Positions 1 through 64,000 of a DNA stretch of 64,000 nt are shown here, piece by piece. A program made the translations under genes and the position numbers. Position 1 is the first letter of the stretch, and every line of letters begins with the position of its first letter. The notes under the pieces were generated by a model. It made no database searches, had not been told where the DNA came from, and saw only the letters and a list, made by a program, of their open reading frames with translations. Origin of the DNA: Monocercomonoides exilis PA203 (taxonomy: Eukaryota; Protista; Preaxostyla); NCBI GenBank assembly GCA_001643675.2, contig LSRY02000001.1:1984001-2048000 (forward strand), written 5' to 3'.

Positions 1-3000
1 AACTCTACAACCGATGATGAAGAAAATGAAAATGATATGGAATGACTCAGCAACCCTGACCCCACAATGGCAATATGTGTTTCCCCTTCTCCAAATGTTG
101 GATATCGAAGTGATATCAAGTGGTCAATCGATGAACATGGTGCTTCCGAATACCCACACCCACTGAAGTCTCCTCCTTTCTCTCTCGAAACAAATCCATT
201 CCCACTCCAATTATCCCACAAATACACAACCAGTGGAATCACATATCCCTCCTCTCCTGTCGTCTTCCTTTCCCATCCACACAGTTCATCCAACGATCTC
301 AACTCCTCAGAACTCATCTCCCATTTGAGGTGATCCTCATTTACAATCTCACTCAGATCCCATCCCGAAATAAACACATTCTTCCCTTTCCAGGCATCGC
401 ATCCCTCAAATGACATTCCTTCCATCACAAATGTTACCATCTCGTCTGGCAGCTTAACAAACATCCCTCCTCCCATTCCTCTTCCTCCATCCTCCACATC
501 CTCTGTTGGCACTTCACATCCTGAATATTTCACATTTTTCATTTCCAAACTCCCTCCCTTCCCCACTGATATCTTCATCCCTCCTCCTTTCATAACACTC
601 CCTCCTGAACACACTGATGACAAATTGCATTCTTCAATATTCACAATCCCATTCACTCCCATCTCCACATTCAAGCATCCTCCTCCATTCCCACCTGTCA
701 CTTCCACTCCACACATTCGGCTGTTATTCATCTTCAATTTCACTCCATTTGTTATTGCGATTGGCGATTTCCCATGCATCTTCAGTGTCACTCCCCCTTC
801 CATCACAAATCCATGAACAACCAACCCTCCTCCCTCAATACAAATCACATTGTATCCAATCATTTCATCATTTCCAAACGAGACTGAACAGCTAGTAATT
901 GTGATGATTGCTGATGAGGAGTGGATAAATCCATTTCTCTTCCCATTCATCTCTTCATTCAGCATTAGTGACAAATATCTCATCTCAAATGATTTTGTGC
1001 ACTCAATAAGGTTATTTTGAGCTGTCGATCCTTTATCTTTTACAATCACCCTCATCCCTTCTTCTTTCCCTGAAACACTCACTTCAAATGACGCCACTTT
1101 CATCTCATTCTTTATCCATGATCCCGAAACAACTTCGATTTCATTCACGTTGCTGCTCGCTCTCTTCTCAACACAATAGTCAATCGTCAAACACCCAAAC
1201 TCCTCAAACCCACAATGACTGAGATCCAACGCCCTCTCTCCACTACCATCAACTCTCAACTTTGTCCCAATTGAACACAAATACACAAACAGCGGAATCA
1301 CTTCCCCTTCTTTCCCATCCTCACTCCCACACAACTTCAGAATATCTGATGGAATTGCATCTGACTCAAAAAACTCAAATGAGCTTGCATTCACATTCAA
1401 CTCCAACAACACTCCTCTTTCACATTGAACAAACAAATCCTTCCCATATTGAGCTTTGTTATTTGCTCCAAACAAACCCTCTCTTCCAGGTTCCATTTTC
1501 ATTGAACCATCCCTGCTCTCCATCACAATCATCATCCCTCCCCCTCTCCCTTCACTTCCCTCTGAACCTTTCGCATCACATCCATCAATCACACAACTCC
1601 CATTCACAACAACACTTCCTTCCCCTTTCACTCTAACGCACATCCCTCCTCCTCTTCCACAAAGGCAACTGCACCCCTTCACAACACACGACTCAATCAC
1701 AATTATCCCATTCTTTCCCTCACCTCTTTCTGCTCCAACCACTCCACTCACCCATCCCCCATCTCCATTTCTCTTCTCAATGTTGTTCACATCACATCCA
1801 CAAAACACAACTGATTCCACTCCTTCACCAAACTCAATCAGTGAATGTTCTCCAAATGTCAAGGTCTCTGTGATAACCAATCCCTCCACTTTCACTTTTC
1901 CCCCAATTACATTCACAAAACAATATCCAATGGAATTCTCTGATGAACAAATAACAGAACAGTCTGTGAGTGTGAGGAGTGTGGAGTTGGATGAAATCAG
2001 AGATGATTCACAAGATAGAGTATATGGAACGCAAAACTTGATGTTTCTTATTGAACTTTTGCTCTGAACCTCAATCATACAAGATGACTCAAAATTCTCT
2101 GGTGCTTTCACCCCAATCTCCATCCCTTTTGTCGCACATGAAATCTCCCATTCATAACCATCTGTCATTCCAACTGCCTCAGTAAGCTCAAATCCTGAAT
2201 CCAATTCGATCTTCTTGTTTGCGTCTGCATATTTCACCTGCGCTGCATGAGTGATGGTGGCACACGGATAATAAGCAAACCCACAAAACCACGAGTTGTA
2301 TCCACCCAGCCCATCCTTCGCCTTCCCCACATGCGCTGCATTCGGAAATGCGTCCAAAAAGACATTCAATGGGAATAGTCCCATTGTTGGGACACTCCGA
2401 TCATATCCCACAATCTCATTGAATTTTGAACTGTCATGTTGGACATTCAGTGTTGAAGAGCTTATTGCCCAGCTCGCAGAATCGCTCCCATTCACAAACA
2501 CATAACTTCCTCCCAATGAAGCAGTGCAACCTGTGAAGTCAACAGACAAAATTGAGAAGTCGCGCGATCCATCTGCCAGATACAACATTATCCCTCCTCC
2601 ATTTTCACTGCATTTGCATCTGTTGAATTTTGTTGTTTCACCTCCAGGAGCTGAAGAAGTCCCAACCCGCAACTTGCTTGTTGAATACAATAAATCAACC
2701 TTGATCCCTCCACCACTACCATTCTCACACTCACAATCCTCGATTATCACATTCTGAACAACGAATGTCTCTCCTGCCTTCACACTCTTTGCCACAACCA
2801 CCCCGTCTCCTTCAGTCAACTTCACATTTTTCACAGACAAGTTCGCGAGGATGCTCTCTCCTGATACAGTAGCTGTCAAAAACAGGGCAGACGAGGAGGA
2901 GGAAGATGATGATAGATCAGGTTCAGAAAATAATGGTCCTGAGATATTCAAATCTTTGATTTCCACATCAGCCATCGACAGCTGCGACAGCGGCACCACA

Positions 3001-5283
3001 AACACTGACGACGACATCACATAGTCTCCTGTTTTACTCGTGGTGATCACAACGTCTTCCAACGAGAGTGACCCACTCCCATCAGATACCACAACCACAC
3101 TCGGCGAAGGACTTGAATTTGAGTTGCAGTCAACCTTCATGTGAAATAAACCAAGATGGCCTGTCGTCACACTAAATAGCTCTCTTGTTGATGAAAGTGC
3201 CCCTGTTCCAATCGAACTCTCCGTCCTCCCTTTCCCGATGACAGAAATCTTCTTTGATCCGATATCAATAGTTGCTGTCTCGCTTATGTGATCCCCTTCC
3301 ATCAGCGTGATTGTCAAGCTAATCTGCACCTCACACATCTCAAACGCCTTCTTCACCGTCAGACACGGATTTGTTGTATTTGCCCCACAAAGAACATATG
3401 AATCATTTCCATTCACCGAAACATACAACGTCTTGTCCTTCAGCCAATCCTTTTTTGATATTTGATTGTACATCCAACTGCTTCCATTATAATTATAGGC
3501 ATAGCACAACCTCTTATCATCTGTGTTTGTGGTGTAGCATTCATAGAATGGATTGCCTGAATTCAAAAATGAATTGTAGTTATCAACATATTCAATATCA
3601 TGTCCATGTGGAACGCTGTCAGAGCATTTGCATTCATGAAAAAGCAAAAAATAACAATATGTTATATTATTTAGTTCTGTTGCTCGATTTTGATACAGTT
3701 CCAATCCTCCACCACCTTGTCAATGCAGAACATGAAATGAACTGAATGCTCCTCATTTTGAATGCCGCCGGAACATTTTGACAATACATCCCTCCGCCTC
3801 CATTGTTTGTCAATGAGCATGAAGTGAAACTGCAGTCAAACACACACGCACTCTCCCCTCCTCCATTTTCTGTTCCAATACAGGAAGATCCAGAAATATA
3901 AAAGTTATCCAGATAAAGCCCTCCTCCCACTCGATATGCTTTGCATTTCTGAAATTCACATCCGCAGATCCGAACACATGATGAAATCATATAAATGAAC
4001 GCCCCTCCTCCAAAGCGATTTTGTCCTTCACAAGAATTAAAAAAACTGTGTTCAATCTCAACCGAACTGATTCCATAGCATATGACCCCTCCTCCAGCAT
4101 AATGAGCATAGCAATCATTGAATGAACAATGAGAAACTGAAAGTTCTCCTGAATTGAGATAAAACATTCGAATTGCTCCACCATTGGAAGCATCATCAGT
4201 GTAATCATCTTTGTTTCCAGAAGCCTTCGATCCATTCCATTCACACCAAATAAACGAATTAGCTCCATTGAATGTTTCGTTCTGTCTGTCTGGCTTTAAT
4301 GGAATCTCTGAAGTTCCTTCACATTCAACATTTCTTGTTCGATAGCATCCAATAAACGATGCGTTCGAGGCTATGAAAGAGGCCAAAGGGTTGTTCAGAG
4401 AGGGAACAATCCCTCCATCATACACATCAAAAACTGATGAGAATGAGCAACTACTCATCAAACATGTGGTTTGGGTTGACGTTGTTGTTGGAGATGAACA
4501 TGCATCATGTGCTGTTGAGATGTTGAAGAAGGTTAATTTGGAGAGTGAAATAAGAGGAATGAAGGGAGATGAGAGAAATGGTGCTGATGAAATATGAAAA
4601 GACGAGAAATGAGATGAACAAACAGAAACATGACATTTTTCAAGAAATTTACCTTGGAATGCTTTTGAAGAAAATAGAGAAGGAAATATCTGTTCAGTTG
4701 AGGTTGAAGATGATCTGAGAGAAATGTTGGTGAATAATCCACAGCTCCCGCAAAAATCAAAGGGAGACGTCTCTCTCTCAACTCCAACAACACATCCACT
4801 CACCTCAACAAAACATCCATCTTTTGCCCTGAGCACACTCTCCCCACCTTTTTCCATCAATCCCAATGAATTCAGTTTCATTGATGAATTGACCAGAACA
4901 AGGCATCCTTCAATCTGACTCCAATCGCACATTCTCTCCTTTTCCCGCATTTTCCATTCATCGCAAAAATTCAAATTTTGAACTTTCCCGATTTCTCCTC
5001 GTCCATCATTCCATTGTTTTGTGTATTTCTTCATCATTCTCTCTTGTTTTTCTGTCTCTCTCATCCCTTCTTTTTTTTCATCATTATGCACATCAAATAA
5101 AATGCCATTTCCATATTTGCTATTTTCAGCCTTCTCTTGCCATGTACCTTCAGTATAATTCATATTCTCAACTTTCGCTGATTCCTCTCTAAATCCTGCA
5201 CCATCACTTGTTGCACCATTGCACATGCATTCAACACAAATTATCCACACACAATAAAATATTCCCGACAGCACCAATACCAT
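1..5283 (-). CDS. Giant Cys-rich GG[AG]I beta-helix (pectin-lyase/Pmp-like) secreted or surface protein; one frameshift near 3717; runs off the window start
   Basis: ORF 5283-3667 has a hydrophobic N-terminus and GGAI/GGG-hydrophobic motifs with F..C spacing. At ...CSALT the frame slips; removing one base gives GGGGLELY...YVSVNGNDSYVLCGANTTNPCLTV, the family module. The same frame still reads as protein at position 3, and the ORF track lists no closed minus-strand ORF there. Confidence 0.8.
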
Positions 5284-6049
5284 GCCTCTCCAACAGTTTG
5301 CTTTTCTCTTTTTTCTTTCAAACTAATATGGGCACAACAAATATTTTTGACATTTTTCAATGACTGAATATCACATAACTGTACAAAAATATATTATCTT
5401 CTTTGTTTTCTTTATGATCCATTTTTGATCCTAAGAATAATTGTGAATGATTCATCCATTTTTGTTAATTTTCTGATATTTCAGCCGTCACTCTCCGTCC
5501 AGCGATATCTACCATCTGAGATGGAATAACATATGATTAAGAGCATATTATTTTGTTGGCTGTATTTTCATGAGAAATGGCAACTGGGATAGAAATGAAT
5601 GATGTGAAGATTGATGAACCAGATGAATGGAAGAGGTATGAGTGATGGAAGTTTTGCGGTTCTGCACCACATATAAATGTATGTTTTTTGGTGGATTATT
5701 TGTGATATTTTGATTTGAAGGGATTTTCGATACATTGAAAGAAATGATTGTTTTTGCTTCGATTGGCCGAAATGGGCGCTTTTCACAAAAGGGATGGGCT
5801 GCCTGAAACAAGATTATACGAGCATTTGGATTGGGTTTTTGAAGTGTTTTTCTCACAGATAGAGATGGAATTTCAGTTCAAAGGTGAGTGGCCGAAATGT
5901 GAAATGAGCGAAAATGGATATTTTTATAAAGTCAAAGGGGTCTCTGGAATGAATGCTATTTACAATTGGTATGCTATTATCTCTGTTTTGTTCGAATCTT
6001 CTTTTGAAAAATGAATTTTTTTATTTTTTATTTTTTCATAAATAGAACA

Positions 6050-8300
6050 ATGGAAGTCTTGCAAGAAATGCCTGAGGAATTTTATTGGTGGGGAGATCTC
6101 TTTTTGAAGAAAGAGATTGAAAAGGAAAATGAGGAGGCGGAATCAGGTTAAAGGCTATTTACAAATAGGAATGCAATTGAAGAAAAGAAGAACAAACAAC
6201 ATTGAAGATTTTGAAGCAAAGGAAAACAGCAAATTATGTTGAAACATGTCTATGGAGTTTAGCTCTTTCAAGCCGCATTCGCCGTCACCGTTTTGGAAGA
6301 GAAAGGAAAAGAATTGGATTTATGTTCACTCATTGATATATTTTCAGAGAAGACAAAGGCATGATTGAAAGGAAAAGTATTTCTTCTTCTTCACCTTCAA
6401 ACACACCTCAAGCATCATCAACCTCCTTCTTAAACAACCTTCTTCATCATCTTCATCAGCAGTGAGGGAAAATCGCAAAGAGTTATATTTATCTATTTGA
6501 TCGATGGAATTCAAGTTATTTCCTTTTGTGATTGAGCTGCTGAGAAGAAGAAAGAAGAAAGAATCATCAATTTTCGCCTTCTCCTTCTCTTTCTCTTTCT
6601 TCTTCTTCTTCTTTTCTTCTTTTTTTCGTCCTTCTCCTTCTCCTTCTCAACTTTGTTCTCTTCTTCAAATTCTTCTCCATTAATTTCATCAACGTCATCA
6701 ACTTCTTCTCCTTCTCCTTCTCCTTCTCCTTCAACATCATCACCATTTTTTAAAAGCCGCTTCATCTTCGTCGCAACCTCCTTGTTCATCAAAAGCAAAT
6801 TCAACACCATCAAAACCTTCCTGCAGTCAATCATCACTCATTTCTGTCATTCACTCAAATATCTTCTTTTCTTTTCATATTCAACATCCGCATTCAGCTG
6901 CAGAGGGAAGACAAAGAACGTCATTTTCAGTTCTGAACGCATCTTCTTTCTTTTCCTCTGCTTCAATGTGTCTGTCAACAAATACGAACTCTTTTCTTCC
7001 ATTGAGCTGTTGATATGCCAAAAGTGATGAATGCACATCGTCAAAAACACAGAAACTTTTCAGAAGATTCAGAGAACATTTATTCACAGGCGTGTTGGAG
7101 CAATCAGCAGATTGCGTGAAATTGATAAGTCGGATGGCGTTTGTTCTGAGAGACCGATTGAAACGAAGACGAAGAGACAGACAAGAAGAAGCTGAATGAA
7201 GCAAGATGAATTGGATGAAATGAATGAAATGGAGTCATATCAGATATATTTGGAATAATTAAAGATAACGAGTCATTACTGGCTGCTGAGGGAAGAAGGA
7301 CATGGAAGAGATGAAAGGCGCGAATGGTGGAGGCAATGCCAGGAATGGCAAAGGCAAAGGCGAAAACGAAGAAACGAAGAGAAAGGAAATAATTCAGCAA
7401 TGTTATTTCTGAGAACATAAGCGGAATGCTACCGATTAGAAAAGACCCATCCTCGTTTGGTGGAAGGGAAGATGAATGATAACTGAAAAGTCGCTTCACA
7501 ACGATCAAGACAGAAACTTGAGGAAGACCAAAAAAAAAAAAGAAAAATGAAAAGGAGATCAGAAGCGGAAAGAGAAGAAGCACCAGGCAATTTAAATAAA
7601 GAACAAATGTGATATTCTCACAAAAAGACGTTTAAGAGAAGCCAGAGGAAATGTAATGTTGATTTGGCAGCTACTGATGGTATTTTCTGGCTTCGGCCTT
7701 TTTACAATATGACTTTTTGGTTTCCTTCTTCCAAATTGTTTTCTCATTCAAAGAGAACATTGAATGATGGCGTAACTTCACAATTCAATTTCAATCAGAT
7801 GAGCTTTTTTGCAGAGTTGTGTGATATTTGCAGTATGGAATTTATCGATCTCCTTCACCAACAAGATTCCTTCATTTCAATACACTCCGCTTCATCCACC
7901 TGTGCCAAAGAGAGGGAAAAAGGCAGAAGAAGAAAAAGAAAAAGAAAAAGAAAAAGATGATAATAATAATATTTTTGTTCAAATACACCAACGGAACTAA
8001 GAAACAAAACAATTTGTGGATAGCATGTGACTATTTCATCAGCAGACCAATATTCCTTTTCAGAACGGATGCAAATCATATTTTGCTGATAGAAGAAATA
8101 CCTCTTCTGCACAGAAATTGAAAATAAATAGAATCCAGTTGCTTTTTTCTGAACTTCCATTGTTTTTTTGTGTAAAAGGAATTGACTTAACTTTCTTGGA
8201 TGAGCAACTGAGCGGAGTTATTTGAAGGCATTTTGTTCGACAGATGCTTGGACTGATAGCCGTCAAGCTTCATTCAAAGAATAACTGCTTTTAGAAACGT
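6050..8300. pseudogene. Degenerate remnants of lineage-specific gene(s)
   Basis: Patches of codon-like and low-complexity (S/E/K-rich) sequence broken by many stops; no continuous ORF or recognisable domain. Confidence 0.3.
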
Positions 8301-8861
8301 TATTTTTTTTTCTTTACAGGAAGAGGTGAAGAATCCAAGATATTCACATTTCTTTGTGAAAATATTCGACAGAATGTGATAGTTTATATGAATCCTGTTC
8401 ATCTGTTGAAAATAATTTTATTTATTCATTTTTCTTTCAAAAAATATGTTTTTTCGATTCTTTTTCCTTCATTTTCAGCTTTTTTTCTCTCTTTTTGCTT
8501 TCATTTTTGTCATTAGCGCTTGCGAATTTTCAAGTGAACGTGTCTTCAAAGATAAACAGGTTTATTCACACATTCCTCAATTTTGTTTCATGTTTCAATT
8601 TTCATATTATTTTGGTTTGTTTCACAAACTTTGAGATTAAACAATATAAATCCATTTTGTTGGATGATCATTTTGGCATTTTCACAGGAAAACCCGCTTT
8701 GATCTTTCACAGCAACAATGAAAAGGTTCTAATTTTTGAAATGAAAATGTTTAACTCCACAAATAGTTAAAATAAAATTAAAAATAAATGATGAACAAAA
8801 AAATGAGAATAAAATGAATTGGAAAAGACAAGAAACTTCAAACAACCAAAACCATTTCAAA

Positions 8862-10898
8862 TCAAAATCCAATTCTTAACATGAGATACAACACGGCTTC
8901 ATCCACGATGTTGTAGTGCCGAAGAGTCTTTTCGTCTTCAAGCGGTGCTCCTGCAAAGACAAGTGTCTGCAGATCCCGAGGAACTCCTCTTCTTTCCTGG
9001 ATCTTCTGCTTCACTCTTCCAACCGTGTCTGTGCTCAGCACTTCAACACCAATATCTCTTCCACACATCTCCTTCACACAAATTCGCATTTGCTTCGCTT
9101 TGAACACAACGCGAAGCGTGTCTTCTCTCTCAACACCGCACTCTTCTAGTGTTCTTCCATCTTCCAGCTGCTCTCCTCCAAACATCACCTGCTGCTCGCC
9201 AAATGGAATTCCTTCTCTGTTTGCAATCTTCTCCTTCACTTGTCCAATCGTGTCTGTGCTCGACACTTCAAGAGCGATGCTTTTTCCACTCCCAATCTTC
9301 ACAAAAATGTGCATTTTTGAGGCTGGCCTCAAAGCCAGTCGAAGCGTGTCTTCTTCCTGCACATGGTAATCTTGAAGCAATTTTCCGTCTTCCAGTTCTT
9401 TCCCAGCAAAGACGAGACTCTGCAGCTCTGAAGGAATTCCTTCTTGGCCTTGAATCTTCTGCTTCACATATTCCACACTGTCTGTTCCATCAACACCAAG
9501 AGTGACGGTCTTCCCACTCGACATCTTCACAAAAATCGTCACGTCGCCTGACCTTAACGCAAGGTGGAGCGAATCTTCGTTCTTGACACAGTAATCTTGA
9601 AGCGTTTTCCTGTCTTCCAGTTCCTTTCCTTCATATATGAGTATTTGCTGTTTCAGAGGAATCCCTTCTTTGCTTTGTATTTTCTCCTTCACTCTTCCAA
9701 TCGTGTCTGTGCTCGACACATCAACAGCTGCTATTTTGCCTGTCCATATCTTCACAAATATCCACATCCTCAGACAATCTCCCTCCGAAAGGAAAAGAAC
9801 ATCGCCCTTTTCGATCCCGTAGAAATGAAGAGTGTTTCCATCCTCAAGATTCACATCCCCAAATTTCAGCCTTTGCTTTTCAACGCAAATGCCTTCGCTC
9901 ATTTCAATCTTCTCCTTCACACATCTGATGGTGTCTGCGCTTTCAACCTCAACAGCAACTCGCTTTTCTGCTGATGTCTTCACAAAAATCTTCAGATCCC
10001 CACAATACAAGAACAGACGGATGTTCTCCCCATTGCTCATCTTGTAGTGCCCCACCGTCTTTTCGTTTTCAAGAAATTCCCAAAACCGATAAAGACTTTG
10101 ATTTTCTACGGGAATGCCTGTTAATCCTCGAATTTTGTCTTTCAGTGTATGGATCGTTTCATCAACTTCCATCTCAACTGAAAAACGCTCTCCCGATCTT
10201 CTGGTAACAAAAAGCTGAATCCTATCGGGCTGTCTTTCAACCTCAGAAGCCCCGTCAATACCGATGTTGTAGTCTTGTGAAGTTTTTTGGTTTTCGAGTT
10301 CTTTTCCTTCGTGCGCGAGCGTTCGAGGGTTTGGAAAGTTTCCTTCTTTGTCTTCAATCTTCTGCCCCGCACATCCAATCGCATCTTTGCTTTCAGCATT
10401 GAGGTAATCATCTCTTCCATGCGTTCCCTTCAAACAAAGTTGCATTTTTGATATTTTATACACAAGGCGAACGATATCTTCTTTCTCAACTCCGTAGTCT
10501 CGAAGCGTTTTTCCCTCTTCAAGTCTTGCTCCTGAGAACACGAGTATCTGCTGCTCTGCGCGGATCCCTTCTTTGTCTTGGATTTTCCGCTTCACCGCCT
10601 CGATCGTGTCTGTGCGCTCAACGTTCAGAGTGAAGGTTTTTCCTGTTGTTGTCTTCACCAAAATTGGCATTCCAAATTTCTTCCGAATCACCACATACAG
10701 TGTGCATTCTTCACAGACCCCACACTCTCGAAGCGTTTTTCGGTCTTCAAGCTGCTCTCCTGAGAAAACAAGAATCTGTCGTTCTGGCGGAATTCCTTCT
10801 TCGTCTTCAACCTTCTTCTTCGCGGATGCAACAGTGTCTGTGTTTTCGACGTTGAGAGTGAGGATTTTTCCACTCAGCATCCCCACAAATATCTTCAT
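8862..10898 (-). CDS. Tandem ubiquitin-like domain protein with 9 divergent Ubl units and no di-Gly
   Basis: 678 aa consisting of nine ~75-aa repeats with ubiquitin hallmarks (MxIFVK..GK, DTI..VK.KI...EGIP..QQ.L.F.G..LEDGKTL.DY). The units end in KKFG, ISK, PDR, CGD, CLR, RSGD, PASK, KAKQ and RIGF. Confidence 0.92.
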
Positions 10899-11263
10899 TT
10901 TTGTTGTTTATTAATTTTTTCAGTTGATTTATTCCATATTTTTTTTTACGATTTCGAAAATTCAAGATGTGATTTTTCATATTCTTGTTCGTTTTTCTTC
11001 TATAAATTTATGCAAAATACTTTTTCAAAAAAAGAAAAGGAATTGAAAAGATATTCATTTGAGTTTTCTGTAATTTCTTTTGGAAATTATTCGTCGCAAA
11101 AATCAATAGAATTGACAAAGACATATTTCTGTTTCAGAACAATTTGTTCAAAAGGAATTGTTTCTTAATCAAGTGCAAAATCAATAAAAAAAGTGAAAAT
11201 ACAATTATTATCAATATCATTTTTTTAATTCAAAGAAATAAGAATAAGAATAAAAATAATCAA

Positions 11264-11699
11264 AATGTTGCAAAAGAAAGAGGGAATTGGATGAAATGTT
11301 GGAAGGAAGAAGACAATACATGGAATGCGTAAGAGATAGCGATCAGCCAAAATAAAGTTCCAGGCTGGTCATCTCTTCTTATTGAGCATGTTTCCCTCTG
11401 CTTGAGTGTTCCTTCAATCTCCTTTTTTTTCTTCCTTCCACCACGAAAAACAGGAAACACTTAAGAAGGAACAAAGGCAGTCTGTTGTCATGCTGTGTGG
11501 GCGTGAGAGGCAAGAAGTAGTGAAAGGTACATCAGCACAGGAGAAGGCATTCAGAGTGGAACAGACTTTGGCCTCATTCCTTGAGTCACTGGAAAAGACT
11601 GCGGTGCATTTGCCAAGTGCACTGACAATAGCACAATCAGAAGACAACTCCTGCAATGATGATGATGATGATGATGGAGATGAAGCTTCTGAGCAGTAG
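11264..11699 (+). pseudogene. Two-exon 3' gene fragment with an acidic tail
   Basis: A GTAAG...CAG intron (about 11329-11453) is followed by an open frame ETLKKEQRQ...DDDDDDGDEASEQ*. No clear start codon or domain. Confidence 0.3.
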
Positions 11700-12708
11700 A
11701 GTGCAAAATAGATGGATGAGTGAGAGAGAGAAGATATAAAGGAAGATTGGAAAATGAAAAGAAAAATGTCATGAATCTTCGCAATCTCTTGTGCTTTTTT
11801 TTAAATCTTCTCATTCATCTTTCATTTTCAACTTCTCCTCTTCTTTCGTTAAATCTTCTGATTCCCTCTTTCTTTCAACAAATTGAATGAAATGATTCTC
11901 ATATATTCAAAATTGTAACAGCAAAACTTAATAGCCTATTTCAAGACCATGCCCAAACGTCAAAGCAACTGATTCCTTATTGGCTCCTTCCGGAAGACAT
12001 CCAACTTCCTTATGCATCGATTTCTGAACTGCCAAATAAAATCAGGTTTGGTTTTCTTTTCAATTCAATTTTATTTCGCAAAAAATGTTTTCAAAATATA
12101 ACGCTGTTCTAACATCTATATGCTCCACGGCAGTCGGTGGAACTTGATGCTTGCCTGTTTAATTCCTCTCTGAAAGGCGAAGATTTCCCTAAAAAGACAT
12201 TTCGTCCGATTCTCGCGTTCTGAAGAGACAGATATTGGAAATATCTTCACAATCAATTGAACAATATAAATCTCAAACACTACGTCTTTTTGTATAATTA
12301 ATAAAATTGTTGTATTACGTTGGCATTTCAATTAACAAAATACATCAGATTGAATTTCTAAAATCTTGGAATTACCATCATTGTCCGTTTTTTCAACGGG
12401 AGATTATGTTTGTAATTCTGCAGGATAAATTCATTTATCAACACTCATTTTGCTGATTGATATTCCAGTTCAAACAAATCACTTTTCGATCTTTGAATCC
12501 ATAACAACAAACCGAATATAGTTTAACATTTTTTTCTTAACAATCACTTTCCAAAAGTGCCAAGACAATAAAGAATGGTGTGAACGTGACATTTTTAATG
12601 ACTATTTTTGAGATTTTGTAATTCATCTATGTCGTCTTTCCAAACATATGCGAATTCAATGTGAATGATCATAATTGTGTTGTTTCTGAATGCAATGAAT
12701 TTTCAAAA

Positions 12709-14205
12709 ATGCAGACTGTGAGCGTCACTGAAAGATACAACAGTGTGCATCCATCGTTGCATTTGAATTCCTGGTGATTGTGGTTCTTTCCTTTTATATT
12801 GAAGAATTATTTTCAGAGCTTGAAGCTTGCGATGAGGATGAACAGATAAAGAAAATTGAAAAAATGAATGAAGTGATGGACGAGATGGACGAAGAAGAAC
12901 TTGAATCTGTGGTCACTACAGAAGTGTTCAATGGAATTTACACAATGATTGTAGAAAAGAAAATAACAATGAAAAATATATTGTTGTTGTTGAAGCACGT
13001 TGGATGTTGCAAAGTGCTGAAAAGAGTTATTATTGATGAATTTGAAGTAACTTCGTTGAACAAAAGATTTGAGAAGATGATTATTGATGAAAATGAGAAA
13101 AAAAAGGATGAAAAGAAAGAAAAGCTGCTAACTGATCTTTGTGAATGCTATCTTTTGCTAAACGAAAAACATTCTTCAGAACTGCTTTCAATTTGTGTGG
13201 ACTGTCTTCTGAAAGCTGCATTGAACAAAGAGAAAAACGAGAAAACTCAAAAAGAAGTGGAAATGGCATTGTTGGCTTTGAGCAATGTTGGGATGCGCTA
13301 CGTGTGATTTTCTTATTAATTGATTTATTGAATTGTTTTTGGTTCATTTATTATGTTATAATTATATTTCATAGATAATTGAAAGAGATCTTTTCTTGGA
13401 TGAAATCAAAGAGATTATCCAACATCACCAGGAACATCACAATCTCACTCGCCTTGCATACCAGTCTGCTTGGGCATTTTTCATATACAGGTCATTTTTC
13501 AGCGGATCATTGAATGAAGTGGTTATGAATGAAATGTATTTTGTGAGAGAGGTAACAAGAGAGGTGGAAGAATTGATTAAGTGTGTGGATTGGAAGAGAA
13601 AAGAAGATGAGGAAAGAGAAAAAGAAGAAGAGCATGTTTTGAAGGAATGGATCCATACATTGTTCAATATCTTATATTCCTGCTATTATTGGAATGAAGA
13701 ATATTTAGAGCTTATCGGCTGCATTGTTCAGTTATTTCGAGCATCAAGGGACAATCACAGAGAAATTAACAATGAATGCATTGATTTTTTTCAAGCAGCA
13801 GCCGGAAATAAAATTGTGAAAGTTGAATGCTTGTTGAAAGGAGGAGCTTTTGATGTTATGATGGAGGAAATTCAGTGGCCAACGTTAGATGACATATATG
13901 CATTTCATATCTTGAAATTCTTTTTGGAAATTTCAGAAAGACTGAAAGAAGAGAAGGAATATGAAATGGAAGAAGATGAGGATTTTGAAAGGGAAGAAGA
14001 GAAGGAAGAAGAGAAGGAAGAAGAGAAGGAAGAAGAGAGGGAAAAAATGAAAAGAAAAGAAGCAAAAAGAAAAGTGCTTGAAAAGATGGAAGAAGAGGGA
14101 TATGAAGATTCCATCACAAGCTGTCGTGAAATTCTTCTGTTTTTGAAGTTGGATTTTGGTAATTCTCTTTCTGAATGTTTCTCAGATTATTTGGTGAACA
14201 TGTGA
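12709..14205 (+). CDS. Lineage-specific helical (ARM-like) protein, 3 exons
   Basis: Exons 12709-12742, 12805-13301 and 13375-14205 join in frame through GT-AG introns (MQTVSVTERYNKLFSELEAC...; EVEMALLALSN; HHNLTRLAYQSAW). E/K-rich C-terminus. Confidence 0.75.
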
Positions 14206-14524
14206 ATAAAAAAGTGTTATACTTATCCTTGTGTTTTTTGAAGAGGAAGATTTTTTAATGGGGTTCGTTGTGGTTTAGCTTCATTTCAGATCTGTAATTC
14301 CAACAATGCAAATAGAAAAATATATCTGAAGAAAATATATTCTATTTTTAATTTTTCAATTTTGAATGATTTGCATTTGAAAAAAAAAGAATGTTCAAAA
14401 AAGAATACTGAAACATGGAAACTGGGAATTCAAGTGAAATAAAAGAAGAAAGAATCTTTTGGAGAATGTGTGTGAATAAATGAGAAAACAGAGTATTTTG
14501 TTAATTCGAATGATTTTCATTCGC

Positions 14525-14630
14525 ATCAAAACACAAGCGTTTTGATTACAGAGAATACATTTATTTCACTTCCTTCTCTTATATTTTTGAGAGCGCCACG
14601 TTATGGGTCAGTCACGATCGCTGATCAAAA
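14525..14630 (+). repeat. DIRS left ITR
   Basis: ATCAAAACACAAGCGTTTTGATTACAGAG...GAGAGCGCCACGTTATGGGTCAGTCACGATCGCTGATCAAAA; inverted match to 19079-19167 and to ICR 18721-18790. Confidence 0.93.
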
Positions 14631-14636
14631 GAAAAC

Positions 14637-15479
14637 ATGTCGACCATCTTCGTGGGAACCGGACTCGCGACCGAACCTTGCGCAGCTCCGCTGACTGGTA
14701 GCCCTCCGAGTGCAATTCCTTCAATAGCAGGGAGTTATTCCGCTTCCAAATCAAGCGTTCAGTCGGAGCTTGATGGACTGACAGATCCAACGCGAAATGA
14801 AGTAGATGAAGGAGATTCTTCTTTGCAGCAAGCTTTCATGGAAATATTTGGACAGCCACCAGAAATTTCACTTTACGATATGCATCTTCCAGAAAATAAA
14901 ATTTATGAAGCGCTTTCACTTATGAAAGATGAAGATTTGAGTCCATTTATTCAGAATGCTCCACCACCATTTACAAGATCCAAAGTTTTTTGGAAAGACG
15001 CGCTCGATCGTGCAGGGGAACGTACAGAAACATACCTTTATCCAGCAATAAAGTTACTTATATCGGCATGCTCAACAATCAAGTCAGGAGACACGACGAA
15101 AGAAATGATAGCAGATTCATGTTTGCTTTTAGCCCAGGCACTGAAAGAAGCCAGACACGTTAGTATACAAGCAAGATATGGATTTTCTGAAGCAGAAAAA
15201 ATGAAAGACGAGTTCTCATCATCGCTGTTAACTCAAAGACAAAAAGAAATTTTGGAAGAATCAAAGAAGATATCCACGAAACAAAGATGGGGGTCTGCAA
15301 GTATTACAAATTTGTATGCAAGGAAGAAACAAACCAGGGGATTTCAAAGCGGAACAAAGAATTATCGGTTTTTTCGAGATTGGCCCCGGACGCCCAGCTC
15401 AAAACGATCATTCACCACAAGCAGCGCCCCAAGAAATTACTCAAGAGGGAGTTCCGGGGACAAAGCAAAGTCTCAATAG
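14637..15479 (+). CDS. DIRS ORF1 (gag-like), intact, 280 aa
   Basis: First ORF directly after the left ITR, with a basic/Ser-rich C-terminus. Assigned by position only. Confidence 0.75.
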   Translation: MSTIFVGTGLATEPCAAPLTGSPPSAIPSIAGSYSASKSSVQSELDGLTDPTRNEVDEGDSSLQQAFMEIFGQPPEISLYDMHLPENKIYEALSLMKDEDLSPFIQNAPPPFTRSKVFWKDALDRAGERTETYLYPAIKLLISACSTIKSGDTTKEMIADSCLLLAQALKEARHVSIQARYGFSEAEKMKDEFSSSLLTQRQKEILEESKKISTKQRWGSASITNLYARKKQTRGFQSGTKNYRFFRDWPRTPSSKRSFTTSSAPRNYSRGSSGDKAKSQ

Positions 15480-17400
15480 AACACAACCTCACAATTGGTG
15501 GAAGAACAGCGTTATTTTCCAATGCATGGAAAATGGTGGGATGAGAAAAGATGATCAAAAGAGGAGTTGTTCCGGTTTGGAGGAGTGCCCAAGCTCGGAA
15601 AACCCTTATCAATTCTCAGGTAAATTGCAGAAGACCGAAGCAATCACAAGAAACAAGAGAAGCCTTGGCGGAGTTAATCAAAGTTCAAGTGAAAACTGGA
15701 ATTATCAGGAAAACCACCAAAAACCAAGTGAGATTTGTCAATCCAATATTTGCAGTCAGGAAAAGGAATGGGAGCTGGAGACAGATTGTGGATTGCAGGA
15801 AGTTGAACAATGCGATAAAAACAATGCACTTCAAACAAGAGGATCATCGATCTGTGGAAAGAATTATAAAGAATGGGGATTTCGCAGTCACACTGGATCC
15901 AAGCCAAGCGTCCTATCTCATCAAGGTATCAGAGGATTTCTCTTTTTTTCTAAGCTTCGAGTTTAACAAAGAATTTTATTGCTTCACCAGTATGCATTTC
16001 GGTTTCAAGGACTCTCCAAGAATATTCACAAAAGTTATGAGAAAAATCATTTCGTTCATTCGGGAAAGATGGAAGGTGAAAGCTGTCGCATATTTAGACG
16101 ACATTGTCTAGCTCCATCAAGACAAGCAAGAACTGAAGAGAATCGCACATGAAGTTATAAGTCTATTTCAAAAGCTTGGACTAATTGCAAACCTGGAAAA
16201 GAGCCACACAGAACCATCAAATCGTTTTTCATTCCTCGGATATTCATGGGACACATCCAACTTCACCGCAACTTTGGAGAAAGGCAGAAAGAAAGAATTG
16301 CTCACGGAATGTTACAGATGGAGGTGCTTAGCACTGAAATGCAAGCAAACAAGAGTGAGAGATTTCGCGTCGTTCATTGGCAAGCTGAGTGGAACTCGCT
16401 TCGTTTTCAAAGAAGCTTCACTCCATCTTCCATCGATGTCCAAGCTTTTGAACAAAATGGTCAGAAAGGTGGTATGGAAAGGAAGGATTAGGATCAACAC
16501 ATCAATCCTTCCGAGCATTCAAAAATGGATATCGAGACTGAATGCGAACAAACCGAGACAGCTTTGCCCAATATTCCAACCTCAAGCAACCTTGACGACA
16601 GATGCATCAGAGAGAGCCGTAGGAGCTTTTCTACTGATGAACAACAAGAAATACGATTTCCATCAATCGCTTCCAGGGAAGATGAAAGGCCAGAGCTCGA
16701 ATTTCAGGGAATTATATGCGATCAATCGAGCACTCAATCATTTCAGATACCTTCTTCAAGCGAACAAAGTCTGCAGCTTGCTAATCAGATCAGACAATAC
16801 AACAGCGGTCTTCAATATCAATCGGTGGAATGCATAAACAAGCCTCAGGAAGTTGCTGATGAAAATATGGACATTTGTTCAGAACAATCACATTCAGATA
16901 AAAGCCCAACACTTGCCAGGGATGAAGAATGTCAGAGCAGATGCTCTATCCAGGCTAGAAAGAGGGGGAGATTACTCCATAAAACAAGAAGAGCAAACGA
17001 GATCACGGAAAACCTCAATCTCAAAATAACGTTGGATGCGTTCGCAACGAACGAGAACACGAAAGCGGACCGATGGTGCGGTCCAGGAAGCACGCTAAAC
17101 GAAGACGGACTCCAGCAATCATGGCAAAGAGGCGTTATTTTAGCCCATCCTCCGATTCCGTTAATAGTTCCAACGATTGTGAAATCGATAGAGGAAAATG
17201 CACATGTTCTTCTTCTGATTCCAGATTGGAGAGGGCAGATATGGGAACCGCTGATAAGAATGACGAGACACTGCGAATGGAGATGGAAAGAACAGAACCA
17301 GGTTTTGAAGGAAGGAAGATGGATGAAACGGATGGAAGCAAGCCTACCACCAGGCAGAATGAGAATAGTCCTTATCAATCCCCAGAATCACAAGGAGAAA
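15287..17400 (+). pseudogene. DIRS pol: RT - RNase H - N6-adenine methyltransferase-like domain, disrupted
   Basis: RT motifs: GGRTALFSNAW, WRQIVDCRKLN, HFGFKDSPRIF, YLDD. RNase H motifs: TTDAS, SSNFREL, RSDNTTAV, HLPGMKNVRADALSR. MTase motifs: LDAFA, AHPPI, IPDWRGQIW. In-frame stops at 15542 (TGA), 16109 (TAG) and 16835 (TAA), and a frameshift near 16990. Start and end are approximate. Confidence 0.9.
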
Positions 17401-18689
17401 AATGGTTTCGGAGAATGCTTCTTTCAAAGGGATATTCCGAAAGGGTTATCGATGAATGCAAAAATAGCGTTGCTGAAAACACATGGAAAGGATATTCATA
17501 TAGCTATGCGCGTTTCTGTGAAATTTGGGAAGATAAAAGAAATGGAGATCCACCGGAAGCTTGGAGTGAGTGGGTTGAAAAATGCGCTTCCATATTCATA
17601 AGCCTGAAGGACAAAGGGACGAAAGCTTCGACGCTCAAACAAACATGTGCCGCATTATCTCTTATCTCAGAATTACTGTACAATAGAGGCCTTGGAGAAT
17701 CTGCTCTCATGCAAAGGCTATTAAAATCATTCAGAAGATCAGAAAACAGGAAGAAAAGAGACAAACCAGACATCTGGAACCCACAACTCCTGCTGCAGAA
17801 AATAACATCATTAGGTGAGAACAGGAACCTTGATTTTCACGAATTGACAAAAAAGGCCATTTGCACATGTATGTTGTTCTCCGCCTGTCGCTTTACGGAG
17901 TTGGAAAGGATAAACCTTCATAATTCAACAATTGGAGACGATGCAATAAAACTTGATTCATCATTAAAAACATCAACAGAACGTACAGATATTATCATCC
18001 CGTTTCTAAAAGAACAGCCGCATGTATGCCCAGCAGCTTCCATACAGGAACTTTGGAACAGAATCAAAGAATCTCAGCCAAATGCAACTTCAGTATTCAT
18101 CGATGAGAAAACTCATCTAACACTTTCTGCAAGAATGATTCGTAACTATGCAGCTGAAATGTTACAGGATGCCGGGATTCCGAGGTGTTTCGGGCCTTAC
18201 TCATTGAAACATGCGTCTATCACAGCGCTAACGATGGCAGGAATTCCCTCAGCCCAAAATGCTAAGTTTGCCAGACTCTCTCCTAGAAGCAACACTATCA
18301 CAAAGCATTACGTCCAATCAGATGTGTCAAGCAAGCTGGCCCACGTGATAGCAAGAAGCAATTCAACTATTCTTCCACCTGAAGAAAGTGGGCATGAGTC
18401 AGAATCCGATTCAGATTCTGAGGCGGAATCCGATTCCGAATCATATTCCAGTTCAAAATCCGAGGAACAAACACCAACAAAGAAAACATGTAAAAGCGAA
18501 GATCAAAAACAACAAGCAATAATTGCATACACAGATAAAGTTGAGGAACCAGAGGACACCGAAGAAAACAATGCTGCACAGACAGTTATCAGCGAGGCTA
18601 AGATTGAATTCATTATCCGAACAAGATCTCAAAGAAGAAAAGAATTGGAAAAGAAACAACACGAAGAAAAGGATACATGTTCAAGCTGA
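17073..18689 (+). CDS. DIRS tyrosine recombinase (intact ORF overlapping the MTase region)
   Basis: FSACRFTEL (Arg I), LKTS (Lys), CPA, PYSLKHAS (at the HxxR position), TKHY (catalytic Tyr); acidic C-terminal tail. Confidence 0.9.
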   Translation: MVRSRKHAKRRRTPAIMAKRRYFSPSSDSVNSSNDCEIDRGKCTCSSSDSRLERADMGTADKNDETLRMEMERTEPGFEGRKMDETDGSKPTTRQNENSPYQSPESQGEKWFRRMLLSKGYSERVIDECKNSVAENTWKGYSYSYARFCEIWEDKRNGDPPEAWSEWVEKCASIFISLKDKGTKASTLKQTCAALSLISELLYNRGLGESALMQRLLKSFRRSENRKKRDKPDIWNPQLLLQKITSLGENRNLDFHELTKKAICTCMLFSACRFTELERINLHNSTIGDDAIKLDSSLKTSTERTDIIIPFLKEQPHVCPAASIQELWNRIKESQPNATSVFIDEKTHLTLSARMIRNYAAEMLQDAGIPRCFGPYSLKHASITALTMAGIPSAQNAKFARLSPRSNTITKHYVQSDVSSKLAHVIARSNSTILPPEESGHESESDSDSEAESDSESYSSSKSEEQTPTKKTCKSEDQKQQAIIAYTDKVEEPEDTEENNAAQTVISEAKIEFIIRTRSQRRKELEKKQHEEKDTCSS

Positions 18690-18720
18690 TTAACATTATC
18701 AAACCTTCCCAATTATCTGT

Positions 18721-18826
18721 GCTCTCAAAAATATAAGAGAAGGAAGTGAAATAAATGTTTTCTCTGTAATCAAAACGCTTGTGTTTTGATTGAAAGAGAA
18801 AATGGTTATTTCACTTTCTTCTCTTA
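18721..18826 (+). repeat. DIRS internal complementary region (ICR)
   Basis: 18721-18790 is the reverse complement of the left end 14525-14594 with one mismatch. 18788-18826 is the reverse complement of the right end. The two halves overlap at GAT (18788-18790). Confidence 0.93.
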
Positions 18827-19078
18827 CTCCCTCCACAACTTAGACATCCCATCCCCTTATGAATCCGTCATTGCTGAATAACAATGATGTGAAAAATTAA
18901 ACACTTAGAATACATTCTCATTAAAGTTTATATTTTAAAACATTCAATTTAATTAAATTGTACCTTTCTTGTTTCTAACATGTGTTTTCACTGCATTTGT
19001 AATAATTTTCAATTTGCCAAATGACAATTCTTTATATTTTCCCATTGACACCTTTGTTCACCATTTCATTAAGTGCCA

Positions 19079-19167
19079 TTTTGATCAGCTGGGTGACTGA
19101 CTTATAACGTGGCGCTCTCAAAAATATAAGTGAAAAAAAAGTGAAATAACCATTATCTCTTTCAATC
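19079..19167 (+). repeat. DIRS right ITR
   Basis: TTTTGATCAGC...ATAACGTGGCGCTCTCAAAAATATAAG...CTCTTTCAATC, an inverted copy of the left ITR. Confidence 0.92.
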
Positions 19168-20249
19168 ATTTCCAGAAGCCAACATTTCCAAATCAAAAAT
19201 TTTCCTTTCAGAATAACTGATTGTTCACCAACTGTATCATCACATAATAATCAAATGTGACAAAAAAATGAATATCTGCTCTCGATAATCCTATCTCCAT
19301 TTGCCATTTCCAATATTCTTTTGTGACAGTTTCCTTCTCCATTTCAAATTCTTTGTCTTTCTCTCATCACCTTTTGACTCTTCTGCCACTCACAAAAGAG
19401 ATGTCACATTGAGAAATCTGTCGCATTCCTTCGCTTCAATCGTCCATTCCTTCATTGAAATTATTCCAATATTCCTTCTTTATTTCATCTGCGCTTCATT
19501 CAACAGCTGAATGATAAAATGAAAAAATTGTCCTCCTTTTTTGATTGGGTGTCAACATCATATCCATTGCATTGCCTTATTGTTTTGGCCGCTTCTTCTT
19601 GACAGATGAGAAATTTGTCTTTGTGTTTGTGAATTGAAACAGAAGACAAAACTTGAAGAAGTATTCACTGAGAGTTGAATAGAATGAATTACACAACGTT
19701 CCTTAAAAATCATTGGAGAAGATGTTTAAGAAGAGAAGAAGAAGAAGAAGAAGCTCAAATAAATAATTAGTGATTGTTGTGCAAAGTGAGATGATAAGCA
19801 TGGAAAAATTTTGCTCAAAAGCAACATCAAATAAAATTGGTTGAAATTCAGCAAAATCAAATATTATCTTGCTTCATCTTCCATTTTTGTGTGTTCTCAG
19901 AAACAACGTCTTCTCAATCTTTCACGTATTCAACTCCATCTTTTTTTTTCTCTGACAAAAAACATGAAATATTTGGAAACCATTCTTTTCATTCATAAAT
20001 CTTCCGCTTTTCCTTCACTTCTTTCTCGAAAACAATCTTTCTTCCGAAATAACTCTTCGCAAAAACCCAAAGCAATGCATCTTCATCATATCTCGAGTTT
20101 TATCTTTCTTCTTCTTTTCCTTATCCTTCCCCTCTTTTCTTCTTCTTCAAAGTCATAAAATACAAAACTTTTTGAAAATCATGAAAAAAAAACAATAAAA
20201 ATTCAATAATATTTATTTTTTAAGATTAAAACAAACCTTTTGATTTGTT

Positions 20250-21876
20250 AGCCATTTTTAATTTTTGTCTCATTGAAAAGTCTCGTTTTCTTCAATAAAA
20301 AATTCGTCATTCCCCCATCAACAACATTTTCAGCAACATATTCTCCAATCATCCATTTTCAATAAGTCTTTTCATCTCCATTTGAGAAGGTTTCTGATCC
20401 TTCTGAAAATAGAGAGATTTGGAATTTTAACAATTCCTTCTGATTGAATCAAAAATTTATTTCGTCCAGCACCAATCCAATCTTTTCGCCTTGACATTCT
20501 TTCCACATGAACCAGTTATTCTAGCAAGGCATTCTTCCAAGTCAAGGAAATATCATTCATTCATTCAGTTTATTTGGTTCATGAACTCGAACAATAAAAA
20601 ATAATATATTTGAAAATAATTACAAACTTCATCTTTTCCAAAAATTCTCAACAGTTCTTCTTTCAGAAAAGCAATTTTCAACAGATGTTTATCCATCTCT
20701 CAAATCAGATTCCTGCAAAACGAACAAATGATATAAAAAAATATCATTCCACAAACCAGAAATGAGCAAACATATAACTTTCCATTCTTTAAGTCTCTTC
20801 CACCTTTTATCTTTTTTTTCAATCGGCCAATGGTAATAGGGTTACACTTTTACCTCTGACCCTTTTTTTTACCCCCACCCTTTTTTTTGTGGAGCTGGCT
20901 ACGGCTTAACACAAGCTCGTAGCTAACGAAAAATAACAAGAAACGTTTGTTTTTTCATATTTAACTTATTCAGAAAAAATTTTTTTACGAAAATTTTTTA
21001 ACTTTGACATCTCTGTATTTTTTTAATTTTATTTTTTGATCATTGAATTGATGGTCTTTCCATGAATATAACATTCTGGAAGTTTTAAGCTACACCATCA
21101 TTACACCTCATATCCTTTTTATTTCTTTAATTAATTTTCACATTTCACAAGTTTCTTTTTCACCTGTTTTCTCATTTCATCGACTTTTCGATAAAATACA
21201 ATTTCATAAGGAATGATGAATTTTTGAAAATATTTTTAAGATTATCCTTAATATATTGTTATATTTTAATCATGTGGAATCATAAAAAAAAGTTTTTCAA
21301 ATTTGATTTTAAATAGAAAAATGAAAAACATCAATTTCGGTTGTTTTGATTTTTTCAGCCAGTAACATTTATTCAGCAAAACATTTTGTGAGCTTGCAAT
21401 AATATATTGAGTCAAAAATAAGATACAGCTAATAAAATTAAAAAATTGTCTTTTATACAATTAAAAATTGCGTTTTATCGAAAAGTCGATGAAATGAGAA
21501 AACAGGTGAAAAAGAAACTTGTGAAATGTGAAAAGTTACTAAAGAAATAAAAAGGATATGAGGTGTAATGATGGTGTAGCTTAAAACTTCCAGAATGTTA
21601 TATTCATGGAAAGACCATCAATTCAATGATCAAAAAATAAAATTAAAAAAATACAGAGATGTCAAAGTTAAAAAATTTTCGTAAAAAAATTTTTTCTGAA
21701 TAAGTTAAATATGAAAAAACAAACGTTTCTTGTTATTTTTCGTTAGCTACGAGCTTGTGTTAAGCCGTAGCCAGCTCCACAAAAAAAAGGGTGGGGGTAA
21801 AAAAAAGGGTCAGAGGTAAAAGTGTAACCCTATGGGACGAAATATTTTGCTTTATGAATTTTGTTCCATTTTCCTC
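20250..21876 (-). pseudogene. Multi-exon gene relic interrupted by the 1-kb foldback element
   Basis: Removing the element plus one TA restores an AG/GT-bounded frame GKWNKIHKAKYFVPYYHWPIEKKDKRWKRLKEWK. The next exon contains stops. Confidence 0.4.
20839..21830. mobile_element. Young non-autonomous foldback/MITE, 992 bp, ~360-bp TIRs, TA TSD
   Basis: TA|GGGTTACACTTTTACCTCTGACCC ... GGGTCAGAGGTAAAAGTGTAACCC|TA. Arms about 20839-21200 and 21467-21830 are nearly perfect inverted copies around a ~260-bp AT-rich spacer. Confidence 0.93.
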
Positions 21877-22676
21877 TAACAAATATTATTCTCAAATTTT
21901 GGATTTTTCTGTTAATATTTGCATAGTTTCGCTTGATTTATAATGAAATTATTGTAGAAAAAGTTTGGAACAAATTTCAAATTTTTTCATAATTGCAAAA
22001 ATATTATCCCATATAAACCATTTCTTTCATATTTGTTCGCAAAACTGTCTAATCAAATGGTTATGCAAACTGCTTTTTTTTATCACATACAAATGCTTTG
22101 AATCCAATTCCACAACCAAATGAAAAATACATTTCTCAACAGATGGCATGATCATTGAATTCTTCGAAATCCTTGATTGCACGTTCATCAAAAGTATTTA
22201 AAAAATCAAGTCAATCTGAAAACATAACTATGGTTTATCAGATTTTTTCAGTGCGAATTGGGATCAAACATAAATGTTCTATGAATAACAAACAATAAAG
22301 AAACAAATTACTGTTTGTTCTTTTGTTTCCAAATTATTATGTTTCAATAAATCAATTATAAACAATAATCTGTTTCAATTTACTGTTGAAACAATTTTTT
22401 TGCATTGATAAGGCAAGCACAAAATTGCATTTGGTTTATAAAATTTTTCTCTCAAAAAGTTGTTATGATTTTTGGAATTTTATTATTTATGGAAAAAAAC
22501 AGTTGCTTTCTGGATAGCTGTTAAATAGGATAATTTTAACATTGCATCATTAATAATATGTTTCAAATATTATAATAAGTATTTCAATTTCATCTTTTCT
22601 TTATTCAATCATTTGAAGATAAAATGATCATTCTCATTATATTTTATTTTTCAAATCAAAACTGTTTTTATTACGT

Positions 22677-25600
22677 ATGAGGGTGCATTTGTTCCTTTTT
22701 GCATGCCTGATTTTGGTAGAAACATTTAAATCTCAAGTCATCTATGGAACAGCCACATTAAGGAATGAAGGTATTTTTTCAAATATAACTTTTAAATATA
22801 ACTGTATTTATTTCGGTCAAGGCAACTCAAATGATGAACAATTTCCAGTAAATGGCAATAATGATTATTTTTCTGAACGGAGAAAAGCATCAGGAACGAA
22901 CAGATGGAAAACAGGAACATGCACAGCGATTTATTCATTTTTACGCTTTTCCAATGCTTCAGTTGGACTGAAGAATGTGGCAGTCGATTATTCTTCCTCC
23001 CCATTTATCCTAATTACAGATAAATCGAATGTGGTGTTGGATTCATGTGTTTCCCACCAAAAATCGGAATTTCCGTTTCTTTTGAATATCGGGTCAATCT
23101 TCCTCACAAACATGACTTTGATCCCCCAAGAGAGTCTTAACCCTTCCAGTCTCATATTTTCATCTGATGATTCCAATTCTGTTATTTTGAGAAATTCTAT
23201 CATCACAGACCTGGCTGTTTCTTCATCAGACTATTTTCTGTTATCAGGAAAGAGCAAAAGCGAACAGATTGATAATTGTGCCTTCAGGAACATGTCTGTG
23301 AAATATGACACGAATAGCGATCATTTTGTGGAACATTCATGTTTTCGAAGTTCAATGGAGAATTGCCTTGCTTATTCGTGTGTGAATGCATTTGAAGGAG
23401 GGATTTCGAGTGGATCATATTCTTCACAGGAATTCATCTGCAAAAACACAACAATAAACTTTGGGAAAAGAGAAATGAATGATCTCGAGAAAAAAGGACA
23501 AATTAATTCAACTGAGAGTCAATTCTTTTCATTGTGTGAATGGACTGATTGCACAGCACCACAAGGAGGAGCTCTTTATGTGCATGACAATGCAAGTGCC
23601 ATTCTCACAGTTGAGAATTCTTCGTTCACAAGATGCAGTGCTTCCTCGACAAGAGGTGGAGGAATATATGCTCAAAGAATAGCTGAATGCGTTGTGCATC
23701 ATTCAACATTTGATCAATGTGTTGCATATGGTTCTTCAGATTGGGGTGGAGGAGGGATTCAGTTTGAAACAATTTATGTTCAGCCAATGGTTGACGATTG
23801 CTTATTTAATAACTGTTCTGCTACCAATGACGGAGGAGGAATTGGATTTTATCAAGAAACTGCTCAAAAGCAAAAAAAATGCGTAATTAACTCATTCTTC
23901 AAATTTTGTCAAGCGTCAAATTCTTCAACTTCTGCCGGAGGTGCAATTTCGCATTGGGATGGAACAATTCAAATTATATTCTCAAATTGTTTATTTTATC
24001 ATTGCTCTTCGCTTTCAGGAGGAGCAGTTTGCTTGTATCTGAATGCAAATAATAAAAGAGTTTTGTTTTATTATTGTTTTTTCCACAATAACACAGGCAC
24101 GAGGTGTGGCAACGATATGTTGCTTCATGGTTCAACATCTAATAATATTGATCCAAGTTGCTATTCAACCGGTCAAACATCATACAGAGTTTGTATAAAT
24201 TCTAATTCATATACCTATCGGAGTGAATGGCTTCGCAATGATTTTGGAAATGTGAGATTTGTCTCATCAACTGATTTACAACCAAAAGGCAACGACACAT
24301 ATGCTTGTGGAATTTATGAATCTTATCCATGCAGCACTATTAGCCATTGTTTGACTCAGCTAATTCCAGACTTGGTTCACAATGTCGAAGTATTTTCGGG
24401 AACAATAATCGAAACAAATAGTTTTGATTGTGGGCCAGACAGTTTTACTGTTTATGGCCAAAGCAATATGAGCACAACAATCCAAACGGAATTTGAAGCA
24501 CCTGGGATATCTCTTTTTTCAGTCTCGACAGGCACATTGACTGCCAGAGACTTTGTTCTTGTGCATGATTCGGATCATCCGAATAACCGTGGGTCAAGGC
24601 TGTTTGAGATAAGTGGAGCAGGAGGAATGAGGATCAGCAGACTGAACATATCTTTTGGGAGCGGACAATCAGCAGAAACAGCATTTTCGACAGAACTGAT
24701 AAATGTCCAGAATGGGGTGTTTCATATGGAACATGTGAACTGGGCAAAGACGATTTCCACAAATTCATTGTTTTCGCTTTCTTTGACTAATGAAATTTCA
24801 TTGACACTTTCAGAGTGCGCCTTTGATGGAATTGAGAGAACAACGAGCGGAGCAGCAGTGATATCGTTTTCGAATGACAAGGCAAATATTGATGTGAATT
24901 GTTGCACTTTTGAAGGATGTGGAAGCAGAACATCAGCTGACGGGGGATCGATGATGCTGTGTGTTGGGAATGGAAATGAAGTGAAAGTGAAAGGCGGATC
25001 TTTTGATGGGTGCTATTGCTCTTCTTCCAATGGATTTGGGGGAGGAATCCTTCTTCGATTGTTGAATGAAAATCCCAATTTTCTGATTTCTTCTTCATTT
25101 GGCACAAACACTGCCAAATGGGGGAATGATATCTTTGCCATTTCACCCAATCTGGAAGAAACAGCAAAATCGGAAAAAATCACATATGTGACAGATTCAT
25201 TGGATTCTGTTCAGAAGGTGAGAGGATATGACAATGGAAACAACAGTGTGGCCATTCCTCTGTGCATCTATCTCCTCCCCACCCCAGAAGAAATATATGT
25301 GAGCAATTCTGAGGCATCCAATCACTCACACTGTGGAATTGTCCAATTCCCTTGTTTGACAATGAAGCACTCCCTCACTCGTCAAGCAGGAGAAAAGAAA
25401 GTTGTTGTGAATGGAATGATTCAGATGAGCGATGAATTGGAATTTGGTGAACAGAAACATGAAATCCGAGGAAGCAATGATCAGAGTGGTTGGACAGTCT
25501 CTGATTCAAGTTCAACATCTAATTCAGCGATGATTTCAGCAAGTGTTGAGACAGAATTATCAAAACTCATCTTCTATCTTCCATCTTCCCTTCCTCTTCA

Positions 25601-28600
25601 TTCCACTTTCATTTCGTCATCTTCATCATCAATGACTCTGTCTCAATGTTCTCTTTCCCTTCAAAATTTATCATCAGAATTGACATTTCTGTTCTTGTCT
25701 GTTGAGTCAGGGATCTTAGCCATCGACACATTCTCAGCTTCATCGGTTGATTTGAGGAGAAATCCGCTGATTTCGTTGAGGGGAAGCAGCATAAATAGCG
25801 AGTTGATGAACACTCTGTGGTTGAACATGACGAATAGCAGTTTTACAAAAATCGAAAGAGCAGCTGGAAGTGGAGGGTGTGTGAGCATTGACAACAGCAA
25901 TGATGAAAATACAAACACACAAATAAATGTTGAAGAATGTTCATTTGATGGGTGTTCTGTGCAGGCTGATGAAAGCAGAGGAGGGGCCATTGATACTCAG
26001 CTGAAAGGGAGCATTCAAATGAATGTAATTTCATGCACATTCACAGGATGCACAGCACCAGCAGAAGAACGGAAGATTGGGTTTGGGGGAGGGATGGCAC
26101 TGAAGTTGATCGATGATTACGCTTCGTTTGTGATTTCATCCCCTGTTTTTGAGGCAGATAAGCCAAATATTGCGAAATATGGAAATGACCTGTTTGTTGA
26201 ATCATCCAACTTAACGAGAAGCATCACAAACACCTCGCTTCCATTTGTATCTGGGCATCTGGCAGATATTTCGTTGGATTCGATGAGAGGCTTTGATGGG
26301 AATTACACAACGAATGCCATTCCACTGGTCAATTTCTGGCGAGCGATTGGGTCAGAGATATTTATTGGGAGCGAAGGTTGTGATGTGTGTGTGTGTGGAT
26401 TCTCAGATTATCCGTGTCTGTCGATGGATCATTCGTTGGATCGATTGCCAGAAGGAAATGAAAGGAATGTCAGCATCATTGGAAAAGGGTATCTGCAGAA
26501 GAGTGTTGATGTGAGTGGAATATCAGTGAAATCGGATGAGAGCAGCATGTGCTCATTGGAATGTGTCTCATCGCTTGAAGGAGCAGGAGGAGCAGCAATG
26601 AAGATTTGTGGCATTACCAATTTCGAGCTGATAAAGTTTGTGATTCCTTCTTCATTTGCAAGTGGAGTGAATGTTTTGATGCATGTTGGCTCAAGTGAGG
26701 GATTGTTGACTGTGAAAGACTGCACATTCACCAAAAAAGGAGATGAGAGAGAAGAATTGACAGATTATGGGCTGATCAAAGCAGATGGAGGGACAGTTGT
26801 GTTGGAATTGGTGACGATGCAATTGTTGAGCTTTTCGCAGGATGTTATTTCTGTGTTGTCAACAACAGTGCTGAATGCGAAAAATCTGACGATGAAGAAT
26901 ATTGAGGTGGAGGGAGCAAGTGGATTGAGGATATCAAAGGGATCAGCTGGAGAGAAGAGAGGGAGCAATGAAGGAGAACAAAACATTGTAATTGAGTGGA
27001 GTTTGTTTGAAGAAGTCACCCAAGACACGACAGAAAACATCTCGATCATTCGAAATGAAAATGATGAGCCATTGAAAATGGTTGTTCGGAACACAACGAT
27101 GAAGAGATGTGGAGGGTTGAAGTGTGGAAAGGGAGGAGGGATGTTTTGCGAGTTGAACGAAGGAGGATGTTTAGAGTGCTCATTTTGCAAGATTTCAGAG
27201 TGTTTCTGCTCGACTGCAGGAAGAGGTGGGTGGATGTTTCTTGAATGCACCTCAACAGCTGAGAAGCCTCTGAATTTTGTGCTTTCGAACATCACGTTCC
27301 GAGACAACACCGCATTGAGAGGGAGAGATGTGTATGTTCAATGCCACTCAATCGATACACAAATTGTTGATGAGCAGTTCTTGCTGGATTTCAGAGCGCC
27401 ATTTGTGAAGGACAAGGCAGTATGGGGTGCCACAACAGACTCGTTTGTGGGGGAAGAAGATCTTCTGCTGAGGGTGATGAAATACCAGAGCGAGACGATA
27501 TTTGTGTCATCAATTGCAGACAATCGCGCAGACAGCAAGCAATGTGGAGAGTTGGACACACCATGCCACTCATTGAGCTTTGGAGTGCAGCACATCATTC
27601 AATCTCTGTTCTCACAGCTGTTGATCTTGGGGCAAACAGAAATTGTTGGGAAGTGTGATGTTCTTGATGTGACCATCCGCTCATTGCAATCTCCATCTGC
27701 TGCTTTGGTGCATCTGAACTCTACAATAACCAATGAGGGAAATCTGATCACAACCTCAGAGAAAGTTCGGATCGAAAGTGTGAAATTCAATTTTGGTCAG
27801 TTATTTTCATATTCAGGCAATTCAATCATTCATGAAGCAAATGGTCAGCTTTCTCTTTCATCTGTTGATTTTTCTTCTGTTGGCCAATCAGAAAGCATTG
27901 AATTTGTTGTTCTCAATTCAACATTGCTGAGCATCGAAAATGGAATTCTTCATGTTGACAACTGCTCAATATCAATGCTTTCATTCAAGAAGCCTTCGTT
28001 TCTGTTTAATGGAGATGATGTATCAATCACAAATGTGAAACTGGAACTAATTGAATCAATAACAAATGTATTTGAGATTGGTGATTGTGGAAGTGTTGTA
28101 TTTAATGGAGTATCTGCAGATGGAGTGAAATTATCTGAAGGTTGCGTTATTGCGATAAACGATTTGTCTTCGAGTTCAATTTCAATTGGAATCTCCTCAT
28201 TCGACAACTGTTCGAGGAATTCAAAAGGAGCTTCTGTTTTCTCAGCTTATTCAACTTCTGCTCAAATAATTCTTTCAAACTGTTCCTGTTCAAATTGCGA
28301 TTCTCTCTCCGACAAAGGAAGCATTGTGGAGATTAACAATGCAAAAGATGTTTCGATGCAAATGTGTGAGTTTGAAGGAATTCTTTCAAAAGAAAGTGAA
28401 AATGAGAGAAATAATAATTTTGAAGAAATATGCAAATGGAATGGATCACTTGTTCACTCAGCGAATTCTTCGTTGGTGATGAAATATGTGACAATAATGA
28501 ATGCTTCATCAGGTGGATTGTCAGTGTCTGCTGGAGATGTGACGATTGAGAAAGGAGAGTTTTTGAACAACAATCCATTCATTGAAAAGTATCCCTCTCT

Positions 28601-30104
28601 TCGTCGAAACATCGTTTGTTCAAATTCTGGAGCATTGAATGTGATGAGTTTGAAAGGAGGAGATGGATTGAAGGATAACTCTTCACTTTGGATGTTGAAT
28701 GATGGATGCAGTTTTGATGGGATTATTTCAGATAGAGATTCATCGTTCTTCATTCCTATATTGGAGAGTGTGGAAGCAAAAGAAGAGACAGACAGGATGA
28801 AGCTGACATTCAAAGGATTGCTTCTTGTTCCATGCAATCTGTCATTTGCAGTTGCGAAGAGAAAAGGAGAAGAGAAGGATATTGAAAAGCATGATTTTGA
28901 TTCAGATGGATTTTTATCAGAAAGAGAAGTCGAAGGAAGTGTGGGAAAAGATCTCATCAGCAGTTGTGGAAATGAAATCGAAGTTAGCGTGTCTATTTTG
29001 TTTGGAGCATTTAAATCTCCTTCATCAACACATTCATTCATTCTGAAGAATACAAGCATTACTCCACCAAAAGATGATGAAATAATGTCAAAAGAAGAGA
29101 AAAAAATTGAATGGAGTTTATTTGCCTTTATTGGGTGTATTGTTATTATTATAATTCTGTTATTTGGTATTGTTGTGATGGCCGTGGTTCAGCAAAGGAA
29201 ACTGAGGGAAATTGAAAAGAAAGTTGAAAAAGAGAAATTAGAAAATGAGCAGATAATGGGGAAGATGGAAAGGAAAAGGGAAAGCAGTGAAAGAAGCTTT
29301 GAGATGAGTGAAATGCCATCGACATTACTGGAGGGGATGACAAGCCAAATTCCTCTTCTCATTGACAACGATGAAGATCTTCCAGAGCCTCCGTCAATGA
29401 ACAATGAAATTCTGAATGAAAATGGTCTGCCAGATTTGGAATCTCCATTGCCATTGTCCGAGAATGATTCTGTTTCATTGGTATCTCAATCGCATTCATT
29501 CAATGTTATATCAGCCAAGAAGCCATTTCGAGAGAAGGAGAAAAAGAACATCAAAACATTGCATTCGGTGATTCATTCAGTGCAAGGTAATTTCACCATG
29601 GGAACAAGAGCAATGGATGTTATTGATGGGAAGGAAGTGGTGATGGCAGTGGCAGAGCTATTTGAGCATTTGATTTCTGTTGGAGACGAAAGAGTGGAAA
29701 TGATGGGAAAACAATTGTGCCCATATTCGATTTTTGTTGAGGAAGGAAATGAAAATGAAATCTACGTGTTGACAGAGGAATTGGAGGATGAAAAGGAGAA
29801 GGAAGAAATGAAGCGATGGAAGGAGCCAGAAATGGGATATGAAGATGATGGAATTGAACAGGCAGTTGTTTTCACACTTGGACTGATTCTGCATGAGATG
29901 ACAACCGGGGAAGTGCCCTTGAGTGAGTGTGATGCGGAGGAAGCGCAGGAGATGATGAGGGATGGAGTGCGACCACTGACAGAAGGAATCGAAGGAGAAG
30001 ATCTGGTTGAGGTGATGGAGAAGATGTGGGCAGACGAGCCAAATGACAGGCCAACATTGGATGAGGTGATTGGTTTGCTGAAAGGGATAAATGGGGTGCT
30101 TTGA
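22677..30104 (+). CDS. 2475-aa type I membrane protein: signal peptide, Cys-rich GG[AG]I beta-helix ectodomain, TM helix, degenerate kinase C-lobe
   Basis: Intronless ORF starting MRVHLFLFACLILV, with four (F/Y)(V/I)x...CG....PC modules and TM WSLFAFIGCIVIIIILLFGIVVMAVV. C-terminus: RWKEPE / VFTLGLILHEMTTGEVP / MEKMWADEPNDRPTLDEV. Confidence 0.9.
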   Translation: MRVHLFLFACLILVETFKSQVIYGTATLRNEGIFSNITFKYNCIYFGQGNSNDEQFPVNGNNDYFSERRKASGTNRWKTGTCTAIYSFLRFSNASVGLKNVAVDYSSSPFILITDKSNVVLDSCVSHQKSEFPFLLNIGSIFLTNMTLIPQESLNPSSLIFSSDDSNSVILRNSIITDLAVSSSDYFLLSGKSKSEQIDNCAFRNMSVKYDTNSDHFVEHSCFRSSMENCLAYSCVNAFEGGISSGSYSSQEFICKNTTINFGKREMNDLEKKGQINSTESQFFSLCEWTDCTAPQGGALYVHDNASAILTVENSSFTRCSASSTRGGGIYAQRIAECVVHHSTFDQCVAYGSSDWGGGGIQFETIYVQPMVDDCLFNNCSATNDGGGIGFYQETAQKQKKCVINSFFKFCQASNSSTSAGGAISHWDGTIQIIFSNCLFYHCSSLSGGAVCLYLNANNKRVLFYYCFFHNNTGTRCGNDMLLHGSTSNNIDPSCYSTGQTSYRVCINSNSYTYRSEWLRNDFGNVRFVSSTDLQPKGNDTYACGIYESYPCSTISHCLTQLIPDLVHNVEVFSGTIIETNSFDCGPDSFTVYGQSNMSTTIQTEFEAPGISLFSVSTGTLTARDFVLVHDSDHPNNRGSRLFEISGAGGMRISRLNISFGSGQSAETAFSTELINVQNGVFHMEHVNWAKTISTNSLFSLSLTNEISLTLSECAFDGIERTTSGAAVISFSNDKANIDVNCCTFEGCGSRTSADGGSMMLCVGNGNEVKVKGGSFDGCYCSSSNGFGGGILLRLLNENPNFLISSSFGTNTAKWGNDIFAISPNLEETAKSEKITYVTDSLDSVQKVRGYDNGNNSVAIPLCIYLLPTPEEIYVSNSEASNHSHCGIVQFPCLTMKHSLTRQAGEKKVVVNGMIQMSDELEFGEQKHEIRGSNDQSGWTVSDSSSTSNSAMISASVETELSKLIFYLPSSLPLHSTFISSSSSSMTLSQCSLSLQNLSSELTFLFLSVESGILAIDTFSASSVDLRRNPLISLRGSSINSELMNTLWLNMTNSSFTKIERAAGSGGCVSIDNSNDENTNTQINVEECSFDGCSVQADESRGGAIDTQLKGSIQMNVISCTFTGCTAPAEERKIGFGGGMALKLIDDYASFVISSPVFEADKPNIAKYGNDLFVESSNLTRSITNTSLPFVSGHLADISLDSMRGFDGNYTTNAIPLVNFWRAIGSEIFIGSEGCDVCVCGFSDYPCLSMDHSLDRLPEGNERNVSIIGKGYLQKSVDVSGISVKSDESSMCSLECVSSLEGAGGAAMKICGITNFELIKFVIPSSFASGVNVLMHVGSSEGLLTVKDCTFTKKGDEREELTDYGLIKADGGTVVLELVTMQLLSFSQDVISVLSTTVLNAKNLTMKNIEVEGASGLRISKGSAGEKRGSNEGEQNIVIEWSLFEEVTQDTTENISIIRNENDEPLKMVVRNTTMKRCGGLKCGKGGGMFCELNEGGCLECSFCKISECFCSTAGRGGWMFLECTSTAEKPLNFVLSNITFRDNTALRGRDVYVQCHSIDTQIVDEQFLLDFRAPFVKDKAVWGATTDSFVGEEDLLLRVMKYQSETIFVSSIADNRADSKQCGELDTPCHSLSFGVQHIIQSLFSQLLILGQTEIVGKCDVLDVTIRSLQSPSAALVHLNSTITNEGNLITTSEKVRIESVKFNFGQLFSYSGNSIIHEANGQLSLSSVDFSSVGQSESIEFVVLNSTLLSIENGILHVDNCSISMLSFKKPSFLFNGDDVSITNVKLELIESITNVFEIGDCGSVVFNGVSADGVKLSEGCVIAINDLSSSSISIGISSFDNCSRNSKGASVFSAYSTSAQIILSNCSCSNCDSLSDKGSIVEINNAKDVSMQMCEFEGILSKESENERNNNFEEICKWNGSLVHSANSSLVMKYVTIMNASSGGLSVSAGDVTIEKGEFLNNNPFIEKYPSLRRNIVCSNSGALNVMSLKGGDGLKDNSSLWMLNDGCSFDGIISDRDSSFFIPILESVEAKEETDRMKLTFKGLLLVPCNLSFAVAKRKGEEKDIEKHDFDSDGFLSEREVEGSVGKDLISSCGNEIEVSVSILFGAFKSPSSTHSFILKNTSITPPKDDEIMSKEEKKIEWSLFAFIGCIVIIIILLFGIVVMAVVQQRKLREIEKKVEKEKLENEQIMGKMERKRESSERSFEMSEMPSTLLEGMTSQIPLLIDNDEDLPEPPSMNNEILNENGLPDLESPLPLSENDSVSLVSQSHSFNVISAKKPFREKEKKNIKTLHSVIHSVQGNFTMGTRAMDVIDGKEVVMAVAELFEHLISVGDERVEMMGKQLCPYSIFVEEGNENEIYVLTEELEDEKEKEEMKRWKEPEMGYEDDGIEQAVVFTLGLILHEMTTGEVPLSECDAEEAQEMMRDGVRPLTEGIEGEDLVEVMEKMWADEPNDRPTLDEVIGLLKGINGVL

Positions 30105-31599
30105 TACTTCTTTGCTTGCTTGCTGCATGTTTGTAGAATTGAGCTGAATGATTAAAATGTTTGGATTGCGAAAACAGCACCTTCCCCTGATGACTTGTTT
30201 TGAATCTGCTGTTCAATGGGAATTCGTCTTCGCAAAGGTGAAATTTGAAGAAGCCTTCAACTGAATGTGTTGAAGTGCAAATGATTTCACAATTGTTTCA
30301 TTTGCCAATTATGTTGTTTCAACGTATCCACCATCTTTGGAGCAAGATCACTAAATGTGTTTGTGTGAGTGTAGTATTTTTTTAGTTTTTTTCATATTTT
30401 GTTTTTGTGTTTTGGAGTTGAAAATTTTGCTCTTTATTTGTTTTTGATTTTGTTTTTGTGTATCTCTAACATGAATGAATTTTCAATGAATTCACTTGGA
30501 TCCTATTGGAAAATTCTTGCGTGACTTTTTTATATTCCTGTTGTTTTTTCACGTTGATTTAATTCCCATCAAATTTCTTTTTTCTGTTTTATGTTTTCTC
30601 AAGCATTTTCCATTAACATCAACAATTCAACGAATAAAAAGTAATCGTCATCGATTTTTTAATTTTTATGAATGTTGTTGAAAATATAATGAAGGGTTTG
30701 ATTGCCCTAATTTTTTTGAATAAATGAGAATATCTCATTCATGAAATTCAGAGAATTCTTAAAGGAAGGATTGACCACATCAATGTTGATTGATGTCATG
30801 GGCATAATTCTTTCAATTTTCAATTATTCTCTCTCATTTTGTCATTAACAATGCAGTCTTTAATTTTGAAAGAATAATTAAGGTCGGATGAAAATGAAAA
30901 ATTTGAACCTTTTCATTTTGATAATAACATGCAATCATTTGGATTCAACAAAATGGAAACATTTGATGGATCAAACAAAAAAGAAAAAAAAGAACTCATA
31001 AAATTGAATTGATGAAATCTGAATTTATCGTTTTTTCTTTTTAATTCATTGTTCTTTGATGGAACATTCATTTACAGAAATAATGAATCATTATGATCAA
31101 ACAATAAGGAATGTATTTTTTTCTAACAGTCTTCATATTTTGTTTTTGATTTTATGCTTGATCTCAATGTCTCAATTCCAAGGACTGAAAACATCCTTCT
31201 TTTTTCTGTTTCAAATTTTCGAACACTTTTTATTTTTTTTTTCCATCTCTTGACATTATTTTTTTTTCAATCCAATTTTTTTCTTTTTCTATTAACTTGC
31301 TGATAACAGCATCAACACAGTTTCTTTTTCTCCCACAAAAAAACACGTGGCACAATTTCTTGTTTAGCAAATCAACAAATTGGATAAAAAAGATTTATTT
31401 TCAATTCTCTGGCCATCTCTGATCATCAATCTCTCTAAAAATATGAAATTATTTCACACAATCTCCCATAAGATCTTTTGATTTTTGGTGAGTTCCAATT
31501 ATCTAAACAATCTTCATTATTCTCATTTATTAAGAAAAACAATTGGAAATGTAATTCTTTATTCCACAAAATTTGATAATTTATTAATAAAGTCATTGT

Positions 31600-32060
31600 T
31601 TTAATCTTATCACTTTTCATTTGAATTTTCACTTGATTAACCTCCATACAGGTATTGCACAATAAATCAGACAAGATCGTTATTTCAATAACCACTCAAA
31701 AAGAAAATCAAATAATTTCACTATGAAAATATCTTATCCATCCTGACTAATTTGAAATACGAGACTTTAATTTCCGTGTCGACTGAAAATAGAAAAATAT
31801 TATGTTTTGAAATTTCGGAGAAACTCATAAACCTATTATTCTGAAATTTCGATATTTCTATTTTCTGAGCACAAATGAAGCTGCTTTGAAAGATTTGTGT
31901 ATCAAATGAGTTGGTATTAATGAGATATATATTCTGAAAAATTATCAGTACTTCTTCTTATGCAGATATTGAGAAAACGATCTTGTCTGGTATTATATGC
32001 TATGTCTGTATTTTTAAATTTGAGCATATATCGAAAATATAGAAAGTTTGATAATTCATT
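31600..32060. repeat. Decayed foldback palindrome centred near 31828
   Basis: Nested inverted pairs: CAGACAAGATCGTT 31668-31681 / AACGATCTTGTCTG 31976-31989; GAAAATAGAAA 31785 / TTTCTATTTTC 31855; GAAATTTC(G)GA 31809 / TCTGAAATTTC 31840. Outer limits are approximate. Confidence 0.65.
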
Positions 32061-32540
32061 CATTCTATTGGTTGAATTTGACATTAAGTGTCTGGTTAAT
32101 ATCTTGCTTGATATTGATCGCACATCATTCAAAATCCTTTTCGAAAACAGTCATTCATTAAATAATATGCTTCAGTCAAAAGCTGACATCGTCACAACGA
32201 AAATAATCAACACCTGTTATTGTCACCTTTTTCGGTTTTTAAAAAAATATTTTCCATTTTCCTATTAGTCTTTTGTCTATAATAATAACAGTACCAATTA
32301 TTTGATTGCATATTTCGAATCATTATGAATGATTCTTTCAATGAAAAATTAATTATTTCTTAAAAAAAATAAGAATTTTTCATTTCAAAATGTATTTAAA
32401 CAAGTTTGAATAACAAAATGAAACAAAAACATTTTATCACTTTCGAAAAATGTGTTTCTGAATAGTATTTGGTGCAAAATACGGACTTTCAAGCTTTTTT
32501 TGCACAAAGCACAAAAAATTGTTTCACTTATAACATTATA

Positions 32541-32941
32541 GTTAGTGTTAATAATGGTGGACACTTTCAATAACTGTGGACAGTTGCATTATCTCAACAA
32601 CCGTTGATTATTGCTTTTTGACAATTAACCTAATTATTCCCTCAATGAACATGAACTTATAAGACATACAGAAACGAAACAACTTTCTCTGCAGAATGAA
32701 ATAAAAGACATTTTAAAATTTCAGAGAAACTCGGAGAAATGAGATTTTTCAAGTTTCTCCGAAAATTAAAAATGTTTTTTCAAAATTCTGCAGAGCAAGT
32801 TGTTTCATTTCTGTATGTCTTATAAGTTCATGTTCATTGAGGGAATAATTAGGTTAATTGTCAAAAAGCAATAATCAACGGTTGTTGAGATAATGCAACT
32901 GTCCACAGTTATTGAAAGTGTCCACCATTATTAACACTAAC
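32541..32941. mobile_element. 401-bp near-perfect palindromic MITE (hairpin element), TA(TA) flanks
   Basis: TATA|GTTAGTGTTAATAATGGTGGACAC ... GTGTCCACCATTATTAACACTAAC|TATA. The outer ~130 bp of each arm are exact inverted copies; the centre is near 32741. Confidence 0.92.
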
Positions 32942-33809
32942 TATATTAAACTAAATCAGATTTCAAAATAAGTTAGATTTTCATTACTGAAAACAAACAT
33001 AATTGATATAATAACATTATGTTTTGCGACCTCACATGTATTAAAAAAAATAAACCAATTTTTTCAAATTTTTAATCACAAAAAGTTCATCAAATGTGCA
33101 TAATTTTTCAATGAAAATGCCTGAAGTGAAATATTTTTCCCCAAATGACCAATGAAAAATTATATTTCGATCAAATTTTTTTCTGCACTCACTAAACTTT
33201 TCAAAAACGAAGACCTCTTCTTGAAAATCTTATGATATTCATTCTTATGAAATTTCGTGAGTGTTAATGAAAAAATTTGATCAAGATATAACATTTTTAA
33301 TTTCATTTGAAAATTAATTCTTGCTAAACGTTGAATGAATTTCAATTATCACTGAAGTATATGTTTCAGATAAAAGTGAAGTGGCATATTCATTTCAGAG
33401 TGAGATTCATCTTTGGGTTTACCAATAAACTTTGTTTTATTAAAAAAATTTCATATCGAAATATTTGATTAATGAAATAATATGAATGTGATTTTAATAA
33501 AAATCTTAACTTTTTTCGGAATAGAAAAACTTTGAAGGTCTTATGACTTTGGATTAGAATTATTCATTAAACCGAAAAAAACATAATAATTGTTTCAAAT
33601 GAAGATGAGAGAGTTTGTATGTTTGAAAATATGATAGATGAAAGGGATTATAACTTTTCAGTGTTCATAAGTCAATATTTATAGTTTATTCTTTAACCGA
33701 AAATATTAAGAGAGATAAACAGATTCAAAAATTACCATTCATAAAACACTTTTAAAAATTCTTAAAATTTAGAACTCACAGACAAAAAAATTTTCAATAT
33801 TTAGATAAT

Positions 33810-34195
33810 GCATCGAACTTCATATATTTCATACACAAAATTCTTTTCCAACATTTCCTTTCATTTCAATTATTAATATTCTTTGTTTTTTGCATTTTGA
33901 AAATTCTCTTGACAAGACATACGCAAACATTCATTGTCAAGTTTTCAATTTAACCAAAAATGAATTTTCATTTCTTTTGTCTTTTTTCAATCCATTTCAC
34001 ATTTATTGAGCAAAAAGTTGAATAATTGGAAAAATTTCAAAATTCTGAAATAATACCATCAATTCCTTTTTAGAAAATGCTTATTTCAACTTCACTTCAC
34101 AATAATAATTACATATAGGTGATTATTTTTGATATCGTGTTGTTTCTGTCAAAAAATTTGGAAAGAAAATTTGAATAGAATATAAATTAATGCAC
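33810..34195. repeat. Weak decayed inverted repeat
   Basis: TGCAT...CAAAATTCTTTTCCAA (about 33809-33851) versus TTGGAAAGAAAATTTG...ATGCA (about 34158-34194). Confidence 0.35.
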
Positions 34196-34390
34196 AACGA
34201 ATATTATTCTCGTATTTGTTGATATATTTACAATGAACTTATCTCAAACATTGGCACATGAAAGTGTTGTCAAACATTTTTCATTAAATAGAAATATTTC
34301 CAGTCATCGAAAAACAACCTTCGAAAAATCAATCCACTGAATAAAGTGATGATTTCAAAAACAATTACACATATGAACATATAAATATTA

Positions 34391-35381
34391 GTGTGTATAT
34401 TTTATCTTGACCTCAAATTTTTATCTTAACCCTTTTTAGAATCTTTCTGAAGCTTTTTTCAAGCTTAGCAAAGGTTTGAGACAAAAAATATATAAATATT
34501 CAATTTTATCTTTATTATTTACAACTTTCTATAATTTAATATTTGAAAAAAATTTCATTTCATAAAAATGATTATTATTTAATATATTATAGTACCCAGA
34601 TCAAAGACTTGCTGGCTTTGAAGCGAATATTTCTTGCTGAACGTTTAAAGCCATTGCATCACAATTCCACATTCCTTTTTTAGTATCTTATCTTATTTTT
34701 TTCATTTTCAATTTAATTTTTGACCTTTTTTTCTCATTTCACTGTTTTCGCTTAAAACACGTTTTTTAATATTATCATGTGTTCGTGTCAAATTTAATTT
34801 CAATGAAAAAATATCCAAAGTCTTATTTATCCTTTATTTGTATTAAGCATTGAAATGAAAAGGATCTTTTCAAGAATTTTTACTGAAAAGCAAGAATAAA
34901 TGATTTTTTTGCAATTCAAATTACCAAACATATACAAACAAATATTCATTTTAACATACGAGAATCGTTTTATTTTAATAATATTTATTTATCATTTCAA
35001 TAAATTTCAAAACAAATTCATATGTGTCCTTATAATCGTGTTTTTTGAAAAAAAGTGTGAAAAAAAACAAGTTGAGAAAGTTTAAAACAACCAAAACATA
35101 TAATAAAGAAATAATGAATAATGTTATTGAAGCTTAAAACTTCTGAGAATAAGTATTCGATGGAAAAGCAGCAAGTCAATGATCAAAACATAAAATTATT
35201 ATAATCCTTGATCTTTTTGAAAAACATGAAATATTGAAAAAAAAAATACAGAAGAAGGAAATAGAAACTACTTAAACATTTCTGGTTATTTTTTATTTAT
35301 CACAGGCTTGTGTTGAGCTAAAAGCATGAAAAAAAAAAAAGATCTTGATAAAGAAAAAATGTTAAGATAAAATCATAGCGC
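34391..35381. mobile_element. Old diverged copy of the 20839-21830 foldback family (~990 bp)
   Basis: Colinear matches to both arms: TA|GTGTGTATATTTTATCTTGACC, GATCA...TTTAAAGC...TCCTTTTT, AGCTTAAAACTTC, TCAATGATCAAAA, AAACATTTCTGGTTATTTTT, GCTTGTGTTGAGC. Same overall length. Confidence 0.7.
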
Positions 35382-35391
35382 AATTAATAAT

Positions 35392-35521
35392 AGATGAATT
35401 TTGAATAGATTTTTTTTATTTAAATAAACCAGGCTTATTCAAATGAACTCATGTTTATTCGAATAGATCAAGTTCATTTGAATAAACCGAGTTCATTTGA
35501 GATAGACTGAGTTCATTTGAG
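35392..35521. repeat. Left terminal array: 7 x TYATTYRAATRA-like motif, 19-20 bp period
   Basis: Units near 35397, 35416, 35435, 35455, 35474, 35493 and 35513. Confidence 0.8.
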
Positions 35522-36114
35522 TTACGAAAATTAATTTATTAAACAAATATTTTTAATGTCTATAAAATTGATTGCAAAAACTTTCAAATATTATTTGCAT
35601 AATAATTATGTTATTTTGGAAATGATTTATGTTGTTTTCAACAAATTCCTTCACAAATCAAAAGGATCAAAATATTTTAAAAACTGAATAAATTCTTTGT
35701 CACCAATACATAATTTAAAACGCATCAACATCACATTTTTTGATTGTTAAACCTTTTGTGAATGTTATCCACATGCTTTAACAGTTTTAAAATTTGATGA
35801 AAAGAAGAATTCCACGAATTATGAAATGAAAAGAAACATTTTATTAGCGCAAAATAAGTGAATTGAAATTATTCAGATTTATAAAATGGATTGCATCAAC
35901 ACATACATAAACAACTTGTTTTTGAACTTTAATTGATTCGAAAACATTAAAGGACTTGTGAAAAAAAATTATCGGATAATATTAGAAATTGATATAATTT
36001 TTTAAAAAAAGATAAAAAAACAAACTAATGAGTCTTCATTATTTCATTGAATAATGAATAAAGTTCAACCGCTTTTCTCTTTCTATTTGGACGAGCTTCT
36101 CACACAAGCATTTC

Positions 36115-39000
36115 TTGTTTCATCGTTGTCTGCCTGTCTGGAACATGCGAAATTCTTCTCTGCTCAATCAAACCATCAAAACAAAAGATCGCATACACAA
36201 CGCATTGAATGGAAACAGCGTTGACTTGACGAATGTCTCGACGATCAATATGGAGCTGATGTTCGGAAGCATTGAAGCTGTGTTGGCACTAACGGAAATG
36301 CAAGACGGGACACAAGAAATGAATGAAGGTGACAGTCCAATAGTGCACCTGAAATGCTGCACGCTCCATTCACTTCTCCAAAATGCTCCATCTGAGCCCT
36401 CTATCATCAGTTGCAGTGGTATCGAGCTTTCCAACGTGTCCGTGCAAAACACAACGATCAAGAATTGTGAAAGTAGCCAGAGCGAGAGCGGCGGAGGAAT
36501 GATTATGATATTGAGCGAAGGAGGGGTTTTTGAGTGCTGTTTTCCCACAATCTCTGGATGTTTTTGCTCGGCAACAGGAAGAGGAGGCGCGATATTCCTG
36601 GATTGTTCTTCGATCACAAGAGATAGCCTGCTTCCTTTCCTGTTGAAAAACACATCGTTCATGGAAAACAAAGCTTTTAGGGGAAGAGACGTGTACGTGA
36701 AATGCACGAATATCAAATCTCAAATCAGCATTGAGCTCTTCCAGCTGGACTTCAGACCTCCGTTTGTTCGGGATCTTGCCATGTGGGGATGCATTGCACA
36801 GAATTATTATGACGAGGAAGATCTGTTGCTGCTTGTGGTTGTGTATCAGAGCGAGACGATATTTGCGTCTTCAACAGCGGACAACGCGTCTGATTCGCGG
36901 CAGTGTGGTGGGATGAGCGGGCCTTGCATTTCGCTGAATGATGCGCTGCCCCACGTCATTCCTTCGGCTTGCAGCAATTTGCCAATCGATAAAAGTGCTG
37001 TGGTATCAGGTGAAGCAAGTACACATGATGTGACGATCAAATCGCTGGATGCGGAAGGTGTAAGGGGGAAAATTTTGCTGAATAGCAGCATCGGAAGCGA
37101 GAGGAGCAGCATCGTTTCGTGCTAGTCGAGAGTGAAAGTGGAGTTTCTGACGATTCTGTTTGGGGATGCTTTTTCTTCTTCTCATTCCAGCTTAATATCG
37201 CTTGCTGATGGCAACTTGTCGATTGCAGACACAATATTTGCTCAAGAAGCTTCTGGTGGAGGATCTGAAATTGAACTGAATTGCTCTATTATTGAAATAA
37301 GCTGTGGAAGATTGACGATTTTTGACTGCACTTTTGCTGGCCTCCATTTCAGTTCTTCATGCCTGGCAGCAAGTCGTGAGCAATATTTCTCGTGTGCATT
37401 TCTGAATTTCACAGATGTTATATCTGGAGTGCTTATGGATTTCCACGATCTGGCAAAGCTGTCCATGCAGCCGGTGCGTGCATCCAATTGCAGCGCTCAG
37501 CGATCAGGCCTCATTCTTCGCAACTGCAAAGACTGCCAGCTCCAGAACATTCAGATGAGAGGCACTCAGAATGGATCAAGCGTGATTGTGTTTTCCTCAG
37601 ACGGTTCTGGAGGGCATTCAAACATCCAGGGCAATCATTTGGAATTCGATGATACTCGCGTTTCAAGTGAATCGTTGGTTTCCGTTGAATGCCAAGATTC
37701 AGATGTTGAGATGAATTTCTTGGCTGTTTCTAACACCATGTTTGGTGATGAGTGCTCAGTGAGCGTGACGTCGAATGACTCAGCATCTCGGTCGAAACAC
37801 TCTTCATTACAAAACATAACCCGAGATTCGCTTGGCCCGTGCTGTTTGGCTGTCTCATCTTTGTCTTTGTTGCTGGAGTTGAAGAAATGCTCGAACAAAA
37901 TGTATGCTTCTTCGTATAAAAAATGTTGCATTGCGGCGTTGACAGATTTGACAGATACTTGCATGTTTTTGTGCGTATTCGACGGAGCAGCAAGCGCGTC
38001 AGAGCTGAGAACGAACGACAAGCGATCAGAAGAGCTATGCCAGTGGAGCGGATCGATGGTTGATCTTCTCAATTGCTCGGTAGCAATTAAAGACATCACA
38101 ATTACCAATTTGTCCAAGATATGACTGTCGATCTCTGGTGGAAGCATCTCCACGCTATTTATATTGTTTGCTAATAACAGCCCGAACGAAGCTGGCCATC
38201 TATCCGTAAGGAGTAGCATCGCGTGCTCTGGCCATGCACTACTGTTCATTCAAAGCCTGAAAGGCGGGGATGGCTTTCTTCATAACTTCGACGTGAATTG
38301 CGGACGATGATTACACCTTCGAAGGCTTGGCCTGAGAAAGAGAATCAGTGCTTTTCATTCCACAGCTGGCTTCAGTGAAGTCTCGTCTGCAAGGCAGTAC
38401 CCTTGACGTTGATCTAACTGGATCCTTGCTCCTGCCCTGTGGCTTGGCTCTCCATGTTGACTTATTCGATGGTTCGGTTCACAATCTCCAGTCGTATCCG
38501 CTGCAGTCAGAGGAGTTTGTAGGAGAAACAGAGTTTCACACAGCTATTCCAGCCTCAATTATTACAACTGCGTTTGAGGCAACAGAAGTGTCCGTGAAGA
38601 TCTTATTTGGAAGGACTGAATTTCAAGCCTCAACTGATTCATTCATTCTGAAAACAGAAGAAAGCATCAATCAAAAGGAGATGAAAGAATTGTTGAAGGA
38701 GGAAAGGTTGGAAAATCAATGATGACATTGGTTGTTAAAGTTTTATTCGTTGTGACATTATTAATTGTACTTGTGGTACATTCCGTAGCAACTATTTGAT
38801 GGAGGAGGGCAAAAGAAGAAGCGAAAAAATGCAAGGAGATTTTTAACGATATCATAAAGAAAAATCCAAAGGAAGTCGAGATGATAATGACATAGACATC
38901 ATTTGATGCTCATTGGAGGAGAGAGGAGAAGAATGCAGTGAAGAAGAATATTGAGAGGCTTTGTGAAATAAATCGATTAATGAAAATAGAATATATCTTC
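36115..39000 (+). pseudogene. 5'-truncated, disrupted paralog of the C-terminal half of the 22677-30104 protein
   Basis: Colinear motifs: CFCSATGRGG, RGRDVYVKC, LDFRPPFV, EEDLLL...YQSETIF...DSRQCG, ELCQWSGS, LLLPC, TM remnant. Stops at 37123 and 38122, with later frameshifts. Confidence 0.88.
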
Positions 39001-39380
39001 TTAACGGAGAAAGTCGCAAAGATGAAAGCTGCATCAACCTGTCGACTCGACTGAGCGCTTCAGAATTATATGCAATGTTGGATGTAGATCACTTCACGAA
39101 CATCAATAGAAACAAATTATTGTTTTTTATATTTTATTATACAGAGATCAAATGAAAAACCAAAAAGTTGGAATGGAATAGAATAATGATAACAAATTGA
39201 TATGTGCATTCATTTCTTCCTCTTTTTATCAAATAAAATTATCTTTAAACATATCTGAAATTTTATTTTACGAAAAAAGAAGAATCTCAGTTTTTAAGAT
39301 TTTTCAATTTTTTTGTTGATAACGTGAAAGATAAAACACAAAAATATTATAATAAGTGTTCACTATTTTTTTATGAATTA

Positions 39381-39516
39381 TTTATTTAAGTGTATCGCAC
39401 TTTATTCAAGTGTCACTTCAACCATTTAAAATAACATGACTTCATTTAAGAAAAACCCAGTTCATTCAAATAAGTTGAATCTATTCAAATATAAAAATTC
39501 TATTCACAATTCATCT
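39381..39516. repeat. Right terminal array: 7 x palindromic 12-mer, 19-20 bp period
   Basis: Units near 39382, 39402, 39422, 39442, 39462, 39481 and 39500, ending TTCATCT. Confidence 0.78.
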
Positions 39517-39947
39517 AATGTTCATTATTCACAAAAACCCAAGTCCACCAAGAGAGATGCTTTCCAGAAAATAATTCATTGTCCATTAGATATTGAATTT
39601 CAAAAATTATAACTCACAAGAATTCAGAACTTAGGATTTGGCAATTTTGTTGTGTATTACATATTTATTTATTTATTTATTTATTGCTTATTTATTCCTT
39701 TTTTATGTTTTTGTTGTAATATGCCTTAAGAAATTATATATTTGAAAAAGGTTTATTTTTTATATCATGAGAAAAAAATGAGTGTGAATCAACTAAAATT
39801 TTCAACAATCACAGACTTGTTAAAACAATCGAAATAATTATCATAGATCATCATTTCAGATTCCGTACTTTTCTTTTTGCCCGTATTCGTTTGCATTTGA
39901 ATAAAATTATATGCAATCCAAAATTTTCACAAACACAATTGAAATTT

Positions 39948-42599
39948 ATGATGGCTGAAATGTGATCAAATCTTTTTTTTTTTGCTGTTTTAGAGAATTT
40001 TTAAATTCAGAAAAATTTAGGTTTGCTTGCAATAGAATTTACTGCCATTTTTCATTTTAATAATTTTATTTTTAACAGGCTATTAAAGCAGAAAGTTGAT
40101 GGAATGGAGCGGTTTGAAAGTTTTTAGTTTTTGTTGAAGAAATAACGCAAACATTTCAAAGAATCGTTGAGAGAAAAAATCTTGTCTTTTTCTCCAGAAG
40201 AATTTGAAATGTTTAAGATGGATTTTGATAAATGTGCTCCAACAGGAGTTGATTTACCTTCAGTGTGAGTTTTGTTATTTTTTTTTTAAAAAATGAGCAT
40301 CTTTTTGGATTGTTTTTTGATATGGTTGCATTATAATTTGATGTGATTTTGTTTTAGTTCGTTTCACTTGTTCATCGGCACATTTTCCCGAACAAAAAAG
40401 AATTATCTCAAGAAGACATTTCTTATATCTCAGAGCTGTTCACTCAAATTGACGTTGGCTGCACTTCGGCTCTTTACTGGAGGGATGTTTCTGCATACCT
40501 TGTAAATAAAGGTCCAATGCATAGCCAACATGAATTTCAAACATTACCAAGAGTTTGAACTGTTTTTTTCTCTTTTAAGTCCAGATTTATCACATAAATA
40601 GTATTCACCAACACCTAAAATCCATTCCAGGAATTTTGATAAAGTTGCTGATGGAGCTATTTACCTTCCTGGATTGAAGCAGAATCTGACATATCATAGA
40701 GATGGAACAATCAAAATATGGAATGCATCAAATTGGTCGTATTATGATTCTTTCCAGGCGCATAACGCACCAATTTCCAAAATAGGTAACCTTTGAATTC
40801 AATTTTAGTTATTTATTTATTTATTTATTTTTAAACTTTATCTTTGATTTGCCATTTTATTTTTAAAAAATATAATTTTAAAATACCTAAAAATAAAAAT
40901 TACGCAAATTTTCTCATATTCATTTGTTCCAACAGGGTATGTGAAGGAATGCAACATGATAGTTTCGAGCTCTGTCGACCGCACCATCTCCTTTTGGACG
41001 TCGTCGGTGCACACACACCTGAAGACGCTACCCGTGGAGCACCCACAGATGTGCTTTGCCTATTTCCGGAGCGAAGCAGCCAAAGAAACAGCAAAAGAAA
41101 CATCCAAAGAAACCGCAGAAAGATTCCACCAGACAGGAGCAATTGGCTCGTCTGTTTCTCTCGTTGCAGCAGCAGATGGGGCAGAGAAGAGGCAGAGGGA
41201 GTATTCGAGTGGGCGGAAGAACATCCTCTTCTCGGGAGGGCAGTGCAATGATATCCACATGTGGGACTTGGATAAAGTGTGTTTGGGTGATTGGTTTGGT
41301 TGATTGGCTGATTGGTTGATTGGTTAGTTGTTTAGTAAAGTGAGTTAGTTGTTGAGTTAGTAAGTTAGTGAGTCAGTTTGTTAATGAGTTTATGAGTAAG
41401 TTTGCTAGTTTGACTGATTGGTTTGATTGGTTTGATTAGTTTGATTGGTTGTTTGTTTGTTTGGTTGGTTTATTGACAACTCATTTGAGGAGTGAGTGAA
41501 AGAATGGATGTTGAGTAAGTGAAAGAGTGAATAAGTGGAGTGTGCATATGTGTTTTTATGCATTCATGTTAATGAATATGCTTATAATTTCACTCGAATG
41601 ATCGTTTTTGAGCTCCTTTTCTCGTTTATTGTTGTTGTTATCGAGTAACTGTCATTTTGTCTATCTTAAAATTTCTGATTCTCTTTCTGATTCTCTTTCT
41701 CATTCTTTCTCTCTCTTTTCTTAAATTATTTATTTATTAATTTATTTCTCTCTCTCTTTTTTTTTCACCTCCTTCAGCTCACCAACATCGACACCCCTTT
41801 TCATTCTCGCCCAGACTCTTCAGCTTCACTTAGAAACATGAGCAATATGAATAGCACAACAAATTATTTTGCATCTTCCTCTCCCATCCTCGCTGACAAT
41901 TTCTTCGAAGGCGATTTTCGCTCTCAAAATGCTTCGCGTTGCTCAACTCGTCCTTCTTCTTCTTCCTCTTCTTATTCTCTTTCTTCTCTTACTTCTTCTT
42001 TGCCTGCAACAAGACTTTCAACCGCTCGGCAGCCTGTTTATTCCGATTCTCGCCCTTCGACTTCGGAGTCAGCTTCTTCTTCTTTTCATTCTTTTCACAA
42101 TTCTTCTTCGTTTCCTCCTTCTGCCTCTTCAACTGCCCCTCCTTCTGCTCGCAATTCCACTTCACCTGATGGCATTGTTGCTTCTTCTTCTTCTTCTTCT
42201 TCTTCTCCACAACAACAACAAAATAATTTAGCTTCAATTGCATCCACATATTCACTCATTGCACATGCTGCTGCTTCTCTTCAATCTTCTCAATCTTCTC
42301 CTTCTTCTCCTTCATCTCATTCTTCTCCTTCATCTCATTCTTTCCTTCCCCAAAAAAGCGAAAAAGAAGACAATTTCATTGTGCAGATGTTTCCTTCTTC
42401 GTATAAACAACAGACAAACCAAGCAAATCAATTAAGCCAATCATTTCAATCGTCCCAAGCACGTTCTTATTATAACCCTGGTTTATATGCGAATTATAAT
42501 TCATGTTTTAATTCGTCTTCTCCCAGTTCTGCTCAAACACATGCACATCTTCAGACAATGGCATCGTCATCATCATCATCTTCTTCTTCTTCATCTTTC

Positions 42600-42633
<34 letters not shown>

Positions 42634-45600
42634 TTTCTTCCTCTTCTCCTTCTCTCTTCAAACAACAACAACAACAACAACAAAATCATCTTCATCCTCA
42701 TCACCCAACTGCACATGATGACTGGGTGATGGCCTTAACCACCATGCCTGAGACAAACACACTCGTTTCTGCCTCTCTCGACCGCACTGTGAAGCTCTGG
42801 GACTGCCAAACATGCTCCCTCAAAAACAGCCTGCTTGCCCACAAAAAGGGAATTTATTCACTGGCTTATTCATCTAACATGCATTTGCTGTTCACTGCCG
42901 GGTTTGAGAGGGAGGTGTTTATATGGAATCCCCTGATGAAGCAGCCGATCGAGATGCTGAAGGGCCACACGTTCTCCCTTTTGGATGTGATTGCGCTGGA
43001 TTCTTTGCCCGTGCTGATATCAGCAGACTGTGCGGGCTATGTGAAGATTTGGGACTTGAGGCTGTTTGCGTGTGTGCAGACGCTGTCTTCGTCGGCGATG
43101 GTGGCAAACAGAGAGACAGCGGATGAGCTGATTGGGAATATGAAGTGTGTTAAGAAGGGTGACGTTAATGACGTTAATGACGTGATTGTCAGTGTTATTA
43201 TTGATATTATTGTTGTTGAATGAAGAATTAAAAAGAATCTATATTTTTATTAAGAAGAGAGGGAGAGGTTAAAATGATTGTCGTTTTTTTTCCCCCTTTA
43301 CTTTACTTTTATTTTATTTTTTCCTCATCATTTTCATTTTTTCCTATTTATAAATAAACTTTTTCTTTTTCATTTTCCTTCCTCCTTCTTTATTCCTTCT
43401 TTATTCCTTCTTTATTCCTTCTTTATTCCTTCTTTATTCGTTCTTTATTCCTTTTCCTCTTCTCATATCCTTCAGACCGCAAGCCGACCCCACAGTTGTT
43501 GGCGGCTTCCGCCCTTCCAATCTCTTCTCTGCCGTCACATTCGACAAGGACACCCTCCAAATCTCAACCACATCTGACAAAATTGTCACATTTTCTCCAG
43601 AACAGAAGGCAGAAGACGGAAGAGTGAGCAATAAGCCAATCACAGAAGTGCTGTTCAACGAGCATTTCCAGACGTTTCTGGTCACAGCAGGAAAGGAGTT
43701 CTCTGTGTGGAATGCGCACACAGGCAAATGTGAAAGGTTTTACACGAATTTCAATGAAGCTGATGTGACATGCATGACAACAACAGACACAGGGATGCTG
43801 GTGATCTTTGGCACATTCGATGGGAAAGTGAAGATGGCTGACTATGCAACTGCACGAATCCTGTCTTCTTCTTCTGTTTCCTCTGCAAATGTCGAAGTGG
43901 AAGCTGTTTCGTTCATCCCGAGAACTAAAATCATTGTAACACTTTCTTCTTCCCCGGCGAATGCGATTGTTGTTTTTGACGCCACAAGGAAAGATCACTT
44001 GAATCGCCTTCGTGTTTTGGCTCCTCCGCCTCATTTGATAACACATTTGGCTTTTTCTCTGGCTGCTTCGAAGCTGTTTGCGGTGGCAGAAGGGAATGTG
44101 ATTTCGATGTGGAATGGAGATTCTCTACATTCAGCGAAGACGATTGTGTTGGACGATGGAGAAGGAGAAGGAAGAAAAGAAGGAAGAGAAGGAAAAGATG
44201 GAGAAGAAAGAGGAAGAGGAAGAGGAGAAAAAGAAAGAGGAAAAGAAGAAAGAGGAAAAGAAAGAGGAGAAAAAGGAGGAGGAGTAATAATAAGTGTGGA
44301 TGAGATGACAGGAACCTCCTTTGCATGTGCTTTAACAGCAAATGGAGAAGTTTATGTGATAAATTTGCGATCAGCAGCAGTTGTGAAGAAGTTTGATGTG
44401 AAAGTGTCAAGTTTAATGCCACGAAATTCGATTGATGTGAAGGGTAATCAAAGAAATCAGAATATTCATCAGAAAGGTGATGAAAAACAAGATTTGAAGT
44501 CTTCTTCTTCTTCTTCTTCTTCTTCTTCTTCTTCTTCTTCTTCTTCTTCTTCTTCTGCTTCTGCTTCTGCTTCTTCTTCAACGTCTTCTTTCTCTTCTTC
44601 TTCTTCTTCCTCTTCCTCTTCCTTTTCCTCCTCTGATGTTTATTCCAATTATCATTCACTCAAACCTCAACCTCCTCAAAAGATGATTCGTGTGCAATGT
44701 GCTTATACACCTCCTTCTTGCTCTTCTCAACCTCCTTCTTTTCTTTCTTTTCCTTCTTCTTCTTCTTTTTCTTCTTCTTCTTCTTCTTTTCCTTTTTCTC
44801 TTCCTCTTCCTTCTTCTTTTGCTTCCTTTTCTTCTTCTTTTCCTTCTTCTTCTTCTTCTTCAAATTCTTCTTCTCCTTTTCCTTCCACTCCACAAAATGA
44901 ACAAAATTTCAATCAAATTTCGAATAAAAAATCGAAAAAATTTGAAGAAAAAACGAAGTTTAGACAGCAAAAAATGAAACAATCTTCGTTTTATGGGAGT
45001 GTTAAAGAGATGGAGGTGAATAAGGAGAAGGAGAAGGAGAAGAAGAAGGAAAAGAAGGAAGAGGAAGAGGAAGAGAAGGAAAAGGAGGAGAAACATAAAG
45101 AAGAGGAAGAAGGAAAAAAGATAAATTCTTCTTCTTCTTCTTCTTCTTCCACCGCATCACCTTCCACCCCATCACATTCATCAGTCACTCCATCTGCTCC
45201 ATCTGCTTCTCCTTCTGCTTCTACTACTCCTCCTCCTCTTTCCATTCGAACAGACCTCCTTCCCTCTTCCTCCTCCTCCTCCTCCTCCTCCTCCTCTTCC
45301 TCTTCCTCCTTTTCCACCTCAACAATATCAACAACCACAGCAATATCAACCACTCGCTCTCTTTCTCAGCCTCTTCACAGCCATTTCACCCACATCATCG
45401 TTTGCTCTTCAGACAAAAATGAAATTTTTGTGTTTGACGCGACTCAATTCATTCTTCACACAGAAAGAACAAGAAAAGAACAAAATGCTTCGGCTTTGTC
45501 ACTTTCTTCGCCTTTTCCTCTTTCTTCACCTTCTTCTTCTCCTTCTTCTTCTCCTTTTCCTTCTTCTTTTCCTTCTTCTTCTTCTTCTTCTCGTCCTTCT

Positions 45601-48554
45601 CGTAATGTTATGTTTAATTCCCCTTCTGCCAGCTCTCTTTCAGGAAACAGAAAACAATTTGACCAAATTCAAGCAAAAGAACAGAAATTAAGTGAAAAAG
45701 AAGGAAAAGAGGGGAAAGAAGTGAAAGAAGCTAAACAAATGAAAATTTCAAATGAAACAGGGGAAAATGTGAATTTATCAATTGAAGCTAAAAGCAATGA
45801 AACACAAACAAACAATGGAAGTGGAAGTAATAGCAAAGCTTCAAAATTACCGAATTTTCCTTCTTTTCCTTCTTCTTCTTCTTCTTCAGCCTCTTCTTCT
45901 TTTTCCTTTTCCTTTTGCCCTTCTCATCTCCAGCAGACCCAACGTTCAGTTTTTTCCAAAAATTCCGCATCTGATTCAATCACCACCCGTACTTCGCAGT
46001 CGGCCGCGCCGGAAATTGTGGAAATATCCCGCTTTTCGCCCGTTTCTGGCGAACCGGGGAATATTTCCTTTAGAATTTTATCTGTTCCACAATGTATTGT
46101 TGTGTGGACTCAGAGCCAGGAAGTGAGTGTTTGGTCGATTTTTGGGGAGAAATTGGGACAATTGTCAGCGCCGGAATGGAAATTGGACCCAAAAACGGAA
46201 TATTTCCAGGCGCAGATGGTGGCGAAGGCGGAAAAGGTGTGGTGAGTGAGGAGAAAGAGAGAAGAGAGGGAAGAGAAAGAGACAGAGAAGGGATGGTGTT
46301 TGAAATGATATTTTTAATATTACTGAAAACAAATATTCGTTTTTTTCTAAAAGAATATTTTAATTATTGCATATATTTTGACTTTTTCAATTATGAAAAT
46401 ATTTTCTCTTGTTTTATTCTTTTTTCCAATTCTTTTTTCCATTTTCTTTTCTTCAATTGTTAATTTATTTTTATTTATTTATTTTTATTTGATGCCACTT
46501 TATTCATCTTTCAGACCATCCAAATCCTCGATGCCAAAAAAGCAGCTGAAAAGCGCCAGAAAGTGAAAGCACCCACAAAAGAAGAAGCAGAATTCATTTT
46601 ATTTTCTCACTCGTCCACTCCTCAAAGCTCAGCGGGTGCTTCTCGTGCTGCCTCTGCTATGAGCAGATCATTCAGAAACAGCTTCAACTTTGAAGGAAGA
46701 AGCAGAAGTCAGAATAGAAGCAGAAGTGGAAGCAGAATGTGGGAAAGGTTTAGCAATATGAGTGAAATTAGCTCTGTAAATGAGAAAAATGGGATAAATA
46801 ATAATAATAACACAAATGGAGTAAATCCATTAAATGGCGTTTCTGCCACCAACACTGCCAATTCAACGCTTCGTGCTTCTCTTTCTCCATTCGCTGTGCA
46901 TCGCCCTGTTTCCCTTCTGCACTCAGCAAATGACTCAAATGAAGGAAGTTTAGTAACAACACATGCTATTGGAATGCAATCATCATCATCATCATCTTCT
47001 TCTTCTTCTTCTTCTTCTTATCCTTATCCTTCCCCTTCCCCTTCTCCTTCCTCTTCCTCTTCAATTGATCCCGAAGCGCTTGCTCTTCAACGCCGCCGTC
47101 GCCTCCCTGCTTCTCTTTTGGCATTGCTTTCATCAAACATTTCTTCGTCTTCTTCTTCCTCCTCTTCTTCAGCTGGAGGTGATGATGAAGATGATGATGG
47201 CTCAACTTTCATCACACAGACAGAGAAAGAGAGAATAAAAAGAGAGAAAGAAATCGAAAAGATTCGGCAAAGCGCAGAATTTCAGTTTGAGAAGCAGTTT
47301 TTGACGCCGAGAAGGAGAATACAGAAGCTGCAGGAGAAGATGAAGGAGAGGGAGAAGAAAGAGAAAGAGGAGAGAAGAAAACAGATTGCCAAGTTAAAAA
47401 GCAAAGCGAATGAGAAAGAGAAGATAGAAGCAAATGATCGAGAGACGGAGATGGAGATAAAAGCGAGGAAGCAGAGGGCGTTGGCATATTCGATGGAGCA
47501 GGTGGAGATGGAGATGCTGATCAAGGAGGCAGCACCAGACACATCTTTGCTGAGCTTCATGGAGCAGGCAGAAAGAAGGCAGATGCAGTCGCAAATGCAG
47601 AAGAGAAGATATTCAATGAGTGCGAATTCGCAAAGGGGGAGAAAAGGGAAGGAGAAAGAGAATGATACGGAGAATGCGGAGAATGAAGAAGAAGAAGAGG
47701 AAAAGAGGAAGAGGATGAAGAAGAAGAAAAAGGGAGAAATCAGCAGTGCGGAAGTGAGGCTGCAGATGGAGCGGAAGCGGAAGGCGGCGGGGAAAGCAGA
47801 CGAATTGATGGAGAGGAGGCTGCAAAGAATGCATGCAGAGCCATTGAAAGAGATGATGAGGCCAAGAGAAAGAGAAGTTAGCCCACTTTCATTGGAATTT
47901 CTGGTGAATCTACCGAAGGGGAGCTCACAGCTTCTGGATTCGGACTGGGCGAAGATGCAGGCGATAGAGGAGAAGCAGAGGAAAAAGAAAGAGAAGGAGA
48001 AGGAGAAAGAAAGAGAGAAAGAAAGAGAAAGAGAAAGAGAAATAGGAGAAAAGGAGCTTTTGATTAGTTCTGACGCAGCTGCTTCATCATCATCGTCGTC
48101 GTCATCTTCTTCTTCATCTTTTTCCTCTTTTCCTTCCTTTTCTTCTTCTTCTTCTTCCAACCTCGTTCTTCCTTCTCTTTATGACACCACAACAACACCC
48201 AGCAGCCGGATAATGTCTTCATACGGCTCTCGCTGCCCAAACTCTTTCCTTCTTCGCTCTTCTCTCCACAAACAAGGCGATTTGGTGCAGAAAAGAGCTC
48301 AAAGCCCAAAAATGAATGCTTCTTCTTTTATTTCTTCTTTTCCCGCTTCTTCTTCTTCTTCTTCTGTTTCTGCTTCTTCTCATTCAGTTTCTGGTTCTTC
48401 TTCTTCTTCTTCTTCTTCCTATTCTTCAACAAATTCTTCTTTCCTTCCATCGCTGAATAAAGAATCGAAGGTTGGAATTTCGAAGGAGGAGGAAGCAAAA
48501 GAGCCAGTTGTGAAAAGAGGTATTAGCATTGCACTTGATGGAACCACTTCATAA
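39948..48554 (+). CDS. Multi-exon EF-hand-like + WD40 protein (WDR49/WDR64/EFCAB8-like architecture) with very large poly-Ser and charged insertions
   Basis: N-terminal ELFTQIDVGCTSALYWRDVSAYL and WD40 repeats (SSSVDRTISFW, AHDDWV...SASLDRTVKLWD, TAGFEREVFIWN, GHTF...SADCAGYVKIWD). Large exons about 41778-43159, 43476-46237 and 46515-48554. The 5' start is uncertain. Confidence 0.75.
41285..41470 (+). repeat. Intronic degenerate TGATTGGT(T)/TTAGT microsatellite
   Basis: Repeated GATTGGTT, GTTAGT and GTTT units; almost devoid of C. Confidence 0.7.
43386..43451 (+). repeat. Intronic 11-bp minisatellite (TTCTTTATTCC)x6
   Basis: Six direct copies, one with a C>G change, just upstream of the 3' splice site. 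Confidence 0.9.
44500..44556 (+). repeat. (TCT)19 coding microsatellite (poly-Ser)
   Basis: Pure TCT run in frame within the WD40 gene. Confidence 0.9.
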
Positions 48555-49306
48555 TTCTTGTTGTGTTTGAGAAAAAAGAAGTAAAGAAAAAAAAGAAAGG
48601 AAAGAAAAAAGAAAGAAAGAAACGAAAGTTTTATTTTTGATTCGAAAAATGCTTATTTATTATTTTGTTTACATATTTATAAAAATATTTTATCATCTTT
48701 TTTTAGAAAATGCTTTGTAATTTCTGTTTCAACGTATTTTTGACAACTGTATTGTGTGGATATTGTTTAAATAATCTATCTATCTATTTATTTAAAGTTT
48801 GATTGATGCGATTTTTAAGGATATTTTATGATTTCATTATGATAAGCATCTTTTTCAATGAAAACAATTTTGTTTTTTTGTTCTTTTATTTTCTTTGAAT
48901 TCAAACATTTCTTCAGGTTTTTTTATGTTTCATCATTCATTTCACAAATATGTGATTATCTTATTGTGTGCGATATTTTATCCATTGCCTTTTTTTCAAC
49001 AAAGAGAAGCAGCTTATTCAAATAGTTGTATTTTGTTGGAAGGAAATAAATCCAAACAAAAAGAATAGAAAAGTTAAAAAAAAAGTTTATTAAACATTAT
49101 TAACATTGCAGTCAAACATTACTTTGATTTTTGAAATGAGCAAAACCTCATAACTCAAAAGATACACAAAAACAACCCAAAATATGAAGAAAAGAAAAAA
49201 TGAAAAGAAAAAGAAAGAAAGAAAGATATTCAAAAACTGTAATCATTATGTATATTATTATAATAAAATCGTCTAATTAACAGAATAATACTGAATGCTT
49301 CACACA

Positions 49307-52300
49307 TTACATGGAAATATAACTTCTCTGGCTTTGTCCAAAGCGCCTCATAACAGCAGAAGAGGAGGTGAGTGAAGGTGGCATTGAGAATGAAGCAGCA
49401 GGAAGCGGAGGTACTGTTGGAGAAGAAGAAGAAGCAGTTATTGGAGAAGGCATCTTCGAATCAGACGGAGCACAAGCAGCTGCCAAAGAAGATTCAGAAG
49501 CAGAAGTTTTGCCAGATGAATTCCCAATGCCTGGTTGTGTTCCAACTGTATTATCATCTTCCATCTCTTTCACCTTCTCACTCTCTTTCCCTTTGGAAGA
49601 TTGGCTCAAGTCGTGAGGAGAAACAGGTGTGAAGCCAGAAAGCTTGAAGAGATGGTGCTTCTTCCGATACCGATACACCACAACGACCACAACAGCGACA
49701 ACGACAAGTGTCACAACAGCAACCACAATCGGAACCACAAACGCAATCACAGGCGGCTTGGGATTGGAAGAAGACGAAGAGGAATTGTTGCGTGGTTGCG
49801 GATTGTCTGGATCGTTTGTTAACTTCAGGAAAAACGGGTCTGTTGTACTTGGCGCATTGTGCCCATTGCCAAACATAAGAGCAGCGCTAATTGTATCGTT
49901 TTCACCTGATGTGTTGAGCAAGTCATTCATCACATTCACCAAAATAGATGTTTCATTTGTGAACTCGGCAATATCAATCAAAGCAACAGTCTTATTTCCA
50001 TTGATAACAGTTTCCAATTTGACAACAAGATTGCACGGCAGCAAAAGCGAGCCTGTGAAGTTAAGTTTTGTCAGCTGCTCTCCTTTCTCAGCTGTTACGT
50101 TGCTGATTGAAGGGATAAAGAAAGGCGACGGCTTATCTGCTGCATCACCAGACAATTCGCATCCATCATTGACAATCCACAGTGAAGTGTTTGGCTCGTC
50201 TCCATCTCCTTCGCTCATGTTAGTCACATTCAATGAAGAAGTGTTAGCGCAGACGATATTGCGGCGAATGGATGGGTAGCCTGCGATCATTGGACTGTTG
50301 TTTGTGAAGCGACTATTGGCAACTGTTGCTTTGTTACCAGAGACACGCAATGCACCATAGCTCGAGTTTGAAAATGTTGCGCTTTCAAACACAGCTGAGC
50401 AGCCGTCAACAGAAACAAGAGAGCCATTCCAAGTGCAGATTTCATCAGCCCCATCGTTCAGATGCCACAAAAGATAGTTTGTTTCAGGTTTTTTCACGGC
50501 AAATGAGCAGGACAGCACTTTCAGTTCTGAACATTTCAGTGCGCGCAGACAAGTTCCTTCTTTACTATTAGACGCTTCAGAGACGCCGAACTCGCATTGC
50601 TCTAGTGTGAAAACGAGTGCTTCTGTAGCGGAAATGACACATGCTCCTTCTCCTTCCAAAAGAATGTTAGAAAACGAGCATTGGATGAAGTTTGCAACAG
50701 CTGATTTGCAGTCAACAACTGCACTTTGAGCCGAAGAGATTGATTTCAGGCTCATCTCTTTGAATGAAAGTGTTGAGCCGACAGAAGCAGAAAACAGAGA
50801 AGATGATTGACAACCTTCATTGTGAGTTGAGTTCCACTCTGAAATGGAGGTGTTTTGAATAGAAACTGTTGAAGAAGGAGCAGCAGACACTAAATTGGGA
50901 AGAAGGTTTGAGGTTTGAAGAGGCTTTGATCCAACATTTTGGCAAAGCACGCTTATAAGAGAAAGATTAGCGTTCTGTTGTATAGAAATAAGTGTATAGC
51001 TAAGAGTTTTTTCCGATTCGGAAGTTGGTAAAAAGACGAGGTTGATTTGATTCAAGCAAAGCAAATGAGACTCAACAGAAATCAAACTGTCAATGTTCAT
51101 TTGAGATGGAAATGAAATGTTTAAGCACAACAAAGTTGTATTTGCAGCAAAAGAAAGAAAGGAAGTTGAATGCTCAACAGTTTCAGCATTCACGTTTTCT
51201 GTGCTTTTCACTGAATTGCTTGAGATTCTTAAATTATCATTGCCATTTAACCCTTTGATCAAATACGAAGAAGCATTTTCTGTCTCAGCAAAGTGCAATT
51301 TCTCCCCAAGAAGCACTTCGCCTTCAATAGAAACTAAGTGCAAGCCTTTTGCTTCTTCTTTCAGATTCACAATCCGCTCGAAAAGAGAGAAAGAAAGAGA
51401 GCTGCAGGGAAATGACTTGAACCCGCAGACTTTGAAGGAGTTATTGTTTGGATGTGAAGAAGAGCAGATGACTGTGTCGTTCAGCTCGTCGAGTGCAAAC
51501 AAGAGAGGAATTGGCGTGCGCAGCAGCTTCGAATCTTCGCTCATGTCAAAGCCGCTGAAAGTGTATGGGCTGTCTGACGAACGAGGAAGACTCGCATCAA
51601 ATACGAACATTATGTCAGTTTTCGAAATGCACCTAGAAAGTTGTGGCGCATCAACAAACACGTCAAAGCCAAATTGAGCTGTGTTGTTAGCAAAATTTAT
51701 CGCATTCAAATGAACGTTCTTGCCAGCCCCATCCTCCAAAAAGAGATAGATTGCGCCTCCTCTTCCCGCTAAATGTTCAGCATGATCGTTTCTTTTATTT
51801 CTCTTTGGTTGAAATTCGTCTTTCCAGTTCTCGTAAGGCGAGCCATTTGAATCGCGTGGTGCTGAACAGAACAAAAATGAGCAGTCTTTTATAACCAGGT
51901 CGCATTCCTCTGCTGATGCAACTTGCACAAAAACAGCTCCTCCACAACAGTTTTTGGAAGTGCTACATGAAGAAAATACGCATTCTGACAAAGAAAATTG
52001 TGCAACCTGATTGTGAAGACTGTTTGAAGATGCAGATGTTGTTGGACGTGAAGCAACTGCTTGTGAAGAACCAACAATGCAAATGCATGATCCATTGCCA
52101 TCAATTCTGACAATGTTCGTAAAGTTGCATTTGGTAACATTGACTGATGACGGATAAAGGAAATCAAGAACAGAAGAAGAGAGATTTGGATGTGATGCAG
52201 CAACATCTTTCGTAGCACCATTGAACGAGCACGATGTGAATAAGACTGCCGATCCTTTTTCTGCGATTATTGCAGAATGAAAAGGAACTCCAGATTGAAA

Positions 52301-53138
52301 TGTTTGATTGTATTCAACAAACAGTCCAGATGAAAACACTTTGTCGAAAATAATGCAAGACGAAGCCCCTTCTGCGCGAATGAAGAATTTCTGTGCAAGT
52401 GAATTTCTCATCATTGTATCAACTTCCTCCTTTTCTCTGAAACAAATTGGTTTTATCACGCAATTCTCTAATTGCAAACTCCCGGAAAAAACTGAGAAAA
52501 TGTTGTAAGTTATAAACGAAAAAGCTTCTGAATCTGTTTGATTTATGCCCTGTATTCTGCAATCAACAAGAGAAAAATTCACCAAAGAAGAGACCACAAT
52601 GACACTTTCAAACAAAAAAAGATCGTTTGGTAAATCGATGCTCAGCTTTGTGAATTGCGAGTTATTATTTAAAGTGATCAATGAGCTTGTTTTTGAAGAT
52701 TCAGATAACGCATCTGGCACTATTTCAAGCGTACACATGGAAAAATCAGAAACAAGTCCACTTAAAATATTCTCGTCCCAAAACTGAAAATCGTCTTCAA
52801 AAGTATTTCCTTGCAAGATAAATAATCCATGGTCTATAGTAATCGATTTTGTTAGTGTATTTTTCGTGTCTAATAAAATTATGGAAGCAAAAGTTGCATC
52901 TCCTTGTTGCAATTGATTTTGAAGTTTCTCAATTGTATAATCCAATGGAAAGCATGGATTAGAGACACTTAAACCGCATTCATCCGATGAATCGCCTTTA
53001 ATTGAAACATAAAGAGTCTATAAATTGAAAATTGAAAAGTTTTTAAAGAAATAAAAATGTGACTCAAACAAAATTATCTTGTTGTTGACAAGTTGCATGG
53101 TAAATTACAAATAAAAGCAACTCAAAAATTGCTATCAT
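49307..53138 (-). CDS. ~1259-aa type I membrane protein of the Cys-rich GG[AG]I beta-helix family, 2 exons, no kinase tail
   Basis: Exon 1 53138-53070 (MIAIFELLLFVIYHATC signal), a 52-nt GT-AG intron 53069-53018, then exon 2 in frame (TLYVSIKGDSSDECG...NPC; GRGGAIYL; EICTWNGSLV; YPSIRRNIVC; LLLPCNL; Val-rich TM; Ser/Pro tail). Confidence 0.88.
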
Positions 53139-53299
53139 GAAATGAGCAGAGTCTCCTTTGCTCAAAGGAATAGCAATTTTAGTCAGAATTTAACAAATTA
53201 TATTACATCAGATCCAAAATAAAATTTTTCAACATTTCTTCAGTAATAAGAACAATTTTTCGATTTTTCGCATCATATATTTTTTTCATTAATTAATAT

Positions 53300-54723
53300 A
53301 TGCTAACAGCCGTATGCCGGTTATTTTTAGAGCTTTTCTTTAAAAATAAAATTGACAATTTAAATGTTGGATGTTTTTCACCTCCTTCGATATGGCAGCA
53401 CAGCGATACTGAAGAACCGATTGAGGTTCATCGTCGCGGTAATATTCATCAGCCAAATGAAATAAATGAAGAATTTCCTCCAAGTTTGATTCATAATTAT
53501 ATAATATGTTAATTACTTTCCTTCAACAAATTAATTTTTAATTTTTGTATACTTTTTCATTATAGATAAAGATGATGTATCAAATCCTCCCACTCCAAAA
53601 TTTTATGAAGAGATTGACGATTCCAGCTCAGAATCAGAAACAGAATCCTCCGAAACACCATATGTGATAAGTAGTGACACTGATGATGATTTTTCGTTTT
53701 TTGGATCAAAAAAGAAAAATCCTCTCGGCCTTCACAAGCGCAAATTGCCTAAGAGATTTCCACATTCCGAAAGTGCCAACAGTCTTGACAGCCGCCAAAG
53801 TTCAAGGAGTGTCAATATGACTCAAGAAGAAAGAGAAATCTTACAAAAAAAAATTGCAGAAAGAGAAAGACGAAAAAAGGAACAGCAAGATAAATTAGAA
53901 GAGCGATTAAAGCAAGCAAAAGAGAGAAAACGAAAAGCATTTTATCAATCATCGTGCTGGTCAGCAATACTGTTTTTCAGTTCTCTTGCTGTTGCTTTGC
54001 TGTTAATAGCATTGAATTGGCTTGCATTTTCAAGTTATTGCACCAAAAAGCTGACTCCGCGTATTGCACCACTTCACAATGAAACACATTGTCACAAAAT
54101 GGAATTAAAAGTTTGAGATTTTTCAAAATATTTCAAAAATTTAATAAATTTCTATATTGCATTTTGTTCGTTCTTTCACATTGTTGATCATTCGTTTTTA
54201 TATTTTTAACAATTCTTTTGCTATTTAGAAAGATAGATTATTCATTTGGTATGATAACGAGATTAGCAGATTTAATATGAGAGGTTTGTCAAATGTTTTT
54301 TGAACTATTAGAATAACGAATTTAAATGCAAATTTTTTGCAAAAATTTTTTATTTTTGCTGACATTTCTATTCTCTCTCTTTATTTTTTTTTTTCTTCGC
54401 TTTTTTGACTTACTCTTCCAATCTCGTTTCAAATCATTTAATGATATACAGTTCCATTTATCTCCAATTATATTACACGGAAAGCTGCACAAAGGATGCT
54501 TAAGCAAATAAGAAGCGAATGTCATTGGTATACAATGCATGAGTTTAAAGGGAAAATTGATACCTCAAAAAGGAAAGAGTTTGTTCCTGAGCCAGAATCT
54601 GAAGAGCAATTAAAATTGTGGTCAACCAGATGCAGACTCATGGGGCAAATGCGAGAAGAATCATTTGAATTGGAGAAAAAATGGCATGATCATCTTGAAA
54701 GCATATTTGGTGTTCCAATTTGA
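53300..54723 (+). CDS. Hypothetical multi-exon single-pass membrane protein with a coiled coil
   Basis: Acidic region, charged coiled coil and TM WSAILFFSSLAVALLLIALNWLAF; final exon ...LESIFGVPI*. Start and exon boundaries are approximate. Confidence 0.55.
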
Positions 54724-54772
54724 TTTCATAACATCACTTCATTTTTTTTATCAACCCTTATCTTTTTTTTTT

Positions 54773-57700
54773 ATGGAAGAAAAAAATAAAACTCAAATAT
54801 CAGCTCGTCCACAGTGGATACCCCACATCCAACCTGATGGACGAGCTTATTTTTATAATGTGCAAGAACAAAAAAGCACTTGGGAATGTCCTCCTGGTGT
54901 TAAGCCTCCAAATTTTGTGAAACAAAATAAAATTGAATTTGAAATTCTTGGAAAAGGACACTGGCTTTCGGCTTTATCTCCAGATGGGAAAACATACTAT
55001 TATAATACTTTAACTCTTCAAACTCAATGGGATCCTCCTCCTCTTTCTCAAATGCCACAGTTTGGTCGCTTCTTGACAGATACACAAAAAAATGAGCTTA
55101 TTGCACTTGAAAAACGAATTACAGAAATGAAAATTAAAATGAATAAAGACAGTAACGAAAATGAATCGGAAATTAAAGATATAGAGAGCAATAATGTCTC
55201 TGCAATGGAAAAAGAAGAATTGGATCAGGATTCTATTTCGAATGAATTGTCTCAGGAAATGAAGAACGAAGAATTTCAATCGGAACAAGAGCAAGAAGTC
55301 GAGGAGGCAGATCCATTTGCTTTCTTTACAGATGATTTGTTAAATGAATTAGCTCAGAAAGAAGCTGAAATTGCTGCTGAGGAACAAGAACTACCAGAGG
55401 AAGAAGTTGAAAGAAAAGAAGAAGAAAGAAAGAAAGCCGATACTTTATACAAAGAAGGAGAATTTCTTCAAATGCTTGTTGATTTTGATATTACTTCGTC
55501 AGAGCAGTGGAAAAAGCAGTTGCCGAAATTATCTTTTGATCGCAGATTTCAAGCGATTGAAAGCTCAGAGGAAAAGAAGTCACTTGTGAAGAAGTATTTG
55601 AAAAAATTAAAGAAAGAAATAAATGGAGGCAAAGAGAAGAGTGAAAAAGCAGACAAAAACAGCAGCGCCAGTTCTGAAAGGAATAATGATAATACTGGAT
55701 CATCAAAGGTTTCAAGTGTGGCTTCGAAAAGTAAGCAAAAGTTGTTAGAAGAATATGCAGCGTATCTCAGCCGTCTGAGCGAAGAGAAGGCGATCACGTT
55801 TCTGTCGCCTGAGATTACGTTCTCTGTTCTTGACCAGCGGCACAGTGGCGACAAGAAGTGGAAGCAGCTGACGAGAGAGGAGAGGAGGAGTGTGTTTGAC
55901 AGGGTTTGTGAGGAAGTCAGAGGAAGAGGAAGAGGAAGAGGAAGCGAGGCGATGGAGAGAGAAAGGCAGAAGGAGCTGAAGGCGCGGTTTGACATGAAGA
56001 GAAGGCTGTTTGCGGAAATGCTGAAGGAGAACGGGGTTTTGAGTGATGATGGGAATCTTTGCGATGAAATAGCGAGAAAGATGATTCGACAATCAGAAGA
56101 GAAAGAAAAAGAAAAAGAAGAAAAGAAAGAAGAGATTGAAGAAAGCAAAGAAAGTGAAAAAATTGATGAAGAAGAAAATAATCTTGACAAAAAGAACCAA
56201 TTTTATTTGCCTCTTCGAGAACACATTTCAAATGACAGCAGATTTCGCCAGTTTGAAAGCGAAGAAGGAAAGGCTCTTATCAAAAATGTGTTAAAAGGAA
56301 GAGAAGAATCCAAATTGAATCTTTTTGAGTATTTTGCAAGTGAGTTACTGGATGTGTGGAAGAAGAAGGAGGAAAAGAGAATTAAAGAATTTGAAGTAGA
56401 GAAGAAAGATAGAAAAATGGAGTTGGAAGATAAAGATAAAGAAGAAGAAGAAGAAGATAACGACAGCGAAGAAGAAAGCTCAGGACAGCATACAAAAGAT
56501 GAAAGGCATATAGGCAATGATCGAATGAAAGAAGCAACTTTATCATCATCATCATCATCTTCTTCTTCTTCTTCTTCCACTTCTTCTTCTTCTGTTTCAG
56601 CTTCTGTTCAGAGGGAAAGGCAGGCTGTTTTGTGGGAAGCTCAAAAGAACGAGTTTGTCACTGAAATTACACTTTCCTTATCAAAATTAGCAAAAATGAG
56701 AAGGGTTTGTTTTATTTGTGAAAGTCATTATGTGTTTGTTTTTTTATGATTATGTAGATGCTTTTATAAAAATATTTGTAATTATCAATTTTTTTTTAAC
56801 ATTTTTGATGTATTTTTTTTTTGAAAATGAGAGTATTTCAAATAAGTTTTTTTATTAATTATTCAAATTTTCATTTTTTAACTTCCACATATTTTTTTAT
56901 AACATTTATTCGACATTCTTCAGAAGGAACTTTCAATCGACCTTGTTCTTCAGTCAATTCGCCAGTCTGTCAGCAGGCAAGAAAAATTCACCCAAAACGT
57001 TCAAAGCGACGACACAAAGGAAAGCAAAAATGAACTTTCTCTTTTCCCTCTTCTTTCTCCGAGGCAAAAGGAGGTTTTAATACAGCACGAAATAGATCAG
57101 CTTTTGGAGTCAGATCGAAACGCGTTTTTGAGCCTTCTGCGTGATTGGTCAGCGCCTGATGGAGGGACTGTGCAGCCTGATGTTGTGAAGACGATCGGAG
57201 AAATTGTGGGGATCGGAGAAATAGATGAAAATGAGGGGAAGGAAGCAAATCACAGAAAAGAAGAGAACGATGTGCAGAAACAAAAGACGGAAAAGGGCGA
57301 AGATGAACATATGTCATTCTCTCTGGATGACTTGAACGAAGAAGAAGAAGATAATGAAAAAGAATCTGAAAAAGAAGAGAAAGAAAACAAAATCAAAGAA
57401 ACTGCTGCTCATTTTGCGACTTCTTCCCAGCAAGCGAAGATATTGAAGAATCCTGTGCATTTTATCACATTTCGCACTGATTATTCGACTGCCAGCAAGG
57501 TTCTGTCAGACAACCCTCGCTTTGAGCTTGTTGCTTCAGAAGAAGAAAGAAAAGACCTTTTTGAGTCGCACAAGTTGAATCTATACAACGCAGCCAGATT
57601 TGCATTCATTGAGAAGCTGAGGTCGATGCCACTGTCTGTTCTCAACTCGTCTACGGCTATTCCAGAAGATTGGATCAAACTGGAGAAGGAGGAAGAGGAG

Positions 57701-58759
57701 AGGAGGAAAGAGGAGGAGGAGGAGAAGGAGAAGGAAGGTAACGATAGAGATGTGAAGAAAGGAGTGACTGGAATGAACGATAAAATGAGCATGTCGAATG
57801 AAAGAATGGGAGGAAATGGGGGAAGAAGGATGGCGCAGCAGCAGAAAAGCTACGAAGATGATGGAGACAGTTATGATGATAACGATGGCGATGTCGATGA
57901 AAGTGTGTTTGGAGAAAAAGATGTGAAAAGCCTGACAGCCGAACAAAAAGTGAATGGGCTGAAGCAGAAGTATGTGAGGGCGCTGTCTTTGGTGCATTTG
58001 TCCCCGCAGGTTGCTGTGCTGCATCTGCCGAAGGATGAGGAAGAAGCATTGTTTGTTCACTATGTCAGTTATTTGAGGCGAATAGACTTGAGGACGACAC
58101 TGACGCTTCCGGAAATTCCTTCCAGTGAAGAGTGGAGGAAAAAGTGGGAGGAAGAAGAGGAAAGGAAAGAAGTGAAAAAGGAAAGGAAAGAAGAAAAGGA
58201 GAGGTTATACAGGAGTATGCTTAGAGAAGGGAGCCTTTGGTTGGAGCGAGAGAAAGATAAAAAAAGGAATGTTTCGCAAGACAGAGTCAGAAATAGCAGT
58301 CAACAACAGAATCAAATGCACTCAGAAGAAAAGGAATCAGCCAGCAGAAGGCACAACATCGGAGAGAGTTCAAACTCCTCCAGCATATCGCAGCTTCGTC
58401 ATCATCATCTTCATCGGAGCCCAGATGGCAAGCCTCGTCACCACCACCACTGTCATCTTCATAGTAACTACCATCATCATCCCCATCACCGAAGCGGTTC
58501 TCGACATCGTTCAGAAGAAAGAATTGAAAAGCATAGCAGTCATCGACATAGCCAACACCTTCGCAACAAAAGACTCAAAAGAAGCACTAGGACTCGTTCG
58601 AGGTCGCGTTCGAGATCCTCCTCTTGCACTTCATCCTCGCTGAGCTTTATTTCTTCATCGCAAAGCACTTCACCGCATTCTTCTTCAGCTTCTGAAAGAG
58701 TATTCACACATCACAGCAAGCACAGAAGTCGTTCAGAATCTTCTTCGTCTTCATCTTGA
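54773..58759 (+). CDS. WW-WW + FF-domain splicing/transcription factor (TCERG1/PRP40-like), 2 exons, RS/His-rich tail
   Basis: WW domains WIPHIQPDGRAYFYN...STWECP and WLSALSPDGKTYYYN...TQWDPP; FF domain EFLQML...WKKQLPKLSFDRRF. Intron 56705-56923 preserves the frame. Confidence 0.85.
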
Positions 58760-58980
58760 CCTTGATCTAATTCAGACTCTGATGGTAAAAATGTCAGAAA
58801 GAAGATGCAAATTCATAGGATAATTGGATGGAAAGCTAACCTGGTTTTATTACAACTCTTTTTTATTTATCACCAATGAATTCTTTTTCGGCTCATGAAC
58901 TGTTTGTGAAGTTTTCATTTCTGTGCTTTTCTAATGATTCTCATTTTTATCAAAGGAAAGCTAAATAATAAATATTCATT

Positions 58981-59112
58981 AGATGAAATTTGAATAAGAA
59001 ATTTCAATTCGAATAACTTTATTTTATTCGAATAAAATATAAGTTTATTTGAATAAGATACACTTTATTCAAATAAGCTCACTTCATTTAGAAATTCCCA
59101 ACTTCATTTGAG
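58981..59112. repeat. Left terminal array of element B (7 palindromic 12-mers, 19-21 bp period)
   Basis: Units near 58986, 59005, 59024 (perfect TTATTCGAATAA), 59045, 59065, 59084 and 59104. Confidence 0.8.
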
Positions 59113-60869
59113 TTTCTGTTTTATTATGATTTCATAAAGAACAGAACAATGAAAATTAAAATTTGAATGTTTGATAAAAATTGTTTTTATGTGTTTTTCA
59201 CTTTTGCAAAAAAGAAAAAAGATGATTTCTTTTTTCTGAAATTCTAAAATATGAACAAATGAGTTAGGATGCATTTATTGGAAATTTCGAATTTGCAAAC
59301 ATTATAAATACATTAATCAAAAACAATTTTTCACGTTTATCTGATAAAGTCAAATTGATCAAAACGAAAATTTTAAAAAATATGGAATTTATAAAATTCA
59401 GATGTTCGAAATTTGGCTGACAAGATAATAGATCATTTTGCAAGCTTCATACATAGAGCAAACAAGTTTCTTTAAAGCGGATGATCATAACTTTTATGTG
59501 CAAATTGTTGATGGAAGGTGAAATAAAGACTAATAGTTCAATTGTGTCTTCTTGGCGCTTGATTCAGTGTTGATCTTCAAATTTGCATGTACGAATGAGA
59601 AATAATGATTTTGGTTTGTGTTGAATGTTTGTTTTTGAAAGATGTTGAATTTATTGAAATACATCATTTGCACATTCGTGTTTAAATTAAGGCTACAAAA
59701 TGAAAATGCGGACAAAAACAACGAACAACAGAACTGAAATAAATCGAATAGTCTTGAAGAAGAAAAAATCAATTTTCAGCAAGATGAAGAAATGTGAAGA
59801 AAGGGTTTTTTAAAGAAAGAAATACAGATGAGAAAAAGTGGAAATACGAAAATTGAGAGTGTTAATGATATCGCAAAACGCCAAAAGTTTATTCCATTTG
59901 AGGGAATGCTTTAGTTGAAAGACATTTTTTATCCAAGAAAAGGAATTTAAAGAGGAAAATGAGGAAAGGAGGAAAGAGAAATAGGAATTGCCAATTTTTA
60001 CCTATTTTTTGTTGGAAAGAGGTGAAGGGGCAAGTTGAATGTTTGAAAAATTCAGTAATTACTGCTTGCCAGAAGAATATGCGACCAATGAAGTTTAAAT
60101 CAAATCAAGATAGATTTCAACGAGAATCTATGCAGTTGTTATCGACAACCTTCATTATTCCAAATATCAAAAAATCTCATCAACAACAACAACTTCTTTT
60201 TCTTCTTCATATCCTTCGAACTGCAATGATCTGTTCCTGCCTTCTCGTCCTCACTTATCGCTGGCAGGGATTCAACACAGAAACACTCAAAAATGTATTC
60301 TTTCCCTTTCTGTGAAATACTGCTACTCATGTGCAGTAGAAAGCTAAGGTAAATTTTCATCGTCTCCTCATTCTTCTTCTTCTAACAAATCAAATACCAT
60401 CTTTTTCATCTTTTTCATCAGTCTGATCTGGAGCAGGACTCCTGTCTGCTTCTTCACTCCAGAGGTGTAGAAGCGAAGCGAAGATGGTAGCAGGTGATGG
60501 ATAGTTATTAGCATCTTCATTTGCACGTGCAATTTACCCTTTGGATGCATCTGCGGTGGCTGCGCCATACACGTCGGCAGGAGCGATGGACGACTTCGAG
60601 GGGCGGCTGGGGTGTATGAAAATCAAAAGAAGTCGTAACTGAGGGAGCAACAGACGCTTCGAATGATTTGTTGTGGCTCGGCGGGGGGCGCTGCATGTGG
60701 GTTCTTTGTGCGTGAGTACAATGTGGCGCTTTCGGCGACACTTTCTGTATCGCTGGTGGTTCAGTTTTCTTCGCTTGCAACTTCAGCTAGATAGAATTCC
60801 AGGAGCAAGCAAAGCTTTGCGGTGTTGAACATGACTGAGCTCAAATCTATCAATGAACTGTTTGACCCG

Positions 60870-62727
60870 TCATTGATGTAGTTGGAGATTGTGCTGCTGG
60901 AATCGTGACCGCCACAGTCGAGGCGTGTGATGGTGAAGCAGGATGACTAAGTGATGGGGCAAGGGGTTGCAGCGTGTGAAGTGGGAGAGACAGAGGAGAA
61001 GGTGCTGGAGAATATAAGGCTGAAAGTGGAAGATGTGGTTATGATGACAGGAGTGATTGCTCCGACTAAGATTAAGTGGTGAGAAGACTCGGAGAAATGG
61101 GGAGGAAGAAGAGGAAGAAGAGAAAGTCAATGGACACATGAAGTTTATTTCAAAGGAATATGAAGGACAAGAAGAAAGAAGAAATAATACATGAGGTTTT
61201 GGAGAAATGTACACGGAAGCCGATAGCTTCAGCTTCTCATTAAAAAGTGATATTTTCACAAACATAGTCGAAGCAGATGGAATAGGAAGACAGGGGGAGG
61301 ATGAAAATGAAGAAAAGGAAGGGAGAAATTTCTCATGTATTTTCATTGGAAAAAAAAAGGAGAAAAGACGAGAGTCCGCAAACAATTGTTTTCAGCGTCG
61401 TCTGTTTCTCCTGCATTCCAAAATCTATTTGATTCTGTTGTTGATCCGCATTGCTGAATGGAGATTGGGAAATGTCATTTCAGTAAAAATTCCAGCTCCT
61501 CCGCGTGTTGACGAATTTGTCAATTTGTTGTTTATTAATTGACAATCATCAATCAAAAAATGATTTGGCTTCACTTGAGGAGGCCAATTGAATGTTAGAG
61601 CACCAGCAGAATCACCACCCGAGTTTGCAATACACTTGCATTTGGTGAACAAAAATTGACAAGTTGAAGTCATATTATTGAGCCAGAAATACAAACCAGT
61701 TCCACACCAGTATGTTATTGAACAACTTTCAACTCTATTTTCTGCGAACATCCAAATTGAATTTGACTGTGGGTATCTGATGCAAGCAGCTCCTCCGTGT
61801 TCAGACGAGCAACTTGTAATATTGGATTTTGTGATGTTGACATTTAACAGATACCTGCAGTATATCGCACCGCCATCACATCCACTTCCTGAGCAACTGC
61901 AATTTTCAAAAGAACAAGAAGTGATTGTGAGATTTGCGTTTGTGCACTCGATACAAAGTGCACCTCCACGACTTGATTCACTTTTTGAATCATTCCATTC
62001 GCACCATTCAAATTTATGGCTGTTAGCATCAAAGGAATCCAGTCTTCCAAGTTTCACTCTTTGGGTTTCATTTCCAATGTGTTCAACAGCAGCATTTGGT
62101 AAAGATCGTGTTTGGTGGAGAAAAGAGGCATTGAAGGCAGAGAGAGAAGTGGATGGGTTGTTAAGGTTGGGGAGGATGGCACCATCAATGGGATTGTGGG
62201 TGTAGAGGAAGATGGTTGAGTGGATGGAGAGGGATGAGTGAAGGGAGAAGGAGGGGATTGAATTGGCATTGGTGTTTGTGGATGAAGAGAGAGAAGAGGA
62301 AGAGATGGTTGAGGTGAAAGGATTGAGTGAGTGTGAAGAAAGTGATGGAAGAGATGAATGGGATTGGAGAGAGGAGATGTTTGAGAAGAGGGTGTTTGAG
62401 AGATGGAGATTGAGGTGGATTTGGAGGTGGGGATGGGATTGGTGATGGTCATGGAGAGGGGAAGGGGAAGTGGAAATCAAAGGGGAAGGTGAAGAAAAAA
62501 AAGATGATGAGGATGAAGATAAGAAAGATGAAGGAGAACAGGAAAGGGATGGAGATGGAGAAGGGGAAGGGGAAGAGAGGGAAGAAAGAGAAAGAGGAAT
62601 GGGAGATGGAGAAGGAGGCAGGGATTGGGGAGTGGGCATGTGAGAGGAGATTGTTTGGGGCGGAGAAGAGGGGGAAGGAGAGGAAGAAGAAAAAAGAATA
62701 TCAAGTTTGTCAGCTTCAACGCTTCAT
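60870..62727 (-). pseudogene. 3'-truncated, disrupted N-terminal part of a GG[AG]I beta-helix surface-protein gene
   Basis: ORF 62639-61425 has DGAILPNLNNPSTSLSAFNASF, FEWCEWNDSKS...RGGAL, GGAIY and GGAGI, matching the N-terminus of the 5283 gene (DGGIVPSLNNPLASFIASNASF, FIWCEWNGSK). The signal-like leader is in another frame and the downstream part is decayed. Confidence 0.8.
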
Positions 62728-62884
62728 TTCGTACACTTTTGCAGTTATTTGTGTTTTATAAAATGAAACTGTTCGGAGCATTTCACTTTTTCTCTCAACA
62801 TTTTTATCCAAATAAAAATTGTTTCATCTGTGTTTTTTCCAAAATGAACATACAAATATTAACGAAATAAACTTTAACTCTCGG

Positions 62885-62913
62885 ATTTTTTCTTTTTCTT
62901 TTTCTTTTTTTTT

Positions 62914-62947
<34 letters not shown>
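62885..62947 (+). repeat. Long poly-T tract
   Basis: About 60 nt of T with a few C interruptions. Confidence 0.85.
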
Positions 62948-62948
<1 letters not shown>

Positions 62949-63370
62949 TCTTTGAAGCTCATTTTGTTGGAATTTGGTCATATTTCCAATAAAAAACAAA
63001 AAGATTAAAATTATTGTAATAATTGGGTTATAAATACTTCAAGAAACAACACCAAATGAGCCAGTTGGGTGATTCTTTTTGAAAAGTCACTAATGTTTAA
63101 TTTTCAAATAAATCAAAATTTTCATATTTCAATCAATTTTTTGTTAACATAAACCAAACTGCATGAATAAGGAATCTATTTTTGGATGATGCTATTTTTA
63201 TTCATTCCAAAGAAGATTCGTGAGCAGAAACAGAAATATCAGCAAAATATGAAATTTTTGGTTTTCCTGAAAATTGAACATTTGCGACTTTTCAAAAAGA
63301 ATTACCCAGTTAGTAATTTTGAAAGATGAAATACAATTTTTCATAACTTTTTCCGGATGGATTTTAGCGT

Positions 63371-63484
63371 TAATTTGAATAAACGTGCTAAATTTAAAAT
63401 ATACCAACTTCATTTAAAATAAACTAACTTTATTTGAATTAAATGTGTTTATTTGAATTGAAGAAGTTTATTCAAATTTCATCT
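63371..63484. repeat. Right terminal array of element B (6 palindromic 12-mers)
   Basis: Units near 63371, 63390, 63410, 63430, 63449 and 63468, ending TTCATCT. Confidence 0.78.
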
Positions 63485-64000
63485 ATTATTTGAATTTAAC
63501 ATTTCATTTAGCTATTCTTTTTGTATTTTTTTTATATGTATGTGTGAGTGAAATCTGTTTCAATAGAAAAGTTCATAATTCAGAATTTTCAACTGGTATC
63601 GAAGTTATTCACAGTTTAATTAAAATAACAGCAACTAAAGAAAGAAAGAATGTAAGAAAGACATATATATATATATATGGGGCGAAATTTTCTTTTTCCA
63701 AATTTTGTTCCACCCGTAATTTTAGACAAAAATTTCAACAAAAAATTAAATAATTCACTGAATATTTTTTAAACTTCAATTTTTATAAAAAAATAATAAT
63801 AATAAACATTTATTTACCTGGGAAACTGATTCTGGACCCAAGTCCTGCATGTTACTCTATCATTAAGAAATTATAAAGCAACAGGATTGAATCAGTCTAG
63901 TCCTCAACCGAATAAAATTCGGTTTCATTGGATAAGCATAAACAAATATTTATTATTTCAAAGTCAATTAAACTTTTATTTTTTATTAATTAATTAGTTT

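Follow-up and report, generated by a model that had tools for sequence, protein, structure and literature searches.

Transposons with terminal inverted repeats (TIRs) that carry pieces of host genes are known in plants and animals, the kind in question being Pack-PIF/Pack-TIR. Maize and rice harbor Pack-PIF and further Pack-TYPE elements (PMC8903248); like Pack-MULEs, these are non-autonomous, possess TIRs, contain fragments of host genes and group into multi-copy clusters. PIF elements duplicate TTA/TAA, the plant Pack-PIF examples carry pieces of 58-260 bp, and gene conversion is not mentioned in the text of that paper (PMC8903248). In multicopy Pack-TIRs of animals, such as Ssk-FB4, a single capture was multiplied by repeated transposition; transcripts are made from some of them, and Ssk-FB4 yields protein (PMC8277862). 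Pangu elements, described by Han et al. 2015 (PMC4482050) and identical to Harbinger2 of Repbase (PMC12730594), have an ANT target-site duplication (TSD), ends starting with AG or GG, reported TIRs of 11-40 bp and, in most but not all autonomous members, a second ORF without known domains; Monocercomonoides goes unmentioned in the Pangu paper (PMC4482050). The M. exilis genome contains a large "unclassified repeat" fraction that overlaps with a tyrosine-kinase-like family (PMC8767320).

The window analysed here comprises 64,000 nucleotides of M. exilis PA203, a gut protist (contig LSRY02000001.1, positions 1,984,001 to 2,048,000) and harbors two elements, E1 and E2. These are probably trans-mobilised PHIS elements of two sister families, each spreading one broken cargo that is rewritten by gene conversion. 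Like the plant elements they are non-autonomous, carry host fragments and occur in multi-copy clusters, but they differ from Pack-PIF in carrying approximately 3 kb of one gene family that is then rewritten in patches. With the animal Pack-TIRs they apparently share one capture and repeated transposition, whereas every cargo read here is broken.

Structure of the elements and superfamily assignment

The elements and their small features are as follows.

35389..35391, no strand: E1 left TSD, AAT
35392..39516, + strand: E1, 4125 bp, non-autonomous, most likely Pangu-type; at least 35 paired copies in the genome
35392..35485, + strand: E1 left end, imperfect TIR of about 58 bp, 79% to the right end
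35392..35647, + strand: E1 left arm, common to the 5.2-kb transposase-carrying element L058 (88%)
38632..39516, + strand: E1 right arm, comprising a receptor tail and subterminal DNA; homology with the likely autonomous element's right arm (68%)
39459..39516, - strand: E1 right TIR
39517..39519, no strand: E1 right TSD, AAT
58978..58980, no strand: E2 left TSD, ATT
58981..63484, + strand: E2, 4504 bp, non-autonomous, sister family; 16 or more paired copies, most of them 4.1-4.9 kb long
63066..63308, no strand: palindromic MITE of about 243 bp, of a different family, nested in E2
63485..63487, no strand: E2 right TSD, ATT

The initial annotation had given exactly these element boundaries, with AGATGAA at the start and TTCATCT at the end of both elements and with AAT/AAT and ATT/ATT flanks, all of which was confirmed. 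It had also regarded the termini as identical and the elements as one family. Identity holds for 7 nt only, beyond which the termini of E1 and E2 are 70-75% alike over 68-93 nt, and genome searches with E1 ends and with E2 ends give separate copy sets. Deeper subterminal sequence believed to be shared (39240-39330 and 59329-59407) does not exceed chance, the score being 50 while shuffles gave a mean of 44 and a maximum of 78. In E2, the first 17 nt are perfectly inverted and the match is 77% over 73 nt. The TIRs have a near-perfect core of 17-35 bp and an imperfect match extending to 58-73 bp, only the latter being longer than the 11-40 bp of Pangu, and they are accompanied by phased subterminal motifs: within the E1 left end (35392..35485) a near-palindromic 11-mer recurs every 19-20 bp, and these 11-mers are likely to be transposase-binding sites. 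The MITE nested in E2 is missing from the E2 copy in L061. Neither E1 nor E2 encodes a transposase in the window, as had been noticed initially.

A 3-bp ANT duplication (AAT, ATT or AGT) flanks 30 of 36 pairs (17/22 E1, 13/14 E2), while a matching TSD is absent from six pairs, five of E1 and one of E2. Among pairs with ANT flanks, left and right triplets match in 30/33 (p=7e-7 versus 50%). A paralogous empty site with a single triplet was found as well. E1 and E2 start with AGATGAA, and related ends in another family start with GGATGAA. Since a 3-bp ANT TSD and ends starting with AG fit this group, both families most likely belong to Pangu/Harbinger2 within the PHIS superfamily, a placement to which a DDE_Tnp_4 (IS5-like) transposase with a D, D, E triad between the same inverted ends, and a size of 4-5 kb, also correspond. 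Distinct from Pangu are a low-complexity insert in the transposase and the host gene fragments carried. Pangu elements typically have a second ORF; none that is intact was detected in L058 or L068, though a spliced or decayed one is possible. The proposal of a new kind of transposon was not upheld, as TSD, ends and transposase fit a described group, but its placement in the neighbourhood of PIF/Harbinger rather than CACTA was correct. Canonical PIF/Harbinger (TTA/TAA TSD, Myb/SANT ORF) was rejected on account of the ANT TSD and the lack of a detected second ORF, CACTA/EnSpm (CACTA/G termini) on account of the AGATG termini.

Genome-wide copies and a transposase-carrying partner

The terminus pattern matches exactly at 89 places in the genome, its reversed control at none. 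Convergent ends form at least 35 E1 and at least 16 E2 pairs, a genome-wide pairing anticipated by the initial annotation; 24 E1 pairs span 4.05-4.45 kb, most E1 copies measuring 4.1 kb. All 20 E1 copies that were read are colinear and have length, boundaries and non-coding arms in common. For E2, sequence was read from the window copy and one other, the remaining copies being known by coordinates and scores, as are the GGATG-type family, the long E1 pairs and the intact host genes. E1-type ends surround three interior types; in each, the right arm retains a receptor tail, and these tails stem from different paralogs. E1 and E2 are two related families, each of which amplified essentially one cargo, and not, as had been assumed, one family with variable cargo. 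Segmental duplication was rejected because the flanks of different copies are unrelated. The read contigs revealed no excision joint and no polymorphic or excised allele.

As had been hoped, a copy with a transposase ORF exists. The 5.2-kb element L058 (intact copy at C27:330953-336152) has E1-type ends, an AAT TSD and an intact 725-aa DDE transposase ORF (MONOS_7684), which matches PF13359 with 38.1 bits, above the cut-off of 24.8. Residues D312, D408 and E573 are invariant among 13 relatives, and a long low-complexity insert precedes the catalytic E. The nearest relatives outside Monocercomonoides are approximately 30-37% identical. L058 has four decayed sisters. Judged by its E1-type ends and intact transposase, it is likely that this element is the autonomous partner of E1.

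Receptor cargo and conversion patches

The following features concern the cargo and its host gene family.

22677..30104, + strand: full-length host receptor family member; its 2475-aa ORF encodes a membrane helix and a kinase-like tail
36032..38980, + strand: E1 cargo, a disrupted C-terminal portion of a receptor gene
36366..36775, + strand: patch A, differing from sister copies by about 27%, with intact host genes on C2 as its nearest sequences (87-89%)
36911..37230, + strand: patch B, private to the window copy among the 20 copies read, none of the others exceeding 82%
38268..38467, + strand: shared patch, 96-97% with L052/L054, although L051/L053, which are closer sisters, do not share it
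61425..62639, - strand: E2 cargo, from the giant receptor family: a lead-in rich in Ser/Pro and an N-terminal piece with a Chlamydia-PMP-like beta-helix

The E1 cargo comprises a beta-helix ectodomain, a membrane helix near 38720-38790 and a juxtamembrane stretch, but no kinase domain. Both this C-terminal piece on the plus strand and the N-terminal beta-helix piece on the minus strand in E2 agree with the initial reading, as does the description of non-autonomous, gene-carrying TIR elements: each has a TSD and a host gene fragment with intact relatives elsewhere, which corresponds to Pack-TYPE/Pack-TIR. The model of the E1 cargo matched a beta-helix fold by VIA-align, although Foldseek gave no match at E<=0.001; the single-sequence fold of the E2 cargo (pLDDT 37) was too low for use. 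The window E1 cargo contains several stops and frameshifts, and 6-16 stops were counted in every one of the 20 copies read. With 34% identity to the cargo, the 2475-aa receptor of the window is a distant paralog and was rejected as donor. When full-length proteins from the subfamily of the cargo itself were sought, a neighbouring subfamily came up (37-39% to the cargo). A single parental gene could not be identified, since the closest intact gene shifts along the E1 cargo from C2 to C47, with best values of 79-89%. The protein encoded by 37132-38121 is 79-81% identical to five intact C47 genes, versus at most 72% for matches over the full length in other E1 clades; for the preceding segment, the nearest sequences are intact C2 genes.

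Sister E1 copies show a background divergence of 1.0-2.6%, interrupted by sharp patches that are 22-33% divergent and cover 9-29% of the length. By codon position, the background is flat (0.011/0.013/0.016) and the patches are not (0.225/0.196/0.345). Some patches are 99-100% identical to copies that are otherwise distant. Patches from diverged relatives account for about ten times as many bases as do point changes. On the strength of the coding-type patch divergence, the exact matches between copies and the segments that are nearest to different intact genes, the E1 cargo can be considered to take part in family-wide gene conversion, in which host genes would act as patch donors. For the private patches of the window copy, no exact donor was found (best 87-89%).

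Origin and role of the elements

The DDE_Tnp_4 transposase would bind in trans to the arrays of phased 11-mers found at either end of the element, cut it out and insert it at ANT with a 3-bp duplication. For E1, the source of this enzyme would be the 5.2-kb element with the same ends, which already has a receptor tail in its right arm. The shared arms, of only 68-72% identity, suggest that E1 most likely arose when break repair via tail homology copied some 2 kb more of a receptor gene and thereby replaced the transposase. Capture would then, unlike in Pack-TIRs of the Ssk-FB4 type, probably have used pre-existing homology. One cargo per family was subsequently multiplied by transposition; it decays as a pseudogene and, because it resembles hundreds of receptor genes, is overwritten repeatedly, at roughly ten bases per point change, by short conversion tracts from other copies and most likely from host paralogs. 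On this view, the elements are carried along by conversion across the whole family and do not drive it.

In trypanosome VSG and Borrelia vls, pseudogene copies of surface-protein genes undergo segmental gene conversion with intact genes, and silent cassettes of antigenic variation donate to an expression site. By analogy, E1 and E2 might form a mobile, self-spreading archive of receptor variants whose broken cargo donates patches to intact, expressed genes. We regard this as possible but doubtful, and the same applies to the related idea that the elements raise the number of conversion templates for the receptor family. The very high patch turnover and the donation between copies would fit, as would the RNA-library contigs, which sit on the cargo only and of which two equal the window copy without difference. 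Intact receptor genes are mosaic, too; their long common identical runs exceed a column-permuted null, against which they were judged as one conserved block inflates the raw count. However, the tested mosaic host proteins belong to a different subfamily, so that this mosaicism does not need E1. Contrary to silent cassettes, the elements are mobile and the supported flow is into element copies only. Moreover, 6-16 stops would harm recipient genes, and no switching machinery was seen. Of the shuffling proposed initially, the exchange of patches stands, but a flow from elements into genes is unsupported, and the intact genes are patchy also among themselves.

A classical Pack-type system, in which one family made many independent captures of receptor fragments and expanded the gene family, is improbable. 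It could account for the three interior types with their different tails, for the different part of the receptor family in E2 and for an E2 cargo that resembles loci outside elements (72-75%) more than it does other E2 copies (63-67%). Yet the colinearity of the 20 E1 copies, which differ by internal patches, largely refutes it. Intact receptor genes of about 2,750 codons (about 8 kb) are too large for the ends found and lie outside them, and since every E1 cargo read has stops, the earlier view that the elements drive expansion of the receptor family is unsupported. Still less probable are local hypermutation or assembly and polishing errors as the source of the patches. Two window patches have no exact donor, and at positions 36509 and 36555 the assembly differs from most read contigs, but DNA-run read contigs span the private patches with 0-2 differences, the changes favour third codon positions and other elements contain exact counterparts of some patches. 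Finally, TA-duplicating transposons with GATG...CATC ends (Tc1/mariner- or PHISTA-like), an option of the initial annotation to which the flanking TA of most copies conforms, are refuted, as the base adjoining TA agrees between both flanks in the 30/33 pairs, including two with AGT/AGT, and the empty site has three bases where this model requires six.

The two sister families extend gene-carrying TIR elements to a probable Pangu group and to a metamonad. Being young and neutrally decaying, the E1 sister copies serve as a clock, which gives a direct measure of how fast the receptor family is reshuffled. If flow into intact genes were true, transposition would be linked to surface diversification; nothing here indicates that transposons build new receptors. 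E1 and E2 also put a name on part of the "unclassified repeat" fraction of M. exilis. Annotated "genes" of this genome, for example MONOS_13277, include transposon-borne pseudogene pieces.

Two families of gene-carrying transposons

Two non-autonomous TIR transposons were confirmed in the window, and both their termini and their flanking triplets proved to be as initially annotated:

35392-39516, E1, transposon carrying a surface-receptor fragment
58981-63484, E2, transposon carrying another fragment of this kind

Ends, copies and relatives were searched for in the 82.3-Mb, 101-contig genome assembly; the resulting copy and pair counts are lower bounds. Each E1 end had at least 40 matches with identities of 84-100%. 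The genome-wide pairing of convergent ends, which the initial annotation had proposed, yielded at least 35 E1 pairs (4.05-4.45 kb in 24 of them) and at least 16 E2 pairs, most of 4.1-4.9 kb. The flanking DNA of different copies is unrelated, therefore the copies have moved as units. The assumption of a single family had to be abandoned, as the pair sets are separate and the E1 and E2 termini are identical only in the first 7 nt, followed by 70-75% similarity across 68-93 nt. The suggested deeper subterminal resemblance did not exceed that of shuffled sequences. Between left and right ends, similarity amounts to 79% across 58 nt in E1 and 77% across 73 nt in E2, and a near-palindromic 11-mer with a period of 19-20 bp is present at all four ends. 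The genome search also revealed a third end type starting with GGATGAA. No published account of the elements was found in a literature search.

The triplets outside the ends form direct repeats in 17 of 22 E1 pairs, including that of the window, and in 13 of 14 E2 pairs; two pairs have AGT/AGT flanks. ANT occurs on both sides in 33 pairs, in 30 of which the left and right triplets agree (p=7e-7 against 50%). On contig C27, an E1 copy flanked by AAT/AAT has inserted into a second E1-type element, within its right arm, and all other copies contain one triplet at this position, a paralogous empty site as had been recommended for checking. Therefore, the target-site duplication (TSD) is a 3-bp ANT, in line with the 3 bp originally favoured, and a TA duplication is excluded. 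According to Han et al., an ANT TSD and starts with AG or GG are the marks of Pangu (PMC4482050), which corresponds to Harbinger2 of Repbase (PMC12730594). E1 and E2 share the ANT TSD and have AGATGAA ends. Judged from these published marks, the two families are probably of the Pangu type.

Some copies are unusually arranged. At C13:396759-405454 (L061:301-8996), E1 and E2 abut and have one AAT triplet in common. At C48:235353-243957 (L065), two E1 copies lie back-to-back within an (ATT)n tract, each with non-matching flanks, and one contains a 97-bp tract identical to its neighbour. At C50:453734-468181, two E2 right ends point towards each other over 14.4 kb and the matches between them are mirrored, possibly as a composite or an inverted duplication.

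Transposase partner

The proposed search for a copy with a transposase gene led to L058 (C27:330953-336152), an element of 5200 bp with the TSD AAT, which resembles E1 in the left 260 bp (88-90%) and the right ~900 bp (68-72%). It contains an uninterrupted ORF of 725 aa with PF13359, whose residues D312, D408 and E573 are invariant across 13 relatives; an intact second ORF was not found in L058. Four decayed sisters are found on C80, C13, C16 and C27, where they lie between E1 ends or next to them, and a related transposase (48%) on C63 is enclosed by GGATG-type ends. L058 would be an identifiable autonomous partner of the E1 family, probably of the Pangu type, and the common ends suggest that an L058-type enzyme moves E1. 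Genome-wide, at least 147 DDE_Tnp_4 matches were detected, many of them in long open frames and local clusters.

Origin of the cargo

The 20 E1 copies that were read are all colinear. In each of them, the cargo is one and the same receptor region, comprising the final ~900 ectodomain codons, the membrane helix and a short piece of the inner part; the kinase-like domain is missing, and every copy contains 6-16 stops. A structure model of this cargo, although of low confidence (pLDDT 50), aligns with right-handed beta-helices of the pectin-lyase type (best Z 10.2, rmsd 4.1, 167 aligned). The E2 cargo, read as DNA in the window and in one other copy, is an N-terminal piece of a PMP-like beta-helix; it recurs in other E2 copies, and its relatives include ORFs of 2,700-3,100 codons. 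Since both L058 and a variant of 3.8 kb likewise terminate in receptor tails, derived from other paralogs, capture was early and the right arm has been receptor-tailed ever since. E1 probably arose by extension of the receptor-tail homology over the transposase.

Intact relatives of the E1 cargo, known here from coordinates and match scores, are single ORFs of ~2,750 codons at non-element loci, which leaves the idea that the elements drive the expansion of the receptor family unsupported. It is also rather unlikely that they donate sequence to intact receptor genes. In the ONT assembly of M. exilis, 35% are unclassified repeats, many of which overlap the tyrosine-kinase family (PMC8767320), the largest gene family (PMC6759080). 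Gene capture has already been described for PIF-type and other TIR elements (PMC8903248, PMC8277862); unusual features here are the large cargo and its rapid rewriting. On C25 (~1.48-2.50 Mb), dozens of receptor N-terminal pieces with open frames of 300-800 aa form a dense cluster, many of them as inverted pairs with equal scores.

Gene conversion

Across E1 copies, the ends are 91-95% conserved and the interiors 62-82% per bin, because the interiors contain diverged patches. In nine sister pairs, which are not fully independent, the background divergence amounts to 1.0-2.6% and shows hardly any codon bias. On this background, 34 tracts (median 95 bp, maximum 906 bp) were detected that are 22-33% divergent, differ most at third positions and occupy 9-29% of the length. 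Mismatches cluster at 43 per 100 bp, compared to at most 22 under permutation, and adjacent blocks give conflicting trees. Certain tracts match distant copies at 99-100% identity, in one case the neighbour located 400 bp away, and represent copy-to-copy conversion; others had no match in any E1 copy read. In the window, positions 36450-36790 are closest to intact C2 genes (87-89%) and 37132-38121 to five intact C47 genes (79-81% at the protein level, exceeding other E1 clades). A search for an exact donor of the window's private patches was negative, which may be due to composite tracts or to donors that were later overwritten. Assembly errors are ruled out as the cause of these patches since DNA read contigs cover them with 0-2 differences. 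At 36509 and 36555, the assembly has T and most DNA read contigs have A, reflecting an allele or an assembly error.

Intact receptors of a neighbouring subfamily likewise exhibit 83 identical runs of at least 40 aa beginning outside one conserved block, compared to none in the permuted alignment inspected, and nine runs of at least 60 aa against a null mean of 0.8, though this null ignores relatedness. Gene conversion thus characterises the entire receptor family.

Contigs from two RNA libraries of one study cover 35984-39263, leaving the ends and flanks of E1 uncovered. Over 36063-36471, two of them agree fully with the window's copy, from which the closest other copies read deviate there by 2 and 8 bases. 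The E1 copy of the window may be weakly transcribed; the contigs carry no information on strand or level and may stem from DNA carry-over.

Other features of the window

8862-10898, minus strand, 678-aa ORF made up of nine ubiquitin-like units, with a similarity of only 61-70% between their DNA copies
14525-18790, plus strand, DIRS-like retrotransposon with 70-nt inverted ends, RT/RNase H-like frames containing stops, and Dam-methylase-like and tyrosine-recombinase matches
20836-21833, 998-bp element with inverted arms of 369 nt, 99% complementary
32537-32945, MITE-like palindromic element with arms of 180 nt, 94% complementary
63066-63308, palindromic MITE of ~243 bp inside E2

The ~243-bp MITE family also occurs in L004, L012, L040, L050 and L061; besides E2, one E1 copy contains a nested member.
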